Shown: positions 1 to 62,222 of the stretch, one piece after another
Position numbering within the stretch: position 1 is the stretch's first letter
Layout of the letters: the number at the start of each line of letters is the position of its first letter
Assembly: GCA_963619835.1 (NCBI GenBank)
Contig: CAVEYD010000001.1
Location: 1-62,222, forward strand
Length of the DNA stretch: 62,222 bases
Direction: 5' to 3'
Source: a bacterium
GTDB taxonomy: Bacteria; Bacillota; Clostridia; Christensenellales; CAG-314
The notes under the pieces: model-generated
Seen by the model: the letters and a program-made list of their open reading frames with translations, nothing else
Database searches by the model: none
Told to the model about the DNA's origin: nothing
Translations under genes and position numbers: made by a program

Positions 1-161
1 CCTATTGACTGTAAACCTCCGCGTTTGCCCCTATTTTACCCCCCCCCATCGGGGCTTGTCAAGAGTTTTCAAAATAATGATATTTTTATTGTCGTTTTCA
101 TTTTTAATGACTTGTTTTTTTGCATGTTCGAGCTTTAAAAATATAAAACATAAATTTTAGT

Positions 162-193
162 AAAAAAAACGAACTCAAGCACACTGAGTTCGT
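162..193 (-). terminator. Intrinsic terminator downstream of clpX (the hairpin also reads as a terminator on the plus strand)
   Basis: 9-bp stem acgaactca (169-177) / tgagttcgt (185-193). An A7 run at 162-168 gives a U-tract on the minus strand right after the stem. A T-rich run follows on the plus strand. Confidence 0.7.
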
Positions 194-296
194 CTTTTGT
201 TTGTTTTTTAGTACTTATGTTTGTTTTTTAGTATCTAAAAGTTGAATGCTTAATTGATATAAAACACTACTCTTTAAGAAAAAAATTGCCCATACT

Positions 297-1514
297 TTAG
301 CCAACTTTTTTTGTAACGAGCGGAGTTGATTGCCCGTCGATACAATCACGAGTAACACGAATAGAAGAAATGTTGCTATTTGGAGAATCGAACATGCAGT
401 CAAGCATGACATTTTCCACAACGGAACGAAGTCCGCGTGCGCCTGTTTTTAGTCGAATTGACTTTTCGGCAATGGCACGAACGGCATCCTTATCGAATTG
501 CAAATCAATATCGTCCAACTTTAGCAATTTTTGATATTGTTTAATGAGCGAATTTTTAGGTTCGGTCAAGATGCTGACAAGTGCGTTTACGTCAAGCGGG
601 GACAAACCGACTGTGATTGGCAAACGACCGACAAATTCCGGAATGAGACCAAATTTAATAAAATCTTGCGGTTGAAGATTCTTTACAAGCTCGGCATGAT
701 CGATTTCTTCGGAACTTTTTATCTTGTTGCCAAAGCCTAAGCCTGCGCCTTGTTGACGTTTTTCGGCTATCTTTTCGATGCCGACAAATGCGCCACCGCA
801 AATAAACAAAATGTTGGTTGTGTCAATTGTTATATTTTCCGCTTGCGGATGCTTACGTCCGCCTTGCGGTGGAACACTTGCAATGGTGCTTTCCAAAATT
901 TTTAATAATGCTTGCTGTACACCTTCGCCGCTTACGTCTCGAGTGATGGAAACATTTTCGGACTTCTTGGCAATTTTGTCGATTTCGTCAATGTAGATTA
1001 TGCCACGTTCGGCTTTTTTAATGTCGTAATCGGCATTTTGAATAAGCTTTAGCAAAATGTTTTCAACGTCTTCGCCAACGTAGCCGGCTTCGGTAAGCGT
1101 TGTAGCATCAGCAACGGCAAAAGGAACGTCTAATATGCGAGCAAGAGACTTTGCAAGCAAGGTCTTTCCGCAACCGGTTGGTCCAAGCATAAGAATATTG
1201 CTTTTTTCAAGCTCGACGTCATCTTTAACCTTATCGGCAAACATAACACGTTTGTAGTGATTGTAAACAGCTACTGCCAAAGTGCGCTTGGCTGCATCCT
1301 GTCCGACAACGTATTGATCGAGTTGCGCTTTGATTTCCGCAGGGGTCGGTAAAGTTTTGCTCTCGACATTTTCGGGAGCGACTTCTTCGCTTTCACTTAA
1401 TATTTCTTGACAGGTTTTTACACATTCGTCGCAAATGCACACTCCACTTGGACCTGCCAAAAGTTTTTTTACTTTATCTTCGCTTCTTCCGCAGAAGGAA
1501 CAATGTTGAGTCAA
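297..1514 (-). CDS. clpX: ATP-dependent Clp protease ATP-binding subunit ClpX
   Basis: 405 aa. N-terminal C4 zinc ribbon CSFCG...CICDEC, Walker A GPTGCGKT, Walker [13 protein letters not shown] start preceded by GGAGGG. Located directly downstream of clpP. Confidence 0.95.
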
Positions 1515-1572
1515 TAGATTACCCTCCGTTTGTAAGTTGATTTTAAATTAACGTTTTTGCAAAAAAACAAAA

Positions 1573-2154
1573 TTATCTTTTGTAGAAAACTTCGTCGACA
1601 ATGCCGTACGACTTGGCTTCTTCGGCAGAAAGATAGTTGTCCCTATCGGTATCTTTTTCGACAACAGAAACGTCTTTGCCAACGTTTTCGGCAAGTATAC
1701 GATTTATTTTTGTTTTGATTTTTAAAAGTTGACGAGTTTGAATTTCTACATCCGAGGCTTGACCTTGTGCTCCGCCCAAAACTTGATGAATCATGATTTC
1801 ACTGTTGGGAAGGGCAAAACGCTTGCCTTTTGTTCCGCTTGCAAGCAAAAACGCACCCATGCTGGCGGCAAGGCCTATACAAATTGTGCTGACATCACAA
1901 CGAATATAATTCATTGTGTCGTAAATGGCAAGCCCTGCGGAGACAGATCCGCCCGGAGAATTGATGTACAAAGAAATGTCTTTTGTAGGATCTTTTGATT
2001 CCAAATAAATTAGCTGTGCGACAACAAGGTTTGCCACGTCATCAGTGATTTCGCCCGACAAAAAGATTACACGATCTTCAAGCAAGCGAGAATAAATATC
2101 AAAACTACGTTCACCGCTATCGGTGCGATCTACAACCATAGGTACAAGAGTCAT
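1573..2154 (-). CDS. clpP: ATP-dependent Clp protease proteolytic subunit ClpP
   Basis: 193 aa. ClpP-type serine and histidine regions ([22 protein letters not shown]). AGGAGG RBS upstream of the ATG at 2154. Confidence 0.95.
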
Positions 2155-2231
2155 AATGTCCTCCTAAAATATACTGGGTAAAATATACGTCGGGTAAAAT
2201 ATTTTGCCCGACGTTGTTTGATTTTTGTTGA

Positions 2232-3554
2232 TTACTTGTTCTCTTCTTCTGCTTTAGCTTCTTTGCCGAATTTGTTTTCCTTTTTAAGTAGGTCAAGAAG
2301 TTGTTCGGTAATGGCTTGATTTTCAAAGTAGTACTTTTCTTGTTCGCCGATTTGCGCTTTGAACTCGTCGTAAGACTTGCCGATCTTTTCAGCGTACTCT
2401 TTTGCTTTTTCTTCAACTTGCTTTGCGGTAGCCTTGATTTTTTCGGTCTTTACGATTTCTTCAAAAACAAGACGTGTGCGAACAGCAGATTCGGCACGTT
2501 GTTCGTGGTCTTTACGAAGTTGTTCCATCGTGCTTCCGGTGTACTTGAAATAATCTTCGATTTTGAGACCTTGATACATGAGTTGATACTTAAAGTCTTC
2601 AATGTAGTTGTCGATTTGTTCTTCGATCATTGCATGAGGAATATCGATGGTTGCATTGTTGACAACGGTTTCAACAAGCTTGCTTTCGTCGGCACGATCG
2701 GCATCTTCCTTGTTGTGCTCGGCAAGATGCTTTTTAATGTCGGCTTTGTACTCCTTAAGTGTAGAAAATTCACTTACATCCTTTGCAAATTCATCATCGA
2801 GAGCGGGCAACTCTTTTACGGTGATTTCGTTTACGGTGCAAGTAAATACAGCTTCTTTACCGGCAAGATCTTTTGCGTGATATTCGGCAGGGAATGTTAC
2901 GGTAATATCTTTTGTTTCACCGATGTTCATACCGACAAGTTGTTCTTCAAAACCGGGGATGAACGAATGTGAACCGATTACAAGCGTTTGCTTTGTAGCT
3001 GTACCGCCTTCAAATGCAACACCGTCAACCTTTCCGCAGTAATCAAGATTGATTTGATCGCCATCGGCTACGGCACGATCGGTAATTTCGACAAAACGTG
3101 CATTACGTTCGCGAACTTTAGCCAATTCGGCATCAACGTCGGCAGCAACAACTTTTTTGGCAGCAGTCTTTTCGATTGTAAGTCCTTTGTATTGTCCGAG
3201 AGTAACTTCCGGTTTAACAGTTACGATAATTGCAAAAGATACACCCTTTTCGTCAATTTTGATTGATTTGTCATCAATTTCCGGACGAGCAACCGGCTCA
3301 ACCTTTTTGTTCTTGTCTAAAAATTGAGTGTAAAACTCTTGTGCGGCAAGATAAAGTGCATCTTCAAAGAAAAGTCCTTTTCCGTATCTGTTTTCCAAAA
3401 CGTTTTTGGGAACGTGTCCTTTGCGGAATCCCGGAACATTGTATTTGCCCTTATTTTGTTCGTAGGCACGTTTGTCAAAATCTGCCCATTCGTCTTTTTC
3501 CATTTTGAAAGTGATAGTTAAAGTGTAACTTTCTCTTTTTTGCGTATATTTCAT
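2232..3554 (-). CDS. tig: Trigger factor (ribosome-associated PPIase chaperone)
   Basis: About 440 aa with a central FKBP-like region (DYCGKVDGVAFEGGT...FIPGFEEQLVGM). The ORF-track start at 3566 is TTG; I prefer the ATG at 3554 because GGAGG lies just upstream. The tig-clpP-clpX order is conserved in Firmicutes. Confidence 0.9.
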   Translation of the reverse strand: MKYTQKRESYTLTITFKMEKDEWADFDKRAYEQNKGKYNVPGFRKGHVPKNVLENRYGKGLFFEDALYLAAQEFYTQFLDKNKKVEPVARPEIDDKSIKIDEKGVSFAIIVTVKPEVTLGQYKGLTIEKTAAKKVVAADVDAELAKVRERNARFVEITDRAVADGDQINLDYCGKVDGVAFEGGTATKQTLVIGSHSFIPGFEEQLVGMNIGETKDITVTFPAEYHAKDLAGKEAVFTCTVNEITVKELPALDDEFAKDVSEFSTLKEYKADIKKHLAEHNKEDADRADESKLVETVVNNATIDIPHAMIEEQIDNYIEDFKYQLMYQGLKIEDYFKYTGSTMEQLRKDHEQRAESAVRTRLVFEEIVKTEKIKATAKQVEEKAKEYAEKIGKSYDEFKAQIGEQEKYYFENQAITEQLLDLLKKENKFGKEAKAEEENK

Positions 3555-3975
3555 CTTTTCCTCCAAACGAGTTTTGTCACTCGCTTAATAATTTTACTTT
3601 TTAGGGAATAATACCCAGCAGTTTTTTATTTTACCACACTTGCAATAAATAATCAACAAAAATTGCTATCGGCAAAAAAATAATTTTAATAAAGATAATA
3701 TAAAACTGCAATCAGAAAATAAGCTGAAAAAGAATAACTGTCACTGATAAATAAAGAAAATGCGAAACTACCACTTTGTAAAAACACTATTTGAAATACA
3801 AAAATTAAAATGATTTTACCTTTAAAAAGTGCAAAAAGCAATATCGAACAAAATGTTGCGAAAAACAAAATAATGTTGTAATATTTAATTGCAAATGAAA
3901 TCTCAAATGCAGTTGAATTACTTTTAGCAAAATTGTGTCGTTTTGCAATAAAAACAACACAAAACGGAAGGAAAT

Positions 3976-5673
3976 ATGGCTTTTGATGCACTAAGCTTAT
4001 CGGTACTGGCGGATGAATTTCGCCAAATGCTGGTGGGTGGAAAAATCACAAAAGTGTTTCAACCGGAGCGAGACGAGATTGTGCTTTTTGTCTTTAACGG
4101 CAAAAACTACAAATTGCTTATCTCGGCAAATGCCGGTGTAAACAGAATACATACTACCGCTGCAGCAACGGACAACCCTAAAACCTGTCCGTCTTTTTGC
4201 ATGCTACTTAGAAAGCATTTAACAAATGCAACCATTGATGCAGTCGAACAAATGCCTTACGAACGCGTGTTAGACTTTTTTGTTACAGTAAACGATGAGC
4301 TTGGCTACAAAAAACAAATGCACTTGATTTTTGAATTGACAGGAAAAACGTCTAACATAATTTTAACGGACGAAAATTACATTGTTGTTGACAGTATAAA
4401 ACATCTTCCGCAAGACATGGATACGGCAAGAATAATTCTTGCAGGAGTAAAATACAAGTTTTTTAGTCCACAAGACAAAATAGCTCCGTTTGACATGCCA
4501 AACGTGGAAAAACTACTTGCAAACACTTTAACTCCGCTTAGAAAGACTTTGCCGGAAAAACTTTTAGGCGTTTCGCAAAGTACGGCAAATGAAATGTTGT
4601 GGGGATTGGATGAGGACGATCACACTATTGCCAACAACATTGCCGTAGCAAATGCAATCAATAATTATCACAGCAATTTGTGTTGTAAAAACCCAACCGT
4701 ATGGCTAAAAAACGGATTTCCGCAAGAGGTTACCCCTTTTGAATACAAGTCTGTTAAAGGGGACAAATTACACTTTGCAACGTTAAATGAAGCTCACGAT
4801 AAGTACTACTTTTTGCTTGATCAAAAACAACGTTTCAACGATAAAGCGAAGTCTGTAAACACAATAGTAAAAAATGCAATTTCGCGAACGGAAAAGAAAC
4901 TTGCAATACAAAGGCAAAGTGTTCTTGATGCCAAAGACAGAGATATCTACAAAAAATACGGAGACTTGATTCTGTCGAATATTTGGAAAATAAAGCGAAA
5001 CGACGAGCAACTGATTTGCGATGACTACTTTAACGGAAAAACGGCAAACATTCCGCTTGACAAACAATTAAGTCCACAACAAAATGCACAAGCATACTAC
5101 AAAAAATACCGCAAACTTAAGTCGTCCGCCGAACATAACACAAAACTTGTTGAAGAAAACACAAAACTACTGGAATATCTTGTTACCATAAAAGAAAATT
5201 TGAAATTTTGCACAGACGAAAACGACCTAAACGACGTGCGCAACGAATTGGTGTTACTTGGTTTAATTAAAGAAAAGCAAACAAAAAAACCACAAAAGGA
5301 ACTTCCGTCAAAACCTTTGCACTACATTATTGACGGATTTGATGTGTACGTTGGCAAAAACAACTCTCAAAATGACAAGGTTACTTTTAAAATTGCCAAA
5401 AATGGGGATTTGTGGTTACACACACAAAAAGTACATTCTTCGCACGTGGTAATTTGCTCAAACGGAGGGGAAATTTCCGATCACACAATTGTTACCGCGA
5501 GCGAAATTTGTGCCTATTTTTCGCAAGCGACAAGCGGCAGTAAGATTGCCGTAGATTACACCGACAAGCTAAATGTTAAAAAACCGCCTAAAGCACCTCT
5601 CGGCTTTGTTGTATATAACACATACAATACAATTTTGGTCGATCCTAACATTCACATTGAATTGCAAAAATAA
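3976..5673 (+). CDS. rqcH: NFACT-family ribosome quality-control protein (RqcH / FbpA-like)
   Basis: 565 aa. NFACT-N-like N-terminus (FDALSLSVLADEF..GGKITKVFQPERDEIVLF), a central coiled coil, and a C-terminal GKNNSQNDKVTF...DLWLHTQKVHSSHVVI block typical of the NFACT-R/DUF814 region. Confidence 0.8.
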   Translation: MAFDALSLSVLADEFRQMLVGGKITKVFQPERDEIVLFVFNGKNYKLLISANAGVNRIHTTAAATDNPKTCPSFCMLLRKHLTNATIDAVEQMPYERVLDFFVTVNDELGYKKQMHLIFELTGKTSNIILTDENYIVVDSIKHLPQDMDTARIILAGVKYKFFSPQDKIAPFDMPNVEKLLANTLTPLRKTLPEKLLGVSQSTANEMLWGLDEDDHTIANNIAVANAINNYHSNLCCKNPTVWLKNGFPQEVTPFEYKSVKGDKLHFATLNEAHDKYYFLLDQKQRFNDKAKSVNTIVKNAISRTEKKLAIQRQSVLDAKDRDIYKKYGDLILSNIWKIKRNDEQLICDDYFNGKTANIPLDKQLSPQQNAQAYYKKYRKLKSSAEHNTKLVEENTKLLEYLVTIKENLKFCTDENDLNDVRNELVLLGLIKEKQTKKPQKELPSKPLHYIIDGFDVYVGKNNSQNDKVTFKIAKNGDLWLHTQKVHSSHVVICSNGGEISDHTIVTASEICAYFSQATSGSKIAVDYTDKLNVKKPPKAPLGFVVYNTYNTILVDPNIHIELQK

Positions 5674-5729
5674 TTTTTTGCTTTTGAATAAATAAATTCT
5701 ATTCTACTTTTAGCTTCATAGCACATTAA

Positions 5730-5764
5730 AACAACGTCGACACAAATAAACTGTCGACGTTGTT
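5730..5764. terminator. Bidirectional hairpin between convergent rqcH and the adhesin operon
   Basis: 13-bp perfect stem aacaacgtcgaca (5730-5742) / tgtcgacgttgtt (5752-5764) with a 9-nt loop. The flanking T-tracts are weak on both strands. Confidence 0.55.
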
Positions 5765-5911
5765 GTTTATGTATAATTTATTTGAAAGCTTTTTTAGACT
5801 TCGTTAACGCATGTTCCTAAAATTAAAACTAAGTTTTAAGAAATTCTTCGGCAGTATTTAGCCAATCGATATCGCCCATGTAGCATAAAAAACTCGTTAA
5901 AAAGATCGTAA

Positions 5912-5953
5912 ACAAAAAACCATATCTAACAACATGACTGCTGTTTGATATGG
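5912..5953 (-). terminator. Intrinsic terminator ending the giant-adhesin operon
   Basis: Stem ccatatc (5920-5926) / gatatgg (5947-5953). The minus-strand read is followed by UUUUUUG (rc of 5913-5919). It lies 35 nt after the stop of the 291-aa gene. Confidence 0.7.
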
Positions 5954-5987
5954 ATTTTTTTAATAAAATATGTTTTTTGAAAAATGT

Positions 5988-6863
5988 TTAGTCGGAATTG
6001 ACTTCGAAGAAGACGGACAAATCAAACGTAAACGAAACACCTTGCAACGTTTGGAATTCGTCCAAAGTTGAGATGCCAAAGTTTTTGCCACTTGCCGAGA
6101 TAAGCGTGTTGTACTCGTCGTAAGACAACATTTTGAATTGCAACCAATAGTCTTGAACATTGACTATACGGTTTGATCCGGCTTCGTTTTCCTTTGTTTG
6201 TTCGTCCAAACCGAGAATAACATCATTGTCGATAACGGAAATTTGAGTAAAGCTTGTGTTTCCGTCAGAATCGGCATCGCCTAAACCTTCGTAAAGATAA
6301 CACCACTCTTCCGGTTGCGTAGTTGCCGTATCCGAGCTAAGTCTTGTTTCGTTTTCCACCTTAACGACTCGCATCGCAAACACAGAAAAAAGTTTTGCCT
6401 GTTCTGCCGTAAGGGTTGCGTCCGAAAGACGTATCGCAATGTCGTTTTTTGTGTCCCCCTTGTTGACAAGGCTAATCTTCATAGTGAAAGTTTGCGTAGG
6501 CAAAATAGATGTTAAAAAGTCTGACAAATGTATGCTTTCGATGGTTTGTCCGGCAATATCTGCTTTGGCTTCAGTCATTTTTTTGAAATCGAAATAGCGG
6601 GTTTCCTTGTAATATTCCGGCTTTTCGTGAGTTTCCGGTACTGCTTCGGGCGTGTCAGAGTCGGTAAGCAAATTTGGAACGCCGTTTATACTGGAGTCTT
6701 TTGCAGTGTAAAAGTAAACTTCGGAATTTACTCTTGCAATTTGGAAAGACATTGTGCCGCCCCTATCGGACATACTAAACCATGCATACACATTGACAGT
6801 AAGACAACAAGCTAAAATTACAATCATAACTATTGAACCGATAAGCGAAAATTTAGTTTTCAT
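5988..6863 (-). CDS. Secreted beta-rich protein with a SipW/TasA-type signal peptide (minor fibre/adhesin component candidate)
   Basis: 291 aa. N-terminus has a basic region, a TM segment, then VYAWFSMSD (compare TasA GGGTWAAFND). The body is T/S/D-rich. The start overlaps the upstream stop (TAATG at 6861-6865). Confidence 0.75.
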   Translation of the reverse strand: MKTKFSLIGSIVMIVILACCLTVNVYAWFSMSDRGGTMSFQIARVNSEVYFYTAKDSSINGVPNLLTDSDTPEAVPETHEKPEYYKETRYFDFKKMTEAKADIAGQTIESIHLSDFLTSILPTQTFTMKISLVNKGDTKNDIAIRLSDATLTAEQAKLFSVFAMRVVKVENETRLSSDTATTQPEEWCYLYEGLGDADSDGNTSFTQISVIDNDVILGLDEQTKENEAGSNRIVNVQDYWLQFKMLSYDEYNTLISASGKNFGISTLDEFQTLQGVSFTFDLSVFFEVNSD

Positions 6864-7633
6864 TATTCCGCCTCCTTCGGTGCAAGTACGATGCCATCCA
6901 GGTTTATTGTCTTTTCCGAAAGTGCATTTGTAGCCGCGCCTAAACCTTTGTACTGTGTTAAGTCGACATAAAGTCGAAACGTTACTGACATTGTAGTTTC
7001 CGTCATAGTTCCGCTTGTAATTTCACAAGTGTCCGAAACGGTAGTATCTGCCGAATAGTCAACAATAAATTTGCTGTTTGTTGTGTCTTCGGTTACAGTG
7101 CCATCTTCACTAACAGTACAAGGTACGATTTTGTAAACGCCAAGAACACTGTAAGTTTTTTCGCCTACAGTAAACGAACCTTCTTCATTGTCGTTTTGGC
7201 TGAGTCCGGAAAAATACAAGGTGTAATCCATGCCCTTGTGAGACTCGTCACAAGAGATGGTTAAAGAAATTTCAATAAACTCACCCGGGTAAAGCGAACT
7301 GTAAGAAAGCGGTCTGTAGTTGCCGTCATCGTCCTTAACAAAATCACCGTCACGATACAGATAGTAATTGTTAGAATTTTCAAAACGCTTGTAGTTACCT
7401 TCGGCAATTGTCGTGTGACTCATAACGGCTTTTGCCGTAATTTCGTCTCCGAACAACAAATATTCACGTGCGGCAGAAACTGAGATTCCGCTACCGCCAA
7501 CATCTTTGTTGGATGCAAACCATGCTTTTGTTGAAAACATAGTTATTACAATTGCAACAAACACAAACAACGTAAGTACCATGGAAGTTAGCGATGCAAC
7601 AAATTTTTTGTTTGCAAAAAGCTTTTTAATCAT
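6863..7633 (-). CDS. Secreted beta-rich protein with a SipW/TasA-type signal peptide
   Basis: 256 aa. TM segment followed by TKAWFASNKD. It contains a LYPGEFIEISLTIS segment that I read, from memory only, as TasA-like. ATGA start/stop overlap with the upstream 1098-aa gene at 7630-7633. Confidence 0.75.
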   Translation of the reverse strand: MIKKLFANKKFVASLTSMVLTLFVFVAIVITMFSTKAWFASNKDVGGSGISVSAAREYLLFGDEITAKAVMSHTTIAEGNYKRFENSNNYYLYRDGDFVKDDDGNYRPLSYSSLYPGEFIEISLTISCDESHKGMDYTLYFSGLSQNDNEEGSFTVGEKTYSVLGVYKIVPCTVSEDGTVTEDTTNSKFIVDYSADTTVSDTCEITSGTMTETTMSVTFRLYVDLTQYKGLGAATNALSEKTINLDGIVLAPKEAE

Positions 7634-10600
7634 GCGCTCACCTCCGCTGTGTCAACACGAACAACGGTAAAGTTAACGCGCAAAGTAACATTTGTTCCGC
7701 TTAACGTAAAGTTGTAATCAAGGTAAAAACGTGTTGATGTTGTTGGATCGTCGCCTTCGTAATTCCAAACAATGTTTGCATTTGAAACATATGCCGTATT
7801 ACCGCCGTAAGAATACGACGTGTTTAGCCCAAATATGTCCGGATCGGTTGAATAAGTAGTTGTACCGTCCGACGCCGTAGATGTGCTTGTAACAAACGGC
7901 ATAAAGCAGGTTACTATACTTGTGTTGCCTTTTAATTTCTTTTGATAAGCAATACTTTGCAAACTCTTGTAGTCATTGATACCACTTTGCTTTGTGTACA
8001 AAATTTCGGCAGAATCACTGCGAGTGTTGTAAACAGCAACGCCGGCTTCGGTAAGTTCGGCAAAATATTCCATGTTGACCAGTCCTTCCGAACCATAGAA
8101 CAAACCGTCAATTGTTGACGTATCAAGGTTGTCATAAACGCGAACAACGTTTAAGGAAGTTAGGTCTGTAAGAAAACTAAACGAATAAATATTGTTGTTT
8201 CCAAGGTTGATACTCTTAAGATTTTTAAGCGAGGACAGGTTTTCCAAAACAGAATCTACGGGGCTACTTGTCGATACGTTTACACCCAAACCGCAATTTT
8301 CAAGAATTAAAGTTTCAAGAGCGGACATGGATGCAATAGCCTTTATGTTCGTTTCGTAGTTTGTCCCACTAAGAGTAATTCCCGTAAGATTTAGCAATGT
8401 TGTACCTACAAGATATTTGAGTGCGCTAAAATCATTTACAGATTTTAGCATTTCACCGACTGTGGACGAACCACATGTTGTTGTGTCTTCTACACTTACG
8501 GCAATGCTCGATTTGAGCCAGTCGGTAAGAATTACAGAAGAATCTTCGCTAAATGATTCTCCGCCAAACAACGTACCGATTACCGTGTAAAGATTTTGGT
8601 CGGTAACAACACCGTCAACGGTGTTTTGTTCGGTTGCGGAATATCTTAGTATTCCCGGAATAGTGAAGCTTGTTGTAAGATATTTTGTCTTTTCGTTGTC
8701 CATGTAGGGCGTAAACATTGCATTTGTTGCGATGTGTCGATAGTTGTAAACAAACTCGATATCTTGGTTTTGACTGATTAGATTAGACGTGTCTATTGTG
8801 AATATCCACTTGGAATCGCCGTAAGTTGCAATACTCTTTACAGTAAGATTGTTAGCCGACAAATAACTGTTTAATGCCGGAACGTAAGAAACGTAGCCGT
8901 CATCATTGGTTGTAGGAGTAAGTGCAATTGTGTTTCCGTTGTAGTATAACGAAAGTGTTAGTCCGCTTGCCTGGTTCCAAATTTCATTGCCATCGGCATC
9001 ATAAGAAAGAATGTCGTAACAAACGGCAAAATCGTTGTCGGTTGAACCGCTTGCAAAAGGCATTTCAAAACTTTTTACAGTGTAACCTGCAGTCAATGAG
9101 AAAAACATTTGGTCATAGTAGTTGTAGTAAACAGGAAATTCCGAAATGTTTGTACCGGCAGTCGTTTCGCAACGAATTGGAATTTGTATGCTAACAGCTT
9201 CGTCTTCGCCTAAACCATCAATAACAAATTCACAGTTAAGTTGAACCGTTTGAACGTAGTCGAACGGGTTTTTGCCATCAACAACTTTTACGTAACCACG
9301 GGCATCGGCTGCCGAATCGTGAGTAAATGCTTGATCGCAACCAATAAGTTCGTATAGTCCGTTTGTGTCGTTTACAAGTGAGTATTTTACAGAAATTATT
9401 TTGTTGTTAACGTCGTCAGTAGCGCTGCTGCTTACCGGAGTTTGCAATTCGTAGTTTTTGAACGAAAACGTTCCGTTTTCCTGTTCGTTGGCTTCGACAG
9501 TAATTTGTCCGCCATAGTTAGCAATGGCAAAATCTTGTGCGTAAGATGCATCTGTACGAATAAGTCCGGTGTCGCTTGCGGTAACAGAATAAGCATGTGT
9601 GTCTGTTGAAGTGCCGATACCGATAGTTGCCTTTAACACAACTACTGCAGAAGTAGGCTCAAACACTGTTACATTTTCTTTTACCGTCATTGTGTCGGTA
9701 ACTTCGGACTTCATTGTAGAATCCGAATAGGTGTTGTAAGTAAGAGATATTGTTGTACCATTTGCAACAAATGAGGACGGAAGTTGAATAGAACGTGAAA
9801 TCACGTAAGAATAGGATGTTGTTCCGTCTTCGGCTGTTACAAGTTGATAGTACTTGTACATGTAGGAGTTGAGTAGCGACTTGCTTGCCGACATCAACTG
9901 CGTTTGATCTTGCGGATTTACAATGTGCAAGCAGAAATCCGATGTTCCTATTGTTTCGCTTGCGCCATCGGCAATTTTGCTGACAGTTACAGTTAGCGTT
10001 ACCGTTTGTATTGAGCTTTGCGGTGTTACGTTGCCGCTATTTGACAAAACATCGGCGTTGCTTGACGAATAAGAGATTGTTACGTCATCGTAGCCTTTTA
10101 CGTAAAGAGGTAAATCAAGGTCGCCAAACACAAATGCACATGCTTCCGCCGTGGTAGAATCGCCACTTAAGCAAAATTTTGTTGCAAGAAACAAGTTTGA
10201 ATTGAAAGAAGTTTCGGTAAGTGCCGAAACACTTTCGTAGTTTTGCATTTCGGGAAGAGTGTCGGGGTAGTTGACAACTTTTTTGGCAACAAGTCGAAGT
10301 GCGTTGTAAGCCGTAACAAAATTGTTGTTTGAAACATCCACGCAGTAATCTTCGGCAGTAAGGCTGTCACCTTTTAGGTTTTCAAACGAAACACTTTCTA
10401 AAATGTTTTTAGAATAGGGTGTGTCGTAATAGATTTTGCCAATTTTTGCAACACTACCTTCTGCACTGTCGTCGGCAATTTTTTCGTCAACAATCACTGT
10501 GCCGTTGGACAAAATTGTGTTGCCGTGGTAAGTGTGTGAAAAAGCAAGCTCGTTGCCGTCAAGATACAACTTGTTTCCGTTGAGATTGAGATGAACGTCG

Positions 10601-10926
10601 GAATTAAATTCAATGTCGGCATCCAAAGTGATGTCATTTTGAAAAACAAGTATGTAGCGGTTAGCCGAATCGGAAACACTACTGTTATCGTTGTTGATAC
10701 CGGTAACAACTTGACTTTCGTCAATGGTTGTTGTGCTTGCGCCAACGGAGTATGCCCACAAATCGTCAAAAGATGATACGGCTTTTTCGGTTGCCTTGCC
10801 CGTTACTTGTCCGTTGATGTTTTTAGAAAGTTCGGAGGTAAAATAAGCATAGGCCGAAACAGTCGTTGTTAAAGTGAATGCAACGATAAGAACGATTAAA
10901 ACAATTTTTTTTGAAATTGCTTTCAT
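7630..10926 (-). CDS. Giant secreted protein (1098 aa) with a SipW-type N-terminus and a C-terminal leucine-rich-repeat region
   Basis: N-terminus has a TM segment then AYAYFTSELS. The body is T/S/N/Y-rich. The LRR-like stretch reads LNLTGITLSG...LETLILENCGL...LKNLKSINLGNNNIYSFSFLTDLTSLNVVRVYDN. AAGGAGG RBS. No LPXTG motif and no C-terminal TM segment seen. Confidence 0.85.
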   Translation of the reverse strand: MKAISKKIVLIVLIVAFTLTTTVSAYAYFTSELSKNINGQVTGKATEKAVSSFDDLWAYSVGASTTTIDESQVVTGINNDNSSVSDSANRYILVFQNDITLDADIEFNSDVHLNLNGNKLYLDGNELAFSHTYHGNTILSNGTVIVDEKIADDSAEGSVAKIGKIYYDTPYSKNILESVSFENLKGDSLTAEDYCVDVSNNNFVTAYNALRLVAKKVVNYPDTLPEMQNYESVSALTETSFNSNLFLATKFCLSGDSTTAEACAFVFGDLDLPLYVKGYDDVTISYSSSNADVLSNSGNVTPQSSIQTVTLTVTVSKIADGASETIGTSDFCLHIVNPQDQTQLMSASKSLLNSYMYKYYQLVTAEDGTTSYSYVISRSIQLPSSFVANGTTISLTYNTYSDSTMKSEVTDTMTVKENVTVFEPTSAVVVLKATIGIGTSTDTHAYSVTASDTGLIRTDASYAQDFAIANYGGQITVEANEQENGTFSFKNYELQTPVSSSATDDVNNKIISVKYSLVNDTNGLYELIGCDQAFTHDSAADARGYVKVVDGKNPFDYVQTVQLNCEFVIDGLGEDEAVSIQIPIRCETTAGTNISEFPVYYNYYDQMFFSLTAGYTVKSFEMPFASGSTDNDFAVCYDILSYDADGNEIWNQASGLTLSLYYNGNTIALTPTTNDDGYVSYVPALNSYLSANNLTVKSIATYGDSKWIFTIDTSNLISQNQDIEFVYNYRHIATNAMFTPYMDNEKTKYLTTSFTIPGILRYSATEQNTVDGVVTDQNLYTVIGTLFGGESFSEDSSVILTDWLKSSIAVSVEDTTTCGSSTVGEMLKSVNDFSALKYLVGTTLLNLTGITLSGTNYETNIKAIASMSALETLILENCGLGVNVSTSSPVDSVLENLSSLKNLKSINLGNNNIYSFSFLTDLTSLNVVRVYDNLDTSTIDGLFYGSEGLVNMEYFAELTEAGVAVYNTRSDSAEILYTKQSGINDYKSLQSIAYQKKLKGNTSIVTCFMPFVTSTSTASDGTTTYSTDPDIFGLNTSYSYGGNTAYVSNANIVWNYEGDDPTTSTRFYLDYNFTLSGTNVTLRVNFTVVRVDTAEVSA

Positions 10927-11149
10927 TGTATTTTACCTCCTTGTAAGATTTTTTAGTGAAATGCTTTGTTTTGTTAAAAGAATTTTTGTTTTTTTAAGCA
11001 AACTGCTTTTGTTTGTTTTGGCAAACTACTTTTTTAGCGTGACACTTTAGTGATTTTGAAACTGCTTTGTTTTTTATTTTTAGCTTTTCAACTTTTTGTA
11101 GCAGTTTTAAGTTTTTACGTTAGATTGCATTTAACAAACAACAATGTAA

Positions 11150-14100
11150 CTAAATTGAAACGGTTACAGAGTAGTGACGTTCGTCAAACAAAGTGCCGTC
11201 TTCGTTGATTACGCGAGCAACAAGCTCAACCACTTCGGAGCCACCGGTTCCGCTGTAGTAATTAGAATCTGATGCAACGTAACGAACGTTGATAAACTTG
11301 GAAACCCCGTCCAAAACAAGATTTTGACCGCCTGTTGATTCGTTTACTTCGTCAAACGTGGTTATGATTTTCGGTTTGTCGAATGAAACGTTGCCGAGTC
11401 CGCCCATCGATTTGTAGTAATAAACCCCGGTCGTTGAATTTACTGTAAGTTCAAATAAGCCGTTTGCATAGTACTGAGAGTTCTCCGGAGCATCTAGTCC
11501 GGCTATGTTGACGTACATGATTTTACCTACAGAGTAAGTTCCGCTGACGGAATCCCAAATTGCTTCTTGCACTGCATCGTTGCTTGTTACTGTAACAAAC
11601 TCTTTACGAGCATTCGGCAGGTTGTCATGTTCGAAATAGAACATGCCATCGTCACCTACCAACAAACGATACACATAAGTTTTGGTGTAAGTGTGTCCGT
11701 TGACGGTTTTACTTGTGCCATTGTAGCAATAGTAAGTGCCGTAGTAGTTGCCAAACAAAACGTCTTTTAGGTGAGTGTTTGCTTCAGCCAAAATTGCTTC
11801 CATGTTGAAGTTGCTACTTGCAACAGCAACCGAATATTCGTTTAGCGTGTAGGCTGTGCCTGTAAATTTACGTCTAAAACATTGGTTTTCAACGTAGTAG
11901 TAAGCAAGGGCATTGCCTTCAACGTAATAGGAACCTCTTTGAGTTGAACCTGTGTACATGTAAAGGCTGTAGTTTGAGTCGCTTGCAAGAGTTTCGGCAG
12001 TGCTTAGTGCCGTCTTTATATCATCTGCGGAAGAAAGCACAGTTACGTAATCGTGGTAGTTAGCGGACGAAAAGTCCGAACTTGTTGTTGTGTCTTCTCC
12101 GTCAAAATCAATTTGGCTTGTACTTAAACCATCAAGGTAACTTACTGCCTGTGAATAAACGCTTTCCCATGTTGTGCCGGTGTAAGAACGCGAACCGACT
12201 GTTGCCGTAAATGTGTCGTCAGAATAGAAGTTGCCGTTAGAGTCCATGTTGCTGTAAGTTGGGTAAGACGAACCATTGTAACTAAAAGAAAACGACTCCG
12301 TAATTCTTGTTAAGCTTGTTGATCCCCACCCTCTTGATGTTGAATAGTAGTACGTTTCGTAAGTGCGAGATTGACTTATTTTTATATCTATGTAGTTTGC
12401 AGTGCTGCCTGCTTCGGCCTTTACAAAACGTTTAACTCCGGCACCGTCAATGTAGTACAACACACTTTGAGACTGACTTACAAAATATCTGCAAGTAGAA
12501 GTAGCTGTCATCTTTGTGGTAATTTGGTAAAAAGAATAGATCCTTACTGTATTGTCGCCAATAGTAATATTTCTCCTTCTACTATTACTATAAACTTGTT
12601 TGGATGTTCCGCCTACCTTTGAAGCATTTGTTTCAATATTGTTAGTTGTCATGCTGTAGGACGAGTAATCCGGGGAAGTAATCTCTTGCGATTTTGATTG
12701 AAGTTCGGTTGAGCGATATTCTGCAGTTTGTACGTCGGTCCAATCGATATCGCTTTCGGCCAGGCTTGTGGACGAATTTCCCGCAACGGTGTACGCCTGT
12801 TGAAGGACGTATTGACCACCCGAGTACACCACTTTGTAAACCGTGTTTGCTTTGTAGGTTGTGCCGTTGTAAGAAACGTCTTGCTTAAAAATGTAGTAGT
12901 TGCTTAACAACTTGTTCATTTCGTCGGCAGATGTAATTGACGTGTAGCTATCCGAACCGGCATCGTTTACAATGTAACCGGGGTTGCCACTGTTGACGTA
13001 CCATTGAATATCCTTGGCACCGCTACCGGCATCAACCGAAGTTGTTACAAGCAAGTACTTGCTGTTGACTTCCGTAAGTTCCTTAAGGAAACGAAGTTCG
13101 TCCGAAGTGGATGAGCGAGATGCTGTGTAAGGCGAACGATTGCCGTCATCAGTATAGTAGATTTGTGCGGATGGACTGTTGACCTTGATGTTGTCCAAAA
13201 CATAAGTTAGGTACACACCTTTGACGTTTACATCGGTTACGTCTAAGTAAGAGATTTTTTTGATGTCTACATTAAGAATGTCACCTATTGTAGTTACACC
13301 GGGATTGTAAGAAAAGTCCAATTTGGTAACTTCCGCCAAACGCGAAATGTTGGCAAGATCGAATTTGATGTTGCCTGTTGAGCAAGCTTGCATTACAAAT
13401 TCGTTAAGTTTGTTTCCGCTTGTGCTGTCCGCATCCATTTTGGTAACACGGTTGAAAAAGTTGCCAAGTGAACTTGTGGTTAAAAATGCAGGGTGCTTTA
13501 CTAAACCGTCTTCGCACAATCCGTAAACTCGAATTGCCTTTAGCCCTGTAAAGTAGGTGATACCTGCAGAAGAAAAGTCGAGTGCGGAAATTTCCGGAAC
13601 GTTGTAGTTTGTAAGTGCCGACGAGTAGTTGCCTTCCGACGAACGAAGTTTATTGTAAACTGCGTTAATCAAAATTCCTGCGCCATCGTCGTTTAAGTAA
13701 GTGGGAACAACGCAACTACTTAGAAATGTTTTGGCAAAAGTTTTACCTGCCGAGACGGAAACAGTTCCGTACCAAACAGCGATAATACACTGTGCTTCGT
13801 AATCAGAAATATACTCAGTGTCGTCTTCTTGATAGACTTCTTGTCGGTAATACTTGGAATTTGTGTAATTGGTTGAGGTGGGCGTTGCCCAATTGTCGGG
13901 ATTTGATGACCAGTCAAGCTTGGTGCTTGAATTGTCACTCGAACCATCCATAGCAATGTTGTAAGAACCTATTGCTCCCAAGTCCGGCGGTGATTTGGGA
14001 TACTGGCCTCCGGCATCTTTGAAGTCCTTTTCGTTTGTTGCCCACTGGAAAACTTCGGTGTACTTAAAGTAATTTTCACCAATAGAGTTTGCGGCAGTTA

Positions 14101-16927
14101 CGGCAGCAGTCAAAACTGCTTGATAGTCCGAAATAACGTGCAAGCCGTTGCCATAACTGTCGGTTGGCGTTTCGGTTGCGCTACTCCACAACGCGTTGAG
14201 CTGATCGGCATCGTCAAAGCCTACAACTTCCTTCAGAAATGCCTTGATTACTGCAGCTTCGGTTTCGTTCATGTATTCTTTACCGTCTGCCTTTGCACTA
14301 CTTGTTGATGTGTAAGTTGTACCAAACGAGAAAGGTAAATTGTCTGTGGCCGAGCCCGTTGCCCATGTTAGAAGCATGGCAAGATTGTAAGCGACTTGGT
14401 GCGAATTGCTTGAAGACGAACTTCCGCCTACACTAAACGTTAGAGACTCTACAAGAGCGGCATCACGAACAAGAATGTAGTCTTTTGTTGTGTTGGTAAC
14501 CGTGCTTGTACCTGTGTAGCCTGTTGTTGAATCTGAGCCGTCTACAGTTACGGACGGAAGCAAGCTTACGCGCGAAGCCGTTTCGCTATCGGCAACGTCA
14601 ACTACTTGTTGAGCCGTTTGATACTTGACAGTGTTAAACACACTGTAGTTGGCAAATCCGTTTTCGTCACACTTGATTACGCCCGGAGCATTTACGTACA
14701 GAATACGATAAGCACCTTCGGTTGCATCGCCTTCTGCCAAAGCATGCACTCTAATGGGCAAGCTTGTCTCGTTGTAACCAAACAGTGACGGATCGACATA
14801 AATATGAGTTTTAGATTCGCCGTCGACTGTTTCTACTTGTGCATCGGTGATGGCATTTGTAGCCGATTCACTTGCTTTGTAAGGCTCGTAACTAAGTGCA
14901 ATTGTTTGATAAACGTTGTCTAAGTAGAAATCGCCCGATTCGTACTTGCGACCATAGGTTGCGCGAGTATCAATTAAGTTTTGTAAAATGTCTACTTCGG
15001 ACAACTCCTTTTCAACATAGGTAAAAGCAAGTTCGTACAACTCTTGGTTGTTACCCGGTTTTATGATAACGTTGATTGTTTCTTCAACCGGTTCGGTGTC
15101 GCCCTTAAACAAACCGGAAACGGTAATTTGTGCAAACGTGTAGAACGTTGCTTGATTGAGGAACACACACATTCCGTCTTGATCGCCTGTGTCGTCTACC
15201 GAGATAAAGTTGTAACCACTGTTTACACGATAAGTAAGACTTGTTAAGCCGATATCTTTGTAAGCATCCCATGTGCGTTTTGGCGTAGCATCATCGTTGG
15301 AAATCATTGTGTAATCTGTACGGTAGTCTTGCGTGCCATCGATTGAAGGCAACTTGAAACGCGCCGTAAGATTTGTGGCATCGCTGTTTTTATCAACAAC
15401 CGTAAGGGTGATTGGCGATAATTGTGCAACAAGATACTTGAATTTGATTTCTTTAGATTGACTTGTAACTTTGAATGTAAAGCTTGTTGTGTAAACCTGT
15501 CCGTTTATGGTAATTTTTGCGTAAAGTGTAACTTCAGTGTTTTGCTTTAACGTGTCGGCAAGTTTACCATCTGCAGAAATACTGTTTTCGTCCGAGCTTG
15601 TCCACTCGATGGAAACGTTTTTATCTTCGATTCGCTTAGGTAAAAATACATTGTAAGTGATGGCTTCGGCATTTGAATTGTTGGGAATGTGCTTAAGCTC
15701 GTTTGTAAGCAAACTTGCAAAAATCTCATCGTTGCCATTGCCGATAATTTGAATTTCTTGTACAAAAGAATTGTCGCCTGAGCCGATTTTAACTTGTGCA
15801 ACACTTGTTTTTGAAACAGTGTTTGCAGTAACCATAGCACCGCTTACACTGCACTCGCCTTCAACCGAACTTGTGCCGATTGACGAAGCATAAAAACTAA
15901 GTGCGCCAAAAATATTGAGAGACGATCCGCTTTGTATTCCGCCGATAACATTTTGTGCAATGCGAGTTTTGAGAAGGCCAACTACACTTGCAGAATCGTA
16001 GGAATTTAACGTCACTTTTTCTGCATAAAGACTGCCAACGTTAACAGATTTGTTGCTGTTGTAAAAATCCTCAATATTTAAGTAGGTAGATTCTCCGTTT
16101 AGGACGATGCCGGCAGTACCATCAATTGACGTGTAATTGCAAACACTTGAGGTTGTGATGCCGTACTCACCTTCGCCGCTGAGTGTCAAGTTTGCGTTTA
16201 ACGTAAGCTTGTTTCCGTTTAAGTCGATATTTGCAGGATAAGCAACTTCTTTAGCGGTAGACAAGACAACATCATTTGCCAAAACGATTGTCGTTTTTGC
16301 CGTGCTACTGTTGAGCAAGCCTGTGTTGATATCGTTTATTGCGCTGATTAGTTCGTCTTCGGTTGAAACAAAAATATATTTTACGTAATCGGCATTTTGT
16401 ACGTAAGTGGTAACTTCTACATTAAACGGTGTGTTTGTAAGCGTGCTTGCAATGTGAAGTTCCAAGGACAACGTGTGTGTTGCCGTTGTGCCGCCGTCCT
16501 TTGCCATGGCTTTGTAATCGCCAAAGCTACTGCTTCCGTTTTGCACTTCGGCAAGAGTGCCGATAAATTCTCCGTCAAGATATGCCAGAACAGACGAGGA
16601 CAAATTTTGAAGTTGTTCTTCGGTAAGAGTTGTTGTTGACGACTTTACGACAAGTCCAAAATTGTAAACTATGTTTGCCTTGGTTTTGTTGGTGACAGTA
16701 AGAGTGATGTCTTTCTTTTCGCCTGCAGTAGCAAACGAAACATCGGTTGAGCTGACGTCAAGCGACAAAACACCGCTATCGGTCAACTTGTCTGTGTTTC
16801 CGTCGATGGAAGCATCCGTACGGAATGAGAACAAGACAACGGCAAAAGCCACGCTTGCTGTAAGCGTGATGCACAAAACAATTATTATCGCAATTTTAAG
16901 CGACTTGTTAAGTAGCAAATTCTTCAT
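11150..16927 (-). CDS. Giant secreted protein (1925 aa) with a TasA-like N-terminal module and an internal LRR region
   Basis: N-terminus has a TM segment then AFAVVLFSFRTDAS, followed by a ~170-aa module (GEKKDITLTVTNKTKANIVYNF...). The LRR-like stretch reads LDFSSAGITYFTGLKAIRVYGL...VTKLDFSYNPGVTTIGDILNVDIKKISYLDVTDVNV. AAGGAGA RBS. First gene downstream of the riboswitch at 16958-17060. Confidence 0.85.
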   Translation of the reverse strand: MKNLLLNKSLKIAIIIVLCITLTASVAFAVVLFSFRTDASIDGNTDKLTDSGVLSLDVSSTDVSFATAGEKKDITLTVTNKTKANIVYNFGLVVKSSTTTLTEEQLQNLSSSVLAYLDGEFIGTLAEVQNGSSSFGDYKAMAKDGGTTATHTLSLELHIASTLTNTPFNVEVTTYVQNADYVKYIFVSTEDELISAINDINTGLLNSSTAKTTIVLANDVVLSTAKEVAYPANIDLNGNKLTLNANLTLSGEGEYGITTSSVCNYTSIDGTAGIVLNGESTYLNIEDFYNSNKSVNVGSLYAEKVTLNSYDSASVVGLLKTRIAQNVIGGIQSGSSLNIFGALSFYASSIGTSSVEGECSVSGAMVTANTVSKTSVAQVKIGSGDNSFVQEIQIIGNGNDEIFASLLTNELKHIPNNSNAEAITYNVFLPKRIEDKNVSIEWTSSDENSISADGKLADTLKQNTEVTLYAKITINGQVYTTSFTFKVTSQSKEIKFKYLVAQLSPITLTVVDKNSDATNLTARFKLPSIDGTQDYRTDYTMISNDDATPKRTWDAYKDIGLTSLTYRVNSGYNFISVDDTGDQDGMCVFLNQATFYTFAQITVSGLFKGDTEPVEETINVIIKPGNNQELYELAFTYVEKELSEVDILQNLIDTRATYGRKYESGDFYLDNVYQTIALSYEPYKASESATNAITDAQVETVDGESKTHIYVDPSLFGYNETSLPIRVHALAEGDATEGAYRILYVNAPGVIKCDENGFANYSVFNTVKYQTAQQVVDVADSETASRVSLLPSVTVDGSDSTTGYTGTSTVTNTTKDYILVRDAALVESLTFSVGGSSSSSNSHQVAYNLAMLLTWATGSATDNLPFSFGTTYTSTSSAKADGKEYMNETEAAVIKAFLKEVVGFDDADQLNALWSSATETPTDSYGNGLHVISDYQAVLTAAVTAANSIGENYFKYTEVFQWATNEKDFKDAGGQYPKSPPDLGAIGSYNIAMDGSSDNSSTKLDWSSNPDNWATPTSTNYTNSKYYRQEVYQEDDTEYISDYEAQCIIAVWYGTVSVSAGKTFAKTFLSSCVVPTYLNDDGAGILINAVYNKLRSSEGNYSSALTNYNVPEISALDFSSAGITYFTGLKAIRVYGLCEDGLVKHPAFLTTSSLGNFFNRVTKMDADSTSGNKLNEFVMQACSTGNIKFDLANISRLAEVTKLDFSYNPGVTTIGDILNVDIKKISYLDVTDVNVKGVYLTYVLDNIKVNSPSAQIYYTDDGNRSPYTASRSSTSDELRFLKELTEVNSKYLLVTTSVDAGSGAKDIQWYVNSGNPGYIVNDAGSDSYTSITSADEMNKLLSNYYIFKQDVSYNGTTYKANTVYKVVYSGGQYVLQQAYTVAGNSSTSLAESDIDWTDVQTAEYRSTELQSKSQEITSPDYSSYSMTTNNIETNASKVGGTSKQVYSNSRRRNITIGDNTVRIYSFYQITTKMTATSTCRYFVSQSQSVLYYIDGAGVKRFVKAEAGSTANYIDIKISQSRTYETYYYSTSRGWGSTSLTRITESFSFSYNGSSYPTYSNMDSNGNFYSDDTFTATVGSRSYTGTTWESVYSQAVSYLDGLSTSQIDFDGEDTTTSSDFSSANYHDYVTVLSSADDIKTALSTAETLASDSNYSLYMYTGSTQRGSYYVEGNALAYYYVENQCFRRKFTGTAYTLNEYSVAVASSNFNMEAILAEANTHLKDVLFGNYYGTYYCYNGTSKTVNGHTYTKTYVYRLLVGDDGMFYFEHDNLPNARKEFVTVTSNDAVQEAIWDSVSGTYSVGKIMYVNIAGLDAPENSQYYANGLFELTVNSTTGVYYYKSMGGLGNVSFDKPKIITTFDEVNESTGGQNLVLDGVSKFINVRYVASDSNYYSGTGGSEVVELVARVINEDGTLFDERHYSVTVSI

Positions 16928-16957
16928 TGCCGTCTCCTTGAAAAAATCTTGTTAGAA

Positions 16958-17060
16958 TAAAAAATGCCAGACTCCCTTTGAATTGAGGTAATCCGGCAAC
17001 TGGCTGACTCGTAGGAGAGTCCCTATAGCTTTGCGTAATAGCCTTGCGACTATTTTGCTA
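16958..17060 (-). promoter_or_regulatory. c-di-GMP-I (GEMM-I)-like riboswitch candidate R1 in the 5' leader of the giant-adhesin operon
   Basis: Minus-strand read: UAGCAAAAUAGUC-GCAA-GGCUAUU-ACGCAAAGCUAUAGGGACUC-UCCUAC-GAGUCAGCCAGUUGCCGG. It has a 7-bp hairpin capped by a GNRA loop, plus the ACGCAAAGC and CAGCC.GUUGCC blocks that are hallmarks of GEMM-I. GGGAGUCUGGC plus U6 (16959-16976) follows and can pair with the aptamer GCCAG / GACUC segments. The fold of this expression platform is unresolved. Confidence 0.7.
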
Positions 17061-17104
17061 TTATCAAATTAACTTTGACACTATATTTATTTAATTCTTA
17101 ATAT

Positions 17105-17133
17105 ATTATGCAATAATATATTTTTTTTGTCAA
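17105..17133 (-). promoter_or_regulatory. Sigma-A-type promoter for R1 and the adhesin operon
   Basis: Minus strand: TTGACA (17128-17133), 17-nt spacer, CATAAT (17105-17110). It lies about 40 nt upstream of the aptamer. Confidence 0.6.
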
Positions 17134-17224
17134 TGTTTTGACATAAAAATTATTTAAAAAAACACCGCTTTTTATGTTTTTAGCACTTTTGTGATGCAAA
17201 ACTCGTTTGTGGCAACTTGTTTAC

Positions 17225-17258
17225 AAAACCGCCGTTTTAACAACAAAGCAGCGGTTTT
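17225..17258 (-). terminator. Terminator-like hairpin after the EAL gene
   Basis: Arms aaaaccgc (17225-17232) / gcggtttt (17251-17258). The minus-strand read ends GGUUUUGU. It is located 23 nt after the stop at 17281. Confidence 0.5.
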
Positions 17259-17280
17259 GTTTTTAAGTGGTAATTTAAGT

Positions 17281-19569
17281 TTATCTTGTGCTGAAGTTTT
17301 CTTCGACGAATTTGCGGTAGTCCGAATATTTCATCGGGCGAGAGAAGTAGTACCCTTGAATTACGTCGCACCCCATATCGATAAGCATGTCGTAATCGGA
17401 CTTTGTTTCTACACCTTCTTGTGTGACCTTTATGCCGATTTTCTTTACGATATCGATTGTTGAACTTAACAACATTTGGTCACGTTCCTTGGATGTTCCC
17501 TTGCTTAAGAAGAACTTGTCTAACTTTATTTCGTCCATATCGAGTGTTTTCAAAACGTTGTAGGACGAGTAACCTGTACCAAAGTCGTCAAGCGAACACA
17601 AAAATCCACTACTGTGCAACTCGGAAATAATTTGTGATAGATACTCGTAATTTTCGTAAGCAAAACTTTCGGTGAATTCGAGAGTTAAAAATTGATCGGG
17701 CACGTTGAACTTTGCTTTAATACGTTTGTAGTACTCGACGAAATCCGGTCTTGTTGCCGTTACGCGCGACACGTTGACAGATGCAGGGAAAACTTGTTTG
17801 CCTTCCGCAACACGTTGAGCAATATTTTCGCAAGCACGGAAGAACACGAAACGGTCTAATTTGTCAACGAATCCGTTTTCTTCAAATACCGGCAAGAATT
17901 CACCCGGTTGACGATAAGCATTGATCTTTGGATCGAACCAACGAACAAGAATTTCGCTGCCGTCCATAGTGTTTTTTCTTAAATTGAACTTGGGTTGATA
18001 GAACAAGTGGAATTCGCTGTTTTCCAAAGCCAGCTCCATACGTCCTTCGATTTCAGCGCGCTTAAAGTAGCCTTCCGAATGGATGTCTGTGTAGTAAGTG
18101 ATGCTGTAAAGTCCGTTTTGTTGAGCTGCCGTACGTTGAACAATTTTTAATTTGTCCAACATTTTTTGTGGCAATTCTTCGTGATCTTTTATTTCGTAAA
18201 CATAAAAGTCTAACGACGTTTTGTAATCTTCGTCTGTGAATTCGTATTTATCAATTAGGCGATAAATAGCATTTAGTCTTGAAGTCAACTCCTTTCGAGT
18301 TGAGAAGTTGAGCAACAAATAAAACTCACCGTCTGTGTGATAAGCATAAGTTTCACCGACAGTCATACTGTTTTGCAAAACGTTACGTTCGTGTACCAAA
18401 AAATCTTTTGTCGCTTCGTCTCCAAGATGTTCTATCATGTAACTGTAGTTTGTTATGCGCATGGTTACAAGAACAAAGTTGGACATTTTAAACTTTTTAA
18501 GATATTCCGGAACGGCAATAAAAAATCTACTTTCGGTAGCACAATTGAGCGTTTTGTTGACCATTTCAATGTTGTACATAAGCTTGTTTGTTTTGCGTCT
18601 GTTTAGAAGCACAAACAAACAGAACATCATTGCAATTACGGCTAAGCCGAACATAACACCCATGATTTGTCCGACCATTTCGTAACCGCTACCATAAACA
18701 TTTTTTAGTTTGTAAATGTTAAACAAGAACAAACCACCGTTTTGAGCACCGAGAGATTTAATTACAACGGCGCAATCATTTGTTCCGACAGTTGTAATTG
18801 CCGAGCCGTCAACACCCGTCAATATGCAATTTTTTAATGTTGCATAGCCTTGTTCGTCTGTAACAAGTGCAAACAAAATACCTTCGAGAACGTTGCCTGT
18901 TATTTGGTAGTTTTCGTTTTTAGTGTAGGTGTCGTCGTTGCATTTTTTTGCGTCTTGAAGAGGCGTGCCGTCATTTTTGCACAAAAGCGAAATATCTAAT
19001 ACTTCTTTGGACATACACTCGGCATCACCGATTTCTTCCCAAAGAATATCGTACCAAAAGACAATAATAACCCCATCAACAGCACCGTTGGATTTTGTAG
19101 GGCTGTAAACACCTATAGACATTAGACTTTCTTCGTATTGAAAAGCTTTTGTCAAACAAGTGTTTTCGTTTTGAGCTACTTCGGTCATAGCCGAATAAGT
19201 ACTTTCATTCCCTTCCGTGGAAAAGACTTTTCCGTCTTTTGTGTAAAAGATATCTTTAAATTTATCGGATTCGGCACTACTTAAGTCAGTTTTGGCACGA
19301 CTAAGTACCGAAATAGCATCGCCAAGCGAACTTAAAGATCGTACTTCTGAAGAAAGTGCATTGGAATAGGCTGTAATTTTGTTTATTTGCTTTTCAAGAA
19401 TAAGTTCCTGTTCGTTTGCGTAGTACTCGGCATGTTCGAGAGCTTGATTGTTTATGCCCTCTTTGTAAGTACTTGCCATGGTAATTATCTGCAAGAAAAA
19501 TGAAAGGCAAATTATCAAAACAATTACAAATATGATGATACTACCATTTTTTTTGAAAAATTTAATCAT
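17281..19569 (-). CDS. Membrane sensor protein with a degenerate GGDEF and an apparently active EAL domain (c-di-GMP phosphodiesterase)
   Basis: 762 aa. Two TM segments flank a ~270-aa extracytoplasmic region. The GGDEF site is degenerate (HTDGEF). EAL catalytic set appears retained, read by eye: FYQPKF..GSEILVRW, SVNVS, LEFTES, LDDFGTGYSS, IKLDKFF, VTQEGVET, IQGYYFSRP. GGAAGG RBS 9 nt after the sipW stop. Confidence 0.85.
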   Translation of the reverse strand: MIKFFKKNGSIIIFVIVLIICLSFFLQIITMASTYKEGINNQALEHAEYYANEQELILEKQINKITAYSNALSSEVRSLSSLGDAISVLSRAKTDLSSAESDKFKDIFYTKDGKVFSTEGNESTYSAMTEVAQNENTCLTKAFQYEESLMSIGVYSPTKSNGAVDGVIIVFWYDILWEEIGDAECMSKEVLDISLLCKNDGTPLQDAKKCNDDTYTKNENYQITGNVLEGILFALVTDEQGYATLKNCILTGVDGSAITTVGTNDCAVVIKSLGAQNGGLFLFNIYKLKNVYGSGYEMVGQIMGVMFGLAVIAMMFCLFVLLNRRKTNKLMYNIEMVNKTLNCATESRFFIAVPEYLKKFKMSNFVLVTMRITNYSYMIEHLGDEATKDFLVHERNVLQNSMTVGETYAYHTDGEFYLLLNFSTRKELTSRLNAIYRLIDKYEFTDEDYKTSLDFYVYEIKDHEELPQKMLDKLKIVQRTAAQQNGLYSITYYTDIHSEGYFKRAEIEGRMELALENSEFHLFYQPKFNLRKNTMDGSEILVRWFDPKINAYRQPGEFLPVFEENGFVDKLDRFVFFRACENIAQRVAEGKQVFPASVNVSRVTATRPDFVEYYKRIKAKFNVPDQFLTLEFTESFAYENYEYLSQIISELHSSGFLCSLDDFGTGYSSYNVLKTLDMDEIKLDKFFLSKGTSKERDQMLLSSTIDIVKKIGIKVTQEGVETKSDYDMLIDMGCDVIQGYYFSRPMKYSDYRKFVEENFSTR

Positions 19570-19578
19570 ATAACCTTC

Positions 19579-20286
19579 CTATTTGTTGTCGTTAGGTAAG
19601 TTGCTTTCGGCACCGGTTTGTTCGGTCGGTGTCTCGTTGTTGTTAAGTCCTTCGCGTTTAAGACGTTCAACTTCTTGTTGAACAAGCATGTCCATTTGTT
19701 TTTGCTTTTCGTCTTTCTGCTGTTCGTTGACATCGTCCTTTAACGAACGAACGACGTCCGGGATGTAAATAAGAGCCATTGATGCGACAAAGAACACACT
19801 TAACCCGGCAATCCCTGCCCAAGAAGAGAAAAGACGGCCGAGAAAAGTAAGCACAGGCAAGTTGCACTTGTACACTGCTACTACGTCGCCTGTTGCGACT
19901 CCGCCTTCGCTGTTCCACGAATCTTCGTAAGTGTTGTTGTCACCCTTTGTTTTGTAGTAACCGTCAACCGAAACATCGTTTATTACACGGTGAGTAATTA
20001 GTTGATTGTACACAGCCATGGACTCATCTTTACAAATAAACGTTATTACCGTGCCTTTAGATATATTTTGCCCATCGGTTTCCTTGACCAAAATAAAGCT
20101 TTTGGTGTTTATTGTCGGTTCCATGCTTCCGGTTTCTACCCACAAAAGCGAATAGCCGAAAACAAATGACGGACGTCCGTTTTTTTTGTTGGAAATAAGT
20201 TTTACAAATACGGCTACAAGCACGATTGCAACAATTATCCACATAATAACAGACACTATTTTGTGTTTAGGTTTTGTTTGACTCAT
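19579..20286 (-). CDS. sipW: ER/archaeal-type signal peptidase I (SipW-like), paralogue 1
   Basis: 235 aa. N-terminal TM segment, ETGSMEPT (Ser box), ITHRVI (His box), TKGDNN box, an extra C-terminal TM segment and a charged tail. The start lies 6 nt after the stop of the 1171-aa gene. Confidence 0.85.
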   Translation of the reverse strand: MSQTKPKHKIVSVIMWIIVAIVLVAVFVKLISNKKNGRPSFVFGYSLLWVETGSMEPTINTKSFILVKETDGQNISKGTVITFICKDESMAVYNQLITHRVINDVSVDGYYKTKGDNNTYEDSWNSEGGVATGDVVAVYKCNLPVLTFLGRLFSSWAGIAGLSVFFVASMALIYIPDVVRSLKDDVNEQQKDEKQKQMDMLVQQEVERLKREGLNNNETPTEQTGAESNLPNDNK

Positions 20287-20292
20287 CTTTTT

Positions 20293-28308: not shown

Positions 28309-28377
28309 GGGGTTTTGCAAACGCAAACGGAATGGATGTTTTTGCAGGAGAGAAATTTGCTCGCGAAGTAAAACCCC
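28309..28377 (-). terminator. Long-loop hairpin plus U-tract after the 264-aa gene (weak terminator candidate)
   Basis: Minus-strand arms GGGGUUUU (28370-28377) / AAAACCCC (28309-28316) enclose ~53 nt and are followed by UUGUUUUGG. Confidence 0.35.
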
Positions 28378-28436
28378 GTTTTGAAACAATTTTGGTGTGC
28401 CTGCACAGTGCAAGCAAGTTTGATTTTGAACGGCAA

Positions 28437-29231
28437 CTAATTTTGTTCGGTTGCTTCAACCACGTTGAACAACATGTCAAGTTTAAGTTGACCGCCCAAA
28501 ATGTCGTCGGTGCAATCCGGATCGTCACCTTCGAGCCAAATTACAACAGTGATTTTGGCAATGTCGCCGGGGGCAAAGTCCTTTACGATGCTTTGCGTAA
28601 CGGTTGCGTTGCTGGCAAAGTTGGTCATTACACGAGTTGGGTTGCCGTCTTCGTCCGAGTCAATTTCCGGATCGCCGTTGCCACCTGTTTTTGCCTTGGC
28701 AAAATCGGTGTACGAACCATCGGTTGTGATAACATCGGTTGCCGACTTGTAGTAGTCTTTGTTGTAGTACAAGCGGACACGTGCTGCATTTTCAATTCCC
28801 AAAGTTGCCGACGTTACAATTAAATCGTACTTGTACGAACATGTTGTTGTGCCGGTGTTTTTGAGAAAGAACGTGTAAGCAACGTAATTTTCGCCGTTGT
28901 GCTCGCCACCCTCGTCGTTGAGACTGACGGGCAAGGTTGTGCCGCTTATGTTTGTTATGGACTTGACGGCTTTAGAGTTGAGCCGTGAAGTTTGTTGAGT
29001 GAACGTGTCACTTTCCGACAGCGCAAGAGAGTAGTTTTGATTGTTGACGTCGGTTACGCTTACAGTGAAACTGCCGTAACGATTGAACAATACCGAGCAA
29101 ACATAGGCAATTAAAAGCAACGCTACAATTATGCCAATTGCTATTGGAATAATTTTGCGGAGCGCACGCTGTGTTGCTATGCTACCGGATGCCCTTGCGA
29201 GCGTAGATGATGGTTTTTTTTCGTTGAGCAT
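28437..29231 (-). CDS. Membrane-anchored or secreted beta-rich protein, TasA-like features
   Basis: 264 aa. N-terminal TM segment (IIPIAIGIIVALLLIAYVCSVLF) followed by NRYGSFTVSV. Contains YVAYTFFLKNTGTTTCSYKY and a C-terminal ITVVIWLEGDDPDC block resembling the C-termini of the other SipW-type proteins here. AAGAGG RBS. The start lies 3 nt after the stop of the degenerate-EAL gene. Confidence 0.75.
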   Translation of the reverse strand: MLNEKKPSSTLARASGSIATQRALRKIIPIAIGIIVALLLIAYVCSVLFNRYGSFTVSVTDVNNQNYSLALSESDTFTQQTSRLNSKAVKSITNISGTTLPVSLNDEGGEHNGENYVAYTFFLKNTGTTTCSYKYDLIVTSATLGIENAARVRLYYNKDYYKSATDVITTDGSYTDFAKAKTGGNGDPEIDSDEDGNPTRVMTNFASNATVTQSIVKDFAPGDIAKITVVIWLEGDDPDCTDDILGGQLKLDMLFNVVEATEQN

Positions 29232-29234
29232 TTA

Positions 29235-30008
29235 CTATACCTCTTGGATGCCCAAGACTTGCGCAGGGGTTTGCTCGTCTGTTGACGGCAGACTTCCAAC
29301 AAAATCTTGCGAAGGAACAACACCTACACAACTTGTGCTACGAAGCTTTTGCAAGTCCGCATCGTTTTGGACTTGGCTTGCTACCACTTGGCAACCAAGC
29401 CCGTTTGCAAACGTCAACAACGCGTTGAGCACCGAAAGACCATCGGTTTTTTGCAAGTAGCTTGTAAGCTCCGGCGCAAAAAGAATATCGGGCGTTAAGC
29501 TTGCAAGTGCTGTCATGGGGAACAATTTTGTTCCAAAACCTTCGACGGCAACTTTTAACCCTATTGCGCGTGTGGATGCAATTAGCTTTGTGTACTTTTC
29601 GGTCGCAAACAACAGTTCTTGCGGAAAAACAAAACAAAGTGTTTTTGCAAGCTTAGATTGACGTTCGACAATGGCATCGACACGATTGATAAAATCGGGA
29701 CGTTCGAGCACACACAACGGACAATCCATTGCAATGAAGTTGAACGATTTGCCTTGATCAAGCAAGATTTGTGCCATCTTTGCGCCTTTTGTTAAAAGTA
29801 CAAAGAAAAGTTCGGCTTGCATCTCGTCGGAAACGGCAGAAAAACTTTCCTGCGACAAACTTCCAAACAAAATGCTGTTTACTGTGCCGCGTTGGTAGTA
29901 CCCTACGATTTCATCGCCGTACAAATTCCACACGGGAGTAAATTTTACTTGAATGGGGGCAACTCCGCTTTCAAGCGTGCGTTGCACATAGCTGTTTAGT
30001 TGCGACAT
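29235..30008 (-). CDS. Stand-alone degenerate EAL-domain protein (predicted catalytically inactive; possible c-di-GMP receptor)
   Basis: About 257 aa from the ATG at 30008 (GAGGAGAGAG RBS; the ORF-track N-terminal extension to 30206 would run through the riboswitch). It is collinear with the EAL domain, but every catalytic position I checked by eye is substituted: GYYQR for E-A-L-R, FIAMDCP for NxS, VFPQE for E-x-T-E, VAVEGFGT for DDFGTG, ILFAPE for KxD, VVASQVQ for AEGVE, and VVPSQDF for QGY. Confidence 0.7.
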   Translation of the reverse strand: MSQLNSYVQRTLESGVAPIQVKFTPVWNLYGDEIVGYYQRGTVNSILFGSLSQESFSAVSDEMQAELFFVLLTKGAKMAQILLDQGKSFNFIAMDCPLCVLERPDFINRVDAIVERQSKLAKTLCFVFPQELLFATEKYTKLIASTRAIGLKVAVEGFGTKLFPMTALASLTPDILFAPELTSYLQKTDGLSVLNALLTFANGLGCQVVASQVQNDADLQKLRSTSCVGVVPSQDFVGSLPSTDEQTPAQVLGIQEV

Positions 30009-30046
30009 GGTACACTCTCTCCTCGTACACCGTGATTTAGGCAAAT

Positions 30047-30101
30047 AAAAAAGTTGCAACTTAAATGTACCCTGTACAAAAAATTGCAACTCGGCTGACT
30101 T
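30047..30101 (-). promoter_or_regulatory. Second copy of the R2 3' half plus a second terminator-like hairpin
   Basis: The 22-nt segment aaaattgcaactcggctgactt occurs twice (30080-30101 and 30151-30172, period 71). The second GUUGCAAU pairs with GUUGCAAC (30053-30060, one G.U pair), followed by U6 (30047-30052). Confidence 0.6.
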
Positions 30102-30113
30102 ACCAAAGACAAT

Positions 30114-30220
30114 AAAAAAAGTTGCAATCATACGCATCACTAATGTGATGAAAATTGCAACTCGGCTGACTTGTGAAGTCCCTATGGTTTTGCGTCGCCG
30201 CCTCACGACGGTTTTGCTAA
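30114..30220 (-). promoter_or_regulatory. c-di-GMP-I (GEMM-I)-like riboswitch candidate R2 with an intrinsic terminator
   Basis: Minus-strand read: UAGCAAAACCGUC-GUGA-GGCGG-CGACGCAAAACCAUAGGGACUUCACAAGUCAGCCGAGUUGCAAU. It has a GNRA-capped hairpin plus the ACGCAAA and CAGCC.GUUGC blocks, and aligns nearly position for position with R1. The aptamer 3' end GUUGCAAU (30154-30161) pairs with AUUGCAAC (30121-30128), followed by U7 (30114-30120). Confidence 0.75.
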
Positions 30221-30241
30221 ATATTTACCTTTTGTGCTACT

Positions 30242-30271
30242 ACTATACCACAAGGCTTTGCCGAATGTCAA
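30242..30271 (-). promoter_or_regulatory. Sigma-A-type promoter driving R2 and the degenerate-EAL operon
   Basis: Minus strand: TTGACA (30266-30271), 18-nt spacer ending in TGg (extended -10), then TATAGT (30242-30247). The aptamer starts about 20 nt downstream. Confidence 0.65.
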
Positions 30272-30367
30272 CAATTTTTTGAAAGTTTTTTGAAATTTTT
30301 TTGTGCCAAAAACGGTTTTGTTGTGAAAGTGTACTTTTTTGTGTGATAAGTGTTTCTTTGCGTGAGA

Positions 30368-30850
30368 TTAGTCTTGGACTACAATAGTCTGTTTGTTTAG
30401 GCTGGTTAAAAACTTTTTGAAACTTTCGAGCGAAAGCACTACCGTTGCCGTATTGTCGCACGGGTGAAACTTGACGTTTTGCGCATTCCACACGTCAACA
30501 TCGATTAAAAGCGGAATTTGATTGCCTACTTCGTTGAGAAAAGCAAACGGCGAAACACTTCCGCGATGAACGGAAAGATCGGCAAAAAGCTTTTCTTCGG
30601 TGGCAAACTCAAACTTGGCACAACCGACGTAACCGGCAAGCTTGCGCATATCGGCTCGCTTATCGAACGGCAGTACTACAAGATAGTAGTTGTTTGACTT
30701 TTTGTCCTTAACGTACAAACTTTTGCAAGACATGCAGTTTGGCACATGAATGATCTGCCGAGATTCTTCTGTGGTGACAACCGCAGGATGTCGCAAAAGC
30801 GTGTAGGACAAGCCTAAACTTGTGAGATAATCGGTTACTTTTTGTATCAT
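30368..30850 (-). CDS. YbaK/ProX-type aminoacyl-tRNA deacylase domain protein
   Basis: About 160 aa from the ATG at 30850. Profile: ..LGLSYTLLRHPAVVTTEE...CKSLYVKDKKSNNYYLVVLPFDKRADMRKLA...GSVSPFAF.. The start codon is uncertain because no clear SD precedes any candidate ATG. Confidence 0.65.
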   Translation of the reverse strand: MIQKVTDYLTSLGLSYTLLRHPAVVTTEESRQIIHVPNCMSCKSLYVKDKKSNNYYLVVLPFDKRADMRKLAGYVGCAKFEFATEEKLFADLSVHRGSVSPFAFLNEVGNQIPLLIDVDVWNAQNVKFHPCDNTATVVLSLESFKKFLTSLNKQTIVVQD

Positions 30851-30951
30851 AGTACTTTGTATATATTTATATACCACAATCATTATACTACCACATTTTG
30901 ACTTTTGCAAACGATTTGCCACTGTTTTAGCGCAAAATGACACTGCAATTA

Positions 30952-30980
30952 TTGACGAAAATTAAAAAACATTGTATAAT
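30952..30980 (+). promoter_or_regulatory. Near-consensus promoter of rplI
   Basis: TTGACG (30952-30957), 17-nt spacer, TATAAT (30975-30980). Confidence 0.65.
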
Positions 30981-31056
30981 TGCCCTACATTGAGAAATCT
31001 CAAACGGACTTAGCAAACAGCTGTTTAATTTAATCTACGTCCGTAATAGGTGAAAT

Positions 31057-31494
31057 ATGAAAGTACTACTTCTTGCCGACGTGAAAGGTCAGGGTAAAAA
31101 AGGTGAAATAATAAACGTTTCGGACGGCTATGCAAACAACTTCCTTCTAAAAAAAGGCTTGGGAAAACTTGCAAACGCCGACACAATGAACGCTGTTGCC
31201 ATACACGACAAAGCTGTGGAACGTCAAAAGGCAGAGGAAAAGGCAGCCGCACTTGACGCCGCTAAAAAACTTAAAGGCGCAGTTGTAAAAATTGTTGCCG
31301 ACAAGGGAAGTCAAGGCAAGCTTTACGGAAGCATCACAGCAAAAGAAATTGCCGAACAACTTTGCAGTATGGGTTACACTGTGGACAAAAAACAAATTGT
31401 GCTGAAAGAGCCTATTCGCGTAACGGGAAACTATCAAGTAAACGTGCGCATGTATGCCGAAGTTGCCGTTGCAATTACCGTAATTGTAGAATAA
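31057..31494 (+). CDS. rplI: 50S ribosomal protein L9
   Basis: 145 aa. [36 protein letters not shown] is the canonical L9 N-domain. It is followed by a long helix and a C-terminal domain. Confidence 0.95.
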
Positions 31495-31566
31495 TTTTGT
31501 AAAGGACGCCCCCAAAAAAGGACGTCTTTTTCAAAAGAGAAACACACAAAACAATGTTCGTTTTTG

Positions 31567-31606
31567 TTGACTTAAAAATACCGTTTTGATATAATATCTC
31601 AAAACG
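31567..31606 (+). promoter_or_regulatory. Promoter with an overlapping inverted-repeat operator (likely MarR autoregulation)
   Basis: TTGACT (31567-31572), 17-nt spacer, TATAAT (31590-31595). An 8-bp inverted repeat cgttttga (31582-31589) / tcaaaacg (31599-31606) brackets the -10 element. Confidence 0.6.
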
Positions 31607-31621
31607 TTTGGAGACAAATTT

Positions 31622-32074
31622 ATGAGTAAATCAATTGCCGATTTGACCGATTTGATTTTTACATACTACCCCGCTGTGCGAAAAGTTTTTAGAAACTTGG
31701 TTTCGATTAAAGGTGTGCCTATTTCGATGACTCAACTTACTTGCTTAAACATTTTGGGCAAAAAGGAAAAACTATCAATGTCGGAACTGGCAGACGACCT
31801 AAATATGAGCAATCAACAACTGACTAAAGTTGTGGATGCTCTTGTAGATTTTGGCATGGCAAAGCGCACTATTGAACCTTCTAACAGACGTAAAATTTAT
31901 GCCGAAATTACCGAATACGGCAAAGAAACACTTACATCGCTTAGACAGGAACTTGACAAAAAGCTTAACCATATTTTGAAAAAAACTCCCGACGACGAAC
32001 TGGACAAACTGTACGAAAGTATTGCTCACATCGCTTGGTACTTTGGCTACAAAGATTATTCTAACAGAGACTGA
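31622..32074 (+). CDS. MarR-family transcriptional regulator
   Basis: 150 aa with a winged-HTH profile (MTQLTCLNILGKKEKLSMSELADDLNMSNQQLTKVVDALVDFGMAKR..PSNRRKIY). Confidence 0.85.
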   Translation: MSKSIADLTDLIFTYYPAVRKVFRNLVSIKGVPISMTQLTCLNILGKKEKLSMSELADDLNMSNQQLTKVVDALVDFGMAKRTIEPSNRRKIYAEITEYGKETLTSLRQELDKKLNHILKKTPDDELDKLYESIAHIAWYFGYKDYSNRD

Positions 32075-32079
32075 CAACT

Positions 32080-32799
32080 ATGCTACCACAAAAAACATTT
32101 TTAAAACAATCTTTTGAACTTTTTGAAAGCGATTTTGACCACAACGAGAATTTGAAAATATCTCGTCTTATGGAATATATGCAAAATATCGCCACCACTC
32201 ACGCACAAAGCCTTGGTTTTGGTTGGTACGACTTGGACAAACGGGGACTTGTGTGGGTAGTTTCTAAAATGAAATTGCAGTTTTGCCGTCCCATAAGACG
32301 CGGTGAAAAATTTGTTACAATTTGCACTTGGCCACAAAAAGCCGATAAATTTTTTAGCAATAGATTTTTTACCATTCTAAACGAAAACAATGAGGAAGTG
32401 GCAAATGTACTTTCCGTTTGGCTGATAATTGACAAACAAAACAGAAAAATTGTGCCGTGCGGAAAAGTGGACCTTTTGAACGTCCCCGACTACGACGAAA
32501 CGTCTAACGGCGTTGTCAACAGTTTTGTTAGAATAAACAAAGAAAATTTGCAATTCAATTACAACTTTGTGGCACGTCAAAGTTTGTTGGACGTGAACGG
32601 ACACGTAAACAATACACACTACGTCGATTTTGCCCTGGATGCCGTAGAAGGTGCGCCAAAACAGATTGAAATTGTGTATCACAAGGAAATAAAGCAAAAC
32701 GACACAGTTGACGTTTACTCCGCGCGCACGGAAAACGACGCGGAAGTTTTGGGGGAAGTGCTTGGCACAACTTGCTTTACCGTGAAATTTGAGTACTAA
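32080..32799 (+). CDS. Acyl-ACP thioesterase family protein
   Basis: 239 aa with double hot-dog organisation (GLVWVVSKMKLQF..., second half DVNGHVNNTHYVDFALD). The start lies 5 nt after the MarR stop. Confidence 0.75.
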   Translation: MLPQKTFLKQSFELFESDFDHNENLKISRLMEYMQNIATTHAQSLGFGWYDLDKRGLVWVVSKMKLQFCRPIRRGEKFVTICTWPQKADKFFSNRFFTILNENNEEVANVLSVWLIIDKQNRKIVPCGKVDLLNVPDYDETSNGVVNSFVRINKENLQFNYNFVARQSLLDVNGHVNNTHYVDFALDAVEGAPKQIEIVYHKEIKQNDTVDVYSARTENDAEVLGEVLGTTCFTVKFEY

Positions 32800-32865
32800 C
32801 AACCACCCTAAAAAATATTAAGCTATACGAAAATTTTTTTTGAGTAAATATCTTTTACTGTATTG

Positions 32866-32894
32866 TTGACAATTTTGAAGGAATTTAATATAAT
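32866..32894 (+). promoter_or_regulatory. Consensus sigma-A promoter upstream of the riboswitch and P-type ATPase
   Basis: TTGACA (32866-32871), 17-nt spacer, TATAAT (32889-32894). Confidence 0.75.
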
Positions 32895-32913
32895 AATTGT
32901 CATAAACTGAATA

Positions 32914-33044
32914 GTGAGGGAGTAATTTGCGTACTTTGTGTACGAGACACTGCCAACAACAACACGATGTTTTTTACATCTGGTAATGTTATAATAAATG
33001 AGACTCACGCCAACTTTGTTAAGAGTGGCGTGTGTCTTTTTTTT
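32914..33044 (+). promoter_or_regulatory. yybP-ykoY-like (Mn2+) riboswitch candidate with an intrinsic terminator
   Basis: P1 is GUGAG (32914-32918) / CUCAC (33004-33008), enclosing GGGAGUAA (compare the conserved GGGGAGUAG), an ACAU-CUGGUA-AUGU hairpin and ..AUGAGAC. The terminator 5' arm gagactcacgcca (33000-33012) overlaps the P1 3' strand and pairs with tggcgtgtgtc (33026-33036), followed by T8. This is ON-switch logic. The downstream gene is a P-type ATPase, a classic cargo of this riboswitch class. Confidence 0.55.
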
Positions 33045-33155
33045 GGCTTGATTGCTTTGACGGTTTAAATATCCCTTGCATACACTTTTGACAACATTTT
33101 GAAAACTCAAACAATATTTCGTTGTTTGTGCATAAATCTTTTAAGGAGAAAAATA

Positions 33156-35876
33156 ATGAAAAAAAGTAGTAACGAAAATGTCGTGATAGATTCGACAAGA
33201 TACTACAACTTGAGTAGTGCCGAAACCCTTGCGAAAGTTAATTCGTCGGAAAACGGTATTAGCAATTCGGAAGCCGAAGCACGACTTGAGAAAAACGGCA
33301 AAAATAAACTTGCCGAAGGCAAAAAAACTCCGCTTATTGTGAAGTTTTTGCAACAACTTTCCGATCCGATGATCATCATTTTGATGATTGCGGCAGTTGT
33401 CAGCCTTGTTTTAACAATTGTTGAAGCCAATAAAAATGGTAAAACAGTTGGCGTTGCAGACTTTGCTGATGTTATTGTAATTGCAGCGGTTGTTTTGCTT
33501 AACTCCATACTGGGCGTTGTGCAAGAAAGCAAAGCCGAACAGGCTATTGAAGCTTTACAAAGCATGACCGAAGCAAAATGTAAAGTTGTCCGTGACGGAA
33601 AAATGCAAATAATTAATAGTTGCGACTTAACCGTCGGCGATATTGTGTTGCTTGAGGCCGGAGACAGCGTTCCTGCAGACTGCCGCATTTTGGAAGTTGC
33701 AAGTTGTAAGGTTGAAGAAGCCGCACTTACCGGAGAAAGCGTTCCCGTTGACAAAATCTTTGATACAATTAGCGGAGAAGTTTCCCTCGGTGACCGCAAG
33801 AACATGCTATATATGGGAAGTTCGATTGCCTACGGACGTGCAAAAGCAGTTGTTGTGGCTACGGGCATGGCAACGGAAATGGGCAAAATTGCAAACGTCC
33901 TTGCAAATGCAAAAGAAGAGAAAACTCCGTTACAAGTAAAGATGAGTCAACTTTCAAAAATTTTGACTTACGCAATTTTGGGCATTTGCGCATTTATTTT
34001 TGCATTTAACATTATAAAGGCAACAATAGAACAAAATCTTAAAACAACGGTAATCATTGACAGCTTTATGGTTGCGGTTGGTCTTGCTGTAGCAGCTATT
34101 CCCGAAGGGTTAGCTACAACCGTTACTATTGTGCTTAGTATTGGCGTAACAAACATGTCCAAGAAAAATGCCGTAATAAGAAAGCTTACCGCAGTTGAAA
34201 CTTTGGGTTGCGCCGAAATTATTTGTTCGGACAAGACAGGTACTCTTACCCAAAACAAAATGACTGTTGTAGAAACCTACGGCACTGACGACAAACTGCT
34301 TGCAACCGCAATGGCTCTTTGTAGCGATGCTCAAATCACTGACGGACAAGCCGTCGGCGAACCGACAGAGTGTGCTCTTGTTAACTACGCATATGCACAA
34401 GGATTAAACAAATCCGACGTCGAAAGCACTACTCCTCGCGTTGCGGAAGCTCCCTTTGACAGCATGCGAAAAATGATGTCAACATTACACAAGGTTGACG
34501 ACAAAATTGTTCAATACACAAAAGGTGCTCCTGACGAAATACTTGCTAAATGCACAAAGATTTGGACTAACGGACAAATTTGCGATTTAACGGAAGAAGA
34601 TCGTCAAAATATAGTAAATGCAAACAAGGCAATGGCAGACAAGGCTTTGCGTGTGCTTGCCGGGGCTTTTGTAGAGTATGACAGTTTGCCGTCGGACATT
34701 TCGCCTAAGGCTATCGAAAAAGATCTTGTGTTTGTGGGCCTTTGCGGAATGATTGACCCGGTACGTCCGGAAGTTATAGGGGCTATTGAAAAATGCCGCA
34801 AAGCAGGAATAAGACCAATAATGATTACCGGTGACCACATTGACACCGCTGTTGCAATTGCAATGCAACTTGGCATCATCACCGATGCATCACAAGCTAT
34901 TTTGGGCGCAAAACTCGACGAATTGAGTGATGAAGAATTTGAAAAGGTTGTTGCAAACTACTCTGTTTATGCACGTGTTCAACCGGAACACAAGGTGAGA
35001 ATAGTAAACACATGGAAAAAGCTCGGTAAAATTTGCGCCATGACCGGTGACGGAGTAAACGATGCACCAAGCATAAAATCTGCCGACATTGGCGTTGGAA
35101 TGGGAATTACCGGCACGGACGTTACAAAATCAACCGCCGACATGGTACTTTCGGACGACAATTTTGCAACAATAGTTTCTGCCGTAGGAGAAGGCAGACG
35201 CATTTACGACAACATTCGTAAGGCAATACAATTTTTACTATCAAGCAACCTTGCTGAAGTAATTGCAGTGTTTGTGGCAAGCATAAGCGGATTTACACTA
35301 CTTTTGCCGTCACACCTTTTGTGGATTAACCTTGTAACAGACTGCTTCCCGGCTATCGCCCTTGGAATAGAATCTGCCGAAGATGATATAATGAATCGTC
35401 CGCCACGTTCAAAAAACGAAGGAATTTTTGCAGACGGACTTGGCTTAAACGTTGTTGTACATGGCATTGTGCTTGCAGCAATTACACTTGTCGCTTACTT
35501 CATTGGAGAAAGTTTAGAGCATAGCGGGTTACAAAGTAATCAAGGTATGACGATGGCATTTTTAACACTTTCGATGGCGGAATTATTTCATGCTTACAAT
35601 GCTCGTAGCATGCATCACAGCATTTTCACTTTAAAGACACACAACAAGCTTTTGTGGGGTGCTATGATAAGTTCTTTGCTTCTTACAACTGCGGTTATAT
35701 TCGTCCCGGGACTTAACGAATTTTTCCACTTTGCAGAAAACGGAAAAGCAATAATTGATTTTAAAGAATACGTAATTGCTTTGGCATTGGCTTTTTCGAT
35801 AATCCCCATTGTTGAAATTCAAAAACTTATTACAAACGCAATAAGAAAGCACAAAACAAAAAAATTGAGTAAATAA
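33156..35876 (+). CDS. Cation-transporting P-type ATPase (P2-type, Ca2+/Mn2+ efflux-like)
   Basis: About 906 aa from the ATG at 33156 (AAGGAGA RBS). Motifs: TGES, phosphorylation site ICSDKTGTLTQNKM, MITGDH, TGDGVNDAPS, and 10 predicted TM segments. Confidence 0.9.
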   Translation: MKKSSNENVVIDSTRYYNLSSAETLAKVNSSENGISNSEAEARLEKNGKNKLAEGKKTPLIVKFLQQLSDPMIIILMIAAVVSLVLTIVEANKNGKTVGVADFADVIVIAAVVLLNSILGVVQESKAEQAIEALQSMTEAKCKVVRDGKMQIINSCDLTVGDIVLLEAGDSVPADCRILEVASCKVEEAALTGESVPVDKIFDTISGEVSLGDRKNMLYMGSSIAYGRAKAVVVATGMATEMGKIANVLANAKEEKTPLQVKMSQLSKILTYAILGICAFIFAFNIIKATIEQNLKTTVIIDSFMVAVGLAVAAIPEGLATTVTIVLSIGVTNMSKKNAVIRKLTAVETLGCAEIICSDKTGTLTQNKMTVVETYGTDDKLLATAMALCSDAQITDGQAVGEPTECALVNYAYAQGLNKSDVESTTPRVAEAPFDSMRKMMSTLHKVDDKIVQYTKGAPDEILAKCTKIWTNGQICDLTEEDRQNIVNANKAMADKALRVLAGAFVEYDSLPSDISPKAIEKDLVFVGLCGMIDPVRPEVIGAIEKCRKAGIRPIMITGDHIDTAVAIAMQLGIITDASQAILGAKLDELSDEEFEKVVANYSVYARVQPEHKVRIVNTWKKLGKICAMTGDGVNDAPSIKSADIGVGMGITGTDVTKSTADMVLSDDNFATIVSAVGEGRRIYDNIRKAIQFLLSSNLAEVIAVFVASISGFTLLLPSHLLWINLVTDCFPAIALGIESAEDDIMNRPPRSKNEGIFADGLGLNVVVHGIVLAAITLVAYFIGESLEHSGLQSNQGMTMAFLTLSMAELFHAYNARSMHHSIFTLKTHNKLLWGAMISSLLLTTAVIFVPGLNEFFHFAENGKAIIDFKEYVIALALAFSIIPIVEIQKLITNAIRKHKTKKLSK

Positions 35877-35889
35877 TTAAAACATAAAA

Positions 35890-35922
35890 ATGAGGTAGCA
35901 ACAAGCTACCTCATTTTTGTTT
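35890..35922. terminator. Bidirectional terminator between the P-type ATPase and tcdA
   Basis: 10-bp stem atgaggtagc (35890-35899) / gctacctcat (35905-35914) with a 5-nt loop. TTTTGTTT lies downstream and an A-run upstream. Confidence 0.8.
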
Positions 35923-35964
35923 AAAAACAAGAATATTTGATTTTTTTAATACATAAATAAAAAT

Positions 35965-36678
35965 CTACTTGCTTTGAGTAAGATTGCAAATGTCAGAAAC
36001 GACAACACTTGCCAAAAGCATGCCTGCAACAGGCGGAACGAACGGCATACTGCCCGGCGTTTGCCGTTTTGATGACTCTTCAAGTTGAGTAGGGACAATT
36101 GGTTCTTCCGTAGAATACACCACTTTAAGCGCAGAAATACCGCGTCTTTTAAGTTCGTGACGCATAACCTTGCACAACGGGCAAACGGATGTTTGATAAA
36201 TATCGGCAACCGTAAACAACATTGGGTTAAGTTTGTTGCCGGTACCCATGCAAGAAATTATTTTTGTACCGGTTAAGTTGCAAATTTCCGCAAGCAACAA
36301 CTTGCTTGTAACGGTGTCGATAGCATCAACAACGTAGTCAAAAGAGGCAAAATCAAAGTTGCTTGATGTTGTTGCATCAAACCGCATTTGACAAGGAATA
36401 ACTTTGCAATTTGGGTTTATGTCGACAATGCGACGTGCGGCAACAAGCGTTTTGGGGTTGCCTATTGTAGAGTGCAAAGCATATAGTTGTCTGTTCAAAT
36501 TGCTTTCAGCAATAAAGTCGTCATCGACAATGGTTAATGTGCCGACTCCCGAACGCGCAAGAATTTCGGCCGTGTAACTACCGACACCGCCTAAACCGAA
36601 AACAGCGACATGACTGTTTTTTAGTTTTTGGACAGATTCGCTTCCTATTAACATTTCCGTTCTGCAAAATTGCGACAT
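35965..36678 (-). CDS. tcdA: tRNA threonylcarbamoyladenosine dehydratase (ThiF/MoeB-fold, TcdA/CsdL-like)
   Basis: About 237 aa from the ATG at 36678 (GGAGAA RBS). Motifs: FCRTEMLIG..VAVFGLGGVGSYTAEILARSGVGTLTIVDDDFIAESNLNRQ. Confidence 0.75.
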   Translation of the reverse strand: MSQFCRTEMLIGSESVQKLKNSHVAVFGLGGVGSYTAEILARSGVGTLTIVDDDFIAESNLNRQLYALHSTIGNPKTLVAARRIVDINPNCKVIPCQMRFDATTSSNFDFASFDYVVDAIDTVTSKLLLAEICNLTGTKIISCMGTGNKLNPMLFTVADIYQTSVCPLCKVMRHELKRRGISALKVVYSTEEPIVPTQLEESSKRQTPGSMPFVPPVAGMLLASVVVSDICNLTQSK

Positions 36679-36825
36679 ATTTTCTCCGTTGATATAAAAA
36701 ATTGCTTGCAAGTTTTTTTTTGAGAATTCTTACTTTTATTACACAAATTAACTTAAAAAAAATTACACGTTTTTTCGATCTTTACAAAAGCATTTTACTA
36801 CTTGTTTTGCGACATTGTCAAGAAT

Positions 36826-36867
36826 AAAAAAAACAAAAACACTGCCACTTAAATTAAGCGACAGTGC
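36826..36867 (-). terminator. Intrinsic terminator after the HMA-domain gene
   Basis: Minus-strand read GCACUGUCGC..GUGGCAGUG followed by UUUUUGUUUUUUUU (rc of 36826-36839). Confidence 0.7.
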
Positions 36868-36940
36868 TTTTGTGCGTTTATAAATTTTGGAGAAAAAACT
36901 TATCTTATTAAAAGCAAACTAATGTTTGCACTAAGGTTGA

Positions 36941-37198
36941 CTATTTTTTGAAAATACCAAATAGCCCCTTGTGATTGTACTCTTCGTATGTGATTTCGCC
37001 GACCAAGTAACCATCGGCACAAATTGCTGAACGCAGTTTTGTTTCGTCTATGGGTTTTTCCGACACAATTACAACATTACCTTTTGTGTGAGAAGCATTT
37101 ACTTTTTTTACGTCAAAATTTTTACGAACGATATCGTTCACATGCGTTTCGCACATTCCGCAACGCATTCCGTCTATTTTTGCAACTGTTTTTATCAT
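36941..37198 (-). CDS. Heavy-metal-associated (HMA) domain protein, CopZ-like
   Basis: About 85 aa from the ATG at 37198 (AAGGAGG RBS). Metal-binding loop GMRCGMCETHV. The start lies 11 nt after the stop of the FtsX permease gene. Confidence 0.8.
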   Translation of the reverse strand: MIKTVAKIDGMRCGMCETHVNDIVRKNFDVKKVNASHTKGNVVIVSEKPIDETKLRSAICADGYLVGEITYEEYNHKGLFGIFKK

Positions 37199-37209
37199 TG
37201 CAACCTCCT

Positions 37210-39483
37210 TTATTCGGCACACTTAAGTGCCTCAACCATGTTGATTTTTTTATTTTTTCGCGATACTAACAAACTTACGAATAACGACAGACCTACAGTA
37301 AGTACTATCGTTATAATCAGTGACAAAGCGCTGAGCGCCCAACTCATCTCATACTCACTGGCAAGTGCCAAAATTACCACTTTTACGACTGCCATTCCAA
37401 CAGGAATTCCAACAATAATGCCCAATATCGTTACCCACAAATTTTGACTAACAAGAAGTTTGGCAATTTGCCCATCCTTAAAACCAACTACTTTTAATGT
37501 TGCCATTTCTCTGTAGCGTTCGGCATAACTCATTGTGCCTAAATTGTAGAGCACCACAACGCCCATGATAAGAGCAGCAACTACTAAAACTATAATGCAC
37601 ATCGTAGATAGTTCCATCATGCTATCAAAAGATCCCATGATTTCAGATTTAGTTTGAATCGTCTTTATTTCGGAATTCGTTTCTATTTGGCTTGCTTCCG
37701 TTTGAGTGTAAATTGAGCCTATTGTATACAATATAGAATTTGCATCTGCATAATCCTTACTTACAACTATACTTTCCGAAATAGAGCTGATTATTCCGAC
37801 AATTTTTAATGTATATTTTTCGTCTGTTTGATAAGGACTTATTGTTACAGTAGAACCAACTTTGAGATTAAACTCATCTGCAATTCGCCTGCAGACATAT
37901 GCTCCGCTACCATCAATTGGTACAATATTGTAGTTGTCATCTAAAAAGCGAACCGTATCATTTGTGATGGAATACACATCAAGCGAAACTGATTTTTCAC
38001 CATTTATTTCCACATAAACGCTAGCACTCCAATCTCCGTCGTACTTGTTGGCAATTTCAGTAGCTTTTGATGAAGCAACCCCATCGACCAAATAAATACG
38101 CGAATTATAGTTCATTGCCTTTTCGTAGTAATCTGAAATAAATTTATTGAGAGTATCACTCATTCCAAGACCACCAATGATTAACGTAGTACATCCAACA
38201 ATACCCAAAAAACTCATTGATGTACGTGCAAAATGTCTAAGCACATCTCTTAAATTCCACTTTGTACCGAAACTAAGTTTGCTCCAAAATTTAGTTCGCT
38301 CTAAAAGTAATTTGCGTGCCTTAGGCGGAACATATGGACGCAAAGCATCCGCAGCTGTCCCCTTTAAAATTTGTTTAACAGACATAAAGCCAACAAGCAC
38401 TAGCAACAAATTGATTGCGACAAGAACAAACGGGCAGTATATTGGACAAACATAATTCCATTGAGGTAAATCAAGGTAAGTATACATAGCAGTGCCCGGC
38501 CTAATAAGCAACAACACTATGCCATACCCCAACGCAATACCCAAAATTGTTCCTAACACTCCGACTATAAGGGCATAAAAGGAATAATGAAATAATATCC
38601 GTCTATCTTTAAAACCAAGTGCCTTTAATGTACCGATTTGTGTCTTTTCCTTTGCGGCCAATCGACGCATGGTTGTTACCATGGTAAGAACAGCAATTAA
38701 CAAAAACAATGCAGGTAATATTGTGCCGAGCGTTTTACCTTCTTCGGTTTCACTTTCTGCACCGGCATAAGATACTGATTGCGTTTTATCTGTGACAAGC
38801 GTAGTTTTACCTAATGCAGAGTTTACCGCAGACTGAAAATCGTCCTTGTCCATAACAGACAGAACATGTATCTGCGGATAGAAATCAATTCCCACATAAT
38901 GATTGTAGGTAGCCGGGGAAATATAAGCATAACCATACATTGAGTAATCCGGCATAATTTGAGATTCATCTCGGATACAAATCATGTGTTCGCTAGATTT
39001 GATTAGTCCTTTTACTTGCAAATTTAGTGTATAACTCCCATAAGTTAAAGTTATGCTTTCCCCTATTGCAATATCATTTTTTTCTGCATATGCTTTTGCA
39101 AGCCAAATATCACTTTGGGAAGATTCGTCATAGGCTTCACCTTCAACCACCAAGAAGTTTGAAACATCTTTGTTTTCCGTAACCGAAAGTGCAATTTTCT
39201 TTTCACCATGAGCGACGTCTATAGAAATATATCTACCAGCTTTATCCACACCACTTATTTCCTCGATTTTTTTTACATCGTCCGTCGAAAAGCCTGATTC
39301 ACTAGTTAAACGAAAATCCGCATAATTAGTATCGAACATAAACTTTGATGTGCTGTTCTCAATAGTTTTCCACTCCATGTTAAAACCGAAGAATATGCCG
39401 ACGCCCAACACAATCATTATTATCATTGAGATAAATTGGGCTTTATACTGTCCCATTGTGCGCCATAATTTTTTAAACAACAT
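37210..39483 (-). CDS. ABC transporter permease, MacB/FtsX family (duplicated FtsX domains)
   Basis: About 757 aa from the ATG at 39483. Two 4-TM FtsX-like modules, each preceded by a large extracytoplasmic domain. Adjacent to its ATPase gene. Confidence 0.85.
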   Translation of the reverse strand: MLFKKLWRTMGQYKAQFISMIIMIVLGVGIFFGFNMEWKTIENSTSKFMFDTNYADFRLTSESGFSTDDVKKIEEISGVDKAGRYISIDVAHGEKKIALSVTENKDVSNFLVVEGEAYDESSQSDIWLAKAYAEKNDIAIGESITLTYGSYTLNLQVKGLIKSSEHMICIRDESQIMPDYSMYGYAYISPATYNHYVGIDFYPQIHVLSVMDKDDFQSAVNSALGKTTLVTDKTQSVSYAGAESETEEGKTLGTILPALFLLIAVLTMVTTMRRLAAKEKTQIGTLKALGFKDRRILFHYSFYALIVGVLGTILGIALGYGIVLLLIRPGTAMYTYLDLPQWNYVCPIYCPFVLVAINLLLVLVGFMSVKQILKGTAADALRPYVPPKARKLLLERTKFWSKLSFGTKWNLRDVLRHFARTSMSFLGIVGCTTLIIGGLGMSDTLNKFISDYYEKAMNYNSRIYLVDGVASSKATEIANKYDGDWSASVYVEINGEKSVSLDVYSITNDTVRFLDDNYNIVPIDGSGAYVCRRIADEFNLKVGSTVTISPYQTDEKYTLKIVGIISSISESIVVSKDYADANSILYTIGSIYTQTEASQIETNSEIKTIQTKSEIMGSFDSMMELSTMCIIVLVVAALIMGVVVLYNLGTMSYAERYREMATLKVVGFKDGQIAKLLVSQNLWVTILGIIVGIPVGMAVVKVVILALASEYEMSWALSALSLIITIVLTVGLSLFVSLLVSRKNKKINMVEALKCAE

Positions 39484-39485
39484 AA

Positions 39486-40187
39486 TTACCACTCCACTTC
39501 TTCGGCACTCAATGGATTGTGTTGTTCTTCACAAGATACAACTTGTCCGTTTTTAACGCGAACAACGACGTCTGCCATTTTAGCAATATTTTGATTGTGC
39601 GTCACTATAATTATTGTTTTACCATATTCCTTTGCCATTTTAAGCAATAGCTTAAGCACCATTACCCCGGTTTGAGAATCTAAAGCGCCTGTCGGTTCAT
39701 CGCACAACAATATTTTTGGATTTTTTGCAAGGGCACGAGCAATTGAGACACGCTGTTGTTCACCACCTGATAGCTCTACAGGAAAATTGTTGATATGGTC
39801 GAGCAAACCTACTTCATCAATTATTTTTTCTGCCGACAATGCATTTGGCGCGATCTCCTTTACAAGCTCCACGTTTTCTTTCACTGTAAGAGTTGGAATA
39901 AGATTATAAAACTGAAAAACAAAACCAACTGTTGAAGCTCGATACTCTGCAAGCTGATTGTTTGTTAATGCAGAAATGTCTTTCCCGTCCACTTTAATTG
40001 TGCCTTCTGTAGGGCTATCTAAGCCACCAAGCAAGTTAAGTAAAGTGCTTTTTCCTGCACCGCTTGGTCCCAAAACAACCACAAAGTTACCTTCGTCTAA
40101 ACTTAAATTGACTTTATTTAATGCATACAATGTGTGATCACCCGTGGTATACACTCGAGAAACATTTTTTAATTCTACTAATGCCAT
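39486..40187 (-). CDS. ABC transporter ATP-binding protein (MacB/LolD-like)
   Basis: 233 aa. Walker [10 protein letters not shown], signature [15 protein letters not shown], Walker B ILLCDEPT. Confidence 0.9.
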
Positions 40188-40507
40188 ACTATCTCCTATC
40201 TTAATTATACAAAAGCCACATGTTGTTAAAATGTGAATTTTTATTCACGTTTCGAGTATACTATATCACGACAAATTTTAAACGTCAACCAAAATATGAA
40301 ACATTTTTCATATTTTTTGTGGTTTGTTTCGCTTTTTCGCTATTTTCTTTTTTTACTTTTGACTTTATTCAATTTTGTTTCTTTGTCTGCGTTGCTTTTA
40401 TGTCTTTAAACTTTAAGTCATACTTAACTTTATATGCAAAAAAATTGTAACAAGACAAAAATTTAAGCAATCAAAATCAATCATTTCTTTTCTTGGGAAT
40501 TTTTAAC

Positions 40508-40538
40508 AAAAAAAAGCAAGCTGAATAAATCAACTTGC
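40508..40538 (-). terminator. Intrinsic terminator downstream of the GH130 operon
   Basis: Minus-strand read GCAAGUUGA-UUUAU-UCAGCUUGC (9 bp, one G.U pair) followed by U8. Confidence 0.75.
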
Positions 40539-40824
40539 ATTAAATATTATTTATGCTCGCTATGTCGCAAATTTTTCAACTGCAAACATTTTGTGGTTAC
40601 CAAAAATCTTTGAAATACCTTCGTCAACATCTAAAACATTATTATGGATCTCCGCCATAGGTATACCCTTTCTCCAATTATTTTCCTTTTCTATCGCTAT
40701 AACAAGGCTGACAAAATTGTCAAATTGTGGGCAGATGGTAAGCATGTTTTTTTTCGAACAACGATAAACACGTTATCAAAAAACGAGACGTCTTACTTGC
40801 ACATATCAATTTTATCCACAAAAG

Positions 40825-41874
40825 TTATTTTGCAGGCTTTAAACAAGATATCAACTCACTGACTGATAATTTTGCATAACATACGTACTGGTCGCAGGCA
40901 CCATAATAGAGGTTTATCTCGTCGCCGTTTACGTTGCAACCACAAGAAAAAATGACATTTGGCATAAAGCCTCTTTTCTCATAGTTCTCTTGTGGCACCA
41001 TGATTGCTTCTTCCGATCGAGCAAGAATTACTGAAGGATCATTCTTATCTAAAAGCACTGCTCCTAATTTATATACATTGTCTATAGTCGCGCCATGATA
41101 AATTTCAAGCCATCCTTGCTCCGTCAAAAACGGAACACAGCTTGCGCCAATACGGGCGGAATCAAAATTATTTTCGCGTAGAGTCATAAACAGTTTATGT
41201 TTTCCCCAGCAAAGCAAATCGGACGAATATGACATCCATATACCTGGCCGCTTAAAATATGCTGATTCCGGACGACTTAAAGCAATATATTCGTCATTTA
41301 TCTTTTTCGGAAATATTACCACGTCTTTATTATCCGGCAAGAAGATAGGACCGTATTTTGTGATGGTTTCAAAATCTTTTGTGGATGCAAGCATTGTACA
41401 AATTCCGTCACCGGACACACCACTGTAGTTTATATAATAGGTATCTTCAATTTTTGTTATTCTTGCGTCTTCCACTCCGTACAATTCAAATTGATTGTCT
41501 CCAATAATAAGTGGTTTTGAATTTACATCAAAATTTACCCCATCCAAAGATGTCGCCAAAGCCAAATAGGACAACGTTGTCAAATAAACTTTCCCATTTT
41601 TTCTTACCAGTCTCACATCAGAAAAATCACACGAAGAATCAGTTTTATCAAAATAAACAATATCAAATTTTCTTTTTATTGGATTGTAGATTGGCACTCC
41701 CACAAAGCCTTCCCGCTCCTTAGCAGAAACCGCAACCCTCACTAATAGGATAACCTTTCCGTTAAATACACAGACTCCTGGGTTTAATACAAGTTGAACT
41801 CTTAAGTTTTCATCGCATGGAACAAAATCACCTGCCGTAAGTATGGGGTTATCTTTATATCTTTTTATTGTCAT
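40825..41874 (-). CDS. GH130-family glycoside phosphorylase/hydrolase (beta-mannoside-type)
   Basis: About 349 aa from the ATG at 41874. Motifs: YKDNPILT..., GVEDARITKIEDTYYINYSGVS, DNKDVVIFPKKINDEYIALSRP, and IYHGA blocks typical of GH130 five-bladed propellers. Confidence 0.8.
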   Translation of the reverse strand: MTIKRYKDNPILTAGDFVPCDENLRVQLVLNPGVCVFNGKVILLVRVAVSAKEREGFVGVPIYNPIKRKFDIVYFDKTDSSCDFSDVRLVRKNGKVYLTTLSYLALATSLDGVNFDVNSKPLIIGDNQFELYGVEDARITKIEDTYYINYSGVSGDGICTMLASTKDFETITKYGPIFLPDNKDVVIFPKKINDEYIALSRPESAYFKRPGIWMSYSSDLLCWGKHKLFMTLRENNFDSARIGASCVPFLTEQGWLEIYHGATIDNVYKLGAVLLDKNDPSVILARSEEAIMVPQENYEKRGFMPNVIFSCGCNVNGDEINLYYGACDQYVCYAKLSVSELISCLKPAK

Positions 41875-41876
41875 TT

Positions 41877-42749
41877 CTAATTTTCCTTTTTGCACTGTTT
41901 ACGATATTCTTTGGGCGACACTTCGCATATTTTTTTGAAAACTTTGCTAAAATGCGAAACATCGTCAAATCCATATTGTTTGGCGATAACTGTTATCGGC
42001 AAGTCTGTTCGTATTAACATAATTTTTGCTTGAGTCATTTTTAATGTCATCATAAATTTAATAGGACTAACACTAAGTTGTTTTTTAAACAGCGTAAACA
42101 AATAACTTTCCGACACACTTATGGCGCTTGCAATTTCTTCAACCGAAAGCAATTTGCTTTCGTTCTCTCTCATATACTCTACTGCTTTATCTAAAATTTT
42201 ATTTCCGTAATTTTCTTTTCTTTGGGACATATCGAGCGGTATATTGGAATCTTTTTGTACAAAAGATCGTAGCGCACAACATAGTAACTCCACAACAAGC
42301 GCCTCCATCATTTGCCAATACCCCAGCTGTCTATTTTTTATTTCACGAAACATCTTTTCAAAAATTTTTTTAAATTCTGCCTTGCCTTTTGTAATTATCT
42401 GTTTAGAAATATCTTTTGTAATATATGCTATTCTTCCATCACTACAATAGAAATTGCACTTTACGTAATAAAATGACACAAAACCACTTTCGGACACTTC
42501 CTCGTGCTGTTGACCGGGCTGCACAAAGTAAACGTCTCCTTTTGATACAGCAAACTCTTCACCGTCAATACGTGTTTTCAATTCGCCCTCAACCATGTAA
42601 ACAAATTCGTATTCTTCGTGGATGTGCGGTCTATAATAGTAACCGGCAGCGCTATTCTGTCGCCCCATATTGTAAAATTTGCTTACAACATCTACCGATT
42701 TGTCTATTAACTTTTCTTGAAAAACTAAATTTTCGGTTTTTTTAGACAT
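41877..42749 (-). CDS. AraC-family transcriptional regulator with an N-terminal cupin sensor domain
   Basis: About 290 aa from the ATG at 42749 (GGGAG RBS; overlaps the upstream stop). Cupin region (HIHEEYEFVYMVEGE) plus a C-terminal double HTH (SVEEIASAISVSESYLFTLFKK...YGFDDVSHFSKVFKK). Confidence 0.85.
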   Translation of the reverse strand: MSKKTENLVFQEKLIDKSVDVVSKFYNMGRQNSAAGYYYRPHIHEEYEFVYMVEGELKTRIDGEEFAVSKGDVYFVQPGQQHEEVSESGFVSFYYVKCNFYCSDGRIAYITKDISKQIITKGKAEFKKIFEKMFREIKNRQLGYWQMMEALVVELLCCALRSFVQKDSNIPLDMSQRKENYGNKILDKAVEYMRENESKLLSVEEIASAISVSESYLFTLFKKQLSVSPIKFMMTLKMTQAKIMLIRTDLPITVIAKQYGFDDVSHFSKVFKKICEVSPKEYRKQCKKEN

Positions 42750-43605
42750 TTGTATCGCTCCCAAATCGTTCGGCTTTTGCCAAGCCTTTTTTGTAATACT
42801 CCGGATAACTTTGCTTATTTATATATTTATCAAAAGACGATTGAGCATTTAATGTTGCCAACAGCAACGAGTACCCAAAGCCTATCATTCCGTTTATGAG
42901 CACGAAAAGGGCCGTGGCTAAAATTGTAGGCAAGAAAAACAATGTCAATGTCAAACATGAAAACAAAAAAATAATTAGATTTTGAGGAAATCTTAAGATT
43001 GTCAAAATCAAAGCATTAAATAATAGACCATGCAATTTTTGGACATAAAAAACATTTAGAAAAAAACAATAAAATGCCCAAATTGTGGCAAATACAACTA
43101 TAACTGCACCAACAATAGTCCAAGCTATACTTTCAGAGAAAAGGTTGCTCGAAATTACAGAGGTTAAAAATAAAGCATAAATACATCCTATTATCAAAGA
43201 GCCAAGCCAATGCTTTTTTATTCCACCCCAAAAATCTGTTGATAAATCTACAATTTCTCTCCAAATGTATTTTTTCATAACTTGAGCGGCACCCGATAAC
43301 CCGACGAAAGACAAGCCGACAAGTGGCACAGAAATCAATCCGCTAACAAAAATTTGCGAACGAATTTGTTCGGCAAGTTGCAACTTCGTTTCATCGTCTG
43401 CCGAAAGATACGAATTATATAGTACATTATTTGCCATGTTTGATACAATCATCCAAGCAACAAAGGGTATCGCAAAAAGCAGCGTTAGTAAACTTACCAA
43501 CGCCACTTGTCTCCAATAAAATCGCATAATGTAGCCAAATTGATCTATTCTGTTTGATGGCAACTTGGCTTCTTTGTTTGAATAATTAAACAAAAATTTA
43601 AACAT
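42742..43605 (-). CDS. YesL-like (DUF624) integral membrane protein
   Basis: About 287 aa with about 6 TM segments and an N-terminal FGYIMRFYWRQVALVSLLTLLF. Sugar-locus context is typical of YesL-family proteins. Confidence 0.65.
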   Translation of the reverse strand: MFKFLFNYSNKEAKLPSNRIDQFGYIMRFYWRQVALVSLLTLLFAIPFVAWMIVSNMANNVLYNSYLSADDETKLQLAEQIRSQIFVSGLISVPLVGLSFVGLSGAAQVMKKYIWREIVDLSTDFWGGIKKHWLGSLIIGCIYALFLTSVISSNLFSESIAWTIVGAVIVVFATIWAFYCFFLNVFYVQKLHGLLFNALILTILRFPQNLIIFLFSCLTLTLFFLPTILATALFVLINGMIGFGYSLLLATLNAQSSFDKYINKQSYPEYYKKGLAKAERFGSDTNV

Positions 43606-43712
43606 GACCAAACGCCTCGTTTAGTTACAATATTTCATACTCTACTGTATAAGTTCTTTAATGTTTTGACAATATCTGTTTCTATATTTTATGCTTCCTT
43701 GCAAAAAATGAA

Positions 43713-45218
43713 TTATTTTTCTGCCTTTTCGTTTTCCTTATTAATCATTTCTTTTTCCTTCTTTTTTTGCTTACGCATTTTAATTTCCGAACGAAAAATA
43801 AAAGTAACTAACAACAGGGAAAGAATACACAAGAAAATTATTGGAAAAGTAAAATAATCCGTTTCCTGATACTCACCGTCATAACTATCTACTCTAAAAA
43901 GTGTAGATCGCACCGGAACCGTTGCTGTCGACGTATTGCCTACACAAAGTTGCGTTGAACCGTTGTTTCCAAAGCTCCAAGTGAGCCCGTTGTCGTCCTC
44001 AACGAAAACGCGCGAATCGCATCCACCGATAAAATTACTAATGACAATGGCTTGCTCGATTGTTTTATCTACCGGAACTGACGACAAAACAACGTCGTCT
44101 GCTCCCTCAGATTTTAATTGTTGAATATCAAGCGCCTTATAAAAAGTAATTTTAGTCGGACTTGCAATAGCTTTTCCACCATTATCTATTCCGCAGTTGT
44201 AGCTACCGTTTGTTCCGAATGCAAATAAGTTTCCGTCTTTCGACAATACGAAATTGCTACTCCCCGCGCAAAAGATTTTTTGTGGTTCACAGGAAACTTC
44301 TGCATCACCGGAATAATACTTTGAAATCAAAATCGGCGTAGAGTAATAATTTTCGGTACATACGGAATTTCCTATTTGAGAATATTGATTGCGTCCCCAG
44401 ACATATACTTTCCCGTCTAATGTTAATGCCATGGCATTACTTCCACATGCAGACACCTGCACGACATTACTCACTAGACATTTTTGAGGAACACTGTCAT
44501 TGGGGTGTTTAGTGTCACTTCCACTTCCAAGTTCACCATAATAGTTGTCACCAAACGCGTAGACGTCACCTTCGTTTGTTAGAACGTATGTGGCATAATC
44601 TGCCGCTGCAATTTGTTTTATGTTTAATCCGCTCACCGCTTTTACTTCCGTAAAAGTAGTTACAACACTCGTTTTTTTATAATCTGACTGTAAGCCTAAT
44701 TGTCCATAGTAGTTGCTTCCGACAGAATACACCTTTCCGCTATCTGTTAGAATAACCGCAAAGGCATTGCCACAAACTATTTGTTTTATATTGAAATTTA
44801 TTTGGACTTTAGTAGGGGTGCTGTAGTGGTTGGTTGCCGAGTCTTCGTTGTAATCTCCGCCTAGGCCAAGTTCACCATATCGGTTTTTACCCCAAGCATA
44901 AAGCGTTCCGTCTTTTTTTAAAGCAAAAGCAAACGAATCTCCACCTACAGCTATTTGATCAACATCATCTAAAACATACTGAGGATTGAAGTGAGATACA
45001 GTTGTCCCGATACCAAGTTGGCCGGAACCGTTTTCGCCCACAGAATATAGTTTGTCGTCTCCGCTTATATATAGCGAAAAAGAACCTATCCCCGCATATG
45101 CCTTTATGGTGTAATCTTGCTCGGCATATGCTTTACTACCTAAAAGAGGACTTAATATGAGTAGTAAAGCAAAGCACACAGCTAATATTTTATTTGTCGA
45201 TTTTTTCAAGATATTCAT
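43713..45218 (-). CDS. Secreted, C-terminally membrane-anchored RCC1-repeat beta-propeller protein
   Basis: 501 aa. Signal peptide (..GSKAYA/EQ). At least 6 RCC1-type repeats (YSVGENGSGQLGIG, YAWGKNRYGELGLG, YSVGSNYYGQLGLQ, YAFGDNYYGELGSG, YVWGRNQYSQIGN, FAFGTNGSYNCG). C-terminal TM segment FTFPIIFLCILSLLLVTFIF plus a K/E-rich tail. The start overlaps the upstream SBP gene by 29 nt. Confidence 0.85.
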   Translation of the reverse strand: MNILKKSTNKILAVCFALLLILSPLLGSKAYAEQDYTIKAYAGIGSFSLYISGDDKLYSVGENGSGQLGIGTTVSHFNPQYVLDDVDQIAVGGDSFAFALKKDGTLYAWGKNRYGELGLGGDYNEDSATNHYSTPTKVQINFNIKQIVCGNAFAVILTDSGKVYSVGSNYYGQLGLQSDYKKTSVVTTFTEVKAVSGLNIKQIAAADYATYVLTNEGDVYAFGDNYYGELGSGSDTKHPNDSVPQKCLVSNVVQVSACGSNAMALTLDGKVYVWGRNQYSQIGNSVCTENYYSTPILISKYYSGDAEVSCEPQKIFCAGSSNFVLSKDGNLFAFGTNGSYNCGIDNGGKAIASPTKITFYKALDIQQLKSEGADDVVLSSVPVDKTIEQAIVISNFIGGCDSRVFVEDDNGLTWSFGNNGSTQLCVGNTSTATVPVRSTLFRVDSYDGEYQETDYFTFPIIFLCILSLLLVTFIFRSEIKMRKQKKKEKEMINKENEKAEK

Positions 45219-46959
45219 TGAATTGTTTAATTAAATCTTTTTGTATTATTGTAAGTGCATTTTGTAACGATGTGTTGCTACGTAAACTTGTTAGGTATCC
45301 ATTCCAAGATGCAACCGGGTTTTCTTTAAGTCCTAGCTTATAGTTTGTCAAGTCGCTGTTCATAGAAGCGATATCCGGATTGTTAAGTGCTGTTGCAACA
45401 GATGCATCTCGTCCAACAGTTGCAAATACAAAGTCCGAATACAGCAACGGAGAATAGCGTTTTTCGTTGTACATATATGTGCTGTATTCCAAAACCTTTG
45501 GATCGCTCGCATACGGCAAACGTATGTAAGTTGGGTTCCAGGTTAATAAGTATGAGGTAAATGTGTAAGATTGCATGTTTGTAGTTGAAATCGTGTTTTC
45601 AATTACATTTCCGTTGGCATCCTTAGCCTCATCCCAATGAACACCTTTGATTCCGTATTGGAATAGGTCATGGTTTTCACGAGACGAGAATAGCCAATCA
45701 AAGAATTTCATTATTTTGTCCACTTTCTTTTCGGAAACATTTTTAGGAATGCATAGATAGTTCCATGCGCGATAGTTTGTAGATTGAACGCCTTCTTCCT
45801 TATTTCTCACATCCGTATCATGCACAAATATTTCCAACTCCGCGGTAGGCTCGGCAGTTTTAAGTGCAGTTTCATATTCATTGAAATTGTTGATGCTTTG
45901 GACTACTGCGCCGCCAAGCCCGAGCTTAAACTTTGCATAGGCTTCTGTTTCGTTGCTGACATCACCCATCATTCCTGCCAAATTCCATCTGCGAACTATA
46001 TCATATCCCTCTTGCCAAGTAGCATCTTCTGTTTGAAATTGTGAAGGGAAAGAGGAAAGTCCGTTTGGTGTTGAAGGATCGAGGTTTGTTACATTTGCGG
46101 CAACGGCTTCACCGGTACGTTCATCTACATACACAACTCCGGAAAGAGAATTTGAGTTTAATGTAATATCAAATCTTACTCCGTTGTCATAGTAGTCTTT
46201 TGGTAAAACAGTACGAGCGGATTTAGTTTCAATAATATTGTATGCGCTGTATTGCCCGTCGTTGTTGCAAATAATTGGCGTTACGTTGGAAGGAATCGTT
46301 CCCTGTCCGGCATGCGCCTTTACCCAATAAATGTAGTATTCAAATTCATCAAAACTATCAATGCCGTCAGCAAGGTCGGCAGCGGTAACCGAATTGGTCG
46401 ACAAGTCGGTTGGTCTACTCCAAGAGGCATCTGCAGCACAAAGTGTGCGCCAATCTTTACGAATGAATGTGACAGCAATATCTCCAAATGACTCTGTAAT
46501 GGGAATTCCATAAACACCGTCGCTGTACTTGTTGTTTTCAATATACTCCGCACTAAAAGCCTTCTTTAGTCCCGGGTAGTCGTCGTTGTTAAAATATTTT
46601 TCCAAGTTGTAGTAATAACCTGTATTTGCGAAACGTTCAAGCAAAATCCATTGAGCATCATATACTACATCATAGGTCGTTTTCTTCGACGAAAAATATA
46701 AATTTAAATTTTGCTTATAAGTATCGGAAGTCGCCTCAAATTTAAAGTCTAAAGTGAGGCCTCCGTTTTGCTTTGCATACTTAGTGTTATACTCATCTAA
46801 CACTTCTTTAAAACCGGACGGCATAAGACCATCGGCGTTCCAAAGATAAAATTTGATATCTGACGATTCGTCTTCAGTTGTTTGTGCACAAGATATAAGC
46901 ATCGGTGCAATCAAAGCAATTAACAGTACTACGACAATCGCAACAAAATTTTTTTTCAT
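45190..46959 (-). CDS. Extracellular solute-binding lipoprotein (LplA-like, carbohydrate ABC importer)
   Basis: About 589 aa from the ATG at 46959 (AAGGAGG RBS). Lipobox LISC. Large family-1 SBP located upstream of the LplB/LplC-type permeases. Confidence 0.85.
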   Translation of the reverse strand: MKKNFVAIVVVLLIALIAPMLISCAQTTEDESSDIKFYLWNADGLMPSGFKEVLDEYNTKYAKQNGGLTLDFKFEATSDTYKQNLNLYFSSKKTTYDVVYDAQWILLERFANTGYYYNLEKYFNNDDYPGLKKAFSAEYIENNKYSDGVYGIPITESFGDIAVTFIRKDWRTLCAADASWSRPTDLSTNSVTAADLADGIDSFDEFEYYIYWVKAHAGQGTIPSNVTPIICNNDGQYSAYNIIETKSARTVLPKDYYDNGVRFDITLNSNSLSGVVYVDERTGEAVAANVTNLDPSTPNGLSSFPSQFQTEDATWQEGYDIVRRWNLAGMMGDVSNETEAYAKFKLGLGGAVVQSINNFNEYETALKTAEPTAELEIFVHDTDVRNKEEGVQSTNYRAWNYLCIPKNVSEKKVDKIMKFFDWLFSSRENHDLFQYGIKGVHWDEAKDANGNVIENTISTTNMQSYTFTSYLLTWNPTYIRLPYASDPKVLEYSTYMYNEKRYSPLLYSDFVFATVGRDASVATALNNPDIASMNSDLTNYKLGLKENPVASWNGYLTSLRSNTSLQNALTIIQKDLIKQFNEYLEKIDK

Positions 46960-47025
46960 ACAGTCCTCCTTAAAAGTTTTTTTGAACAAACCACATAATC
47001 ACAAAATTGATTTTAAATTGGCCAA

Positions 47026-47931
47026 CTATTCTTTTACTCCACCAACACGCAATCCTTTTACAAAATACTTCTGTAAGAAAGGATAAAGTAAAATTATCGG
47101 TCCGACGGTAACCATTGCCGTTGCCAAACGTATTGTATTTGCCGGAACAGACATTATTCCGGGTGGAAGACCTGCCTGTCCAACATTTTGTGCGGCGGAA
47201 ATACTATTTACCATACGAACAATGATATATTGAAGTGTATACAAATTTTCATTGTCAATATAGAGAGAACTTGACATCCACTCATTCCAAAAAGACAAAG
47301 CAGTGAAAAGGCCTATGGTCGCCATCGCCGGCAACGATAACGGCAATACAATTTTAAATGCAATAACACCCTCACTCGCTCCGTCAATTTGAGCAGACTC
47401 TATCAATGACGATGGGATTTCATTAAAGAAATTCCTCAACAAAAACATATTCCACACATTGAAACTCGCAGGAATTATGTAAACCCAAATGGTGTTGTCT
47501 AAATGTAGGTAGTTTGTTAATAACAAGTAGTACGCAACAAGTCCGCCACTAAACAAACAAGTAAAATAGAAAAATAGATTTATTGCATTGCGATACTTCA
47601 GCTTTTTTCCGGAAAGAGCGTAGGCTGCAAGACTTGTTACTACAAGAGAAAGTGCCGTTCCGACTACAGTAATAAAGATTGTTACCAAATAAGCTTGAGG
47701 AATAACATTGTTGGCAAAGATCGTTCTATACGCATCTAAAGAAAACTTTGACGGAATAAGACGATAACCTTCCCTTACAAGCGTGTTTTCATCGGCAAAA
47801 GAACTAATCAGCACTTGATAGAACGGATAGAGACACAAAAGCGAAAAAATAGCAAGAATAGCATAAAATACGACGTTTAGAATTATATCGCTTTTGTTCT
47901 TTTTAATTTTATTTTTGTTTTTAAATTTCAT
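47026..47931 (-). CDS. Carbohydrate ABC transporter permease (LplC-like)
   Basis: About 301 aa from the ATG at 47931 (1 nt after the upstream stop). 6 TM segments and an EAA-type loop (ESAQIDGASEGVIAFKIVLP). Confidence 0.85.
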   Translation of the reverse strand: MKFKNKNKIKKNKSDIILNVVFYAILAIFSLLCLYPFYQVLISSFADENTLVREGYRLIPSKFSLDAYRTIFANNVIPQAYLVTIFITVVGTALSLVVTSLAAYALSGKKLKYRNAINLFFYFTCLFSGGLVAYYLLLTNYLHLDNTIWVYIIPASFNVWNMFLLRNFFNEIPSSLIESAQIDGASEGVIAFKIVLPLSLPAMATIGLFTALSFWNEWMSSSLYIDNENLYTLQYIIVRMVNSISAAQNVGQAGLPPGIMSVPANTIRLATAMVTVGPIILLYPFLQKYFVKGLRVGGVKE

Positions 47932-47932
47932 A

Positions 47933-48880
47933 TTAGAATAATGATGATTCAGGCGCATAACGTTTTGTAAGGCCATTGGCAACAAGCACCATTACAAATC
48001 CAAGAATAGATTGATATAAACCGACTGCCATAGTTTTACTAAAATCGCTTTGGGAACGAAGTGCTCGATAAACATACGTATCGATTACGTCAGTTGTCGG
48101 ATAGAGCAACGAATTATCACCGATAAAGGGATAAATCATTCCAAAGTCACCTCGGAAAATGTTTCCGATACTTAAAAGTAGTTGCAAAATGATTATTTCT
48201 TTTAATAACGGCAAAGTCACTTTAAAAATACATTGTATTCTGTTTGCGCCATCTATTTTGGCCGCCTCATAAATATCCGGGGAAATTCCGGCTATTGACG
48301 CCATATAAACAATCGATCCCCAACCGGCGCTCTTCCAAACTCGAATAATAACAAACGTTAAGCGCCAAACTGACGGATCGGTACTAAAACTAATTTTTTC
48401 TCCGCCAATGTTTGAAATAATGCTGTTAATTATTCCGTCGGTTGAAAGAAATGCCACTGAAAACAATGCTATTGATGCCCAACTGACAAAGTTAGGCAGT
48501 GTCATAAACGTCTGCGACAATTTTACATATATTTTATTGCTTAACTCGCTTAGTACTATTGCTATAAACAAAGATGCAACAGTCCCCGTAATAATAAATA
48601 AAGCATTGAGATAAAGAGTGTTCACTGTCACTTCTATCCACTTGGAGCCGCTAAAGAAAAACTTAAAATTTTCAAACCATACCCATTTGCTACCAAATAT
48701 TCCTTGCACAGGGTCATAGTCTTCAAAAGCGATAAGCAATCCTACCATCGGCAAATATGCAAAGACTAATATAAAAATTATTGCAGGCAACAAAAGTGCA
48801 TATCTTCCCTTATTTTTTATCAATTCGGGCTTCTTTTTTAGCACTATACGATTTGTGTTAGTTAAATTTGATTGTTTCAT
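47933..48880 (-). CDS. Carbohydrate ABC transporter permease (LplB-like)
   Basis: 315 aa. 6 TM segments and an EAA loop (EAAKIDGANRIQCIFKVTLP). Confidence 0.85.
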   Translation of the reverse strand: MKQSNLTNTNRIVLKKKPELIKNKGRYALLLPAIIFILVFAYLPMVGLLIAFEDYDPVQGIFGSKWVWFENFKFFFSGSKWIEVTVNTLYLNALFIITGTVASLFIAIVLSELSNKIYVKLSQTFMTLPNFVSWASIALFSVAFLSTDGIINSIISNIGGEKISFSTDPSVWRLTFVIIRVWKSAGWGSIVYMASIAGISPDIYEAAKIDGANRIQCIFKVTLPLLKEIIILQLLLSIGNIFRGDFGMIYPFIGDNSLLYPTTDVIDTYVYRALRSQSDFSKTMAVGLYQSILGFVMVLVANGLTKRYAPESSLF

Positions 48881-49817
48881 ACTCTAAAAAAGGATCTTCT
48901 ATTGTTGCACTACCTACGACACTATCGCCTAGCCCCGTATAAATAGTTGCTGTTCCGTCTTGATGTCGAACAACTCCTGCCGTAAATGTTACATCATACA
49001 AACGATCTTCGCGAGGATCGGCATAAGGAAAACAATCTCGGCTAATGATGATTTTCATATCGGTTGTTTCTCTATTCAAGGGATTAACTGCAAATGCCGT
49101 GCCATAATAATGGAGATGATCTCCGTCCGGATCAAAACTGTGATAACTCTTGTGGCCAATCACACCAATAAGCCCATTTTTTAACTCATATGCCGAATTG
49201 CTTCCGCCCCACTCATCGCAAAGGAAAAAGTCATTTAACGGAGGAGCTTTTTCAATGACTTCCGCATTGAGTTCCGCAAGAGAATTTATGGTTGTAAAAC
49301 CTATTCTCGTCAAATGCCCGTCATTAATTTCCTTTCCTAGCGGGCGTGAAAAAACACATATTTTTTTATTCGAAAGCTGAACAAGTCGTATATCTTTCAT
49401 ATGTTTTGGACCACACGTAAGATATTGAACGTCATTTATGTTTGTACAAATATAAAATACTGTTTTCCAGTCAATTTCGTTTTCTGTTTGAAAGATTTTT
49501 ACGCCGGAAATCAACACTTTTCCATCGATAACAGCGACCGACGGATCTTCCATTTCGAAAACAGGTGCATCCGGTACAATATGCCATTCGTCATCTACTT
49601 TTTCAAAGAAATAAACTGTAGAATATTGCCCGGTTCTCGGTTGGGTACGACAGAGAATGTATTCTCTGCCGTCCAACACGAAGGGGATAGACGGATTGTA
49701 ACAATCCAACACTTTATTAGTTACAAACTTTTCTATTTTTGCATTTTTAACGCAAGCGATTTTCTTAAAAGTTTCGTATTGAATTTTTGCTTGCATTGGA
49801 GTAAACTTACCAAACAT
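48858..49817 (-). CDS. Cytoplasmic beta-propeller glycosidase/phosphorylase-like protein (possibly DUF1861 family; tentative)
   Basis: About 319 aa from the ATG at 49817 (TAATG overlap with the upstream stop; AAGGAAG RBS). No signal peptide. Blade-like repeats (YNPSIPFVLDGREYILCR, EDPSVAVIDGKVLISG, YGTAFAV..). The family name is recalled from memory and not verified. Confidence 0.55.
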   Translation of the reverse strand: MFGKFTPMQAKIQYETFKKIACVKNAKIEKFVTNKVLDCYNPSIPFVLDGREYILCRTQPRTGQYSTVYFFEKVDDEWHIVPDAPVFEMEDPSVAVIDGKVLISGVKIFQTENEIDWKTVFYICTNINDVQYLTCGPKHMKDIRLVQLSNKKICVFSRPLGKEINDGHLTRIGFTTINSLAELNAEVIEKAPPLNDFFLCDEWGGSNSAYELKNGLIGVIGHKSYHSFDPDGDHLHYYGTAFAVNPLNRETTDMKIIISRDCFPYADPREDRLYDVTFTAGVVRHQDGTATIYTGLGDSVVGSATIEDPFLEYETIKFN

Positions 49818-52800
49818 TAATTTTCTTCCTTTTTTCTTATTGTTACCGCTAATATGCTGCCGATAATCACTGCCACATATAATGATAGTCCAGAAATCGT
49901 ACTTCCGCAACCATTTTTTTTCGGTTCGGGCGTGGGTTCCTCGATAACTATGTATTCAATACTGCCGACATCGCTATCATAGTATTTATCTCCCCTTGCT
50001 ACTACTGTCACCGTATATGTATCTGCTTGCAAGAGGAATGATAGATCCACGTTCGTCTGTTCTGTTGTTGTACTATACAACACACCATACTCGTTAGATA
50101 CAGTAACTAAGTATGTTTTTGCATTTTCTACGCTGTTCCACTCAACCAAGTTGTCTTTAACTGTTAGACTCGGTGCGACAAGCTCTCCTAAAACAGGCGA
50201 AACATAACCATCTGATACGGTAAACACGCGAGAGAATTTGATTTCAACCGTAGGATTTGCCACGTCGGGAGTCATCCCTGTAATACCGAAACAGAATCTC
50301 ACAGAATGAGTGCCGGTTAATACAGATTCCGGAGCCTCTTCACGTTCGCGCAAGGTGCCAACTATATCAATCCAACGATCTTTGTTGTCTGCTACGTTGT
50401 CTGTAATGTAGTAAATTTGACCGTCTATATACATACGAAGATAGTAACCGTGCGTTACATTACCAAATTGCAAATGCCAAATTGGATTTTTGTCCATGTC
50501 AAGGTTGAATGCAGACGTTCCAATTTCGCCCCAGTTTCCGCCGGTTGGCAACTGCAAAAGAGCAGAACCGTTTTCCATCAGAGTAGCAAAAGCATTGTTG
50601 TTTACCGGAGTGCACGTTGTTAGTACTTTACCGGTATAACGTGCGACTGTCGGTGTTGCGAATGCAAAGTCTGAGTATTCCGAGCTAATATATGCAACCT
50701 CGTCTCCCAATGCACGAATCTGCAGTTTGTAGTTAAAGTTAGGCAAACCGATTTCCGACAAGTCTATGTAATTGTTTGTGGTTGTAGTTTCGTCAATCAC
50801 AACTTGATCGTTATCAACGTCTACAAGTTTGTACAAATAGGCTTGTGCACTTGCTACGGCATCAAAACGAATAGTCATTCCGTCGTATTCTATTGCAGAA
50901 ATTTTATCTAATGTAATGCTTTGTACATTTCCCTGTTTGAATCCCTGCGAAGTGGAATCTCCACTTAGTGCATTTTCGGACAATGGGGTAACAGTTATTT
51001 TGTATATGCCGTCTGTTAAAGCAAGCGACGCTACATTATATTCTGTTGATTTTAATTTTTCTATGGTTTTTACAACTTCATTTTGTGAATTTGCAATTTC
51101 CACTTTGTAATAACTAGCACCACTTACACTTTGCCACGAGATATTGTCGCCGTCAATCGCTATTTTTTCGATTTTGTTTAGTTTGTAAATAAATCTAACT
51201 GAATTGATTTTTACAATAGAGTCTACACCTTCACATTCGAATTTAAAAGACATATCCGCTTTTGCCTGAGTGGACGAGTAGCCCGCTTCTGCCAGTTTAG
51301 ACATAACGTCTATCGATATATCTCCGCTTTGCGTGTAACCCTTCTTTGGAGTAAGCAAATAACTTTCATTGTTTATTACCGCATAAACCTTTAATGCACC
51401 GCTAATTTCAGAAGTGTTTATTACAATAGTCGGATTTTTAGCTTGTGCAACTTTAACGGCTGACGTGTAAATGGCTGCTGAGCCCGCTAAATTTTCTCTA
51501 ATGCAAGCTACTCCGTTTTGAATATAAGATTGAGTGTTGAGACTTTCGTCTATATTCCAACTTGTAATATCTCTACCGGACAACACAGTTCCCTTATCAA
51601 ATGCCGGTTTTACTTCAGAATATGATGTGATAACTTTACGGACATCAACATAATTTTGTCCGCCTGTAACATCAACCTGCAAATAAACGGATTGCACTCC
51701 CGTGAGAGAAAAATTTGGATTTATTGCATAAAGTGCATCCAAAATGTTTACAGTCTTTTGTGTGTTTTTGGAGGTAGCAAGCGAAGTCAACTCATAACGA
51801 GTACCTTCGTCAAAAAACGTGATACCGAGTGACCACTTTCCCAAGGAATCTGCAACGGCAACTGTAACTTGTGGATTTCTGTCAAGATTCAACTCAAATT
51901 TTCCGCAAGCTCCTCTGCTGGAGGTTACGTTTGACGATGAGTCCGGGTTAGCAATTCGATAATCGTTTGTTGCGTTTCCTAGTGCAGTTATTGTGCCTTT
52001 TGTCGATGAAGTTCTGTTTCCGCTCCATTCGTCAAACATTTCTCCGGACACCGTTACTCCCCATTCGGTTAATTGATAATAGGTTTCAATTTGTTTTAGA
52101 GTCACTTTAGAATCGGCACTATCTAAGATTATTAAAATCTTTATGTTGTTCATTCCGGATTTTACGTCACCAGGGAATAACTTTTTCATTAGAGAAGGAA
52201 TAATGAAAGTTTGCTCTGCAGTGCCGGTTATTCCGGAAGCAAATTTGTAGACATTAGTGTCGCCTTCGAACAAAACTCCTACAGAATACGAGCCTGTCAC
52301 TTCCCCGACGGTAATTTTAAATACAGGGTTTCTTGTAATGTCGCTGTAGATGTTGGGACTTGCAATCGCACCAACTGTTTTTCCGCCTGCAACTGCAAAT
52401 TGAGTAGTTGCTTTTGACGTGTAACTTGCTTCCGCAAGTCCGTCGGACGAATAGTCTGTGCAGTTTTCCCACAAGTTTAGATAGCCGGGAGTAAACTCGA
52501 ATCCCCATTCGTACTGTTTAGGTTCGTCTACAACAGGTGCATCATAAAAATAGTAAATAGAGATATCTTCAATTGTTACACTACATCCAACATTGCCCGT
52601 TGGCAAAATCCATATTGCAACCTGCTGAATGCCTTCTTTATTAAAGGAACGATCCTCGTCCTTTATTTTTTCCATAATGTCAATACTTTGACGACCTGTA
52701 CTATCTGTATCGCGTATTAGGTAATAGCCGACATTAGAACCACCCTTTACATACACTTTCAATGCCCACTGTGAACTTGTTTGTGTGACACCGAATTCCA

Positions 52801-55225
52801 GAATCGGGTTACGTGACAAATCAAGAGTAAAATATTTAGAAAATGCAGATGCATACGAAAGTGAGCCTGCCGCGGTAAACTTAGTTCCGTCGCCTTCCGT
52901 TGTGACATTGCAATCATATGGCAACCTTGTTCCATCCGGACCGCTGTTCCATGTTTCTTTGTTGGAGCTAAAAGCCTCACTCTGATCTTCAGCAGAATTA
53001 AATATAACAGCCTGCTCCATTTTTGATTTTGTTACACTTACTCCTAATGTGTACTTTTCTTCTCCACCGTTTTTCAACTTCATTGACAACACAATCGTTC
53101 CGCTGCCACTACGAATAGCATCATTATTGGCAACATCTATTTCTATGTAGTCAGTAGGAACTTCTTTGGAGCTGTACACTTGCTTTCCAAGCATTGTAAT
53201 AGATACTTCAGAAAGACTTGTAGACGAATCTATTTGGCAATTAAGTTTGATTCTTACCTTGTTTTTAATCTTATCGCCATTTGATACGCTTACCCATTCG
53301 TTATCGTCTGAATATTGTTCAACTGTTCCCGTCAAGCTACTACGAGACGTTGCAACGTATTTACCATCCAAGTAGTAAACACCTTTCTCGGTGGTAATTT
53401 CGCCGTTTTCGGGCAGTTCGACAATAACAGTTGAAACACTTGCCTTTGCGATAAATGTAACGTCTGTGCCACTACCGCTTGTTGTAATAAATTTTTTATT
53501 GACCGCATCGTACAAGCGATTGCTTGCAGATGTTTTTGTATAACTAATTTCTTTGTCCGTATCGTACGGATTGTAATACATGTATGTTGGAAAATCTTTT
53601 GCGCCAAAGTAGTCTAATGCGTTTAAGTCTATACGTAAAACTTGTGTGACGTTTGTTGCAGAAATTGATGCACCGAACATACCTACGTGAGAAGAGCCGT
53701 ACATTCCAAAGTCGGTATTCCCGTCCCAGTAGGTCAAACTGTCACCACTGGCATAAGGAGAGCGTGTCTTGTCCGTGAAATTTGTCTTTTTCCCGTCAGT
53801 TGTCCAGTGAAATCCCTTGCGATATTTACGCAAACCTTCGTACGCAATAAACCCGGATTCCGGATCTTCGGAAGAAAAGTAATTGCTTGATTGATAGTAG
53901 CCACTCCAGTGAGTACGTGTCGTTCCGTCTGACATTGTGTCGGTAATGTACTCGCCTTCCGTGGAATAATTTTCTCCGTAAAAATATCTTGCAGCATTGG
54001 ACGCGTTGAGAATCCATTTTCCTATCGAATTAGCAAAACGTGTATCATACTTTACAAGAGGGAGAAATCCCCATGCAGCATCAAAAGTGTTCATTGTAAA
54101 CGCATATCCGCCACCATCGGAGAGACTTCCCATAAGTCCGTATGTATGCTTGTTTCCCCAACTTTCGTTTATCATTCCCCAACCATGACGAACTTTGCTT
54201 GAGCCGTCAAGCGTCCAGTTGATATACTTTGCAATATCGTAATTTTTTCCATGCAAAGCATTAAGTTTTGCGGCAATGGGAGGGGCTAAAAATGTAAGAA
54301 CTTCATAAAACGGGGAATAGGTTAAGTTGTCCAAGTAATCCATTGCCCACATACATTTTGTTAAAAATTGAGATGAATAGCTTCCGTATTCTTCATCACC
54401 ATTGGACACGGCATATGCGCCATATAAAATATATGCAATGCCTGCAGCGGCATCTGGCTCTTTCCAATTACCATATGTGGCTTCGCCGGTTGAAACATTA
54501 AATCCAAAGACATCCGAGAAATCGCAGTTGGCTCCGCCTAAACCATCGACGGCTTGCATCCAGCTTTTACCCATTTCAACAATAATTTCTTTTAGGTAAG
54601 TTTCTTGAGGATAATATTCGTACAAGTTAACGAACAGACATCCCGGCAACAATGTGTACCAAAAAGAACCACCGGTTGAGGCACCTGTACTGTTCAAAAC
54701 AACATTTTCGCCGCTTTGAGCTTGGTAAAATGCTACCATATCCCTCACATAGTTACGAGGCTGTTGTCCATTTACCGAATAATTTGTCATGTCAAGTCCG
54801 ACTTGGGCGCCTGTAAGCACTGCGGCAATACAGTTGATACCTTCCGCGCCACCGCCTTCGAGACCGAGGTAAGATTTTATCCCCCAAAAAACATTTCCGG
54901 ACTCCTCAAAAAAAGCATCAATATTTTTGGCTATATCTAATTGATTTACGGGAATTGGATTTTCTGCCAAAGAGTTTCCTTTGGAGTCGTATCCGCTGTA
55001 GACGGAACTGTTGTCCAAAATGTAATCGACGTAATTTATTGCAGTTTGTTTCCAATCTTTATATTCGTAATCTGTCGCTACGGACGGCAAACCGTCCATC
55101 CTTGCAATTGACATACTTATACTTGCCTCCGCTATTTGAGTAACGTTACTCAACAATGCTTGACAACCTAAGCTAACAACCAAAATAGATGCCAGCAATA
55201 TTATGCCGATGGTTTTCCTTTTCAT
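49817..55225 (-). CDS. Giant cell-surface protein (~1802 aa): N-terminal alpha/alpha-barrel-like putative catalytic region, 5 copies of an uncharacterised module, Fn3-like repeats, and a C-terminal TM anchor
   Basis: ATG at 55225 (GGTGGAGG RBS) and a signal peptide. N-terminal ~600 aa are rich in W/Y/G helices (GGSFWYTLLPG, EPDAAAGIAYILYG). Repeated blocks ..SRNPILEFGV.., ..TRNPVFKITV.., ..DRNPQVTVAV.., ..AKNPTIVINT.., ..DKNPIWHLQF... Three Fn3-like units (ISWQSVSGASYYKVEI, VEWNSVENAKTYLVTV). C-terminal segment GLSLYVAVIIGSILAVTI followed by RKKEEN. Confidence 0.85.
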   Translation of the reverse strand: MKRKTIGIILLASILVVSLGCQALLSNVTQIAEASISMSIARMDGLPSVATDYEYKDWKQTAINYVDYILDNSSVYSGYDSKGNSLAENPIPVNQLDIAKNIDAFFEESGNVFWGIKSYLGLEGGGAEGINCIAAVLTGAQVGLDMTNYSVNGQQPRNYVRDMVAFYQAQSGENVVLNSTGASTGGSFWYTLLPGCLFVNLYEYYPQETYLKEIIVEMGKSWMQAVDGLGGANCDFSDVFGFNVSTGEATYGNWKEPDAAAGIAYILYGAYAVSNGDEEYGSYSSQFLTKCMWAMDYLDNLTYSPFYEVLTFLAPPIAAKLNALHGKNYDIAKYINWTLDGSSKVRHGWGMINESWGNKHTYGLMGSLSDGGGYAFTMNTFDAAWGFLPLVKYDTRFANSIGKWILNASNAARYFYGENYSTEGEYITDTMSDGTTRTHWSGYYQSSNYFSSEDPESGFIAYEGLRKYRKGFHWTTDGKKTNFTDKTRSPYASGDSLTYWDGNTDFGMYGSSHVGMFGASISATNVTQVLRIDLNALDYFGAKDFPTYMYYNPYDTDKEISYTKTSASNRLYDAVNKKFITTSGSGTDVTFIAKASVSTVIVELPENGEITTEKGVYYLDGKYVATSRSSLTGTVEQYSDDNEWVSVSNGDKIKNKVRIKLNCQIDSSTSLSEVSITMLGKQVYSSKEVPTDYIEIDVANNDAIRSGSGTIVLSMKLKNGGEEKYTLGVSVTKSKMEQAVIFNSAEDQSEAFSSNKETWNSGPDGTRLPYDCNVTTEGDGTKFTAAGSLSYASAFSKYFTLDLSRNPILEFGVTQTSSQWALKVYVKGGSNVGYYLIRDTDSTGRQSIDIMEKIKDEDRSFNKEGIQQVAIWILPTGNVGCSVTIEDISIYYFYDAPVVDEPKQYEWGFEFTPGYLNLWENCTDYSSDGLAEASYTSKATTQFAVAGGKTVGAIASPNIYSDITRNPVFKITVGEVTGSYSVGVLFEGDTNVYKFASGITGTAEQTFIIPSLMKKLFPGDVKSGMNNIKILIILDSADSKVTLKQIETYYQLTEWGVTVSGEMFDEWSGNRTSSTKGTITALGNATNDYRIANPDSSSNVTSSRGACGKFELNLDRNPQVTVAVADSLGKWSLGITFFDEGTRYELTSLATSKNTQKTVNILDALYAINPNFSLTGVQSVYLQVDVTGGQNYVDVRKVITSYSEVKPAFDKGTVLSGRDITSWNIDESLNTQSYIQNGVACIRENLAGSAAIYTSAVKVAQAKNPTIVINTSEISGALKVYAVINNESYLLTPKKGYTQSGDISIDVMSKLAEAGYSSTQAKADMSFKFECEGVDSIVKINSVRFIYKLNKIEKIAIDGDNISWQSVSGASYYKVEIANSQNEVVKTIEKLKSTEYNVASLALTDGIYKITVTPLSENALSGDSTSQGFKQGNVQSITLDKISAIEYDGMTIRFDAVASAQAYLYKLVDVDNDQVVIDETTTTNNYIDLSEIGLPNFNYKLQIRALGDEVAYISSEYSDFAFATPTVARYTGKVLTTCTPVNNNAFATLMENGSALLQLPTGGNWGEIGTSAFNLDMDKNPIWHLQFGNVTHGYYLRMYIDGQIYYITDNVADNKDRWIDIVGTLREREEAPESVLTGTHSVRFCFGITGMTPDVANPTVEIKFSRVFTVSDGYVSPVLGELVAPSLTVKDNLVEWNSVENAKTYLVTVSNEYGVLYSTTTEQTNVDLSFLLQADTYTVTVVARGDKYYDSDVGSIEYIVIEEPTPEPKKNGCGSTISGLSLYVAVIIGSILAVTIRKKEEN

Positions 55226-55305
55226 TGTCCTCCACCTTTGGTTAACTAAACCTTTTAACACAGTGTTTTGTCACAAAATTTGCTTTATAAAAAATCTCTA
55301 TTAGA

Positions 55306-55338
55306 TGAGGGACGTAATTGTTTTGCGTCCCCCATCGT
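55306..55338 (-). terminator. Hairpin between the two giant surface-protein genes (attenuator candidate)
   Basis: Minus-strand read GAUGGGGGACG-CAAAACAAUUA-CGUCCCUCAUC (11 bp, one G.U pair). The U6 run lies only 9 nt further downstream. Confidence 0.4.
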
Positions 55339-55364
55339 TTGAGTTTTCACTCATTTTGTTTATT

Positions 55365-62222: not shown

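What the first reader, a model, noticed from the sequence alone, without database searches (positions are those of the whole stretch)
5988..30271. A ~24-kb, single-strand, c-di-GMP-wired SipW-type secretion/fibre locus far larger than any tapA-sipW-tasA operon
Thirteen consecutive minus-strand genes form what looks like one functional island. Reading 5' to 3', the order is as follows. First a promoter plus GEMM-I-like riboswitch R2, a degenerate EAL protein, and a TM beta-rich protein. Then a promoter with a long leader, a TasA-like protein, a hairpin, sipW paralogue 2, the membrane AAA+ ATPase, the 1171-aa protein, sipW paralogue 1, the GGDEF*-EAL phosphodiesterase and a terminator. Finally a promoter plus riboswitch R1, the 1925-aa and 1098-aa giants, and the 256-aa and 291-aa proteins. 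At least five, probably six, products carry the TM segment plus aromatic-A-x-F-S/T N-terminus that defines SipW substrates (TasA has GTWAAFND). Characterised SipW systems (B. subtilis tapA-sipW-tasA, B. cereus sipW-tasA-calY) have one peptidase and two small substrates. I know of no characterised SipW system with two peptidases, two giant LRR cargoes, an AAA+ motor-like pair and dedicated second-messenger wiring.
Basis: partly seen in the sequence, partly recalled or inferred. Interest (0 to 1): 0.8.

Follow-up and report, generated by a model that had tools for sequence, protein, structure and literature searches.

The report
c-di-GMP-switched pilus locus with McrBC-like GTPase
An uncultured gut Clostridia bacterium carries a conserved gene cluster, switched on by the signal molecule c-di-GMP, that most likely builds TasA-like surface fibres carrying giant adhesins; the cluster embeds a nuclease-free relative of the McrBC restriction GTPase, a combination named "CoCoPALM" in 2024 but never characterised.

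Summary
On the minus strand of 5988-30271 lie 12 genes (not 13) and two c-di-GMP-I riboswitches that pass Rfam thresholds. Each riboswitch has a sigma-70-like promoter upstream and a terminator overlapping its 3' end.

- **Conserved core.** Eight genes form the core: degenerate EAL, membrane-anchored TasA-like paralogue, hypervariable TasA-like major subunit, SipW-2, membrane AAA+, 1171-aa protein, SipW-1, GGDEF*-EAL. This order recurs in about 80 species-level genomes of uncultured gut and rumen Clostridia. A riboswitch precedes the core in 37 of 39 testable loci.
- **The "AAA+ motor pair".** It is a McrB-like GTPase plus a DUF2357 (McrC N-terminal) protein with no detectable nuclease. This matches "CoCoPALM", which Bell et al. 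(eLife 2024) named in one paragraph and left for a later paper.
- **The N-termini.** They do not score with the SipW-cognate signal model TIGR04088. They form their own conserved class, small-x-small followed by W-[FLI], with the same -3/-1/+2 pattern as TasA. Four window proteins carry it clearly.
- **The giants.** They are variable accessory cargo, and LRR support is weak.

Best reading: a c-di-GMP-induced, SipW-processed, donor-strand fibre and adhesin system. The role of the GTPase is unknown. Interest is moderate to high.

The parts
30242..30271 (-). Sigma-70-like promoter of the core operon (TTGACA-18-TATAGT with extended -10 TG)
   Evidence: 11 of 12 matches, located 14 nt upstream of riboswitch R2.
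30153..30228 (-). c-di-GMP-I riboswitch R2 (aptamer)
   Evidence: RF01051, 41.9 bits against gathering score 35; own covariance model, 79 bits. An orthologous riboswitch lies upstream of the EAL gene in 37/39 loci.
30044..30163 (-). Expression platform: two tandem intrinsic terminators. The first overlaps the aptamer 3' strand. The second is preceded by a duplicated copy of the aptamer 3' segment AAGUCAGCCGAGUUGCAAUUUU.
   Evidence: hairpin dG -15.8 plus a U7 run, with the 5' arm starting 9 nt inside the aptamer. This points to a predicted ON switch.
29235..30008 (-). Stand-alone degenerate EAL protein (257 aa), a candidate c-di-GMP receptor
   Evidence: Pfam EAL 6.8e-20. The sequence shows the catalytic motifs replaced: DDFG to EGFG, KxD to FAP, EGVE to SQVQ, N to D. 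Conserved first gene of the operon.
28437..29231 (-). 264-aa type-II membrane protein with a beta-rich ectodomain. It is a distant paralogue of the TasA-like subunit without a cleavage motif; candidate fibre base or anchor.
   Evidence: hhalign against the TasA-like family gives probability 93.7%, E 2e-7 over 136 columns, with a shared W/Y-x-EG-x-D-x-x-C motif. Identity among orthologues is 40-58%. Present in 42/48 loci.
27055..27957 (-). TasA-like major fibre subunit (300 aa): signal helix, T-Y-A|W-F site, conserved N-terminal strand, beta-sandwich body
   Evidence: A27, W28 and F29 are invariant. The N-terminus TFAWFSMNxxVxATGMxVTAK is conserved while the rest is about 25% identical. AF2 pLDDT 89.4; highest-probability Foldseek hits are the TasA fibre 8aur (0.85), the archaeal thread 7pnb (0.84) and ABP pili 7ueg (0.38), but none has E<=1e-3.
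27186..27802 (-). Hypervariable central cassette of the major subunit gene
   Evidence: a second assembly of the same species is 99.4% and 97.2% identical in nucleotides on the two flanks, but these 617 nt do not align. Protein identity is only about 50%.
26971..26994 (-). Hairpin CGCGGGGAGA-AUUU-UCUCCCUGCG between the subunit gene and sipW-2, with no U-run
   Evidence: A role as attenuator or mRNA stabiliser is inferred only.
25982..26932 (-). SipW paralogue 2 (316 aa), with an inserted segment and a long conserved cytoplasmic tail
   Evidence: NF046067 at 4.1e-11; TIGR02228 at 25 bits, below cut-off; the Ser (NSM), His-Arg and GD motifs are >=95% conserved in 62 orthologues.
24144..25715 (-). 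Membrane-anchored McrB-like AAA+ GTPase (523 aa): amphipathic N-terminus, transmembrane segment, coiled coil, AAA_5-type domain
   Evidence: PDB McrB 6hz4 at 1.1e-4. NCBIfam McrB at 2.7e-5. PADLOC PDC-M26A at 4e-35. Walker A GISGTGKTS, Walker B ILDEMN and NNDD are invariant; more than 8000 homologues. It is the most conserved gene of the locus, at 60-81% identity.
23809..24143 (-). AT-rich 335-nt spacer with about five TTGTAAAA-type repeats and no ORF
   Evidence: Function unknown. In relatives this spacer is 30-150 nt.
20293..23808 (-). McrC-like partner (1171 aa): basic repeat domain, coiled coil, DUF2357 core, two further repeat domains that form a perfect 588-nt tandem duplication, disordered tail with a basic amphipathic end. 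No nuclease detected.
   Evidence: DUF2357 at 27.7 bits against cut-off 23.3; relatives are annotated as DUF2357; the duplication; repeat domain pI 8.6-10, with 1-7 copies in orthologues; no nuclease or other fold found.
19579..20286 (-). SipW paralogue 1 (235 aa), archaeal/ER-type signal peptidase I
   Evidence: TIGR02228 at 79.1 bits against cut-off 51.85; NF046067 at 4.4e-25; the GSM, HR and GD motifs are conserved in 51 orthologues.
17281..19569 (-). Membrane GGDEF*-EAL protein (762 aa), a predicted active c-di-GMP phosphodiesterase with an extracytoplasmic sensor domain
   Evidence: EAL at 8.8e-57; GGDEF at only 16.7 bits. The sequence keeps the EIL, N, ExTE, DDFGTGYSS, KLD, EGVE and QG motifs. 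Present in 46/49 loci.
17224..17258 (-). Intrinsic terminator ending the core operon (AAAACCGC...GCGGUUUU)
   Evidence: Read directly from the sequence.
17105..17133 (-). Sigma-70-like promoter of the accessory adhesin operon
   Evidence: TTGACA-17-CATAAT, 11 of 12 matches.
16955..17069 (-). c-di-GMP-I riboswitch R1 (aptamer 16992-17069) with an overlapping terminator
   Evidence: 57.1 bits; hairpin dG -15.7 plus a U6 run, with the 5' arm 6 nt inside the aptamer.
11150..16927 (-). 1925-aa giant surface protein (aBig_2 domain) with an N-terminal signal of the variant A-F-A|VVLF type
   Evidence: aBig_2 at 1.4e-9; orthologues carry A-A-A|VVLF; orthologues in L050, L054, L077 and L080 have their own c-di-GMP riboswitch.
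7630..10926 (-). 1098-aa giant surface protein (aBig_2, weak LRR) with an A-Y-A|Y-F-T class signal
   Evidence: the L012 orthologue (37% identity) has the same YAYF N-terminus and the same gene order, giant then p256 then p291.
6863..7633 (-). 256-aa minor-subunit-like protein (T-K-A|W-F-A-S-N-K-D-V-G-G-S-G-I-S-V)
   Evidence: hhalign to the major-subunit N-terminus, E 6.9e-5; 18.9 bits against the N-terminus HMM.
5988..6863 (-). 291-aa minor-subunit-like protein (V-Y-A|W-F-S-M)
   Evidence: hhalign E 3.8e-6; 22.7 bits.

Best explanation
The locus encodes a c-di-GMP-induced surface-fibre and adhesin system of the CoCoPALM type.

Shown by computation:
- Two c-di-GMP-I riboswitches control two transcription units. 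Their terminators compete with the aptamer 3' strand, so c-di-GMP binding should allow read-through (ON switches).
- The core unit encodes eight proteins: a degenerate EAL protein, a membrane-anchored TasA-like paralogue, a TasA-like major subunit, two archaeal/ER-type signal peptidases, a membrane-anchored McrB-like GTPase, its DUF2357 (McrC-like) nuclease-free partner, and an active-looking EAL phosphodiesterase.

Inferred:
- Subunits, minor subunits and giant adhesins are exported by Sec. The SipW paralogues cleave them after the small-x-small site, just before the invariant Trp.
- The freed, highly conserved N-terminal strand (WFSMNxxVxATGMxVxA) then inserts into the beta-sandwich of the next subunit, as in TasA fibres, archaeal threads and bundling pili.
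- Giants and minor subunits join the fibre through the same N-terminal module. The uncleaved 264-aa paralogue anchors or nucleates the fibre at the membrane.
- The McrB-like hexamer and its McrC-like activator sit on the cytoplasmic face of the membrane. Through coiled coils and the long cytoplasmic tails of the peptidases, they organise or gate processing and assembly, possibly in response to c-di-GMP bound by the degenerate EAL protein.
- The EAL phosphodiesterase provides negative feedback.

The role of the GTPase is the least supported step.
For: Regulation:
- Rfam hits above threshold with promoters adjacent.
- All 35 riboswitches tested, in the window and relatives, have a terminator (dG -9.6 to -30.6) plus a U-run whose 5' arm starts 6-16 nt inside the aptamer. 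Arm sequences co-vary between loci.
- A riboswitch lies upstream of the core in 37/39 loci, and also upstream of sipW-2 (6 loci), G1925-like giants (4) and minor-subunit plus giant operons (about 10).

Peptidases: TIGR02228 passed by SipW-1; catalytic Ser, His and Asp motifs conserved in both paralogues.

Subunit:
- The AF2 model has pLDDT 89.4, with the conserved 25 residues after the signal helix left unstructured.
- The top-probability Foldseek hits are three donor-strand filaments: TasA 8aur, thread 7pnb and ABP 7ueg.
- T25, A27, W28 and F29 are invariant or nearly so, mirroring the T-W-A|A-F site of TasA, and hhalign aligns the two in register.
- The N-terminal HMM finds about 35 further proteins in related loci, including giants of 838-2667 aa.
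- A hypervariable central cassette between strains is typical of an exposed filament subunit.
- The 264-aa protein is a paralogue of the subunit body.

McrBC-like pair. It is always adjacent (66/66), is the most conserved gene of the locus, and has no nuclease. The published CoCoPALM description matches.
Against: - No N-terminus scores with TIGR04088.
- There is no sequence-level similarity to TasA, camelysin or BsaA.
- Foldseek E-values are only about 1e-2, with TM-scores of 0.29-0.36.
- The DUF2357 assignment rests on one Pfam hit of 27.7 bits. The AF2 model of that region did not retrieve McrC from the PDB.
- TasA-type fibres need no cytoplasmic NTPase, so the role proposed for the GTPase has no precedent.
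- Nothing here shows expression, cleavage, or that a filament exists.
- All carriers are uncultured.
Confidence: 0.6

Rival explanations
1. The McrB-like/McrC-like module is an anti-phage, abortive-infection-type defence system attached to a pilus that serves as a phage receptor. It senses infection through the pilus machinery rather than helping to build it.
For: The pair descends from McrBC restriction systems. Both proteins hit PADLOC candidate-defence models: PDC-M26A at 4e-35 and PDC-S18 at 2.6e-13. The sister CoCoNuT systems are predicted defence systems. The major subunit is hypervariable, as expected under phage or immune pressure.
Against: No nuclease or other effector domain was found. 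The GTPase is the most conserved gene of the locus (60-81% identity) and sits in fixed synteny in about 80 species, unlike patchy defence islands. The repeat domain has no phage homologue. The operon is under c-di-GMP control, not stress control.
Confidence: 0.12
2. The system moves nucleic acid. A membrane-anchored McrB-like translocase, with a basic, possibly nucleic-acid-binding McrC-like partner, imports or exports DNA along a TasA-like pilus, in a competence-like, eDNA-release or conjugation-like process.
For: McrB-family motors translocate DNA (PMC7680126, listed). The McrC-like protein carries 1-7 copies of a basic domain of pI 8.6-10 with unknown fold. The GTPase is membrane-anchored.
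Against: No membrane channel (ComEC, FtsK or VirB-like), relaxase or recognised DNA-binding domain occurs in the window locus or in the relatives inspected. The repeat domain matches nothing known. This is pure inference from charge.
Confidence: 0.08
3. This is an ordinary TasA/SipW biofilm-matrix operon that merely sits next to unrelated genes (McrBC-like pair, EAL proteins, large surface proteins). There is no single functional island.
For: The giants are not always adjacent, and in some relatives they are on the opposite strand or absent. There are separate promoters and a terminator between the two units.
Against: The McrBC-like pair lies between the two sipW genes in essentially every genome (66/66 and 57/60). 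EAL genes flank the core in most loci. The same riboswitch class controls both the core and the accessory operons. Accessory giants carry the same class-specific N-terminus.
Confidence: 0.05

Closest known systems
[quoted passage not shown]
   Same: Both have a McrB-like GTPase with an N-terminal transmembrane plus coiled-coil extension, a DUF2357/McrC homologue with a coiled coil, and tight association with signal-peptidase-family genes. The NNDD signature is compatible with the 'NxD followed by D/E' clade.
   Different: The paper gives one paragraph and defers analysis to a later publication. In the text I could read it does not describe TasA-like subunits, the class-specific signal, giant adhesins, EAL proteins, c-di-GMP riboswitches or the basic repeat domain. 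I could not place this GTPase in their tree.
B. subtilis tapA-sipW-tasA and B. cereus sipW-tasA-calY fibres
   Same: Both have an archaeal/ER-type signal peptidase encoded next to its substrates. The cleavage site has Thr at -3, an aromatic at -2, Ala at -1 and Phe at +2. The subunit is a beta-sandwich with an N-terminal strand, and the Foldseek top-probability hit is TasA fibre 8aur.
   Different: This locus has two peptidases and no TapA. It shows no detectable sequence homology to TasA or Peptidase_M73, and TIGR04088 is not matched. It adds giant cargo, an embedded McrBC-like GTPase pair, and riboswitch and EAL regulation in place of SinR/SinI.
C. perfringens sipW-bsaA-bsaB-bsaC matrix operon (PMC7395162)
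   Same: It is a clostridial SipW system with several substrates that forms a polymer.
   Different: The BsaA family model TIGR04090 is not matched by any window protein. That system has no McrBC-like pair and no c-di-GMP riboswitch; it is regulated by temperature and a two-component system.
Archaeal TasA-superfamily filaments: S. acidocaldarius threads (7pnb), P. calidifontis bundling pili (7ueg), cannulae
   Same: All are donor-strand-complemented beta-sandwich subunits processed by signal peptidase I. They appear among the top structural hits.
   Different: They are archaeal and have no GTPase module. The similarity is weak (TM 0.23-0.38).
McrBC type IV restriction enzyme
   Same: Both have an AAA_5-type GTPase with Walker A, Walker B and N..D motifs, and a partner with a DUF2357 domain.
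   Different: The N-terminal DNA-reader domain is replaced by a membrane anchor and coiled coil. No PD-(D/E)xK nuclease is present. The context is chromosomal, vertically conserved and non-defence.
C. difficile c-di-GMP riboswitch-controlled pili and adhesins (pilA1, CD2831) and Pseudomonas LapD/LapG/LapA
   Same: In both, high c-di-GMP turns on surface adhesion. Degenerate EAL/GGDEF proteins act as receptors that control proteolytic handling of a giant adhesin.
   Different: The pilus class differs (type IV or sortase-dependent in those systems). LapG is a periplasmic cysteine protease. The analogy here is functional only.

Membership tests
CoCoPALM (Bell et al. 2024) | McrB-like AAA+ GTPase domain | tested here: met
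   PDB McrB 6hz4 at 1.1e-4 over residues 226-431. NCBIfam McrB at 2.7e-5. AAA_5 weak. Walker A and B invariant.
CoCoPALM (Bell et al. 2024) | NxD variant of the NxxD signature, usually followed by D or E | tested here: inconclusive
   The invariant motif is I-N-N-D-D-S. It can be read as NxD plus D. However, the gapless pairwise alignment to E. coli McrB puts NNDD opposite NTAD, which would be NxxD. Placement in the published tree is needed.
CoCoPALM (Bell et al. 2024) | GTPase fused to an FtsB-like transmembrane plus coiled-coil N-terminus | tested here: inconclusive
   A 29-residue hydrophobic segment followed by a heptad-rich charged helix is visible in the sequence. No Pfam FtsB/DivIC hit even at E<=10.
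CoCoPALM (Bell et al. 2024) | McrC homologue (DUF2357) with coiled coil, encoded next to the GTPase | tested here: met
   DUF2357 at 27.7 bits against cut-off 23.3. Relatives are annotated as DUF2357. Adjacent in 66/66 loci. An E/K/Q-rich coiled-coil segment spans aa 180-260. Foldseek did not recover McrC.
CoCoPALM (Bell et al. 2024) | Association with signal-peptidase-family genes | tested here: met
   Two SipW-like genes flank the pair: 67/71 upstream and 57/60 downstream in relatives.
TasA/SipW fibre systems | Archaeal/ER-type signal peptidase I (TIGR02228) | tested here: met
   SipW-1 scores 79.1 bits against cut-off 51.85. SipW-2 scores 25.1 bits (below), but its Ser, His-Arg and GD motifs are conserved.
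TasA/SipW fibre systems | Orthology to Bacillus SipW (NF046067 equivalog, cut-off 190) | tested here: not met
   88.3 and 42.8 bits.
TasA/SipW fibre systems | Substrates carry the SipW-dependent signal peptide (TIGR04088, cut-off 19) | tested here: not met
   The TasA control scores 40.3 bits. None of six window N-termini is reported even at E<=10. The reverse HMM scores TasA at 3.2 bits. hhalign aligns the sites in register, but at E 0.12.
TasA/SipW fibre systems | Subunit belongs to the TasA/camelysin (Peptidase_M73, NF046066) or BsaA (TIGR04090) family by sequence | tested here: not met
   No Pfam, NCBIfam or PDB-profile hit.
TasA/SipW fibre systems | TasA-like beta-sandwich fold with an N-terminal donor strand | tested here: inconclusive
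   AF2 pLDDT 89.4. Foldseek: 8aur at probability 0.85, E 1.3e-2, TM 0.29/0.36; 7pnb at probability 0.84; 7ueg at 0.38; no hit at E<=1e-3. Oligomer modelling was not possible.
c-di-GMP-I riboswitch (RF01051) | Aptamer sequence and structure above the Rfam gathering score | tested here: met
   57.1 and 41.9 bits against 35. 66 hits in related loci with my own covariance model.
c-di-GMP-I riboswitch (RF01051) | Ligand binding and genetic switching | not testable with these tools
   Only the architecture can be seen: in 35/35 cases a terminator overlaps the aptamer 3' end.
McrBC type IV restriction | PD-(D/E)xK nuclease in the McrC subunit and a DNA-reader domain in McrB | tested here: not met
   No nuclease or reader domain found by Pfam, NCBIfam, PDB profile or Foldseek. 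The McrB N-terminus is a membrane anchor.
EAL phosphodiesterase | Catalytic motifs E(A/I)L, N, ExTE, DDFG, KxD, EGVE, QG | tested here: met
   The 762-aa protein keeps all motifs, and its EAL scores 192.6 bits. The 257-aa protein has most of them replaced and is therefore degenerate.

The most novel reading that the evidence does not exclude
A McrBC-derived, nuclease-free GTPase complex anchored in the membrane is an obligatory cytoplasmic engine or gate for assembling a donor-strand (TasA-superfamily) pilus that carries giant adhesins. This would be a new, NTP-dependent class of Gram-positive pilus machinery, exapted from a restriction enzyme and wired to c-di-GMP through riboswitches and a degenerate EAL receptor.
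Probability: 0.3. Interest if true: 0.85.

Novelty: new member of a known kind. Interest (0 to 1): 0.62.

Why it matters
- **Where it occurs.** The system is present in dozens of species of uncultured gut and rumen Clostridia, with Christensenellaceae- and Catabacter-labelled MAGs among them. The GTPase alone has more than 8000 90%-identity clusters in public metagenomes. It is therefore probably a major but undescribed surface organelle of abundant commensals.
- **An exaptation.** It shows a restriction-enzyme motor (McrBC) that has lost its nuclease and DNA reader and become fixed inside a pilus operon.
- **A defined starting point for experiments.** CoCoPALM now has candidate subunits, a predicted cleavage site, a predicted inducing ligand (c-di-GMP), a hypervariable antigenic cassette and modular giant adhesins. 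Each of these can be tested directly.
- **A gap in annotation.** The current SipW-cognate signal model misses this whole class of substrates.

Tried and rejected
- **Sequence searches with no result.** The TasA-like, 264-aa, 256-aa and 291-aa proteins gave nothing in Pfam or NCBIfam. PDB profile searches with alignments of the TasA-like family, the 264-aa family, the DUF2357 core and the basic repeat domain gave nothing or only low-complexity hits.
- **Structure search.** Foldseek of the AF2 model of the DUF2357 core gave no meaningful match.
- **Repeat domain.** It has no phage homologue by tblastn and no Pfam hit.
- **Other pilus classes rejected.** Type IV pilins are excluded because the conserved motif lies after, not before, the hydrophobic helix. 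Sortase pili are excluded because no LPXTG or C-terminal anchor is present in any cargo.
- **Leader upstream of the subunit gene.** Its 479 nt match no Rfam family even at E<=1.
- **A 13th gene.** None found in the 336-nt spacer.
- **Look-up of the 542-aa ORF.** It failed because the real start is the internal ATG, giving 523 aa.
- **Supplements of the eLife paper.** The files held here contain nothing on CoCoPALM.
- **Later literature.** No later paper mentions CoCoPALM. None links SipW with c-di-GMP riboswitches in this way.

Full report
**What is there.** The minus strand of 5988-30271 carries 12 long ORFs and two c-di-GMP-I riboswitch aptamers above Rfam's gathering score: 16992-17069 at 57.1 bits and 30153-30228 at 41.9 bits, against a threshold of 35. 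A near-consensus sigma-70 promoter sits immediately 5' of each. The first unit runs from 30271 to 17224. It encodes, in order:
- a stand-alone EAL protein whose catalytic motifs are replaced (EAL 6.8e-20);
- a 264-aa type-II membrane protein;
- a 300-aa secreted protein;
- SipW paralogue 2;
- a 523-aa membrane AAA+ protein, whose real start at 25715 was confirmed by an exact database match;
- a 1171-aa protein;
- SipW paralogue 1;
- a 762-aa membrane protein with a degenerate GGDEF and an intact EAL (192.6 bits).

A terminator follows. The second unit runs from 17133 to 5988. It encodes giants of 1925 and 1098 aa, each with an aBig_2 domain, and proteins of 256 and 291 aa. I find 12 genes, not 13.

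**Source and distribution.** The AAA+ protein is identical to one in NCBI MAG GCA_963643805.1. It has more than 8000 homologous 90%-identity clusters, the best 120 at 68-81% identity. A scan of one genome per GTDB species found 90 loci; the 80 kept are almost all labelled as uncultured Clostridia, Christensenellaceae, Catabacter or Oscillospiraceae MAGs from human gut, rumen or horse faeces. With the window proteins as tblastn queries, I counted only loci that held enough flanking DNA:

| Neighbour of the AAA+ gene | Loci |
|---|---|
| 1171-aa homologue directly downstream | 66/66 |
| SipW upstream | 67/71 |
| SipW downstream | 57/60 |
| GGDEF*-EAL gene | 46/49 |
| 264-aa gene | 42/48 |
| TasA-like gene | 39/48 |
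| Degenerate EAL gene | 35/47 |

The giants are accessory. Homologous or analogous giant and minor genes appear upstream, inside the core, or on the opposite strand in different species.

**The AAA+ pair.** The AAA+ domain matches McrB: PDB 6hz4 at 1.1e-4, NCBIfam McrB at 2.7e-5, and PADLOC PDC-M26A at 4e-35. Its N-terminus is an amphipathic segment, a hydrophobic segment of about 29 residues and a charged helical region. Walker A, Walker B and an I-N-N-D-D-S motif are invariant.

The central 360 residues of the 1171-aa protein hit Pfam DUF2357, the McrC N-terminal domain, at 27.7 bits against a cut-off of 23.3. Relatives are annotated as DUF2357 proteins. No nuclease or other known domain was found by Pfam, NCBIfam, PDB profile or Foldseek on an AF2 model of pLDDT 80.

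Flanking the core are copies of a basic domain (pI 8.6-10) of unknown fold. Orthologues carry 1-7 copies, and the domain occurs nowhere else in these loci. Two of the window's three copies form a perfect 588-nt tandem duplication.

Bell, Makarova, Wolf and Koonin (eLife 2024, PMC11090510) describe exactly this combination. [quoted passage not shown] They name it CoCoPALM and defer it to a future paper. I found no later mention.

**The putative fibre proteins.** Orthologues of the 300-aa protein are only about 25% identical overall. They share a nearly fixed N-terminus: a signal helix, then T-[FY]-A-W-F-S-M-N-x-x-V-x-A-T-G-M-x-V-x-A, with A27, W28 and F29 invariant.

An AF2 model (97-sequence alignment, pLDDT 89.4) is a beta-sandwich. 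The conserved post-signal segment is left unstructured in the monomer. Foldseek finds nothing at E<=1e-3. The three matches with the highest probability among the filament hits are all donor-strand filaments: TasA fibre 8aur (0.85), S. acidocaldarius thread 7pnb (0.84) and P. calidifontis bundling pilus 7ueg (0.38). TM-scores are 0.23-0.38.

At sequence level there is no link to TasA, camelysin or BsaA. The TIGR04088 SipW-cognate model scores a TasA control at 40 bits but none of the window N-termini. An HMM of the new N-terminus scores TasA at 3.2 bits. Even so, hhalign puts TSTYAWFSM in register with GGTWAAFND. The -3 Thr, -1 Ala and +2 Phe match the TasA cleavage site. From memory, mature TasA starts at AFND.

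The same N-terminal HMM finds p256 (18.9 bits), p291 (22.7 bits) and about 35 further proteins in related loci, from about 270-aa minor proteins to giants of 838-2667 aa. All of them have small-x-small followed by W-[FLI]. G1098 has A-Y-A|Y-F-T. G1925 and its orthologues have a different conserved A-x-A|VVLF site.

The 264-aa membrane protein lacks the site. Its ectodomain is nevertheless a distant paralogue of the subunit body (hhalign probability 93.7%, E 2e-7).

A second assembly of the same species is 97-99% identical in nucleotides on both flanks, yet 617 nt in the middle of the subunit gene do not align at all. Some species carry two or three tandem subunit genes. These are the hallmarks of an exposed, diversifying filament subunit.

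**Peptidases.** SipW-1 passes TIGR02228. SipW-2 does not (25 bits), because of insertions. Both keep the Ser, His-Arg and Gly-Asp motifs at >=95% across 51 and 62 orthologues respectively. Both also have unusually long, charged cytoplasmic tails after their C-terminal membrane helix.

**Regulation.** A covariance model built from 12 aptamers found 66 riboswitches in 76 sources. One lies directly upstream of the degenerate-EAL gene in 37 of 39 loci. Others precede sipW-2 (6 loci), G1925-like giants (4) and minor-subunit plus giant operons (about 10).

In all 35 cases examined, the aptamer is followed by a hairpin (dG -9.6 to -30.6 kcal/mol) and a U-run. The hairpin's 5' arm begins 6-16 nt inside the aptamer's 3' strand, and the arm sequences co-vary between species. 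Aptamer and terminator are therefore mutually exclusive, which predicts that c-di-GMP binding permits read-through. The operon itself encodes an active-looking phosphodiesterase, giving possible negative feedback, and a degenerate EAL protein that may be a receptor.

**Mechanism proposed.**
- Computed: ON-type c-di-GMP riboswitches, two SPase I paralogues, a TasA-like fold, a shared N-terminal module, and a nuclease-free McrBC-like pair in fixed synteny.
- Inferred: Sec export; cleavage before the invariant Trp; polymerisation by donor-strand complementation; incorporation of minor subunits and giant adhesins through the same strand; anchoring by the uncleaved paralogue; a membrane-associated GTPase platform that organises or gates processing and assembly.

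The GTPase step has no precedent and is the weakest. Three rivals remain possible but less likely: a defence module coupled to a phage-receptor pilus, DNA transport, and mere adjacency. The reasons are given under each rival.

**Novelty.** By every criterion I could test, the locus is a member of CoCoPALM, a class that has been named but not analysed. It works like a TasA/SipW fibre system, but it fails sequence-level membership of the TasA and TIGR04088 families. The following appear undescribed in the literature I could search:
- the TasA-like subunit family and its class-specific signal;
- the anchored paralogue;
- the modular giant cargo;
- the hypervariable cassette;
- the near-universal c-di-GMP riboswitch and EAL wiring.

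Noticed in passing
window 30044-30163 (-): The R2 leader has two tandem terminators. The second is preceded by an exact 22-nt duplicate of the aptamer's 3' segment (AAGUCAGCCGAGUUGCAAUUUU). The aptamer 5' half could therefore in principle pair with either copy, which might give a two-step or tandem switch.
   Followed up: partly
window 20753-21928 (-), inside the 1171-aa gene: There is a perfect 588-nt tandem duplication, equal to one basic repeat domain of 196 aa. It is either a very recent duplication or an assembly artefact. Orthologues carry 1-7 copies of this domain.
   Followed up: partly
window 23809-24143: An AT-rich 335-nt spacer lies between the GTPase gene and its partner. It carries about five TTGTAAAA-type repeats (TRF periods 14 and 29), whereas relatives have only 30-150 nt here. 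It could be an internal promoter or a regulator-binding array.
   Followed up: no
window 27186-27802 versus L001 7988-8562: Two assemblies of the same species differ by complete replacement of the central part of the major-subunit gene, while the flanks are 97-99% identical. Loci L042 and L039 carry three and two tandem subunit genes. This suggests cassette-type antigenic variation.
   Followed up: partly
L044, L048, L054, L076, L080 (between sipW-1 and the GGDEF*-EAL gene): A conserved small ORF of about 74-81 aa (MFRKIKLKKQIRRCLREI...DDDVDYFNRYTAEI), coiled-coil-like, is present in one sub-clade. It was not seen in the window.
   Followed up: no
L002, L007, L010, L012, L019, L026 downstream of the core: Many relatives continue with a conserved gene for a protein of about 650 aa (Pfam labels on L002: GGDEF, Response_reg, HD_5/HD), then a solute-binding protein and a histidine kinase. 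This is a further layer of c-di-GMP signalling that the window lacks; here the giant-adhesin operon sits in that position.
   Followed up: no
L077 (CAVDSZ010000016.1): The record is titled Akkermansia muciniphila, but the locus is near-identical in organisation to the Clostridia MAG loci L050, L054 and L080. This is probably a binning or contamination error in the public record.
   Followed up: no
L083 and L084: Distant versions (GTPase 47-50% identical) have short McrC-like partners of about 365 aa without repeat domains, a single SipW, and in L083 two GTPase/partner pairs. These help to define a minimal system.
   Followed up: partly
window 27055-27957 and A3 alignment: A conserved acidic motif Y-x-Y-F-E-G-E-D-A-N-C lies near the C-terminus of the subunit, and W-L-E-G-N-D-P-D-C in the anchored paralogue. 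It recalls the Ca2+-dependent assembly reported for archaeal cannulae and AbpX, so it may be a metal site.
   Followed up: no
window 49817-58517 (-): There are two further large predicted surface proteins (1814 and 1050 aa) with ordinary Sec or lipoprotein-type signals, next to an ABC sugar-transport cluster. They lack the class-specific N-terminus and seem unrelated to the locus.
   Followed up: no

What the first reader, a model, noticed from the sequence alone, without database searches (positions are those of the whole stretch)
7630..16927. Two giant (1098 and 1925 aa) LRR-containing proteins that appear to use a SipW/TasA-type signal peptide and lack any recognisable anchor
SipW-type signal peptides are known from small amyloid-like or fibre subunits. 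Here they head proteins of 1098 and 1925 aa. The larger one begins with a ~170-aa module resembling the small TasA-like proteins of the same locus, as if a fibre-subunit domain were fused to a giant T/S/N/Y-rich passenger with an LRR block. Neither protein has LPXTG, a C-terminal TM segment, or SLH- or choline-binding-type repeats that I can see. Attachment could therefore occur by donor-strand or fibre incorporation through the TasA-like N-domain. The four genes are translationally coupled (ATGA at 7630-7633, TAATG at 6861-6865).
Basis: partly seen in the sequence, partly recalled or inferred. Interest (0 to 1): 0.6.

Follow-up and report, generated by a model that had tools for sequence, protein, structure and literature searches.

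The report
Riboswitch-controlled giant adhesin four-gene cassette
Two giant adhesin-like proteins and two small partner proteins form a conserved operon, switched by the biofilm signal c-di-GMP, in sortase-free gut Clostridia; all four carry the kind of signal peptide cut by a TasA-type (SipW) peptidase, but the claimed TasA-like fold at the start of the larger giant could not be shown.

Summary
The ORFs are real: 1925 aa (G1), 1098 aa (G2), 256 aa (S1) and 291 aa (S2). They form a cassette kept in this order in all 16 related loci. A c-di-GMP-I riboswitch sits in front of G1 here and in 10 of 12 scanned loci.

All four proteins have one N-terminal hydrophobic segment ending in an invariant Ala followed by aromatic residues (YA|YFTS, KA|WFAS, YA|WFSM, FA|VVLFSF). 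The membrane-spanning part varies, while the junction and mature N-terminus are conserved. This fits cleaved SipW-type substrates.

Two SipW-type peptidases lie just upstream, inside a CoCoPALM (McrBC-like) locus that co-occurs with the cassette in 11 of 13 genomes. The genome has no sortase, and neither giant has LPXTG or a C-terminal TM segment.

The G2 model contains an internalin-like LRR. No LRR could be confirmed in G1.

G1's first ~150 mature residues form a beta-sandwich found almost only at the N-terminus of 1000-3000-aa proteins (124 clusters). It shows no significant profile similarity to S1, S2 or the 300-aa protein, and Foldseek did not retrieve TasA.

Attachment by donor strands remains an inference. 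Verdict: an undescribed variant of SipW-dependent surface-fibre and adhesin systems.

The parts
17105..17133 (-). Promoter-like site TTGACA-17-CATAAT in front of the leader
   Evidence: Consensus scan, 11 of 12 matches. This is a consensus match only.
16992..17069 (-). c-di-GMP-I riboswitch aptamer in the leader of G1
   Evidence: Rfam RF01051, 57.1 bits against a gathering score of 35. The same element precedes the cassette in L001, L002, L003, L005, L008, L009, L010, L012 and L042.
16955..16998 (-). Terminator-like hairpin (GCCGGAUU...AGUCUGGC) plus U-tract. Its 5' arm overlaps the 3' end of the aptamer.
   Evidence: RNAfold MFE structure and sequence. The reading as a likely ON switch is inferred, not tested.
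11150..16927 (-). G1, 1925-aa secreted giant protein
   Evidence: ORF and translation. 87 full-length homologues at 38-51 % identity.
16841..16927 (-). G1 residues 1-29: signal peptide with predicted cleavage after the invariant A29 (AFA|VVLFSF)
   Evidence: A29 is invariant in 21 diverse homologues. The h-region is variable and the junction conserved.
16388..16840 (-). G1 residues 30-180: conserved N-terminal strand (VVLFSFRxDG..GNTD) and a family-specific beta-sandwich domain
   Evidence: In the AF2 model (pLDDT 80.5) residues 34-49 are disordered and 53-178 form a sandwich. A profile search finds the domain at the N-terminus of 124 clusters of mostly giant proteins.
15446..16315 (-). G1 residues 205-494: module shared with G2, ending in an aBig_2 domain (residues 416-489)
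   Evidence: hhalign G2 85-342 versus G1 205-494, probability 93.8 %, E 1.8e-7. Pfam PF20578, E 1.4e-9.
10927..11149 (-). 223-nt A-rich G1-G2 spacer with repeated AAACAAAGCAGTTT-like units. No terminator; AAGGAGG lies before the G2 start.
   Evidence: Sequence and scan.
7630..10926 (-). G2, 1098-aa adhesin-like protein
   Evidence: ORF and translation. 16 homologues. AF2 model with pLDDT 75.6.
10792..10926 (-). G2 residues 1-45: signal peptide (SAYA|YFTSE) and a free N-terminal segment. There is no beta-sandwich N-domain.
   Evidence: A27 and F29 are invariant. Residues 1-44 have pLDDT below 50 in the model. The motif is conserved in the family.
7867..8529 (-). G2 residues ~800-1020: internalin-like LRR, followed by a C-terminal Ig-like domain
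   Evidence: Strand/helix repeat in the model. Foldseek InlB/InlF/InlH probability 1.00, E 6e-7 to 4e-5. Sequence evidence is weak.
6863..7633 (-). S1, 256-aa small secreted partner. Its mature N-terminal strand WFAxNKxVxAxGM is shared with the 300-aa protein of the CoCoPALM locus.
   Evidence: Alignment of 12 orthologues. hhalign of the 300-aa family against S1 over the first 26 mature residues: probability 88.9 %, E 2.4e-6.
5988..6863 (-). S2, 291-aa small secreted partner. The mature N-terminal segment ARINSEVYFY is its most conserved window.
   Evidence: Alignment and conservation scan.
19579..20286 (-). SipW-type (archaeal/ER-type) signal peptidase 1, the candidate processing enzyme
   Evidence: NF046067, E 4e-25; TIGR02228 79 bits, over its cut-off.
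25982..26932 (-). Diverged SipW-like peptidase 2
   Evidence: NF046067, E 4e-11.
27055..27957 (-). 300-aa secreted protein (T300) of the CoCoPALM locus, the candidate fibre subunit sharing S1's N-terminal strand
   Evidence: Translation, orthologue alignment and hhalign. Homologues lie next to SipW2 in 7 of 11 genomes.

Best explanation
G1, G2, S1 and S2 form one conserved operon encoding a c-di-GMP-induced, sortase-independent surface adhesion apparatus.

Shown:
- A c-di-GMP-I riboswitch precedes the operon.
- The four genes keep their order in every related locus.
- All four products have a Sec-type N-terminus with a variable hydrophobic core, an invariant Ala at -1, and a conserved aromatic-rich mature N-terminus.
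- The G2 model is a string of Ig-like beta-sandwiches with an internalin-like LRR.
- G1 starts with a family-specific beta-sandwich and then shares a module with G2.
- SipW-type peptidases and a CoCoPALM locus co-occur with the cassette.

Inferred:
- High c-di-GMP relieves the leader terminator.
- The four proteins are exported by Sec and cut by the SipW-type peptidases.
- Their exposed N-terminal strands then dock non-covalently into partner beta-sandwiches (G1's N-domain, S1, S2 and/or the 300-aa protein), as in TasA-superfamily fibres.
- G2 has a strand but no acceptor domain, so it would occupy a terminal position, like TapA in the TasA system.
- S1 shares its strand with the 300-aa protein and would link the giants to that protein's polymer.
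- The whole structure would be held at the membrane by a not-yet-cleaved subunit, as proposed for BsaA.
For: Operon and regulation:
- ORFs, overlaps and the lack of a terminator between the genes.
- Riboswitch in the window at 57 bits and upstream of the cassette in 10 of the 12 other loci scanned.
- The terminator arm overlaps the aptamer's 3' end.

Cassette conservation:
- The order large-large-S1-S2 is kept in L001-L013, L042 and L043, even at 25-30 % identity.

Cleavable SipW-style N-termini:
- Invariant A29 in G1, A27/F29 in G2, A37/W38 in S1 and W28 in S2.
- h-region windows rank 79-93 % (poorly conserved), whereas junction windows rank 11-22 %. The S2 mature N-terminus ranks first.
- Distant G1-family members carry the canonical YA-x-F-[TS] motif, and P0142 hits Peptidase_M73 positions 10-75 at E 2.4e-4.

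Peptidase and partners:
- SipW1 and SipW2 lie in the window.
- TIGR02228 scores over its cut-off in 11 of 11 cassette genomes.
- A CoCoPALM McrB- or McrC-like gene is present in 11 of 13 cassette genomes, against roughly 2 of 13 cassette-free genomes of the same genus.

Free N-terminal strands:
- Low pLDDT for G1 residues 34-49 and G2 residues 1-44 next to well-folded domains.
- The N-terminal strand is shared between S1 and the 300-aa family.

Adhesin character:
- Foldseek matches to internalins and Ig-domain strings.

No alternative anchor:
-.

Precedents:
- TasA donor-strand exchange and TapA as a strand donor (PMC9674648).
- BsaA model with membrane retention before SipW cleavage (PMC11580942).
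- Predicted tip proteins in TasA-superfamily loci (bioRxiv 10.64898/2026.01.04.697558).
Against: - No window protein reaches any TasA/camelysin or SipW-cognate HMM.
- Foldseek does not link G1's N-domain to TasA, AbpA or thread subunits, and no profile links it to S1, S2 or the 300-aa protein.
- S1 and S2 were not modelled, so their acceptor role is a guess.
- No multimer prediction could be run.
- In other genomes the cassette is not next to a SipW gene.
- A LepB-type peptidase exists in the genome and could do the cleavage.
- The hydrophobic segments are 22-25 residues long, which is also compatible with uncleaved membrane anchors.
Confidence: 0.5

Rival explanations
1. The N-terminal hydrophobic segments are uncleaved signal-anchors. 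G1, G2, S1 and S2 stay in the membrane as type II proteins, and the giants reach through the wall as stalks. The conserved junction would be a juxtamembrane interaction motif, and no fibre would be involved.
For: The hydrophobic stretches are 22-25 residues long, which is TM length. AF2 draws one continuous helix (residues 8-34) across the putative site in G1. No other anchor exists and there is no sortase. The cassette is not adjacent to SipW in most genomes.
Against: Ala at -1 is invariant, with a small or aliphatic residue at -3, in all four families. This is the signature of a peptidase site and is not needed in a TM anchor. The helix core is the least conserved part. The junction matches the motif of known cleaved SipW substrates.
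Confidence: 0.2
2. The proteins are ordinary Sec substrates cut by the housekeeping LepB-type peptidase. They act as free or loosely wall-associated matrix proteins and adhesins. The SipW-like look of the junction and the adjacency to CoCoPALM in this genome would be coincidental.
For: A bacterial-type SPase I is encoded in the genome. The sites obey the general -3/-1 rule. No SipW-cognate HMM hit was obtained. The cassette lies away from SipW in other genomes.
Against: Aromatic F/W/Y residues at +1/+2 and a strongly conserved mature N-terminus are not expected for generic secreted proteins. The cassette co-occurs with CoCoPALM/SipW in 11 of 13 genomes, although both are rare in the genus: the cassette is in 3 of 47 species. 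S1 shares its N-terminal strand with the SipW-linked 300-aa protein.
Confidence: 0.2
3. The proteins are type IV pilin-like subunits whose hydrophobic N-terminal helix is kept and forms a filament core.
For: A weak profile hit of the G1 N-terminus to the Sulfolobus Aap pilin, PDB 8q30, at E 0.077 (entry identified through PMC11178815).
Against: The hit is not significant and rests on the hydrophobic helix. There is no class III signal (no short leader ending in G/A before the helix). No PilB/PilC-type genes lie in the locus. 1000-3000-aa pilins are unknown.
Confidence: 0.02

Closest known systems
Bacillus subtilis tapA-sipW-tasA (TasA fibres; donor-strand exchange, PMC9674648)
   Same: A dedicated archaeal/ER-type signal peptidase is present. 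Substrates have an A|aromatic-F-x junction and a conserved mature N-terminal strand. An accessory protein (TapA) is proposed to donate a strand without being a fibre subunit, as proposed here for G2. Neither system uses sortase.
   Different: No Peptidase_M73/TasA HMM hit, and no TasA match by Foldseek for G1's N-domain. The passengers are 1098 and 1925 aa rather than about 26 kDa. Control is by a c-di-GMP riboswitch instead of SinR. The peptidases sit in a separate McrBC-like (CoCoPALM) locus.
Clostridium perfringens sipW-bsaA-bsaB-bsaC operon (PMC11580942)
   Same: A clostridial SipW-linked operon that combines small TasA-like proteins with a larger non-fibre passenger (BsaC, vWA, ~70 kDa). 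The polymer is held at the membrane and lacks LPXTG.
   Different: No sequence relationship was detected. The giants here are 15-25 times larger than BsaA and carry LRR/Ig modules. No isopeptide motif was examined. The gene order and regulation differ.
[quoted passage not shown]
   Same: The cassette lies directly downstream of such a locus here: SipW x2, a membrane McrB-like GTPase and a McrC-like 1171-aa protein. It co-occurs with one in 11 of 13 carrier genomes.
   Different: The paper names the class but does not describe giant adhesins or this cassette. In most genomes the cassette is unlinked. It has its own promoter and riboswitch.
TasA-superfamily loci with predicted tip and minor subunits (AbpX, AbpA, Tafi; bioRxiv 10.64898/2026.01.04.697558)
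   Same: The concept is the same: a donor-strand fibre locus with a dedicated SPase I and separate tip/adhesin proteins.
   Different: Those tips are associated with recognisable TasA-superfamily subunits. Here no subunit could be assigned to the superfamily by sequence or fold.
Listeria internalins (InlB, InlF, InlH)
   Same: The G2 model contains an LRR followed by an Ig-like domain that Foldseek matches to internalin domains with probability 1.00.
   Different: Sequence similarity is marginal (E 0.03-0.3). Internalins are anchored by LPXTG or GW modules, which are absent here. The G2 LRR is C-terminal, after about 750 residues of Ig-like domains.

Membership tests
SipW-cognate signal peptide class (as captured by the first ~50 positions of Pfam PF12389 / NCBIfam TIGR04088) | Sec-type n- and h-regions ending in small-x-Ala, followed by aromatic/hydrophobic-F/W-[STN] | tested here: met
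   G2 SAYA|YFTS, S1 STKA|WFAS, S2 NVYA|WFSM, T300 STYA|WFSM. G1 has a derived form, VAFA|VVLFSF. The -1 Ala is invariant in all families. Bona fide examples in the same genome read GGTFA|LFTD.
SipW-cognate signal peptide class | Significant HMM match | tested here: not met
   No NCBIfam hit for the four N-termini even at E<=10. A PF12389 six-frame search of the genome hits three other genes but none in the cassette. Only a distant G1-family member, P0142, reaches 21.5 bits against a cut-off of 22.5.
SipW-cognate signal peptide class | Cognate archaeal/ER-type signal peptidase encoded nearby or in the genome | tested here: met
   SipW1 lies 2.6 kb upstream and SipW2 is in the same locus. TIGR02228 is over its cut-off in 11 of 11 cassette genomes.
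SipW-cognate signal peptide class | Cleavage by SipW shown experimentally | not testable with these tools
   Needs N-terminal mass spectrometry in wild type and sipW mutants.
TasA/camelysin family and TasA superfamily (jelly-roll subunit polymerised by an N-terminal donor strand) | Sequence-profile membership (PF12389 body, or a link to TasA/AbpA/thread sequences) | tested here: not met
   Pfam and NCBIfam are negative for G1, G2, S1, S2 and T300. Profiles A1, A3 and A4 against PDB sequences do not find TasA.
TasA/camelysin family and TasA superfamily | TasA-like jelly-roll fold of the G1 N-domain | tested here: inconclusive
   The model is a beta-sandwich. Foldseek returns generic jelly rolls (phage lambda gpJ C-terminal domain, plant-virus capsids, Ena) at TM 0.33 or less, with no TasA-superfamily entry in the top 50. 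The model included the TM helix, and no coordinates were available for a direct superposition.
TasA/camelysin family and TasA superfamily | N-terminal donor strand that completes a neighbour's sheet | not testable with these tools
   Only indirect signs are available: conserved, alternating hydrophobic N-terminal segments that are disordered in the monomer models. No multimer prediction was available.
   BLASTP E>0.6. hhalign with 21- and 105-sequence profiles gives probability below 10 % outside the signal peptide.
Leucine-rich repeat (internalin-like) proteins | LRR solenoid in G2 | tested here: met
   An AF2 strand/helix repeat of about 30-residue period at residues ~800-1020, with pLDDT 85-93 over 800-940. 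Foldseek InlB/InlF/InlH probability 1.00. Sequence evidence is below threshold.
Leucine-rich repeat (internalin-like) proteins | LRR solenoid in G1 | tested here: not met
   No Pfam or PDB-profile hit. hhalign of G1 1080-1300 against the G2 LRR gives probability 4.7 %. Only LRR-like spacing visible by eye at about 1110-1250. This region was not modelled.
Sortase-anchored LPXTG surface proteins | C-terminal LPXTG, hydrophobic segment and charged tail, plus a sortase in the genome | tested here: not met
   No motif and no C-terminal TM segment. PF04203 is absent from the 97.9 %-complete genome.
c-di-GMP-I riboswitch-controlled operon | RF01051 aptamer over the gathering score in the 5' leader | tested here: met
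   57.1 bits in the window. Conserved in 10 of the 12 other loci scanned. The ON/OFF sense is inferred only.
CoCoPALM locus component | Conserved linkage with the McrB-like GTPase, McrC-like protein and SipW | tested here: inconclusive
   Adjacent here. Co-occurs in 11 of 13 carrier genomes but usually on another contig or 35-40 kb away.

The most novel reading that the evidence does not exclude
The cassette is a plug-in tip complex for a GTPase-assisted Gram-positive fibre.

S1 carries the same donor strand as the CoCoPALM 300-aa subunit, so it caps or nucleates that polymer. S1 and S2 in turn accept the strands of G1 and G2. This would give a sortase-free, chaperone-usher-like ordered assembly: shaft, adaptor, then two giant adhesins.

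Production would be gated twice by c-di-GMP, with one riboswitch for the shaft operon and one for the tip operon. G1's N-domain would then define a new family of acceptor/donor modules that tags more than 100 lineages of 1000-3000-aa proteins for fibre incorporation.
Probability: 0.2. Interest if true: 0.75.

Novelty: new variant of a known kind. Interest (0 to 1): 0.5.

Why it matters
Gut Clostridia of this group have tiny genomes (1.3 Mb) and no sortase, yet this one invests about 10 kb in two giant adhesin-like proteins under direct c-di-GMP control. If the N-terminal strands do dock into partner domains, this would be a general sortase-independent way of mounting very large adhesins on Gram-positive cells. 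It would also give the so far purely bioinformatic CoCoPALM class a concrete cargo.

Two defined, testable units come out of this work. One is the G1 N-domain family (124 clusters, almost always at the N-terminus of giants). The other is the strictly ordered four-gene cassette.

If instead the proteins are simply membrane-anchored or released, the finding reduces to an unannotated family of c-di-GMP-regulated adhesins in uncultured gut bacteria. That would be useful for annotation but not surprising.

Tried and rejected
- Pairwise BLASTP of G1 against S1 and S2, and of S1 against S2: nothing.
- hhalign of the G1 N-domain (21 and 105 sequences) against S1, S2 and the 300-aa family: only the signal peptide or a non-significant PGE/PGD strand aligned.
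- HMM searches of PDB sequences with profiles of the N-domain, S1, S2, G2 and full-length G1: no TasA-superfamily hit. Only weak hits were found: internalin for G2, mannuronan epimerase beta-helix for G1 1697-1831 (E 0.01), and a Sulfolobus Aap pilin via the TM helix.
- NCBIfam on the isolated 60-residue N-termini: no SipW-cognate model hit.
- Type IV pilin reading: rejected, because there is no class III signal and no pilus ATPase or platform genes.
- Looking for stand-alone versions of the G1 N-domain: the sub-400-aa hits are truncated fragments ending inside the next module.
- Names from public sources for G1/G2 homologues: none.
- LRR in G1 through similarity to the G2 LRR: not found.

Full report
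**What is there.**
On the minus strand lie four ORFs: 11150-16927 (G1, 1925 aa), 7630-10926 (G2, 1098 aa), 6863-7633 (S1, 256 aa) and 5988-6863 (S2, 291 aa). G2/S1 overlap by ATGA and S1/S2 by TAATG, each with a GGAGG upstream. G1 and G2 are separated by a 223-nt A-rich spacer with no terminator and a good ribosome-binding site, so they are probably co-transcribed but not coupled.

Upstream of G1 there is a near-consensus promoter, a c-di-GMP-I aptamer (RF01051, 57 bits) and a hairpin plus U-tract whose 5' arm overlaps the 3' end of the aptamer. I read this as a probable ON switch; that reading is inference.

Further upstream lie an EAL protein, a SipW-type peptidase, a 1171-aa protein, a membrane McrB-like protein, a second diverged SipW, a 300-aa secreted protein (T300) and a second riboswitch. 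Earlier notes from this scan identify that part as a CoCoPALM locus. The eLife paper only names the class.

**The cassette is a conserved unit.**
- G1 has 87 homologues, nearly all full-length, at 38-51 % identity. G2 has 16 and S1 has 23. None carries a name.
- In all 16 fetched loci (L001-L013, L042, L043) the order is large-large-S1-S2. This holds even at 25-30 % identity and in a compact version of 827+925+254+284 aa.
- The riboswitch precedes G1 in L001, L002, L003, L005, L008, L009, L010, L012 and L042. In the other two scanned loci (L004, L043) none was detected upstream of the cassette.
- Carriers are uncultured gut and rumen Clostridia MAGs.
- The cassette is rare. It occurs in 3 of 47 species of the window's genus and in 1 of 151 genomes sampled across its order.
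- In other genomes it is not next to SipW. However, every carrier that was searched has TIGR02228 peptidases (11 of 11). Eleven of 13 carriers have the CoCoPALM McrB- or McrC-like genes, with the same McrC-SipW1-EAL order. Among cassette-free genomes of the genus, only about 2 of 13 do.
- The McrB-like GTPase is 72-78 % identical between genomes whose giants are 40-50 % identical.

**N-termini.**
- Each of the four proteins, and T300, has one hydrophobic segment at the N-terminus and none elsewhere.
- The segment ends in small-x-Ala followed by aromatic or hydrophobic residues: G1 VAFA|VVLFSFRTD, G2 SAYA|YFTSE, S1 STKA|WFASNK, S2 NVYA|WFSMSD, T300 STYA|WFSMNK.
- The Ala is invariant in every family. 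The hydrophobic core is among the least conserved windows. The junction is in the top 11-22 %, and in S2 the mature N-terminus is the best-conserved window of the protein. That pattern is what a cleaved signal peptide followed by a functional N-terminus gives. It argues against a mere TM anchor.
- Three proteins elsewhere in the genome carry the textbook form GGTFA|LFTD and are the ones the Peptidase_M73 model recognises. It recognises them through its first ~47 positions only.
- Distant members of the G1 family have the same textbook form (VYAAFT, VYALFTS, VFAAFSD). One of them scores 21.5 bits on Peptidase_M73, against a cut-off of 22.5.
- No window protein reaches any such model.
- The assignment to SipW therefore rests on motif, conservation pattern and gene co-occurrence, not on an HMM. 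A LepB-type peptidase is also present.

**The giants.**
- Pfam sees only one aBig_2 domain in each giant.
- G2 residues 85-342 and G1 residues 205-494 are homologous (hhalign 93.8 %, E 1.8e-7). At the N-terminus, G2 therefore looks like G1 without the first domain.
- The full-length G2 model (pLDDT 75.6) has a disordered N-terminal 44 residues, a series of beta-sandwich domains, a strand/helix solenoid at about 800-1020 and a C-terminal sandwich. Foldseek matches internalin B/F/H (LRR plus Ig-like domain) with probability 1.00, and also strings of Ig domains. The LRR in G2 is thus confirmed structurally, although sequence evidence alone was marginal.
- For G1 no LRR could be shown. Residues 200-1925 were not modelled.

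**The N-domain of G1.**
- The model (21-sequence alignment, pLDDT 80.5) has a TM helix at 8-34, a disordered segment at 34-49 that contains the invariant LFSFR..GNTD, and a well-predicted sandwich at 53-178.
- A profile of the mature domain, searched against 1.8 billion representative proteins, finds 124 clusters. The domain always begins at residue 25-60 of the protein, and the proteins are mostly 1000-3050 aa. The short hits are truncated fragments.
- It is therefore a dedicated N-terminal module of giant secreted proteins, not a fibre subunit that was fused once.
- It is not detectably related to S1, S2 or T300, nor to TasA by sequence. Foldseek returns only generic jelly rolls at low TM-scores.
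- A beta-sandwich preceded by a conserved, unstructured, alternately hydrophobic strand is still compatible with donor-strand chemistry.

**Small proteins.**
S1 and S2 are unrelated to each other by profile. S1 and the T300 family share their first 26 mature residues, WF[SA]xNKxVxAxGMxVxA (hhalign 88.9 %, E 2.4e-6), and nothing else. This shared strand is the only direct molecular link found between the cassette and the CoCoPALM locus.

**Anchoring.**
There is no LPXTG, no C-terminal TM segment and no wall-binding repeat. The 97.9 %-complete genome has no sortase. Published models offer two sortase-free solutions. One is strand donation by an accessory protein, as for TapA (PMC9674648). The other is retention of the polymer at the membrane by the not-yet-cleaved newest subunit, as for BsaA (PMC11580942). 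TasA-superfamily loci with separate predicted tip proteins have been described.

**Verdict.**
- The most likely reading (about 0.5) is a c-di-GMP-induced, SipW-processed, sortase-independent adhesin apparatus whose parts are joined through their N-terminal strands.
- Uncleaved signal-anchors (0.2) and ordinary secreted adhesins (0.2) remain open.
- This is a new variant of a known kind of system. Similar giant-passenger loci have been noted by other agents of this scan in other genomes, so the theme is recurrent rather than unique.

Noticed in passing
window 10927-11149 (minus strand): The 223-nt G1-G2 spacer is very A-rich and holds three or four copies of an AAACAAAGCAGTTT-like unit. Another first-reader note reports similar CAAGTT..TTTTA cores in other intergenic regions of the locus.
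   Followed up: no
own genome: C4:5953-7335, C72:339-1772, C2:42194-42808: Three further proteins (460, 477 and 204 aa) have textbook SipW-type N-termini (GGTFA|LFTD, GATFA|LFTS, GGTYA|LWST). They are the only genes of the genome that hit Pfam Peptidase_M73. The C2 gene lies about 1 kb from a third SipW-like frame at C2:43755-44087.
   Followed up: partly
own genome (whole): No sortase (PF04203) was found in a 1.30-Mb, 97.9 %-complete genome. All surface display in this organism must therefore be sortase-independent.
   Followed up: partly
L002 1-9103 and L043 1-4051: Divergent from the cassette lies another conserved set: one 3768-4747-aa giant plus three proteins of 258-474 aa without Pfam hits. 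In L043 this set has its own c-di-GMP-I riboswitch (3978-4051, minus strand).
   Followed up: no
L042 455-534, 11834-11913, 20528-20603: Three c-di-GMP-I riboswitches lie within 20 kb: before the cassette, before two GGDEF-EAL genes directly downstream of it, and before a further gene.
   Followed up: no
L013 3445-13424: In this MAG (MGYG-HGUT-04445) G1 is split into three frames and G2 into two. This is either decay or assembly error.
   Followed up: no
window 24144-25772 and homologues: The membrane McrB-like GTPase is 72-78 % identical across genomes in which G1 and G2 are only 40-50 % identical. The motor is under much stronger constraint than the presumed cargo.
   Followed up: partly
window 20293-23808 (residues 16-200 of the 1171-aa protein): The ~170-aa repeated domain of the McrC-like protein occurs in many other large proteins of related genomes (numerous hits to residues ~20-200 only). 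It is therefore a common module and not specific to CoCoPALM.
   Followed up: no
G1 residues 1697-1831 (window ~11435-11839): A weak profile match (E 0.0096) to the beta-helix of alginate mannuronan C5-epimerase. This may indicate a right-handed beta-helix near the C-terminus of G1.
   Followed up: no

What the first reader, a model, noticed from the sequence alone, without database searches (positions are those of the whole stretch)
16958..17133. GEMM-I-like c-di-GMP riboswitch candidate (R1) controlling the giant-adhesin operon
A TTGACA-17-CATAAT promoter is followed by a leader with three features. There is a 7-bp hairpin capped by GCAA (GNRA). The invariant-looking ACGCAAAGC block follows immediately. 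Then come CUAUAGGGACUC..GAGUCAGCCAGUUGCC. These are the blocks I associate with the c-di-GMP-I class. A segment GGGAGUCUGGC plus U6 lies downstream. It mimics the aptamer 3' half (GAGUCAGCC) and can compete for GACUC and GCCAG, which suggests a transcriptional switch. I cannot derive a clean terminator stem by eye, so the expression platform is unresolved. Riboswitch control of adhesins by c-di-GMP is known in Clostridia and Bacilli, so the class is not new. Its coupling to SipW-type giants is new to me.
Basis: partly seen in the sequence, partly recalled or inferred. Interest (0 to 1): 0.6.

Follow-up and report, generated by a model that had tools for sequence, protein, structure and literature searches.

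The report
c-di-GMP riboswitch gating giant-protein operon
This is a genuine copy of a well-known RNA sensor (the class I cyclic-di-GMP riboswitch) that most likely lets transcription continue into a four-gene operon for two giant and two small exported proteins only when the messenger is high. It is an ordinary kind of switch in a setting the searched papers do not describe.

Summary
Rfam RF01051 (c-di-GMP-I) matches 16992-17069 (-) at 57.1 bits against a gathering score of 35 (E 1.5e-8). It is one of only two hits in the 1.3-Mb genome.

The expression platform it could not resolve is an intrinsic terminator: arms 16998-16986 and 16977-16965, then U6 at 16964-16959. The 5' arm is the aptamer's own 3' tail, which holds ligand-contact C92, C93 and the proposed P1 3' strand. 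Ligand binding and termination should therefore exclude each other, which predicts an ON switch like Bacillus thuringiensis Bc2.

All 16 gene-linked relatives keep a hairpin plus U-tract at this spot. Of 6 homologues of the giant's N-terminal module found by protein search, 5 carry the riboswitch just upstream. The four-gene operon is syntenic in a sister species.

The genome has three canonical GGDEF cyclase domains, three EAL domains and no detectable cGAMP synthase, so c-di-GMP remains the likely signal.

The "mimic competition" idea is not conserved. "Adhesin" and "SipW-type" remain inferences. Verdict: a new member of a known kind, of modest interest.

The parts
17128..17133 (-). -35 hexamer TTGACA
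   Evidence: TTGACA-17-CATAAT, 11 of 12 matches. Relatives have TTGACA...TAnAAT promoters at a comparable place upstream of their aptamers.
17105..17110 (-). -10 hexamer CATAAT. The inferred transcription start is near 17098.
   Evidence: The start site is an inference, not measured.
16989..17071 (-). c-di-GMP-I (GEMM-I) aptamer including the proposed closing helix P1. The Rfam match itself is 16992-17069.
   Evidence: RF01051, 57.1 bits against GA 35, full model length; the two hairpins are 94-100% paired across 16 gene-linked relatives, with compensatory changes.
17065..17071 (-). Proposed P1 5' strand UAAUUUG
   Evidence: It pairs with 16995-16989 (CGGAUUA): 7 bp including 2 G-U pairs. The register is not supported in fixed alignment columns across the family, where only 54% of cells pair, so it is inferred.
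17059..17059 (-). A at the ligand-contact position equivalent to Vc2 G20 (Rfam model position 11)
   Evidence: alignment: the model has G and the sequence has A. A occupies this position in 21 of 97 distinct aptamers sampled. Its meaning is described in PMC6140456, PMC6456294 and PMC4933901.
17033..17058 (-). First hairpin with GCAA (GNRA) tetraloop at 17047-17044
   Evidence: compensatory changes at 5 of 6 stem pairs.
17028..17036 (-). Conserved ACGCAAAGC block. The A at 17032 is equivalent to Vc2 A47.
   Evidence: These columns are invariant in A2. The A47 equivalence rests on my own recalled numbering of the Vc2 sequence.
16998..17030 (-). Second hairpin (short form, without the 11-nt tetraloop receptor)
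   Evidence: model positions 55-70 largely deleted; 100% paired.
16996..16996 (-). C equivalent to Vc2 C92, which forms a Watson-Crick pair with one guanine of the ligand
   Evidence: alignment. The role of C92 is given in PMC6140456.
16965..16998 (-). Intrinsic terminator hairpin. The 5' arm is UGCCGGAUUACCU (16998-16986) and the 3' arm is AGGGAGUCUGGCA (16977-16965).
   Evidence: it is part of the minimum-free-energy fold. The hairpin segment folds at -16.4 kcal/mol. All 16 relatives have a homologous hairpin at the same place.
16959..16964 (-). U6 tract of the terminator (context AUUUUUUAUU)
16934..16939 (-). Shine-Dalgarno AAGGAG, 6 nt before the ATG at 16927-16925
11150..16927 (-). Gene 1: 1925-aa S/T-rich exported protein. 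It has one N-terminal membrane helix, then a conserved beta-sandwich module. No LPxTG motif.
7630..10926 (-). Gene 2: 1098-aa exported protein whose N-terminus contains ...SAYAYFTSE
   Evidence: No terminator or strong promoter was flagged in the 223-nt gap before it.
6863..7633 (-). Gene 3: 256-aa exported protein (...KAWFAS). Its start overlaps the end of gene 2.
5988..6863 (-). Gene 4: 291-aa exported protein (...VYAWFSMSD). Its start overlaps the end of gene 3.
17223..17260 (-). Hairpin ending the upstream unit (762-aa EAL protein gene, 17281-19569). It separates that unit from the R1 promoter.
   Evidence: fold; EAL domain.
30153..30228 (-). R2, the only other c-di-GMP-I aptamer in the genome. 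It also has A at position 20 and heads the neighbouring operon.

Best explanation
R1 is a functional class I cyclic-di-GMP riboswitch with its own sigma-A-type promoter. It acts as a transcriptional ON switch.

Without ligand, the leader folds its two aptamer hairpins, and the 3' tail of the aptamer (UGCCGGAUUACC) pairs with GGGAGUCUGGCA. That forms an intrinsic terminator in front of a U6 tract, and transcription stops about 140 nt after the start.

With ligand, C92 pairs with a guanine of the ligand, and the tail closes helix P1 with UAAUUUG. The terminator's 5' arm is then unavailable. RNA polymerase reads on into a four-gene operon (1925, 1098, 256 and 291 aa). All four products are exported S/T-rich proteins with a TasA/CalY-like N-terminal motif.

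The physiological ligand is most likely c-di-GMP, although the pocket carries A instead of G at position 20.

Shown here: aptamer membership, the presence and conservation of the terminator, its overlap with the aptamer tail, and the conserved linkage to the gene family.

Inferred: ligand identity, direction of switching, the P1 register, the operon extent and the surface or adhesive role of the products.
For: - Aptamer: RF01051 at 57.1 bits against 35. The stems covary across 16 gene-linked relatives.
- Terminator: it is in the minimum-free-energy fold (-37.6 kcal/mol). The fold with P1 enforced is -25.8 kcal/mol, so the default state is termination.
- Conservation of the platform: all 16 relatives have a -13 to -22 kcal/mol hairpin plus U-tract whose 5' arm starts at or before the GCC that holds C92 and C93. 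Arm sequences differ and are compensated, for example GCCGG/CUGGC against GCCAAA/UUUGGC.
- Linkage to the gene family: a protein search with the giant's first 200 aa in 401 genomes of the order found 6 other loci, and 5 of them have RF01051 just upstream. L023 and L065 add two more giants behind the same leader type.
- Operon: it is syntenic in a same-genus species at 38-43% protein identity, while the aptamer is nearly unchanged.
- Ligand: the genome has three GGDEF domains with intact GGDEF and the canonical Asp at the Hypr-Ser348 position, three EAL domains and no SMODS match.
- Precedent: Bc2 of B. thuringiensis also has an A at the G-alpha contact, a terminator platform and a downstream adhesin gene, and is switched ON by c-di-GMP in vitro and in vivo (PMC4933901).
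Against:
- A at position 20 is the determinant that makes Geobacter GEMM-Ib selective for cGAMP and makes Vc2 G20A bispecific (PMC6456294, PMC6140456).
- The P1 register is not supported by fixed-column covariation (54% paired).
- The simple terminator scan did not flag the hairpin. I attribute this to its internal loop and 8-nt apical loop.
- Operon continuity across the 223-nt gap between genes 1 and 2 rests only on the absence of flagged signals.
Confidence: 0.72

Rival explanations
1. The same fold and platform, but the physiological ligand is 3',3'-cGAMP (a GEMM-Ib-type sensor), or the switch is truly bispecific and integrates both messengers.
For: - Both R1 and R2 have A at Vc2 position 20 together with A47 and C92, the pocket signature shared with GEMM-Ib.
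- Changing A20 to G flips a Geobacter riboswitch from cGAMP to c-di-GMP (PMC6456294).
Against: - No Hypr-type GGDEF was found: all three GGDEF domains have Asp at the Ser348 position.
- There is no SMODS/CD-NTase match in a 98%-complete genome.
- Orthologous leaders in front of homologous genes switch freely between A and G at position 20, which argues for one shared ligand.
- Bc2 has A at this contact and responds to c-di-GMP (PMC4933901).
- EAL and GGDEF genes sit beside these loci.
Confidence: 0.12
2. R1 is an OFF switch: ligand binding promotes termination, and the giants are made at low c-di-GMP.
For: All seven functional class I riboswitches of C. difficile are OFF switches (PMC6366702), so direction cannot be assumed from class.
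Against: - The terminator's 5' arm is the aptamer's own ligand-contacting tail (C92, C93 and the P1 3' strand). The bound aptamer and the terminator therefore compete for the same bases, in all 16 relatives.
- No separate antiterminator that would be released by ligand binding was found.
Confidence: 0.08
3. One reading: the downstream GGGAGUC mimics the aptamer's GAGUCAGCC and competes for GACUC and GCCAG, remodelling the second hairpin instead of forming a classical terminator.
For: GAGUC (16973-16969) can pair with GACUC (17021-17017), and CUGGC with GCCAG.
Against: - Minimum-free-energy and centroid folds keep the second hairpin intact and pair the segment with the 3' tail instead.
- The close relatives have 3' arms such as GUAGUUUGGC, with no GAGUC. 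The mimicry is therefore not conserved, while the tail-based hairpin is.
Confidence: 0.05
4. A decaying or chance look-alike with no regulatory role.
For: None beyond the absence of experiments.
Against: - E 7.6e-11 per genome.
- The aptamer is near-identical in a species whose operon proteins are only 38-43% identical.
- Promoter, terminator and gene linkage are conserved across genera.
Confidence: 0.02

Closest known systems
Bc2 c-di-GMP-I riboswitch of Bacillus thuringiensis/cereus, upstream of cap/cbpA (collagen adhesion protein) (PMC4933901, PMC7423583)
   Same: - Class I aptamer in a Firmicute.
- A (Bc2 A11) at the G-alpha contact and C at the G-beta contact.
- An intrinsic terminator directly after the aptamer.
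- ON logic: repression, then de-repression at high c-di-GMP.
- A large surface protein gene downstream.
   Different: - Bc2 is experimentally validated; R1 is not.
- Bc2 controls a single sortase-type collagen adhesin.
- R1 heads a four-gene operon of proteins with a TasA/CalY-like N-terminal motif and no LPxTG, in an uncultured small-genome gut Clostridia lineage.
Vibrio cholerae Vc2, the structural prototype of c-di-GMP-I (Rfam RF01051)
   Same: The fold, A47, C92 and the GNRA-capped first hairpin.
   Different: - Vc2 has G20; R1 has A.
- Vc2 does not act through transcription termination (PMC6366702).
- R1 has a shortened second hairpin without the 11-nt tetraloop receptor.
Geobacter GEMM-Ib (3',3'-cGAMP) riboswitches, e.g. 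Gs1761/pgcA and Gmet_0970
   Same: - A at position 20 with C92.
- A terminator-based ON platform.
- Control of extracellular and surface proteins (PMC6456294).
   Different: - Geobacter has the Hypr GGDEF GacA (Ser348) that makes cGAMP.
- This genome has only canonical Asp-type GGDEF domains and no CD-NTase match.
[quoted passage not shown]
   Same: c-di-GMP-induced (ON) expression of surface adhesins in a Clostridia member.
   Different: They belong to a different aptamer class (c-di-GMP-II). The C. difficile class I switches are all OFF.

Membership tests
c-di-GMP-I riboswitch (Rfam RF01051) | Covariance-model score at or above the curated gathering score | tested here: met
   57.1 bits against 35, model positions 1-87 of 87. 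It is still the top hit in the genome-wide search.
c-di-GMP-I riboswitch (Rfam RF01051) | Two adjacent hairpins, the first GNRA-capped, supported by covariation | tested here: met
   GCAA loop. The stems are 94-100% paired across 16 relatives. Eleven pairs in the whole tested structure show changes on both sides, 5 of them in the first hairpin stem, and 0 of 500 shuffles reach the covariation score.
c-di-GMP-I riboswitch (Rfam RF01051) | Ligand-contact nucleotides A47 and C92 | tested here: met
   A at 17032 and C at 16996, from the alignment. Both columns are invariant or nearly so in A2.
c-di-GMP-I riboswitch (Rfam RF01051) | G at position 20 (Hoogsteen contact to G-alpha) | tested here: not met
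   A at 17059. This position varies naturally within the family: 21 of 97 sampled aptamers have A. The validated c-di-GMP switch Bc2 also has A there (PMC4933901). It therefore does not exclude membership, but it leaves specificity open.
c-di-GMP-I riboswitch (Rfam RF01051) | Binds c-di-GMP and changes structure or termination | not testable with these tools
   Needs in-line probing, ITC or transcription assays.
GEMM-Ib (3',3'-cGAMP) subclass | A at position 20 | tested here: met
GEMM-Ib (3',3'-cGAMP) subclass | A cGAMP synthase in the same organism (Hypr GGDEF with Ser/Thr at the Ser348 position, or a DncV-like CD-NTase) | tested here: not met
   The three GGDEF domains read GHIAGD, GHNEGD and GHRVGD. 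There is no PF18144 match. The genome is 97.9% complete, so absence is likely but not proven.
GEMM-Ib (3',3'-cGAMP) subclass | Selectivity for cGAMP over c-di-GMP | not testable with these tools
   Sequence alone cannot decide, because natural A20 members include bispecific ones (PMC6140456).
c-di-GMP-I-UAU variant (Rfam RF03168) | Score at or above the gathering score | tested here: not met
   53 bits against 65.9. R1 has A at position 20 and C at position 92. From my own recollection, the variant's name refers to U at both of those positions.
Rho-independent terminator expression platform (ON type) | A stable hairpin directly followed by a U-tract, with its 5' arm inside the aptamer | tested here: met
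   -16.4 kcal/mol hairpin at 16998-16965 followed by U6. The overlap covers C92, C93 and the P1 3' strand, and it is conserved in all 16 relatives.
SipW-cognate signal peptide / TasA-CalY family (regulated proteins) | Match to a curated signal-peptide or TasA family model, or TasA-like sequence or fold | tested here: inconclusive
   - The NCBIfam scan of the N-termini returned no signal-peptide family at E up to 10.
- BLASTP against the locus's small TasA-like protein gave E 1.8.
- The AlphaFold model (pLDDT 72.5) is a membrane helix plus a beta-sandwich. Foldseek gives only generic jelly-roll hits with TM 0.27 or lower.
- The motif A-[YW]-F-[ST] after one hydrophobic helix is present in three of the four products, and VLFSF in the fourth.
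- A SipW-type peptidase gene lies 2.6 kb upstream.

The most novel reading that the evidence does not exclude
R1 and R2, both with A at position 20, may not be plain c-di-GMP sensors. They could be bispecific or cGAMP-preferring switches in a gut Clostridia lineage that has no recognisable cGAMP synthase, which would imply an unknown source of the signal. Alternatively, the natural A/G polymorphism at position 20 among orthologous leaders may tune the c-di-GMP threshold, so that the giant proteins are deployed only at the highest messenger levels, after the fibre-assembly operon behind R2.
Probability: 0.12. Interest if true: 0.55.

Novelty: new member of a known kind. Interest (0 to 1): 0.3.

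Why it matters
The switch itself is textbook. Its value is as an annotation handle. It ties an otherwise unannotatable four-gene operon of giant and small exported proteins to c-di-GMP, the sessility signal. That supports a surface, matrix or attachment role in an uncultured gut Clostridia lineage.

Leaders of this type precede proteins with the same N-terminal motif in many Clostridia genomes: about 19 of 88 sampled aptamers. The searched literature does not describe this link. A messenger-responsive leader gives a simple experimental entry point to both operons.

Tried and rejected
1. A strict R1 pattern scan of metagenome contigs found nothing. A relaxed pattern found 3 loci.
3. TasA-likeness of the giant's N-terminal module was not supported. 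BLASTP was not significant, the NCBIfam scan of the N-termini returned no signal-peptide family, PDB sequence search gave no hit, and Foldseek gave only generic beta-sandwich hits.
4. P1 covariation in fixed alignment columns was inconclusive (54% paired). A second P1 register (UAAU/AUUA next to position 20) fits some relatives better, for example L107.
5. The sensitive Rfam scan found no further GEMM-like element before the other giant genes of the window. It lists RF03168 for R1, but below its gathering score.
6. An EAL gene upstream of the riboswitch is not a conserved feature. Upstream genes differ among relatives, and one (L107) has a GGDEF protein there.
7. The second-hairpin loop UCUCCU is complementary to the Shine-Dalgarno AGGAGA, but the loop is not conserved. 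I rejected it as a translational element.
8. The paper by Kellenberger et al. 2015 could not be retrieved under the id I tried.

Full report
**Observation**

- a TTGACA-17-CATAAT promoter with 11 of 12 consensus matches;
- a 7-bp hairpin with a GCAA loop;
- the ACGCAAAGC block;
- the second hairpin, GGGACUC...GAGUCAGCCAGUUGCC;
- GGGAGUCUGGC followed by U6.

The proposed check was run. Rfam RF01051 (c-di-GMP-I) matches 16992-17069 (-) at 57.1 bits against a gathering score of 35, E 1.5e-8, over the whole model. A second hit, R2, lies at 30153-30228 (-). These are the only two hits in the 1.30-Mb genome, which is 97.9% complete. A sensitive scan found no further GEMM-like element in the window. 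It lists the clan relative RF03168 for the same place, but at 53 bits, below its cut-off of 65.9.

**Expression platform**

RNAfold places one in the minimum-free-energy structure. UGCCGGAU(UA)CCU (16998-16986) pairs with AGG(GA)GUCUGGCA (16977-16965), followed by AUUUUUUAUU. The hairpin segment folds at -16.4 kcal/mol. The simple terminator scan did not flag it; I attribute that to its internal loop and 8-nt apical loop.

The 5' arm is the aptamer's own 3' tail. It contains C16996, the equivalent of Vc2 C92, which pairs with one guanine of the ligand (PMC6140456). It also contains C16995 and the stretch CGGAUUA, which can close a 7-bp P1 helix with UAAUUUG (17071-17065).

The full leader folds to -37.6 kcal/mol with the terminator and to -25.8 kcal/mol when P1 is enforced. 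The default state is therefore termination, and ligand binding must pay for the alternative. That is the logic of an ON switch. The Shine-Dalgarno AAGGAG (16939-16934) and the ATG (16927) lie downstream of the terminator.

**Comparative evidence**

- In 24 other genomes of the genus, only three have RF01051 hits.
- A pattern scan of species-representative genomes, plus a protein search with the first 200 aa of the 1925-aa protein in 401 genomes of the order, gave a set of related leaders.
- Of the 6 non-self loci found by protein similarity alone, 5 have an RF01051 hit directly upstream.
- L023 (1972-aa ORF) and L065 (at least 1708 aa) carry the same leader type before proteins that start with the same ...AVVLFSF(K/R)... 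N-terminus.
- All 16 gene-linked leaders have a TTGACA/TAnAAT promoter, the aptamer, and then a hairpin of -13 to -22 kcal/mol with a U-tract. The hairpin's 5' arm begins at or before the GCC that holds C92 and C93.
- Arm sequences differ and are compensated: GCCGGAUU/AGUCUGGC here, GCCAAAUUAC/GUAGUUUGGC in the sister species, and unrelated arms in more distant genera.
- On an alignment of the 16 aptamers, the two hairpins are 94-100% paired with compensatory changes, and 0 of 500 shuffles reach the covariation score.
- P1 in fixed columns is only 54% paired, so its register stays an inference.

**What is regulated**

Downstream lie four same-strand genes of 1925, 1098, 256 and 291 aa. The last two overlap their predecessors. 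The 223-nt gap between the first two shows no flagged terminator or strong promoter.

The same four-gene order follows the orthologous riboswitch in a sister species. Protein identity there is 38-43%, while the aptamer is nearly unchanged.

All four products have one N-terminal hydrophobic helix followed by A-[YW]-F-[ST] or VLFSF. They are S/T-rich and lack LPxTG or a C-terminal anchor. Pfam finds only an aBig_2 domain in each giant and a sub-threshold LRR match.

The N-terminal 190 aa form a conserved module. It is predicted as a membrane helix plus a beta-sandwich at pLDDT 72.5. Foldseek, BLASTP, NCBIfam and PDB sequence searches gave no specific link to TasA. "Adhesin" and "SipW substrate" are therefore plausible inferences, helped by a SipW-type peptidase gene at 19579-20286, but they are not demonstrated.

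The upstream 762-aa EAL protein gene ends in its own strong hairpin at 17260-17223. Upstream genes differ among relatives. The conserved unit is thus promoter, riboswitch and downstream gene.

**Ligand**

The Rfam alignment shows A at model position 11, the equivalent of Vc2 G20. R2 has the same.
- Changing A20 to G flips a Geobacter GEMM-Ib riboswitch to c-di-GMP (PMC6456294).
- The validated c-di-GMP ON switch Bc2 of B. thuringiensis also has an A at the G-alpha contact (PMC4933901).
- 21 of 97 sampled aptamers have A there.
- Orthologous leaders before homologous genes vary between A and G.

The genome has three GGDEF domains with intact GGDEF and Asp at the position that is Ser in cGAMP-making Hypr enzymes. 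It has three EAL domains and no CD-NTase match. I therefore take c-di-GMP as the in-vivo ligand, at about three in four. Dual specificity is possible in vitro.

**Comparison and verdict**

The closest characterised system is Bc2 with cap. It shares the class, the same A at the G-alpha contact, terminator-based ON logic and a large surface protein downstream (PMC4933901).

R1 differs in three ways. It is untested. It controls a four-gene operon of TasA/CalY-motif proteins, not a sortase-anchored adhesin. And it sits next to a second riboswitch-headed operon of the McrBC-linked "CoCoPALM" type, whose describing paper mentions no riboswitch.

I found no paper linking c-di-GMP riboswitches to sipW, TasA or camelysin-type loci. 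In the sampled genomes, though, about 19 of 88 aptamers precede proteins with this N-terminal motif. Earlier notes of this scan report GEMM-I switches before giant surface proteins in several phyla.

This is a new member of a known kind. The finding is correct, now has a resolved platform, and is of modest interest.

Noticed in passing
L116:1417-2281 (-) and L117:1096-1400 (+); also L007 (G012:C166): Leaders in other genera (L116, L117) and in another species of this genus (L007) repeat the aptamer's 3' strand (AGCCAGUUGCCG.. or CCCGGUUGCAAU) followed by a second terminator. This is the same tandem-terminator layout as R2 of this window, so that layout is not confined to one species.
   Followed up: partly
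window 30153-30228 (-): R2, the only other c-di-GMP-I aptamer in the genome, also has A at position 20 (UUAGCAAA). It precedes a 257-aa EAL-only protein (29235-30008).
   Followed up: partly
loci L012-L110: About 19 of 88 sampled GEMM-I aptamers from species-representative genomes precede proteins with a signal-anchor followed by (A/G)W(F/L)(A/S/T). Most are 245-330 aa; three are giants or cut giants. Riboswitch control of this protein class looks widespread in uncultured Clostridia.
   Followed up: partly
window 5988-16927 (-): All four products of the R1 operon share the layout of one N-terminal hydrophobic helix plus an aromatic-Phe motif. None has LPxTG or a C-terminal anchor, and the giants are 22-23% Ser+Thr.
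   Followed up: partly
window 17011-17017 and 16934-16939 (-): The apical loop of the second hairpin (UCUCCU) is complementary to the Shine-Dalgarno AGGAGA of gene 1. The loop is not conserved in relatives, so this is probably chance.
   Followed up: yes
genome level: The locus is patchy. Four of 25 genus genomes carry c-di-GMP-I riboswitches. Seven of 401 genomes of the order, this one included, carry the giant's N-terminal module. This looks like an accessory island.
   Followed up: partly
L107:1-1865: In one relative, the gene directly upstream of the R1-type leader encodes a canonical GGDEF protein (...SHAIGD...RIGGDEF). In this window the corresponding gene encodes an EAL protein.
   Followed up: no
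window 16991-17068: In E-value mode the clan filter reports RF03168 (c-di-GMP-I-UAU) instead of RF01051 for both riboswitches, although both hits are below that family's gathering score. This could mislead automated annotation.
   Followed up: yes

What the first reader, a model, noticed from the sequence alone, without database searches (positions are those of the whole stretch)
30047..30271. GEMM-I-like riboswitch R2 with a duplicated 3' half and two tandem terminators
A near-consensus promoter (TTGACA-18-TGgTATAGT) drives a leader that aligns almost base for base with R1 (UAGCAAAA..GNRA hairpin..ACGCAAA.C.AUAGGGACU..AGUCAGCC.AGUUGC). The aptamer 3' end GUUGCAAU forms the 5' arm of a terminator with AUUGCAAC plus U7, so ligand-stabilised P1 should prevent termination (ON switch). 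Unusually, the 22-nt segment AAGUCAGCCGAGUUGCAAUUUU is repeated exactly 71 nt downstream. There it forms the 5' arm of a second terminator (GUUGCAAC plus U6). The duplicated half-aptamer could act as a decoy strand that competes for the aptamer 5' half, or it could be a second checkpoint that sharpens the response. Just before the ATG, the SD sequence (GAGGAGAGA) sits in the loop of a 7-bp hairpin, GGUGUAC/GUGUACC.
Basis: partly seen in the sequence, partly recalled or inferred. Interest (0 to 1): 0.7.

Follow-up and report, generated by a model that had tools for sequence, protein, structure and literature searches.

The report
Cyclic-dinucleotide riboswitch with duplicated terminator
This is a genuine c-di-GMP-class riboswitch in front of a biofilm-matrix operon in which one gut Clostridia species has duplicated the switching strand plus terminator, so a single sensor is followed by two stop signals; it is an unusual variant of a known control element, seen in one species only.

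Summary
Rfam's c-di-GMP-I model hits 30153-30228(-) at 41.9 bits (cut-off 35). An 11/12 promoter precedes it. A 22-nt exact repeat lies 71 nt apart. Two hairpin-plus-U-tract terminators (T1 -18.7, T2 -16.4 kcal/mol) and a hairpin holding the ribosome-binding site (SD) all fold as described.

Five orthologous leaders before the same operon (degenerate EAL protein, 264-aa protein, TasA-like protein, SipW-like peptidase) have one module each. The duplication is therefore derived in this species, and it is identical in four assemblies.

It does not look like a fresh slip. The two modules are random-like in their inner hairpins (5/20 identical). The 22-mer, both 3' arms and both U-tracts are invariant.

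My best model is a helix relay. With ligand bound, the freed T1 3' arm and its tail pair with nearly all of copy 2 (-11.1 kcal/mol). This raises the computed barrier to T2 from 2.6 to 6.2 kcal/mol. Without ligand, T1 and T2 both form.

The main rival is a ligand-blind T2, as shown for the Bc1 dual terminator.

Separately, both riboswitches in the window carry A at the G20 ligand-contact position, where orthologues have G.

The parts
30242..30271 (-). Sigma-70-type promoter: TTGACA, 18-nt spacer (with TG extension), TATAGT. The predicted transcription start is near 30235.
   Evidence: 11/12 match. It is conserved in the ortholog L244 as TTGACA-17-TATTAT.
30275..30302 (-). A/T-rich 11-nt periodic repeats (AAAAATTTCAAAAAACTTTCAAAAAA) just upstream of the -35 hexamer; possibly an UP-element-like tract.
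   Evidence: Repeat families D4, D6 and D7. The tract is conserved in L244, while the sequence further upstream is unalignable. Any function is inferred.
30153..30228 (-). c-di-GMP-I (GEMM-I) aptamer R2. Hairpin 1 carries a GUGA tetraloop (30206-30203). Hairpin 2 is short (GGGACUU-CAC-AAGUC). Position 30218 is A at the Vc2 G20-equivalent. Positions 30212 and 30197 form an A.C mismatch.
   Evidence: RF01051 at 41.9 bits, with alignment. Orthologs score 45.5-58.1 bits and have G at the G20 position.
30151..30172 (-). Copy 1 of the 22-nt repeat. It is the 3' strand of aptamer hairpin 2, plus the C92-equivalent, plus the P1 strand. Its last 12 nt (from G30163) form the 5' arm of T1 (arm A1).
30119..30163 (-). 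Terminator T1. The outer stem is GAGUUGCAAUU/GAUUGCAACUU. The inner hairpin is CAUCAC-AUUA-GUGAUG (30150-30135). It is followed by U7 (30120-30114).
   Evidence: -18.7 kcal/mol; present in the MFE; found by my own terminator scan.
30106..30128 (-). T1 3' arm (B1, AUUGCAACUU, 30128-30119), its U-tract and the tail UUGUCUU (30112-30106). This is the proposed 5' half of the relay antiterminator.
   Evidence: The local MFE of 30128-30083 is a hairpin of -11.1 kcal/mol. In it B1 pairs with GAGUUGCAAU of copy 2, and UUGUCUU pairs with AAGUCAG of copy 2. No covariation data exist.
30080..30101 (-). Copy 2 of the 22-nt repeat. It provides the 5' arm of T2. Its first 9 nt (AAGUCAGCC) lie outside the T2 stem but are still 9/9 identical to copy 1.
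30051..30092 (-). Terminator T2. It has a 12-bp outer stem and the inner hairpin UGUAC-AGG-GUACA (30078-30066). It is followed by U6 (30052-30047) and then AUUU.
   Evidence: -16.4 kcal/mol; present in the MFE. An A/G SNP among strains lies in its inner loop.
30009..30031 (-). Hairpin GGUGUAC / GUGUACC with the Shine-Dalgarno sequence GAGGAGAGA in its 9-nt loop. It ends one base before the AUG.
   Evidence: Centroid structure. Conserved as 6 bp in L244.
29235..30008 (-). First regulated gene: a stand-alone EAL-domain protein of 257 aa. By spacing from the 'YQP'-like motif, the EAL signature reads YQR. DDFGTG reads EGFGTK.
   Evidence: Pfam PF00563, E 6.7e-20. The motif reading is my own inspection of the sequence and of the ortholog alignment; it was not rigorously tested.
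25982..29231 (-). Rest of the conserved operon core: a 264-aa membrane-anchored protein (29231-28437), a TasA-like protein with a SipW-type signal peptide (...TSTYAWFS; 27957-27055), and a SipW-like signal peptidase (26932-25982).
   Evidence: NCBIfam SipW hits are below the curated cut-off (42.8 bits against 190). The same gene order occurs in L224. The 264-aa protein has 444 homologues at E <= 1e-30. The TasA-like call rests on the signal-peptide motif only.

Best explanation
R2 is a transcriptional ON riboswitch of the c-di-GMP-I (GEMM-I) class. It controls a matrix-type operon: a degenerate EAL protein, a 264-aa protein, a TasA-like protein and a SipW-like peptidase.

In this species alone, the whole expression-platform module (the aptamer 3' strand/switching sequence, an inner hairpin, the 3' arm, the U-tract and a tail; about 70 nt) was tandemly duplicated. 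Both copies were then kept and strengthened as terminators.

Because copy 2 of the switching sequence equals copy 1, it is complementary to the 3' arm of T1. That creates a chain of mutually exclusive helices: aptamer:A1, A1:B1 (T1), B1:A2 (antiterminator), A2:B2 (T2).
- Without ligand, T1 forms and stops most polymerases. In any read-through transcript B1 is locked in T1, so A2 is free and T2 zips up without hindrance. Leakage is therefore filtered twice.
- With ligand, A1 is held in the aptamer. B1 and its tail are free and capture nearly all of copy 2 as it emerges, which slows and destabilises T2 formation and lets polymerase through.

The net effect would be a tighter OFF state with the ON state at least partly retained.

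Shown: aptamer membership, the repeat, the hairpins, lineage specificity and the conservation pattern. Inferred: termination at either site, ligand identity, and the relay.
For: - Aptamer: RF01051 at 41.9 bits, above the cut-off of 35.
- Ancestral ON design: the GUUGCAA switching sequence overlaps a single TTGCAA-armed terminator in five orthologous leaders before the same operon.
- The duplication is fixed in four assemblies.
- Three-way alignment of M1, M2 and the single L244 module. The 22-mer and TTGCAAC plus the T-run are invariant. The inner segments are 5/20 identical, yet each is a perfect hairpin. M1 keeps the ancestral tail (T7 ATTGTC), and M2 keeps the ancestral inner stem (GTACAG..GTACA). 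This fits an old whole-module duplication followed by divergence under constraint.
- The first 9 nt of copy 2 lie outside the T2 stem but are 9/9 conserved. The relay hairpin uses them (UUGUCUU:AAGUCAG) as well as GAGUUGCAAU:AUUGCAACUU, at -11.1 kcal/mol.
- Both terminators are stronger than the single ancestral-type one: my scan gave -15.8 and -13.5 against -11.4 kcal/mol.
- Findpath barriers. T2 forms from a free A2 over 2.6 kcal/mol with a gain of 14.3. From the relay hairpin it must cross 6.2 kcal/mol for a gain of only 2.5-4.2, and it becomes favourable only once almost all of B2 is exposed. For scale, the apo aptamer resists T1 by only 3.9 kcal/mol.
- The EAL gene is well conserved between the window and L244, so the operon must be expressed under some conditions.
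Against: - In nearest-neighbour energies, T2 is still the most stable ligand-bound state (-36.0 to -37.7, against -33.5 with the relay hairpin). A 6.2 kcal/mol barrier is low enough to be crossed in milliseconds, so any protection would be partial and purely kinetic.
- The only experimentally studied GEMM-I with two terminators in one expression platform is Bc1. Its T2 stayed folded when c-di-GMP unfolded T1, and it masked the response (PMC11218506).
- No covariation can be obtained, because only one species has the duplication.
- Identity of the two 22-mers could be kept by gene conversion rather than by selection.
- Termination, ligand binding and the transcription start are all untested.
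- The aptamer carries two derived changes (G20 to A, and an A-U pair changed to A.C in hairpin 1) that lower its model score relative to orthologs (41.9 against 45.5-58.1 bits).
Confidence: 0.42

Rival explanations
1. The second terminator is ligand-blind, as in Bc1. T1 responds to the ligand, but T2 folds whatever the aptamer state. It would act as a constitutive attenuator that lowers output, or masks the switch unless some other factor (a protein, translation or RNA processing) relieves it.
For: - T2 is the thermodynamically preferred partner of A2 in the ligand-bound background (-36.0 against -33.5 or -29.3 kcal/mol).
- The barrier from the relay hairpin is only 6.2 kcal/mol.
- There is direct experimental precedent. 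[quoted passage not shown]
Against: - A strong constitutive terminator in front of a conserved operon that is evidently under purifying selection would be costly.
- It does not explain why the first 9 nt of copy 2, outside the T2 stem, stay identical to copy 1 while neighbouring unconstrained positions are randomised.
- The relay hairpin is predicted to slow T2 formation roughly 300-fold relative to a free A2 (exp(3.6/0.616)).
Confidence: 0.33
2. The duplication is a lineage-specific accident (replication slippage or unequal crossing-over) with no regulatory value of its own. The operon simply tolerates two terminators, and the two 22-mers stay identical through gene conversion or chance.
For: - It is absent from five orthologous leaders and from 120 aptamers of the same class.
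- It is present in only one species.
- Any tandem duplication of the module automatically creates all the complementarities seen, so no design is needed.
Against: - The modules are not recent copies. The inner segments are 5/20 identical, and each module retains a different ancestral feature.
- Yet the 22-mer, both 3' arms and both U-tracts are intact.
- Both inner hairpins remain perfect stems through different sequences (CAUCAC/GUGAUG against UGUAC/GUACA).
- Both terminators are stronger than the ancestral type.
- Neutral intergenic DNA between this species and L244 is essentially unalignable, so an unconstrained copy should have decayed.
Confidence: 0.15
3. Copy 2 pairs with the aptamer's 5' half. 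It would either compete with copy 1 (a decoy) or rebuild a ligand-binding aptamer after read-through of T1 (a second chance to sense ligand before T2).
For: - Copy 2 contains every nucleotide of the aptamer's 3' half, including AAGUCAGCC, which T2 itself does not need.
- A structure with T1 formed and copy 2 completing the aptamer is stereochemically possible, and it is only 3.6 kcal/mol above aptamer-copy-1 plus T2.
Against: - In the T1 state, copy 1 still pairs locally with GGGACUU through a 3-nt loop. Copy 2 would have to displace an identical strand across a 74-nt loop.
- That state is 16.5 kcal/mol above T1+T2, with a 19 kcal/mol barrier.
- T2 zips up from a free A2 over only 2.6 kcal/mol.
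Confidence: 0.07

Closest known systems
Bc1 c-di-GMP-I riboswitch of the Bacillus cereus group, with a 'dual terminator' expression platform (PMC11218506)
   Same: One GEMM-I aptamer is followed, within a single leader, by two hairpin-plus-U-tract terminators a few tens of nucleotides apart. T1 is coupled to the aptamer. The authors note that such an arrangement 'is rarely seen'.
   Different: - The Bc1 paper makes no mention of a duplicated aptamer strand. Here the second module begins with an exact 22-nt copy of the aptamer's 3' half and is a diverged tandem duplicate of the first.
- Bc1's dual terminator is conserved across a species group. This one is confined to one species.
- Bc1's behaviour is measured; this one is only computed.
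- Sequence homology to Bc1 was not tested.
Tandem c-di-GMP-I riboswitches: doublets and triplets, e.g. Bc3-5 (PMC4759541; survey in PMC9481103)
   Same: Repeated regulatory modules in one leader that sharpen or tighten the response to one ligand. Two full tandem examples turned up in my sample (L137, L199).
   Different: Those repeat the whole aptamer together with its platform. Here only the 3' half-aptamer and terminator are repeated. There is no second 5' half, since only 12 nt separate the T1 U-tract from copy 2. No second Rfam hit appears even at E <= 10.
Classical attenuators with chains of alternative hairpins, such as the trp leader 1:2 / 2:3 / 3:4 (textbook knowledge)
   Same: The proposed logic matches: a series of mutually exclusive helices in which the state of the first decides whether the last, a terminator, forms. 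A less stable, pre-formed antiterminator blocks a more stable terminator kinetically.
   Different: The input here is a ligand-bound aptamer rather than a stalled ribosome. The chain has an extra link and contains two terminators. No homology is implied.
GEMM-Ib / 3',3'-cGAMP riboswitches and bispecific A20 variants (PMC6140456, PMC9481103)
   Same: The fold is the same. R2 (30218) and R1 (17059) both have A at the position equivalent to Vc2 G20, the nucleotide that contacts one base of the ligand and distinguishes cGAMP-binding variants.
   Different: A20 alone does not predict selectivity, and some A20 aptamers bind both ligands. The genomic context here (EAL proteins, adhesin and matrix genes) is typical of c-di-GMP. 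Ligand binding was not tested.

Membership tests
c-di-GMP-I riboswitch (Rfam RF01051, GEMM-I) | The covariance model (sequence plus structure) scores above the curated gathering threshold. | tested here: met
   41.9 bits against 35, over the full model 1-87, at 30153-30228(-). In a small search, the related clan member RF03168 (UAU variant) scored 39.9 bits against its cut-off of 65.9, so R2 is not that variant.
c-di-GMP-I riboswitch (Rfam RF01051, GEMM-I) | Two adjacent hairpins, the first capped by a GNRA tetraloop, joined by the conserved ACGCAAA segment (containing the A47-equivalent). | tested here: met
   The alignment shows the GUGA tetraloop (30206-30203), ACGCAAA, and a second hairpin GGGAC/GUC-AG-CC. 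Two non-canonical pairs are flagged. The distal part of hairpin 2 is minimal, with no 11-nt receptor, as in the GYRA-type subclass (from my own knowledge of Weinberg 2007; not checked here).
c-di-GMP-I riboswitch (Rfam RF01051, GEMM-I) | Ligand-contacting nucleotides G20, A47 and C92 (Vc2 numbering). | tested here: not met
   By alignment, A47 and C92 are present but position 20 is A (30218). Five orthologous leaders have G. A20 is the signature of cGAMP-binding or bispecific variants (PMC6140456). R2 is therefore a member of the fold family, but its ligand assignment is open.
c-di-GMP-I riboswitch (Rfam RF01051, GEMM-I) | Binds c-di-GMP and changes gene expression in response. | not testable with these tools
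   This needs in-line probing or ITC, and transcription or reporter assays.
Intrinsic (Rho-independent) terminator, T1 and T2 | A stable hairpin immediately followed by a U-rich tract on the transcribed strand. | tested here: met
   T1 is -18.7 kcal/mol plus U7; T2 is -16.4 kcal/mol plus U6AUUU. The generic scan did not list them because of its limit on loop length.
Intrinsic (Rho-independent) terminator, T1 and T2 | RNA 3' ends are generated at the U-tract. | not testable with these tools
   This needs Term-seq or in vitro transcription.
Tandem riboswitch (two or more complete aptamers in one leader) | A second complete aptamer. | tested here: not met
   There is only one RF01051 hit in the leader, even at E <= 10. 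Only 12 nt lie between the T1 U-tract and copy 2, so no 5' half is present.
Dual-terminator expression platform (Bc1 type, PMC11218506) | One aptamer followed by two terminator hairpins with U-tracts before the start codon. | tested here: met
   This is architectural membership only.
Dual-terminator expression platform (Bc1 type, PMC11218506) | Sequence homology or shared descent with Bc1. | not tested
The five single-module orthologs show that the duplication arose independently within this operon's lineage.

The most novel reading that the evidence does not exclude
Duplicating only the switching strand and terminator of a riboswitch may be a natural one-step route to a self-wired two-stage switch. 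The copy is automatically complementary to the first terminator's 3' arm, so the aptamer's state is relayed down a chain of helices to a second terminator. This would multiply OFF-state stringency without a second sensor.

In the same species, both GEMM-I riboswitches of this locus (R1 and R2) changed the ligand-contact G20 to A in parallel. The species may therefore have re-tuned the whole adhesin/matrix regulon to 3',3'-cGAMP or to dual-ligand sensing, with the duplicated platform being part of that re-tuning.
Probability: 0.15. Interest if true: 0.7.

Novelty: new variant of a known kind. Interest (0 to 1): 0.45.

Why it matters
If the relay works, it shows how evolution can raise the dynamic range of a kinetically limited riboswitch with a single 70-nt tandem duplication, without recruiting a second aptamer. 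It would also give RNA engineers a simple design rule: repeat the switching strand and terminator.

The locus offers a clean natural comparison, with one-module orthologs and a two-module derivative before the same operon. That comparison could address the question raised by Bc1: when does a second terminator mask a riboswitch, and when does it obey it?

The parallel G20-to-A changes are a testable lead to a change of second-messenger specificity in a gut Clostridia lineage.

If T2 is ligand-blind or the duplication is neutral, the finding is a curiosity confined to one species.

Tried and rejected
- **Protein route to orthologs.** The EAL protein gave nothing in genome contigs and only its own species in the protein database. 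Its orthologs are too diverged (28% identity) for word-based searches.
- **Generic genome scan.** None of the 120 stretches was a riboswitch. That scan is uninformative and does not count as negative evidence.
- **Metagenome scan.** The scan for the aptamer class also stopped at 120 rows, so '0 of 120 half-duplications' describes a sample, not a census.
- **Synteny through the upstream YbaK-like gene.** This gave one orthologous leader (L244). Five other relatives checked, with 80-81% YbaK identity, have other genes at that position, and a sixth (P0010, 82%) sits on a contig that ends right after the gene, so nothing could be seen there.
- **Foreign origin of the M1 inner segment.** I searched the window for another copy of CATCACATTAGTGATGCGTATG. 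There is none.
- **Assembly artefact.** Rejected: four assemblies agree, and the module interiors are distinguishable.
- **Second partial aptamer or another RNA family in the leader.** Nothing credible appeared at E <= 10.
- **Consensus terminator scan.** It missed T1 and T2 because of its loop limit, so I wrote my own.
- **Kinetic simulation.** A full stochastic co-transcriptional folding simulation was judged infeasible in the sandbox. Findpath barriers were used instead.
Full report
**1. What is in the sequence**

On the minus strand, an 11/12 sigma-70-type promoter lies at 30271-30242: TTGACA, an 18-nt spacer containing a TG extension, then TATAGT.

Next comes a full-length match to Rfam c-di-GMP-I (RF01051) at 30228-30153, scoring 41.9 bits against a gathering score of 35. 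A second, better-scoring copy (R1, 57.1 bits) lies at 17069-16992.

The 22-mer AAGTCAGCCGAGTTGCAATTTT occurs twice, at 30172-30151 and 30101-30080, exactly 71 nt apart.

The unconstrained minimum-free-energy fold of the leader (z = -3.5 against shuffles) contains two two-tier hairpins. Each starts inside a copy of the 22-mer and ends at a U-tract. It also contains a 7-bp hairpin holding the Shine-Dalgarno sequence in its loop.
- T1 (30163-30119, then U7) has a local energy of -18.7 kcal/mol.
- T2 (30092-30051, then U6AUUU) has a local energy of -16.4 kcal/mol.

The generic terminator scan missed both because of its limit on loop length. My own scan found both.

Three further assemblies of the same species carry the same leader, with a single A/G difference in the T2 inner loop. 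The arrangement is therefore not an assembly artefact.

**2. Context**

The leader precedes a 257-aa stand-alone EAL-domain protein (Pfam E 6.7e-20). By spacing, its EAL signature reads YQR and its DDFGTG motif reads EGFGTK. This is my own reading, and it suggests a non-catalytic domain.

Downstream are three further genes:
- a 264-aa membrane-anchored protein;
- a 300-aa protein with a SipW-type signal peptide (…TSTYAWFS), TasA-like by that motif only;
- a SipW-like signal peptidase, with sub-threshold NCBIfam hits.

Further downstream on the same strand lie a 762-aa EAL protein and then R1. R1 sits in front of giant 1925-aa and 1098-aa proteins with atrophied Ig domains.

Overall this is a cyclic-dinucleotide-controlled surface and matrix island in a gut Clostridia MAG. 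Neighbouring proteins are named 'Clostridia bacterium' by their sources.

**3. Relatives**

The EAL protein itself found no relatives. Synteny and the better-conserved 264-aa protein did.

- **L244.** Its YbaK-like neighbour is 94% identical, and the gene order is the same. It has the orthologous promoter, aptamer (49.3 bits), SD hairpin and EAL gene. It has only one module: GAGTTGCAATTTT-CGTACAGTTAGTACA-GTTGCAAC-T7-ATTGTC.
- **L224/L181/L184.** These are human-gut contigs carrying the same four-gene operon. The EAL-like protein is 28% identical and the 264-aa protein 54% identical. They also have one module.
- **L254, L256 and L260.** These are three more lineages, reached through the 444-member family of the 264-aa protein. 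Each has a GEMM-I aptamer followed by a single terminator.

All five use the same design: the aptamer ends in GGUUGCAA or AGUUGCAA, which is also the 5' arm of a TTGCAA-armed terminator. The ON-switch logic is therefore old and conserved.

In a sample of 120 metagenomic aptamers of the same sequence class, none repeats its 3' half without a 5' half. Two are complete tandem aptamers (L137, L199), and one (L126) has two unrelated tandem terminators.

The duplication is therefore derived and, as far as I can see, confined to this species.

**4. Is it a fresh, neutral slip?**

The three-way alignment of module 1, module 2 and the single L244 module argues against that.
- The 22-mer and TTGCAAC plus the T-run are invariant.
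- The inner segments of the two modules are 5/20 identical, which is random level. Each still forms a perfect hairpin from different sequence: CAUCAC/GUGAUG against UGUAC/GUACA.
- Module 1 keeps the ancestral tail (T7 ATTGTC) but has a new inner hairpin. Module 2 keeps the ancestral inner stem (GTACAG…GTACA) but has a changed tail.

The simplest history is an old duplication of the whole module, about 70 nt from AAGTC to GGT, followed by independent divergence.

Unconstrained intergenic DNA between this species and L244 is essentially unalignable. Intact arms, U-tracts and inner stems in both modules therefore imply that both terminators are maintained. Both are also stronger than the ancestral type: -15.8 and -13.5 against -11.4 kcal/mol in one consistent scan.

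The first 9 nt of copy 2 (AAGUCAGCC) lie outside the T2 stem, yet they are 9/9 identical to copy 1. This points to an extra constraint or to gene conversion. The present data cannot separate these two.

**5. Mechanism**

Label the parts as follows: A1 and A2 are the 5' arms (copies 1 and 2), and B1 and B2 are the 3' arms. Because A2 equals A1, A2 is complementary to B1.

The segment from B1 to A2 (30128-30083) folds locally into a -11.1 kcal/mol hairpin. In it AUUGCAACUU pairs with GAGUUGCAAU, and the module-1 tail UUGUCUU pairs with AAGUCAG of copy 2. Almost the whole 22-mer is engaged, which would explain why all of it is conserved.

Explicit structures were evaluated on the transcript up to the T2 U-tract:

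| State | Energy (kcal/mol) |
|---|---|
| T1 + T2 | -48.9 |
| Aptamer (copy 1) + T2 | -36.0 |
| Aptamer + full relay hairpin | -33.5 |
| T1 + aptamer rebuilt with copy 2 | -32.4 |

Findpath barriers:

| Transition | Barrier (kcal/mol) | Gain (kcal/mol) |
|---|---|---|
| Apo aptamer to T1 | 3.9 | 12.9 |
| Free A2 to T2 | 2.6 | 14.3 |
| Relay hairpin to T2 | 6.2 | 2.5-4.2 |

In the last case, T2 becomes favourable only when nearly all of B2 has emerged.

My reading is a relay:
- Ligand holds A1.
- The freed B1 and its tail capture copy 2.
- T2 is delayed, by roughly 300-fold in rate on these numbers.
- Without ligand, T1 forms. In any read-through transcript A2 is free, so T2 forms at once.

This filters leakage twice and should keep at least part of the ON state.

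The weakness is plain. T2 remains the thermodynamic winner, and the barrier is modest. In the one studied precedent, T2 ignored the ligand (section 6). The last is low because that state lies 16.5 kcal/mol above T1+T2 behind a 19 kcal/mol barrier, and because copy 1 keeps GGGACUU paired locally.

**6. Comparison with what is known**

Tandem c-di-GMP-I riboswitches with complete repeated aptamers are common (347 doublets; PMC9481103). A triple one has been characterised (PMC4759541). That is not what this is, since there is no second 5' half.

The closest published case is Bc1 of the Bacillus cereus group. It has one GEMM-I aptamer and a long expression platform with two terminators 28 bp apart. 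The authors note that such an arrangement 'is rarely seen'. [quoted passage not shown]

A literature search for other dual-terminator riboswitches found nothing else.

This leader is therefore a new variant of a known kind. It shares the dual-terminator architecture, but here that architecture was produced by an exact duplication of the aptamer's own 3' strand. That wires the second terminator to the first.

**7. Ligand**

By the Rfam alignment, the base equivalent to Vc2 G20 is A in both R2 (30218) and R1 (17059).

All five R2 orthologs have G. The R1-like riboswitch of L224 also has G; its hairpin 1 is nearly identical to that of R1.

A20 is the hallmark of cGAMP-binding or bispecific GEMM-I variants (PMC6140456, PMC9481103). 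In my class sample, 26 of 104 scorable aptamers had A.

Two parallel G-to-A changes in one species hint at a change of ligand preference. The EAL-rich context still favours c-di-GMP, and nothing here tests binding.

R2 also carries a derived U-to-C change (30197) that turns an A-U pair of hairpin 1 into A.C.

**8. Verdict**

It is a new variant of a known kind. I score interest as moderate (0.45). The comparative set makes a neat, directly testable system, but it is one species, with no experimental support and a serious rival.

Noticed in passing
window 30218 (R2) and 17059 (R1), minus strand; compare L244:1361, L224:7105 and L224:3200: Both GEMM-I aptamers in the window have A at the Vc2 G20-equivalent ligand-contact position. 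All five R2 orthologs and the R1-like riboswitch of L224 have G. These look like parallel G-to-A changes in one species. A20 is the signature of cGAMP-binding or bispecific variants.
   Followed up: partly
window 30197 pairing with 30212, minus strand: A derived U-to-C change turns an A-U pair at the base of the inner stem of aptamer hairpin 1 into an A.C mismatch. Orthologs L244 and L224 have U. Together with A20, this lowers the Rfam score to 41.9 bits, against 45.5-58.1 in orthologs.
   Followed up: partly
window 29235-30008(-); L224:7235-8044: The riboswitch-controlled EAL-domain protein appears catalytically degenerate. The EAL motif reads YQR here and ILQ in L224, and DDFGTG reads EGFGTK here and EGFGDE in L224. 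It may be a c-di-GMP receptor rather than a phosphodiesterase. This was judged by eye only.
   Followed up: partly
window 25982-30008(-); L224:7235-10646; L256, L260: The operon of degenerate EAL, 264-aa membrane protein, TasA-like protein (SipW-type signal) and SipW-like peptidase, preceded by a GEMM-I riboswitch, is conserved across many gut Clostridia lineages. The 264-aa protein, which has no Pfam domain, has 444 homologues at E <= 1e-30.
   Followed up: partly
window 7630-19569(-): R1 (16992-17069) has a single terminator. It precedes giant proteins of 1925 and 1098 aa with aBig_2 domains, which look like adhesins. A 762-aa protein with a well-scoring EAL domain (E 8.8e-57) lies just upstream of R1.
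   Followed up: partly
window 30275-30302: 11-nt periodic A/T repeats (TTTTTTGAAAG/T on the plus strand) lie immediately upstream of the -35 hexamer. They are conserved in L244 although the rest of the upstream spacer is unalignable. This may be an UP-element or a curved-DNA tract.
   Followed up: no
window 30066-30075 and 30005-30014 (minus-strand RNA): The T2 inner-hairpin region ACAGGGUACA is 9/10 complementary to UGUACCAUGU, which covers the start codon and the 3' arm of the SD hairpin (inverted repeat I17). This could link T2 folding to translation initiation, or it could be a by-product of GUAC palindromes.
   Followed up: no
window 30222-30229 and about 30040-30047 (minus-strand RNA): The 5' leader GGUAAAUA, just upstream of the aptamer, is complementary to UAUUUGCC immediately after the T2 U-tract. 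The centroid fold pairs them. This would be a long-range helix enclosing the whole switch in full-length transcripts.
   Followed up: no
L126 (minus strand, downstream of the aptamer match at 1029-1056): This is another GEMM-I leader with two tandem terminator-like hairpins (-15.5 and -19.8 kcal/mol), unrelated in sequence to each other and to the aptamer. It is the only other dual-terminator case among the 120 sampled.
   Followed up: no
L137:782-896 and L199 (minus strand): These are complete tandem GEMM-I aptamers. In L137 the two aptamers lie only about 87 nt apart start to start and appear to share one terminator. In L199 one aptamer has G and the other A at position 20.
   Followed up: no
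window 30368-30943(-): The YbaK/tRNA-editing-domain ORF listed as 191 aa from a GTG start is probably shorter. About 120 homologues are 159-165 aa and align from about residue 30.
   Followed up: no
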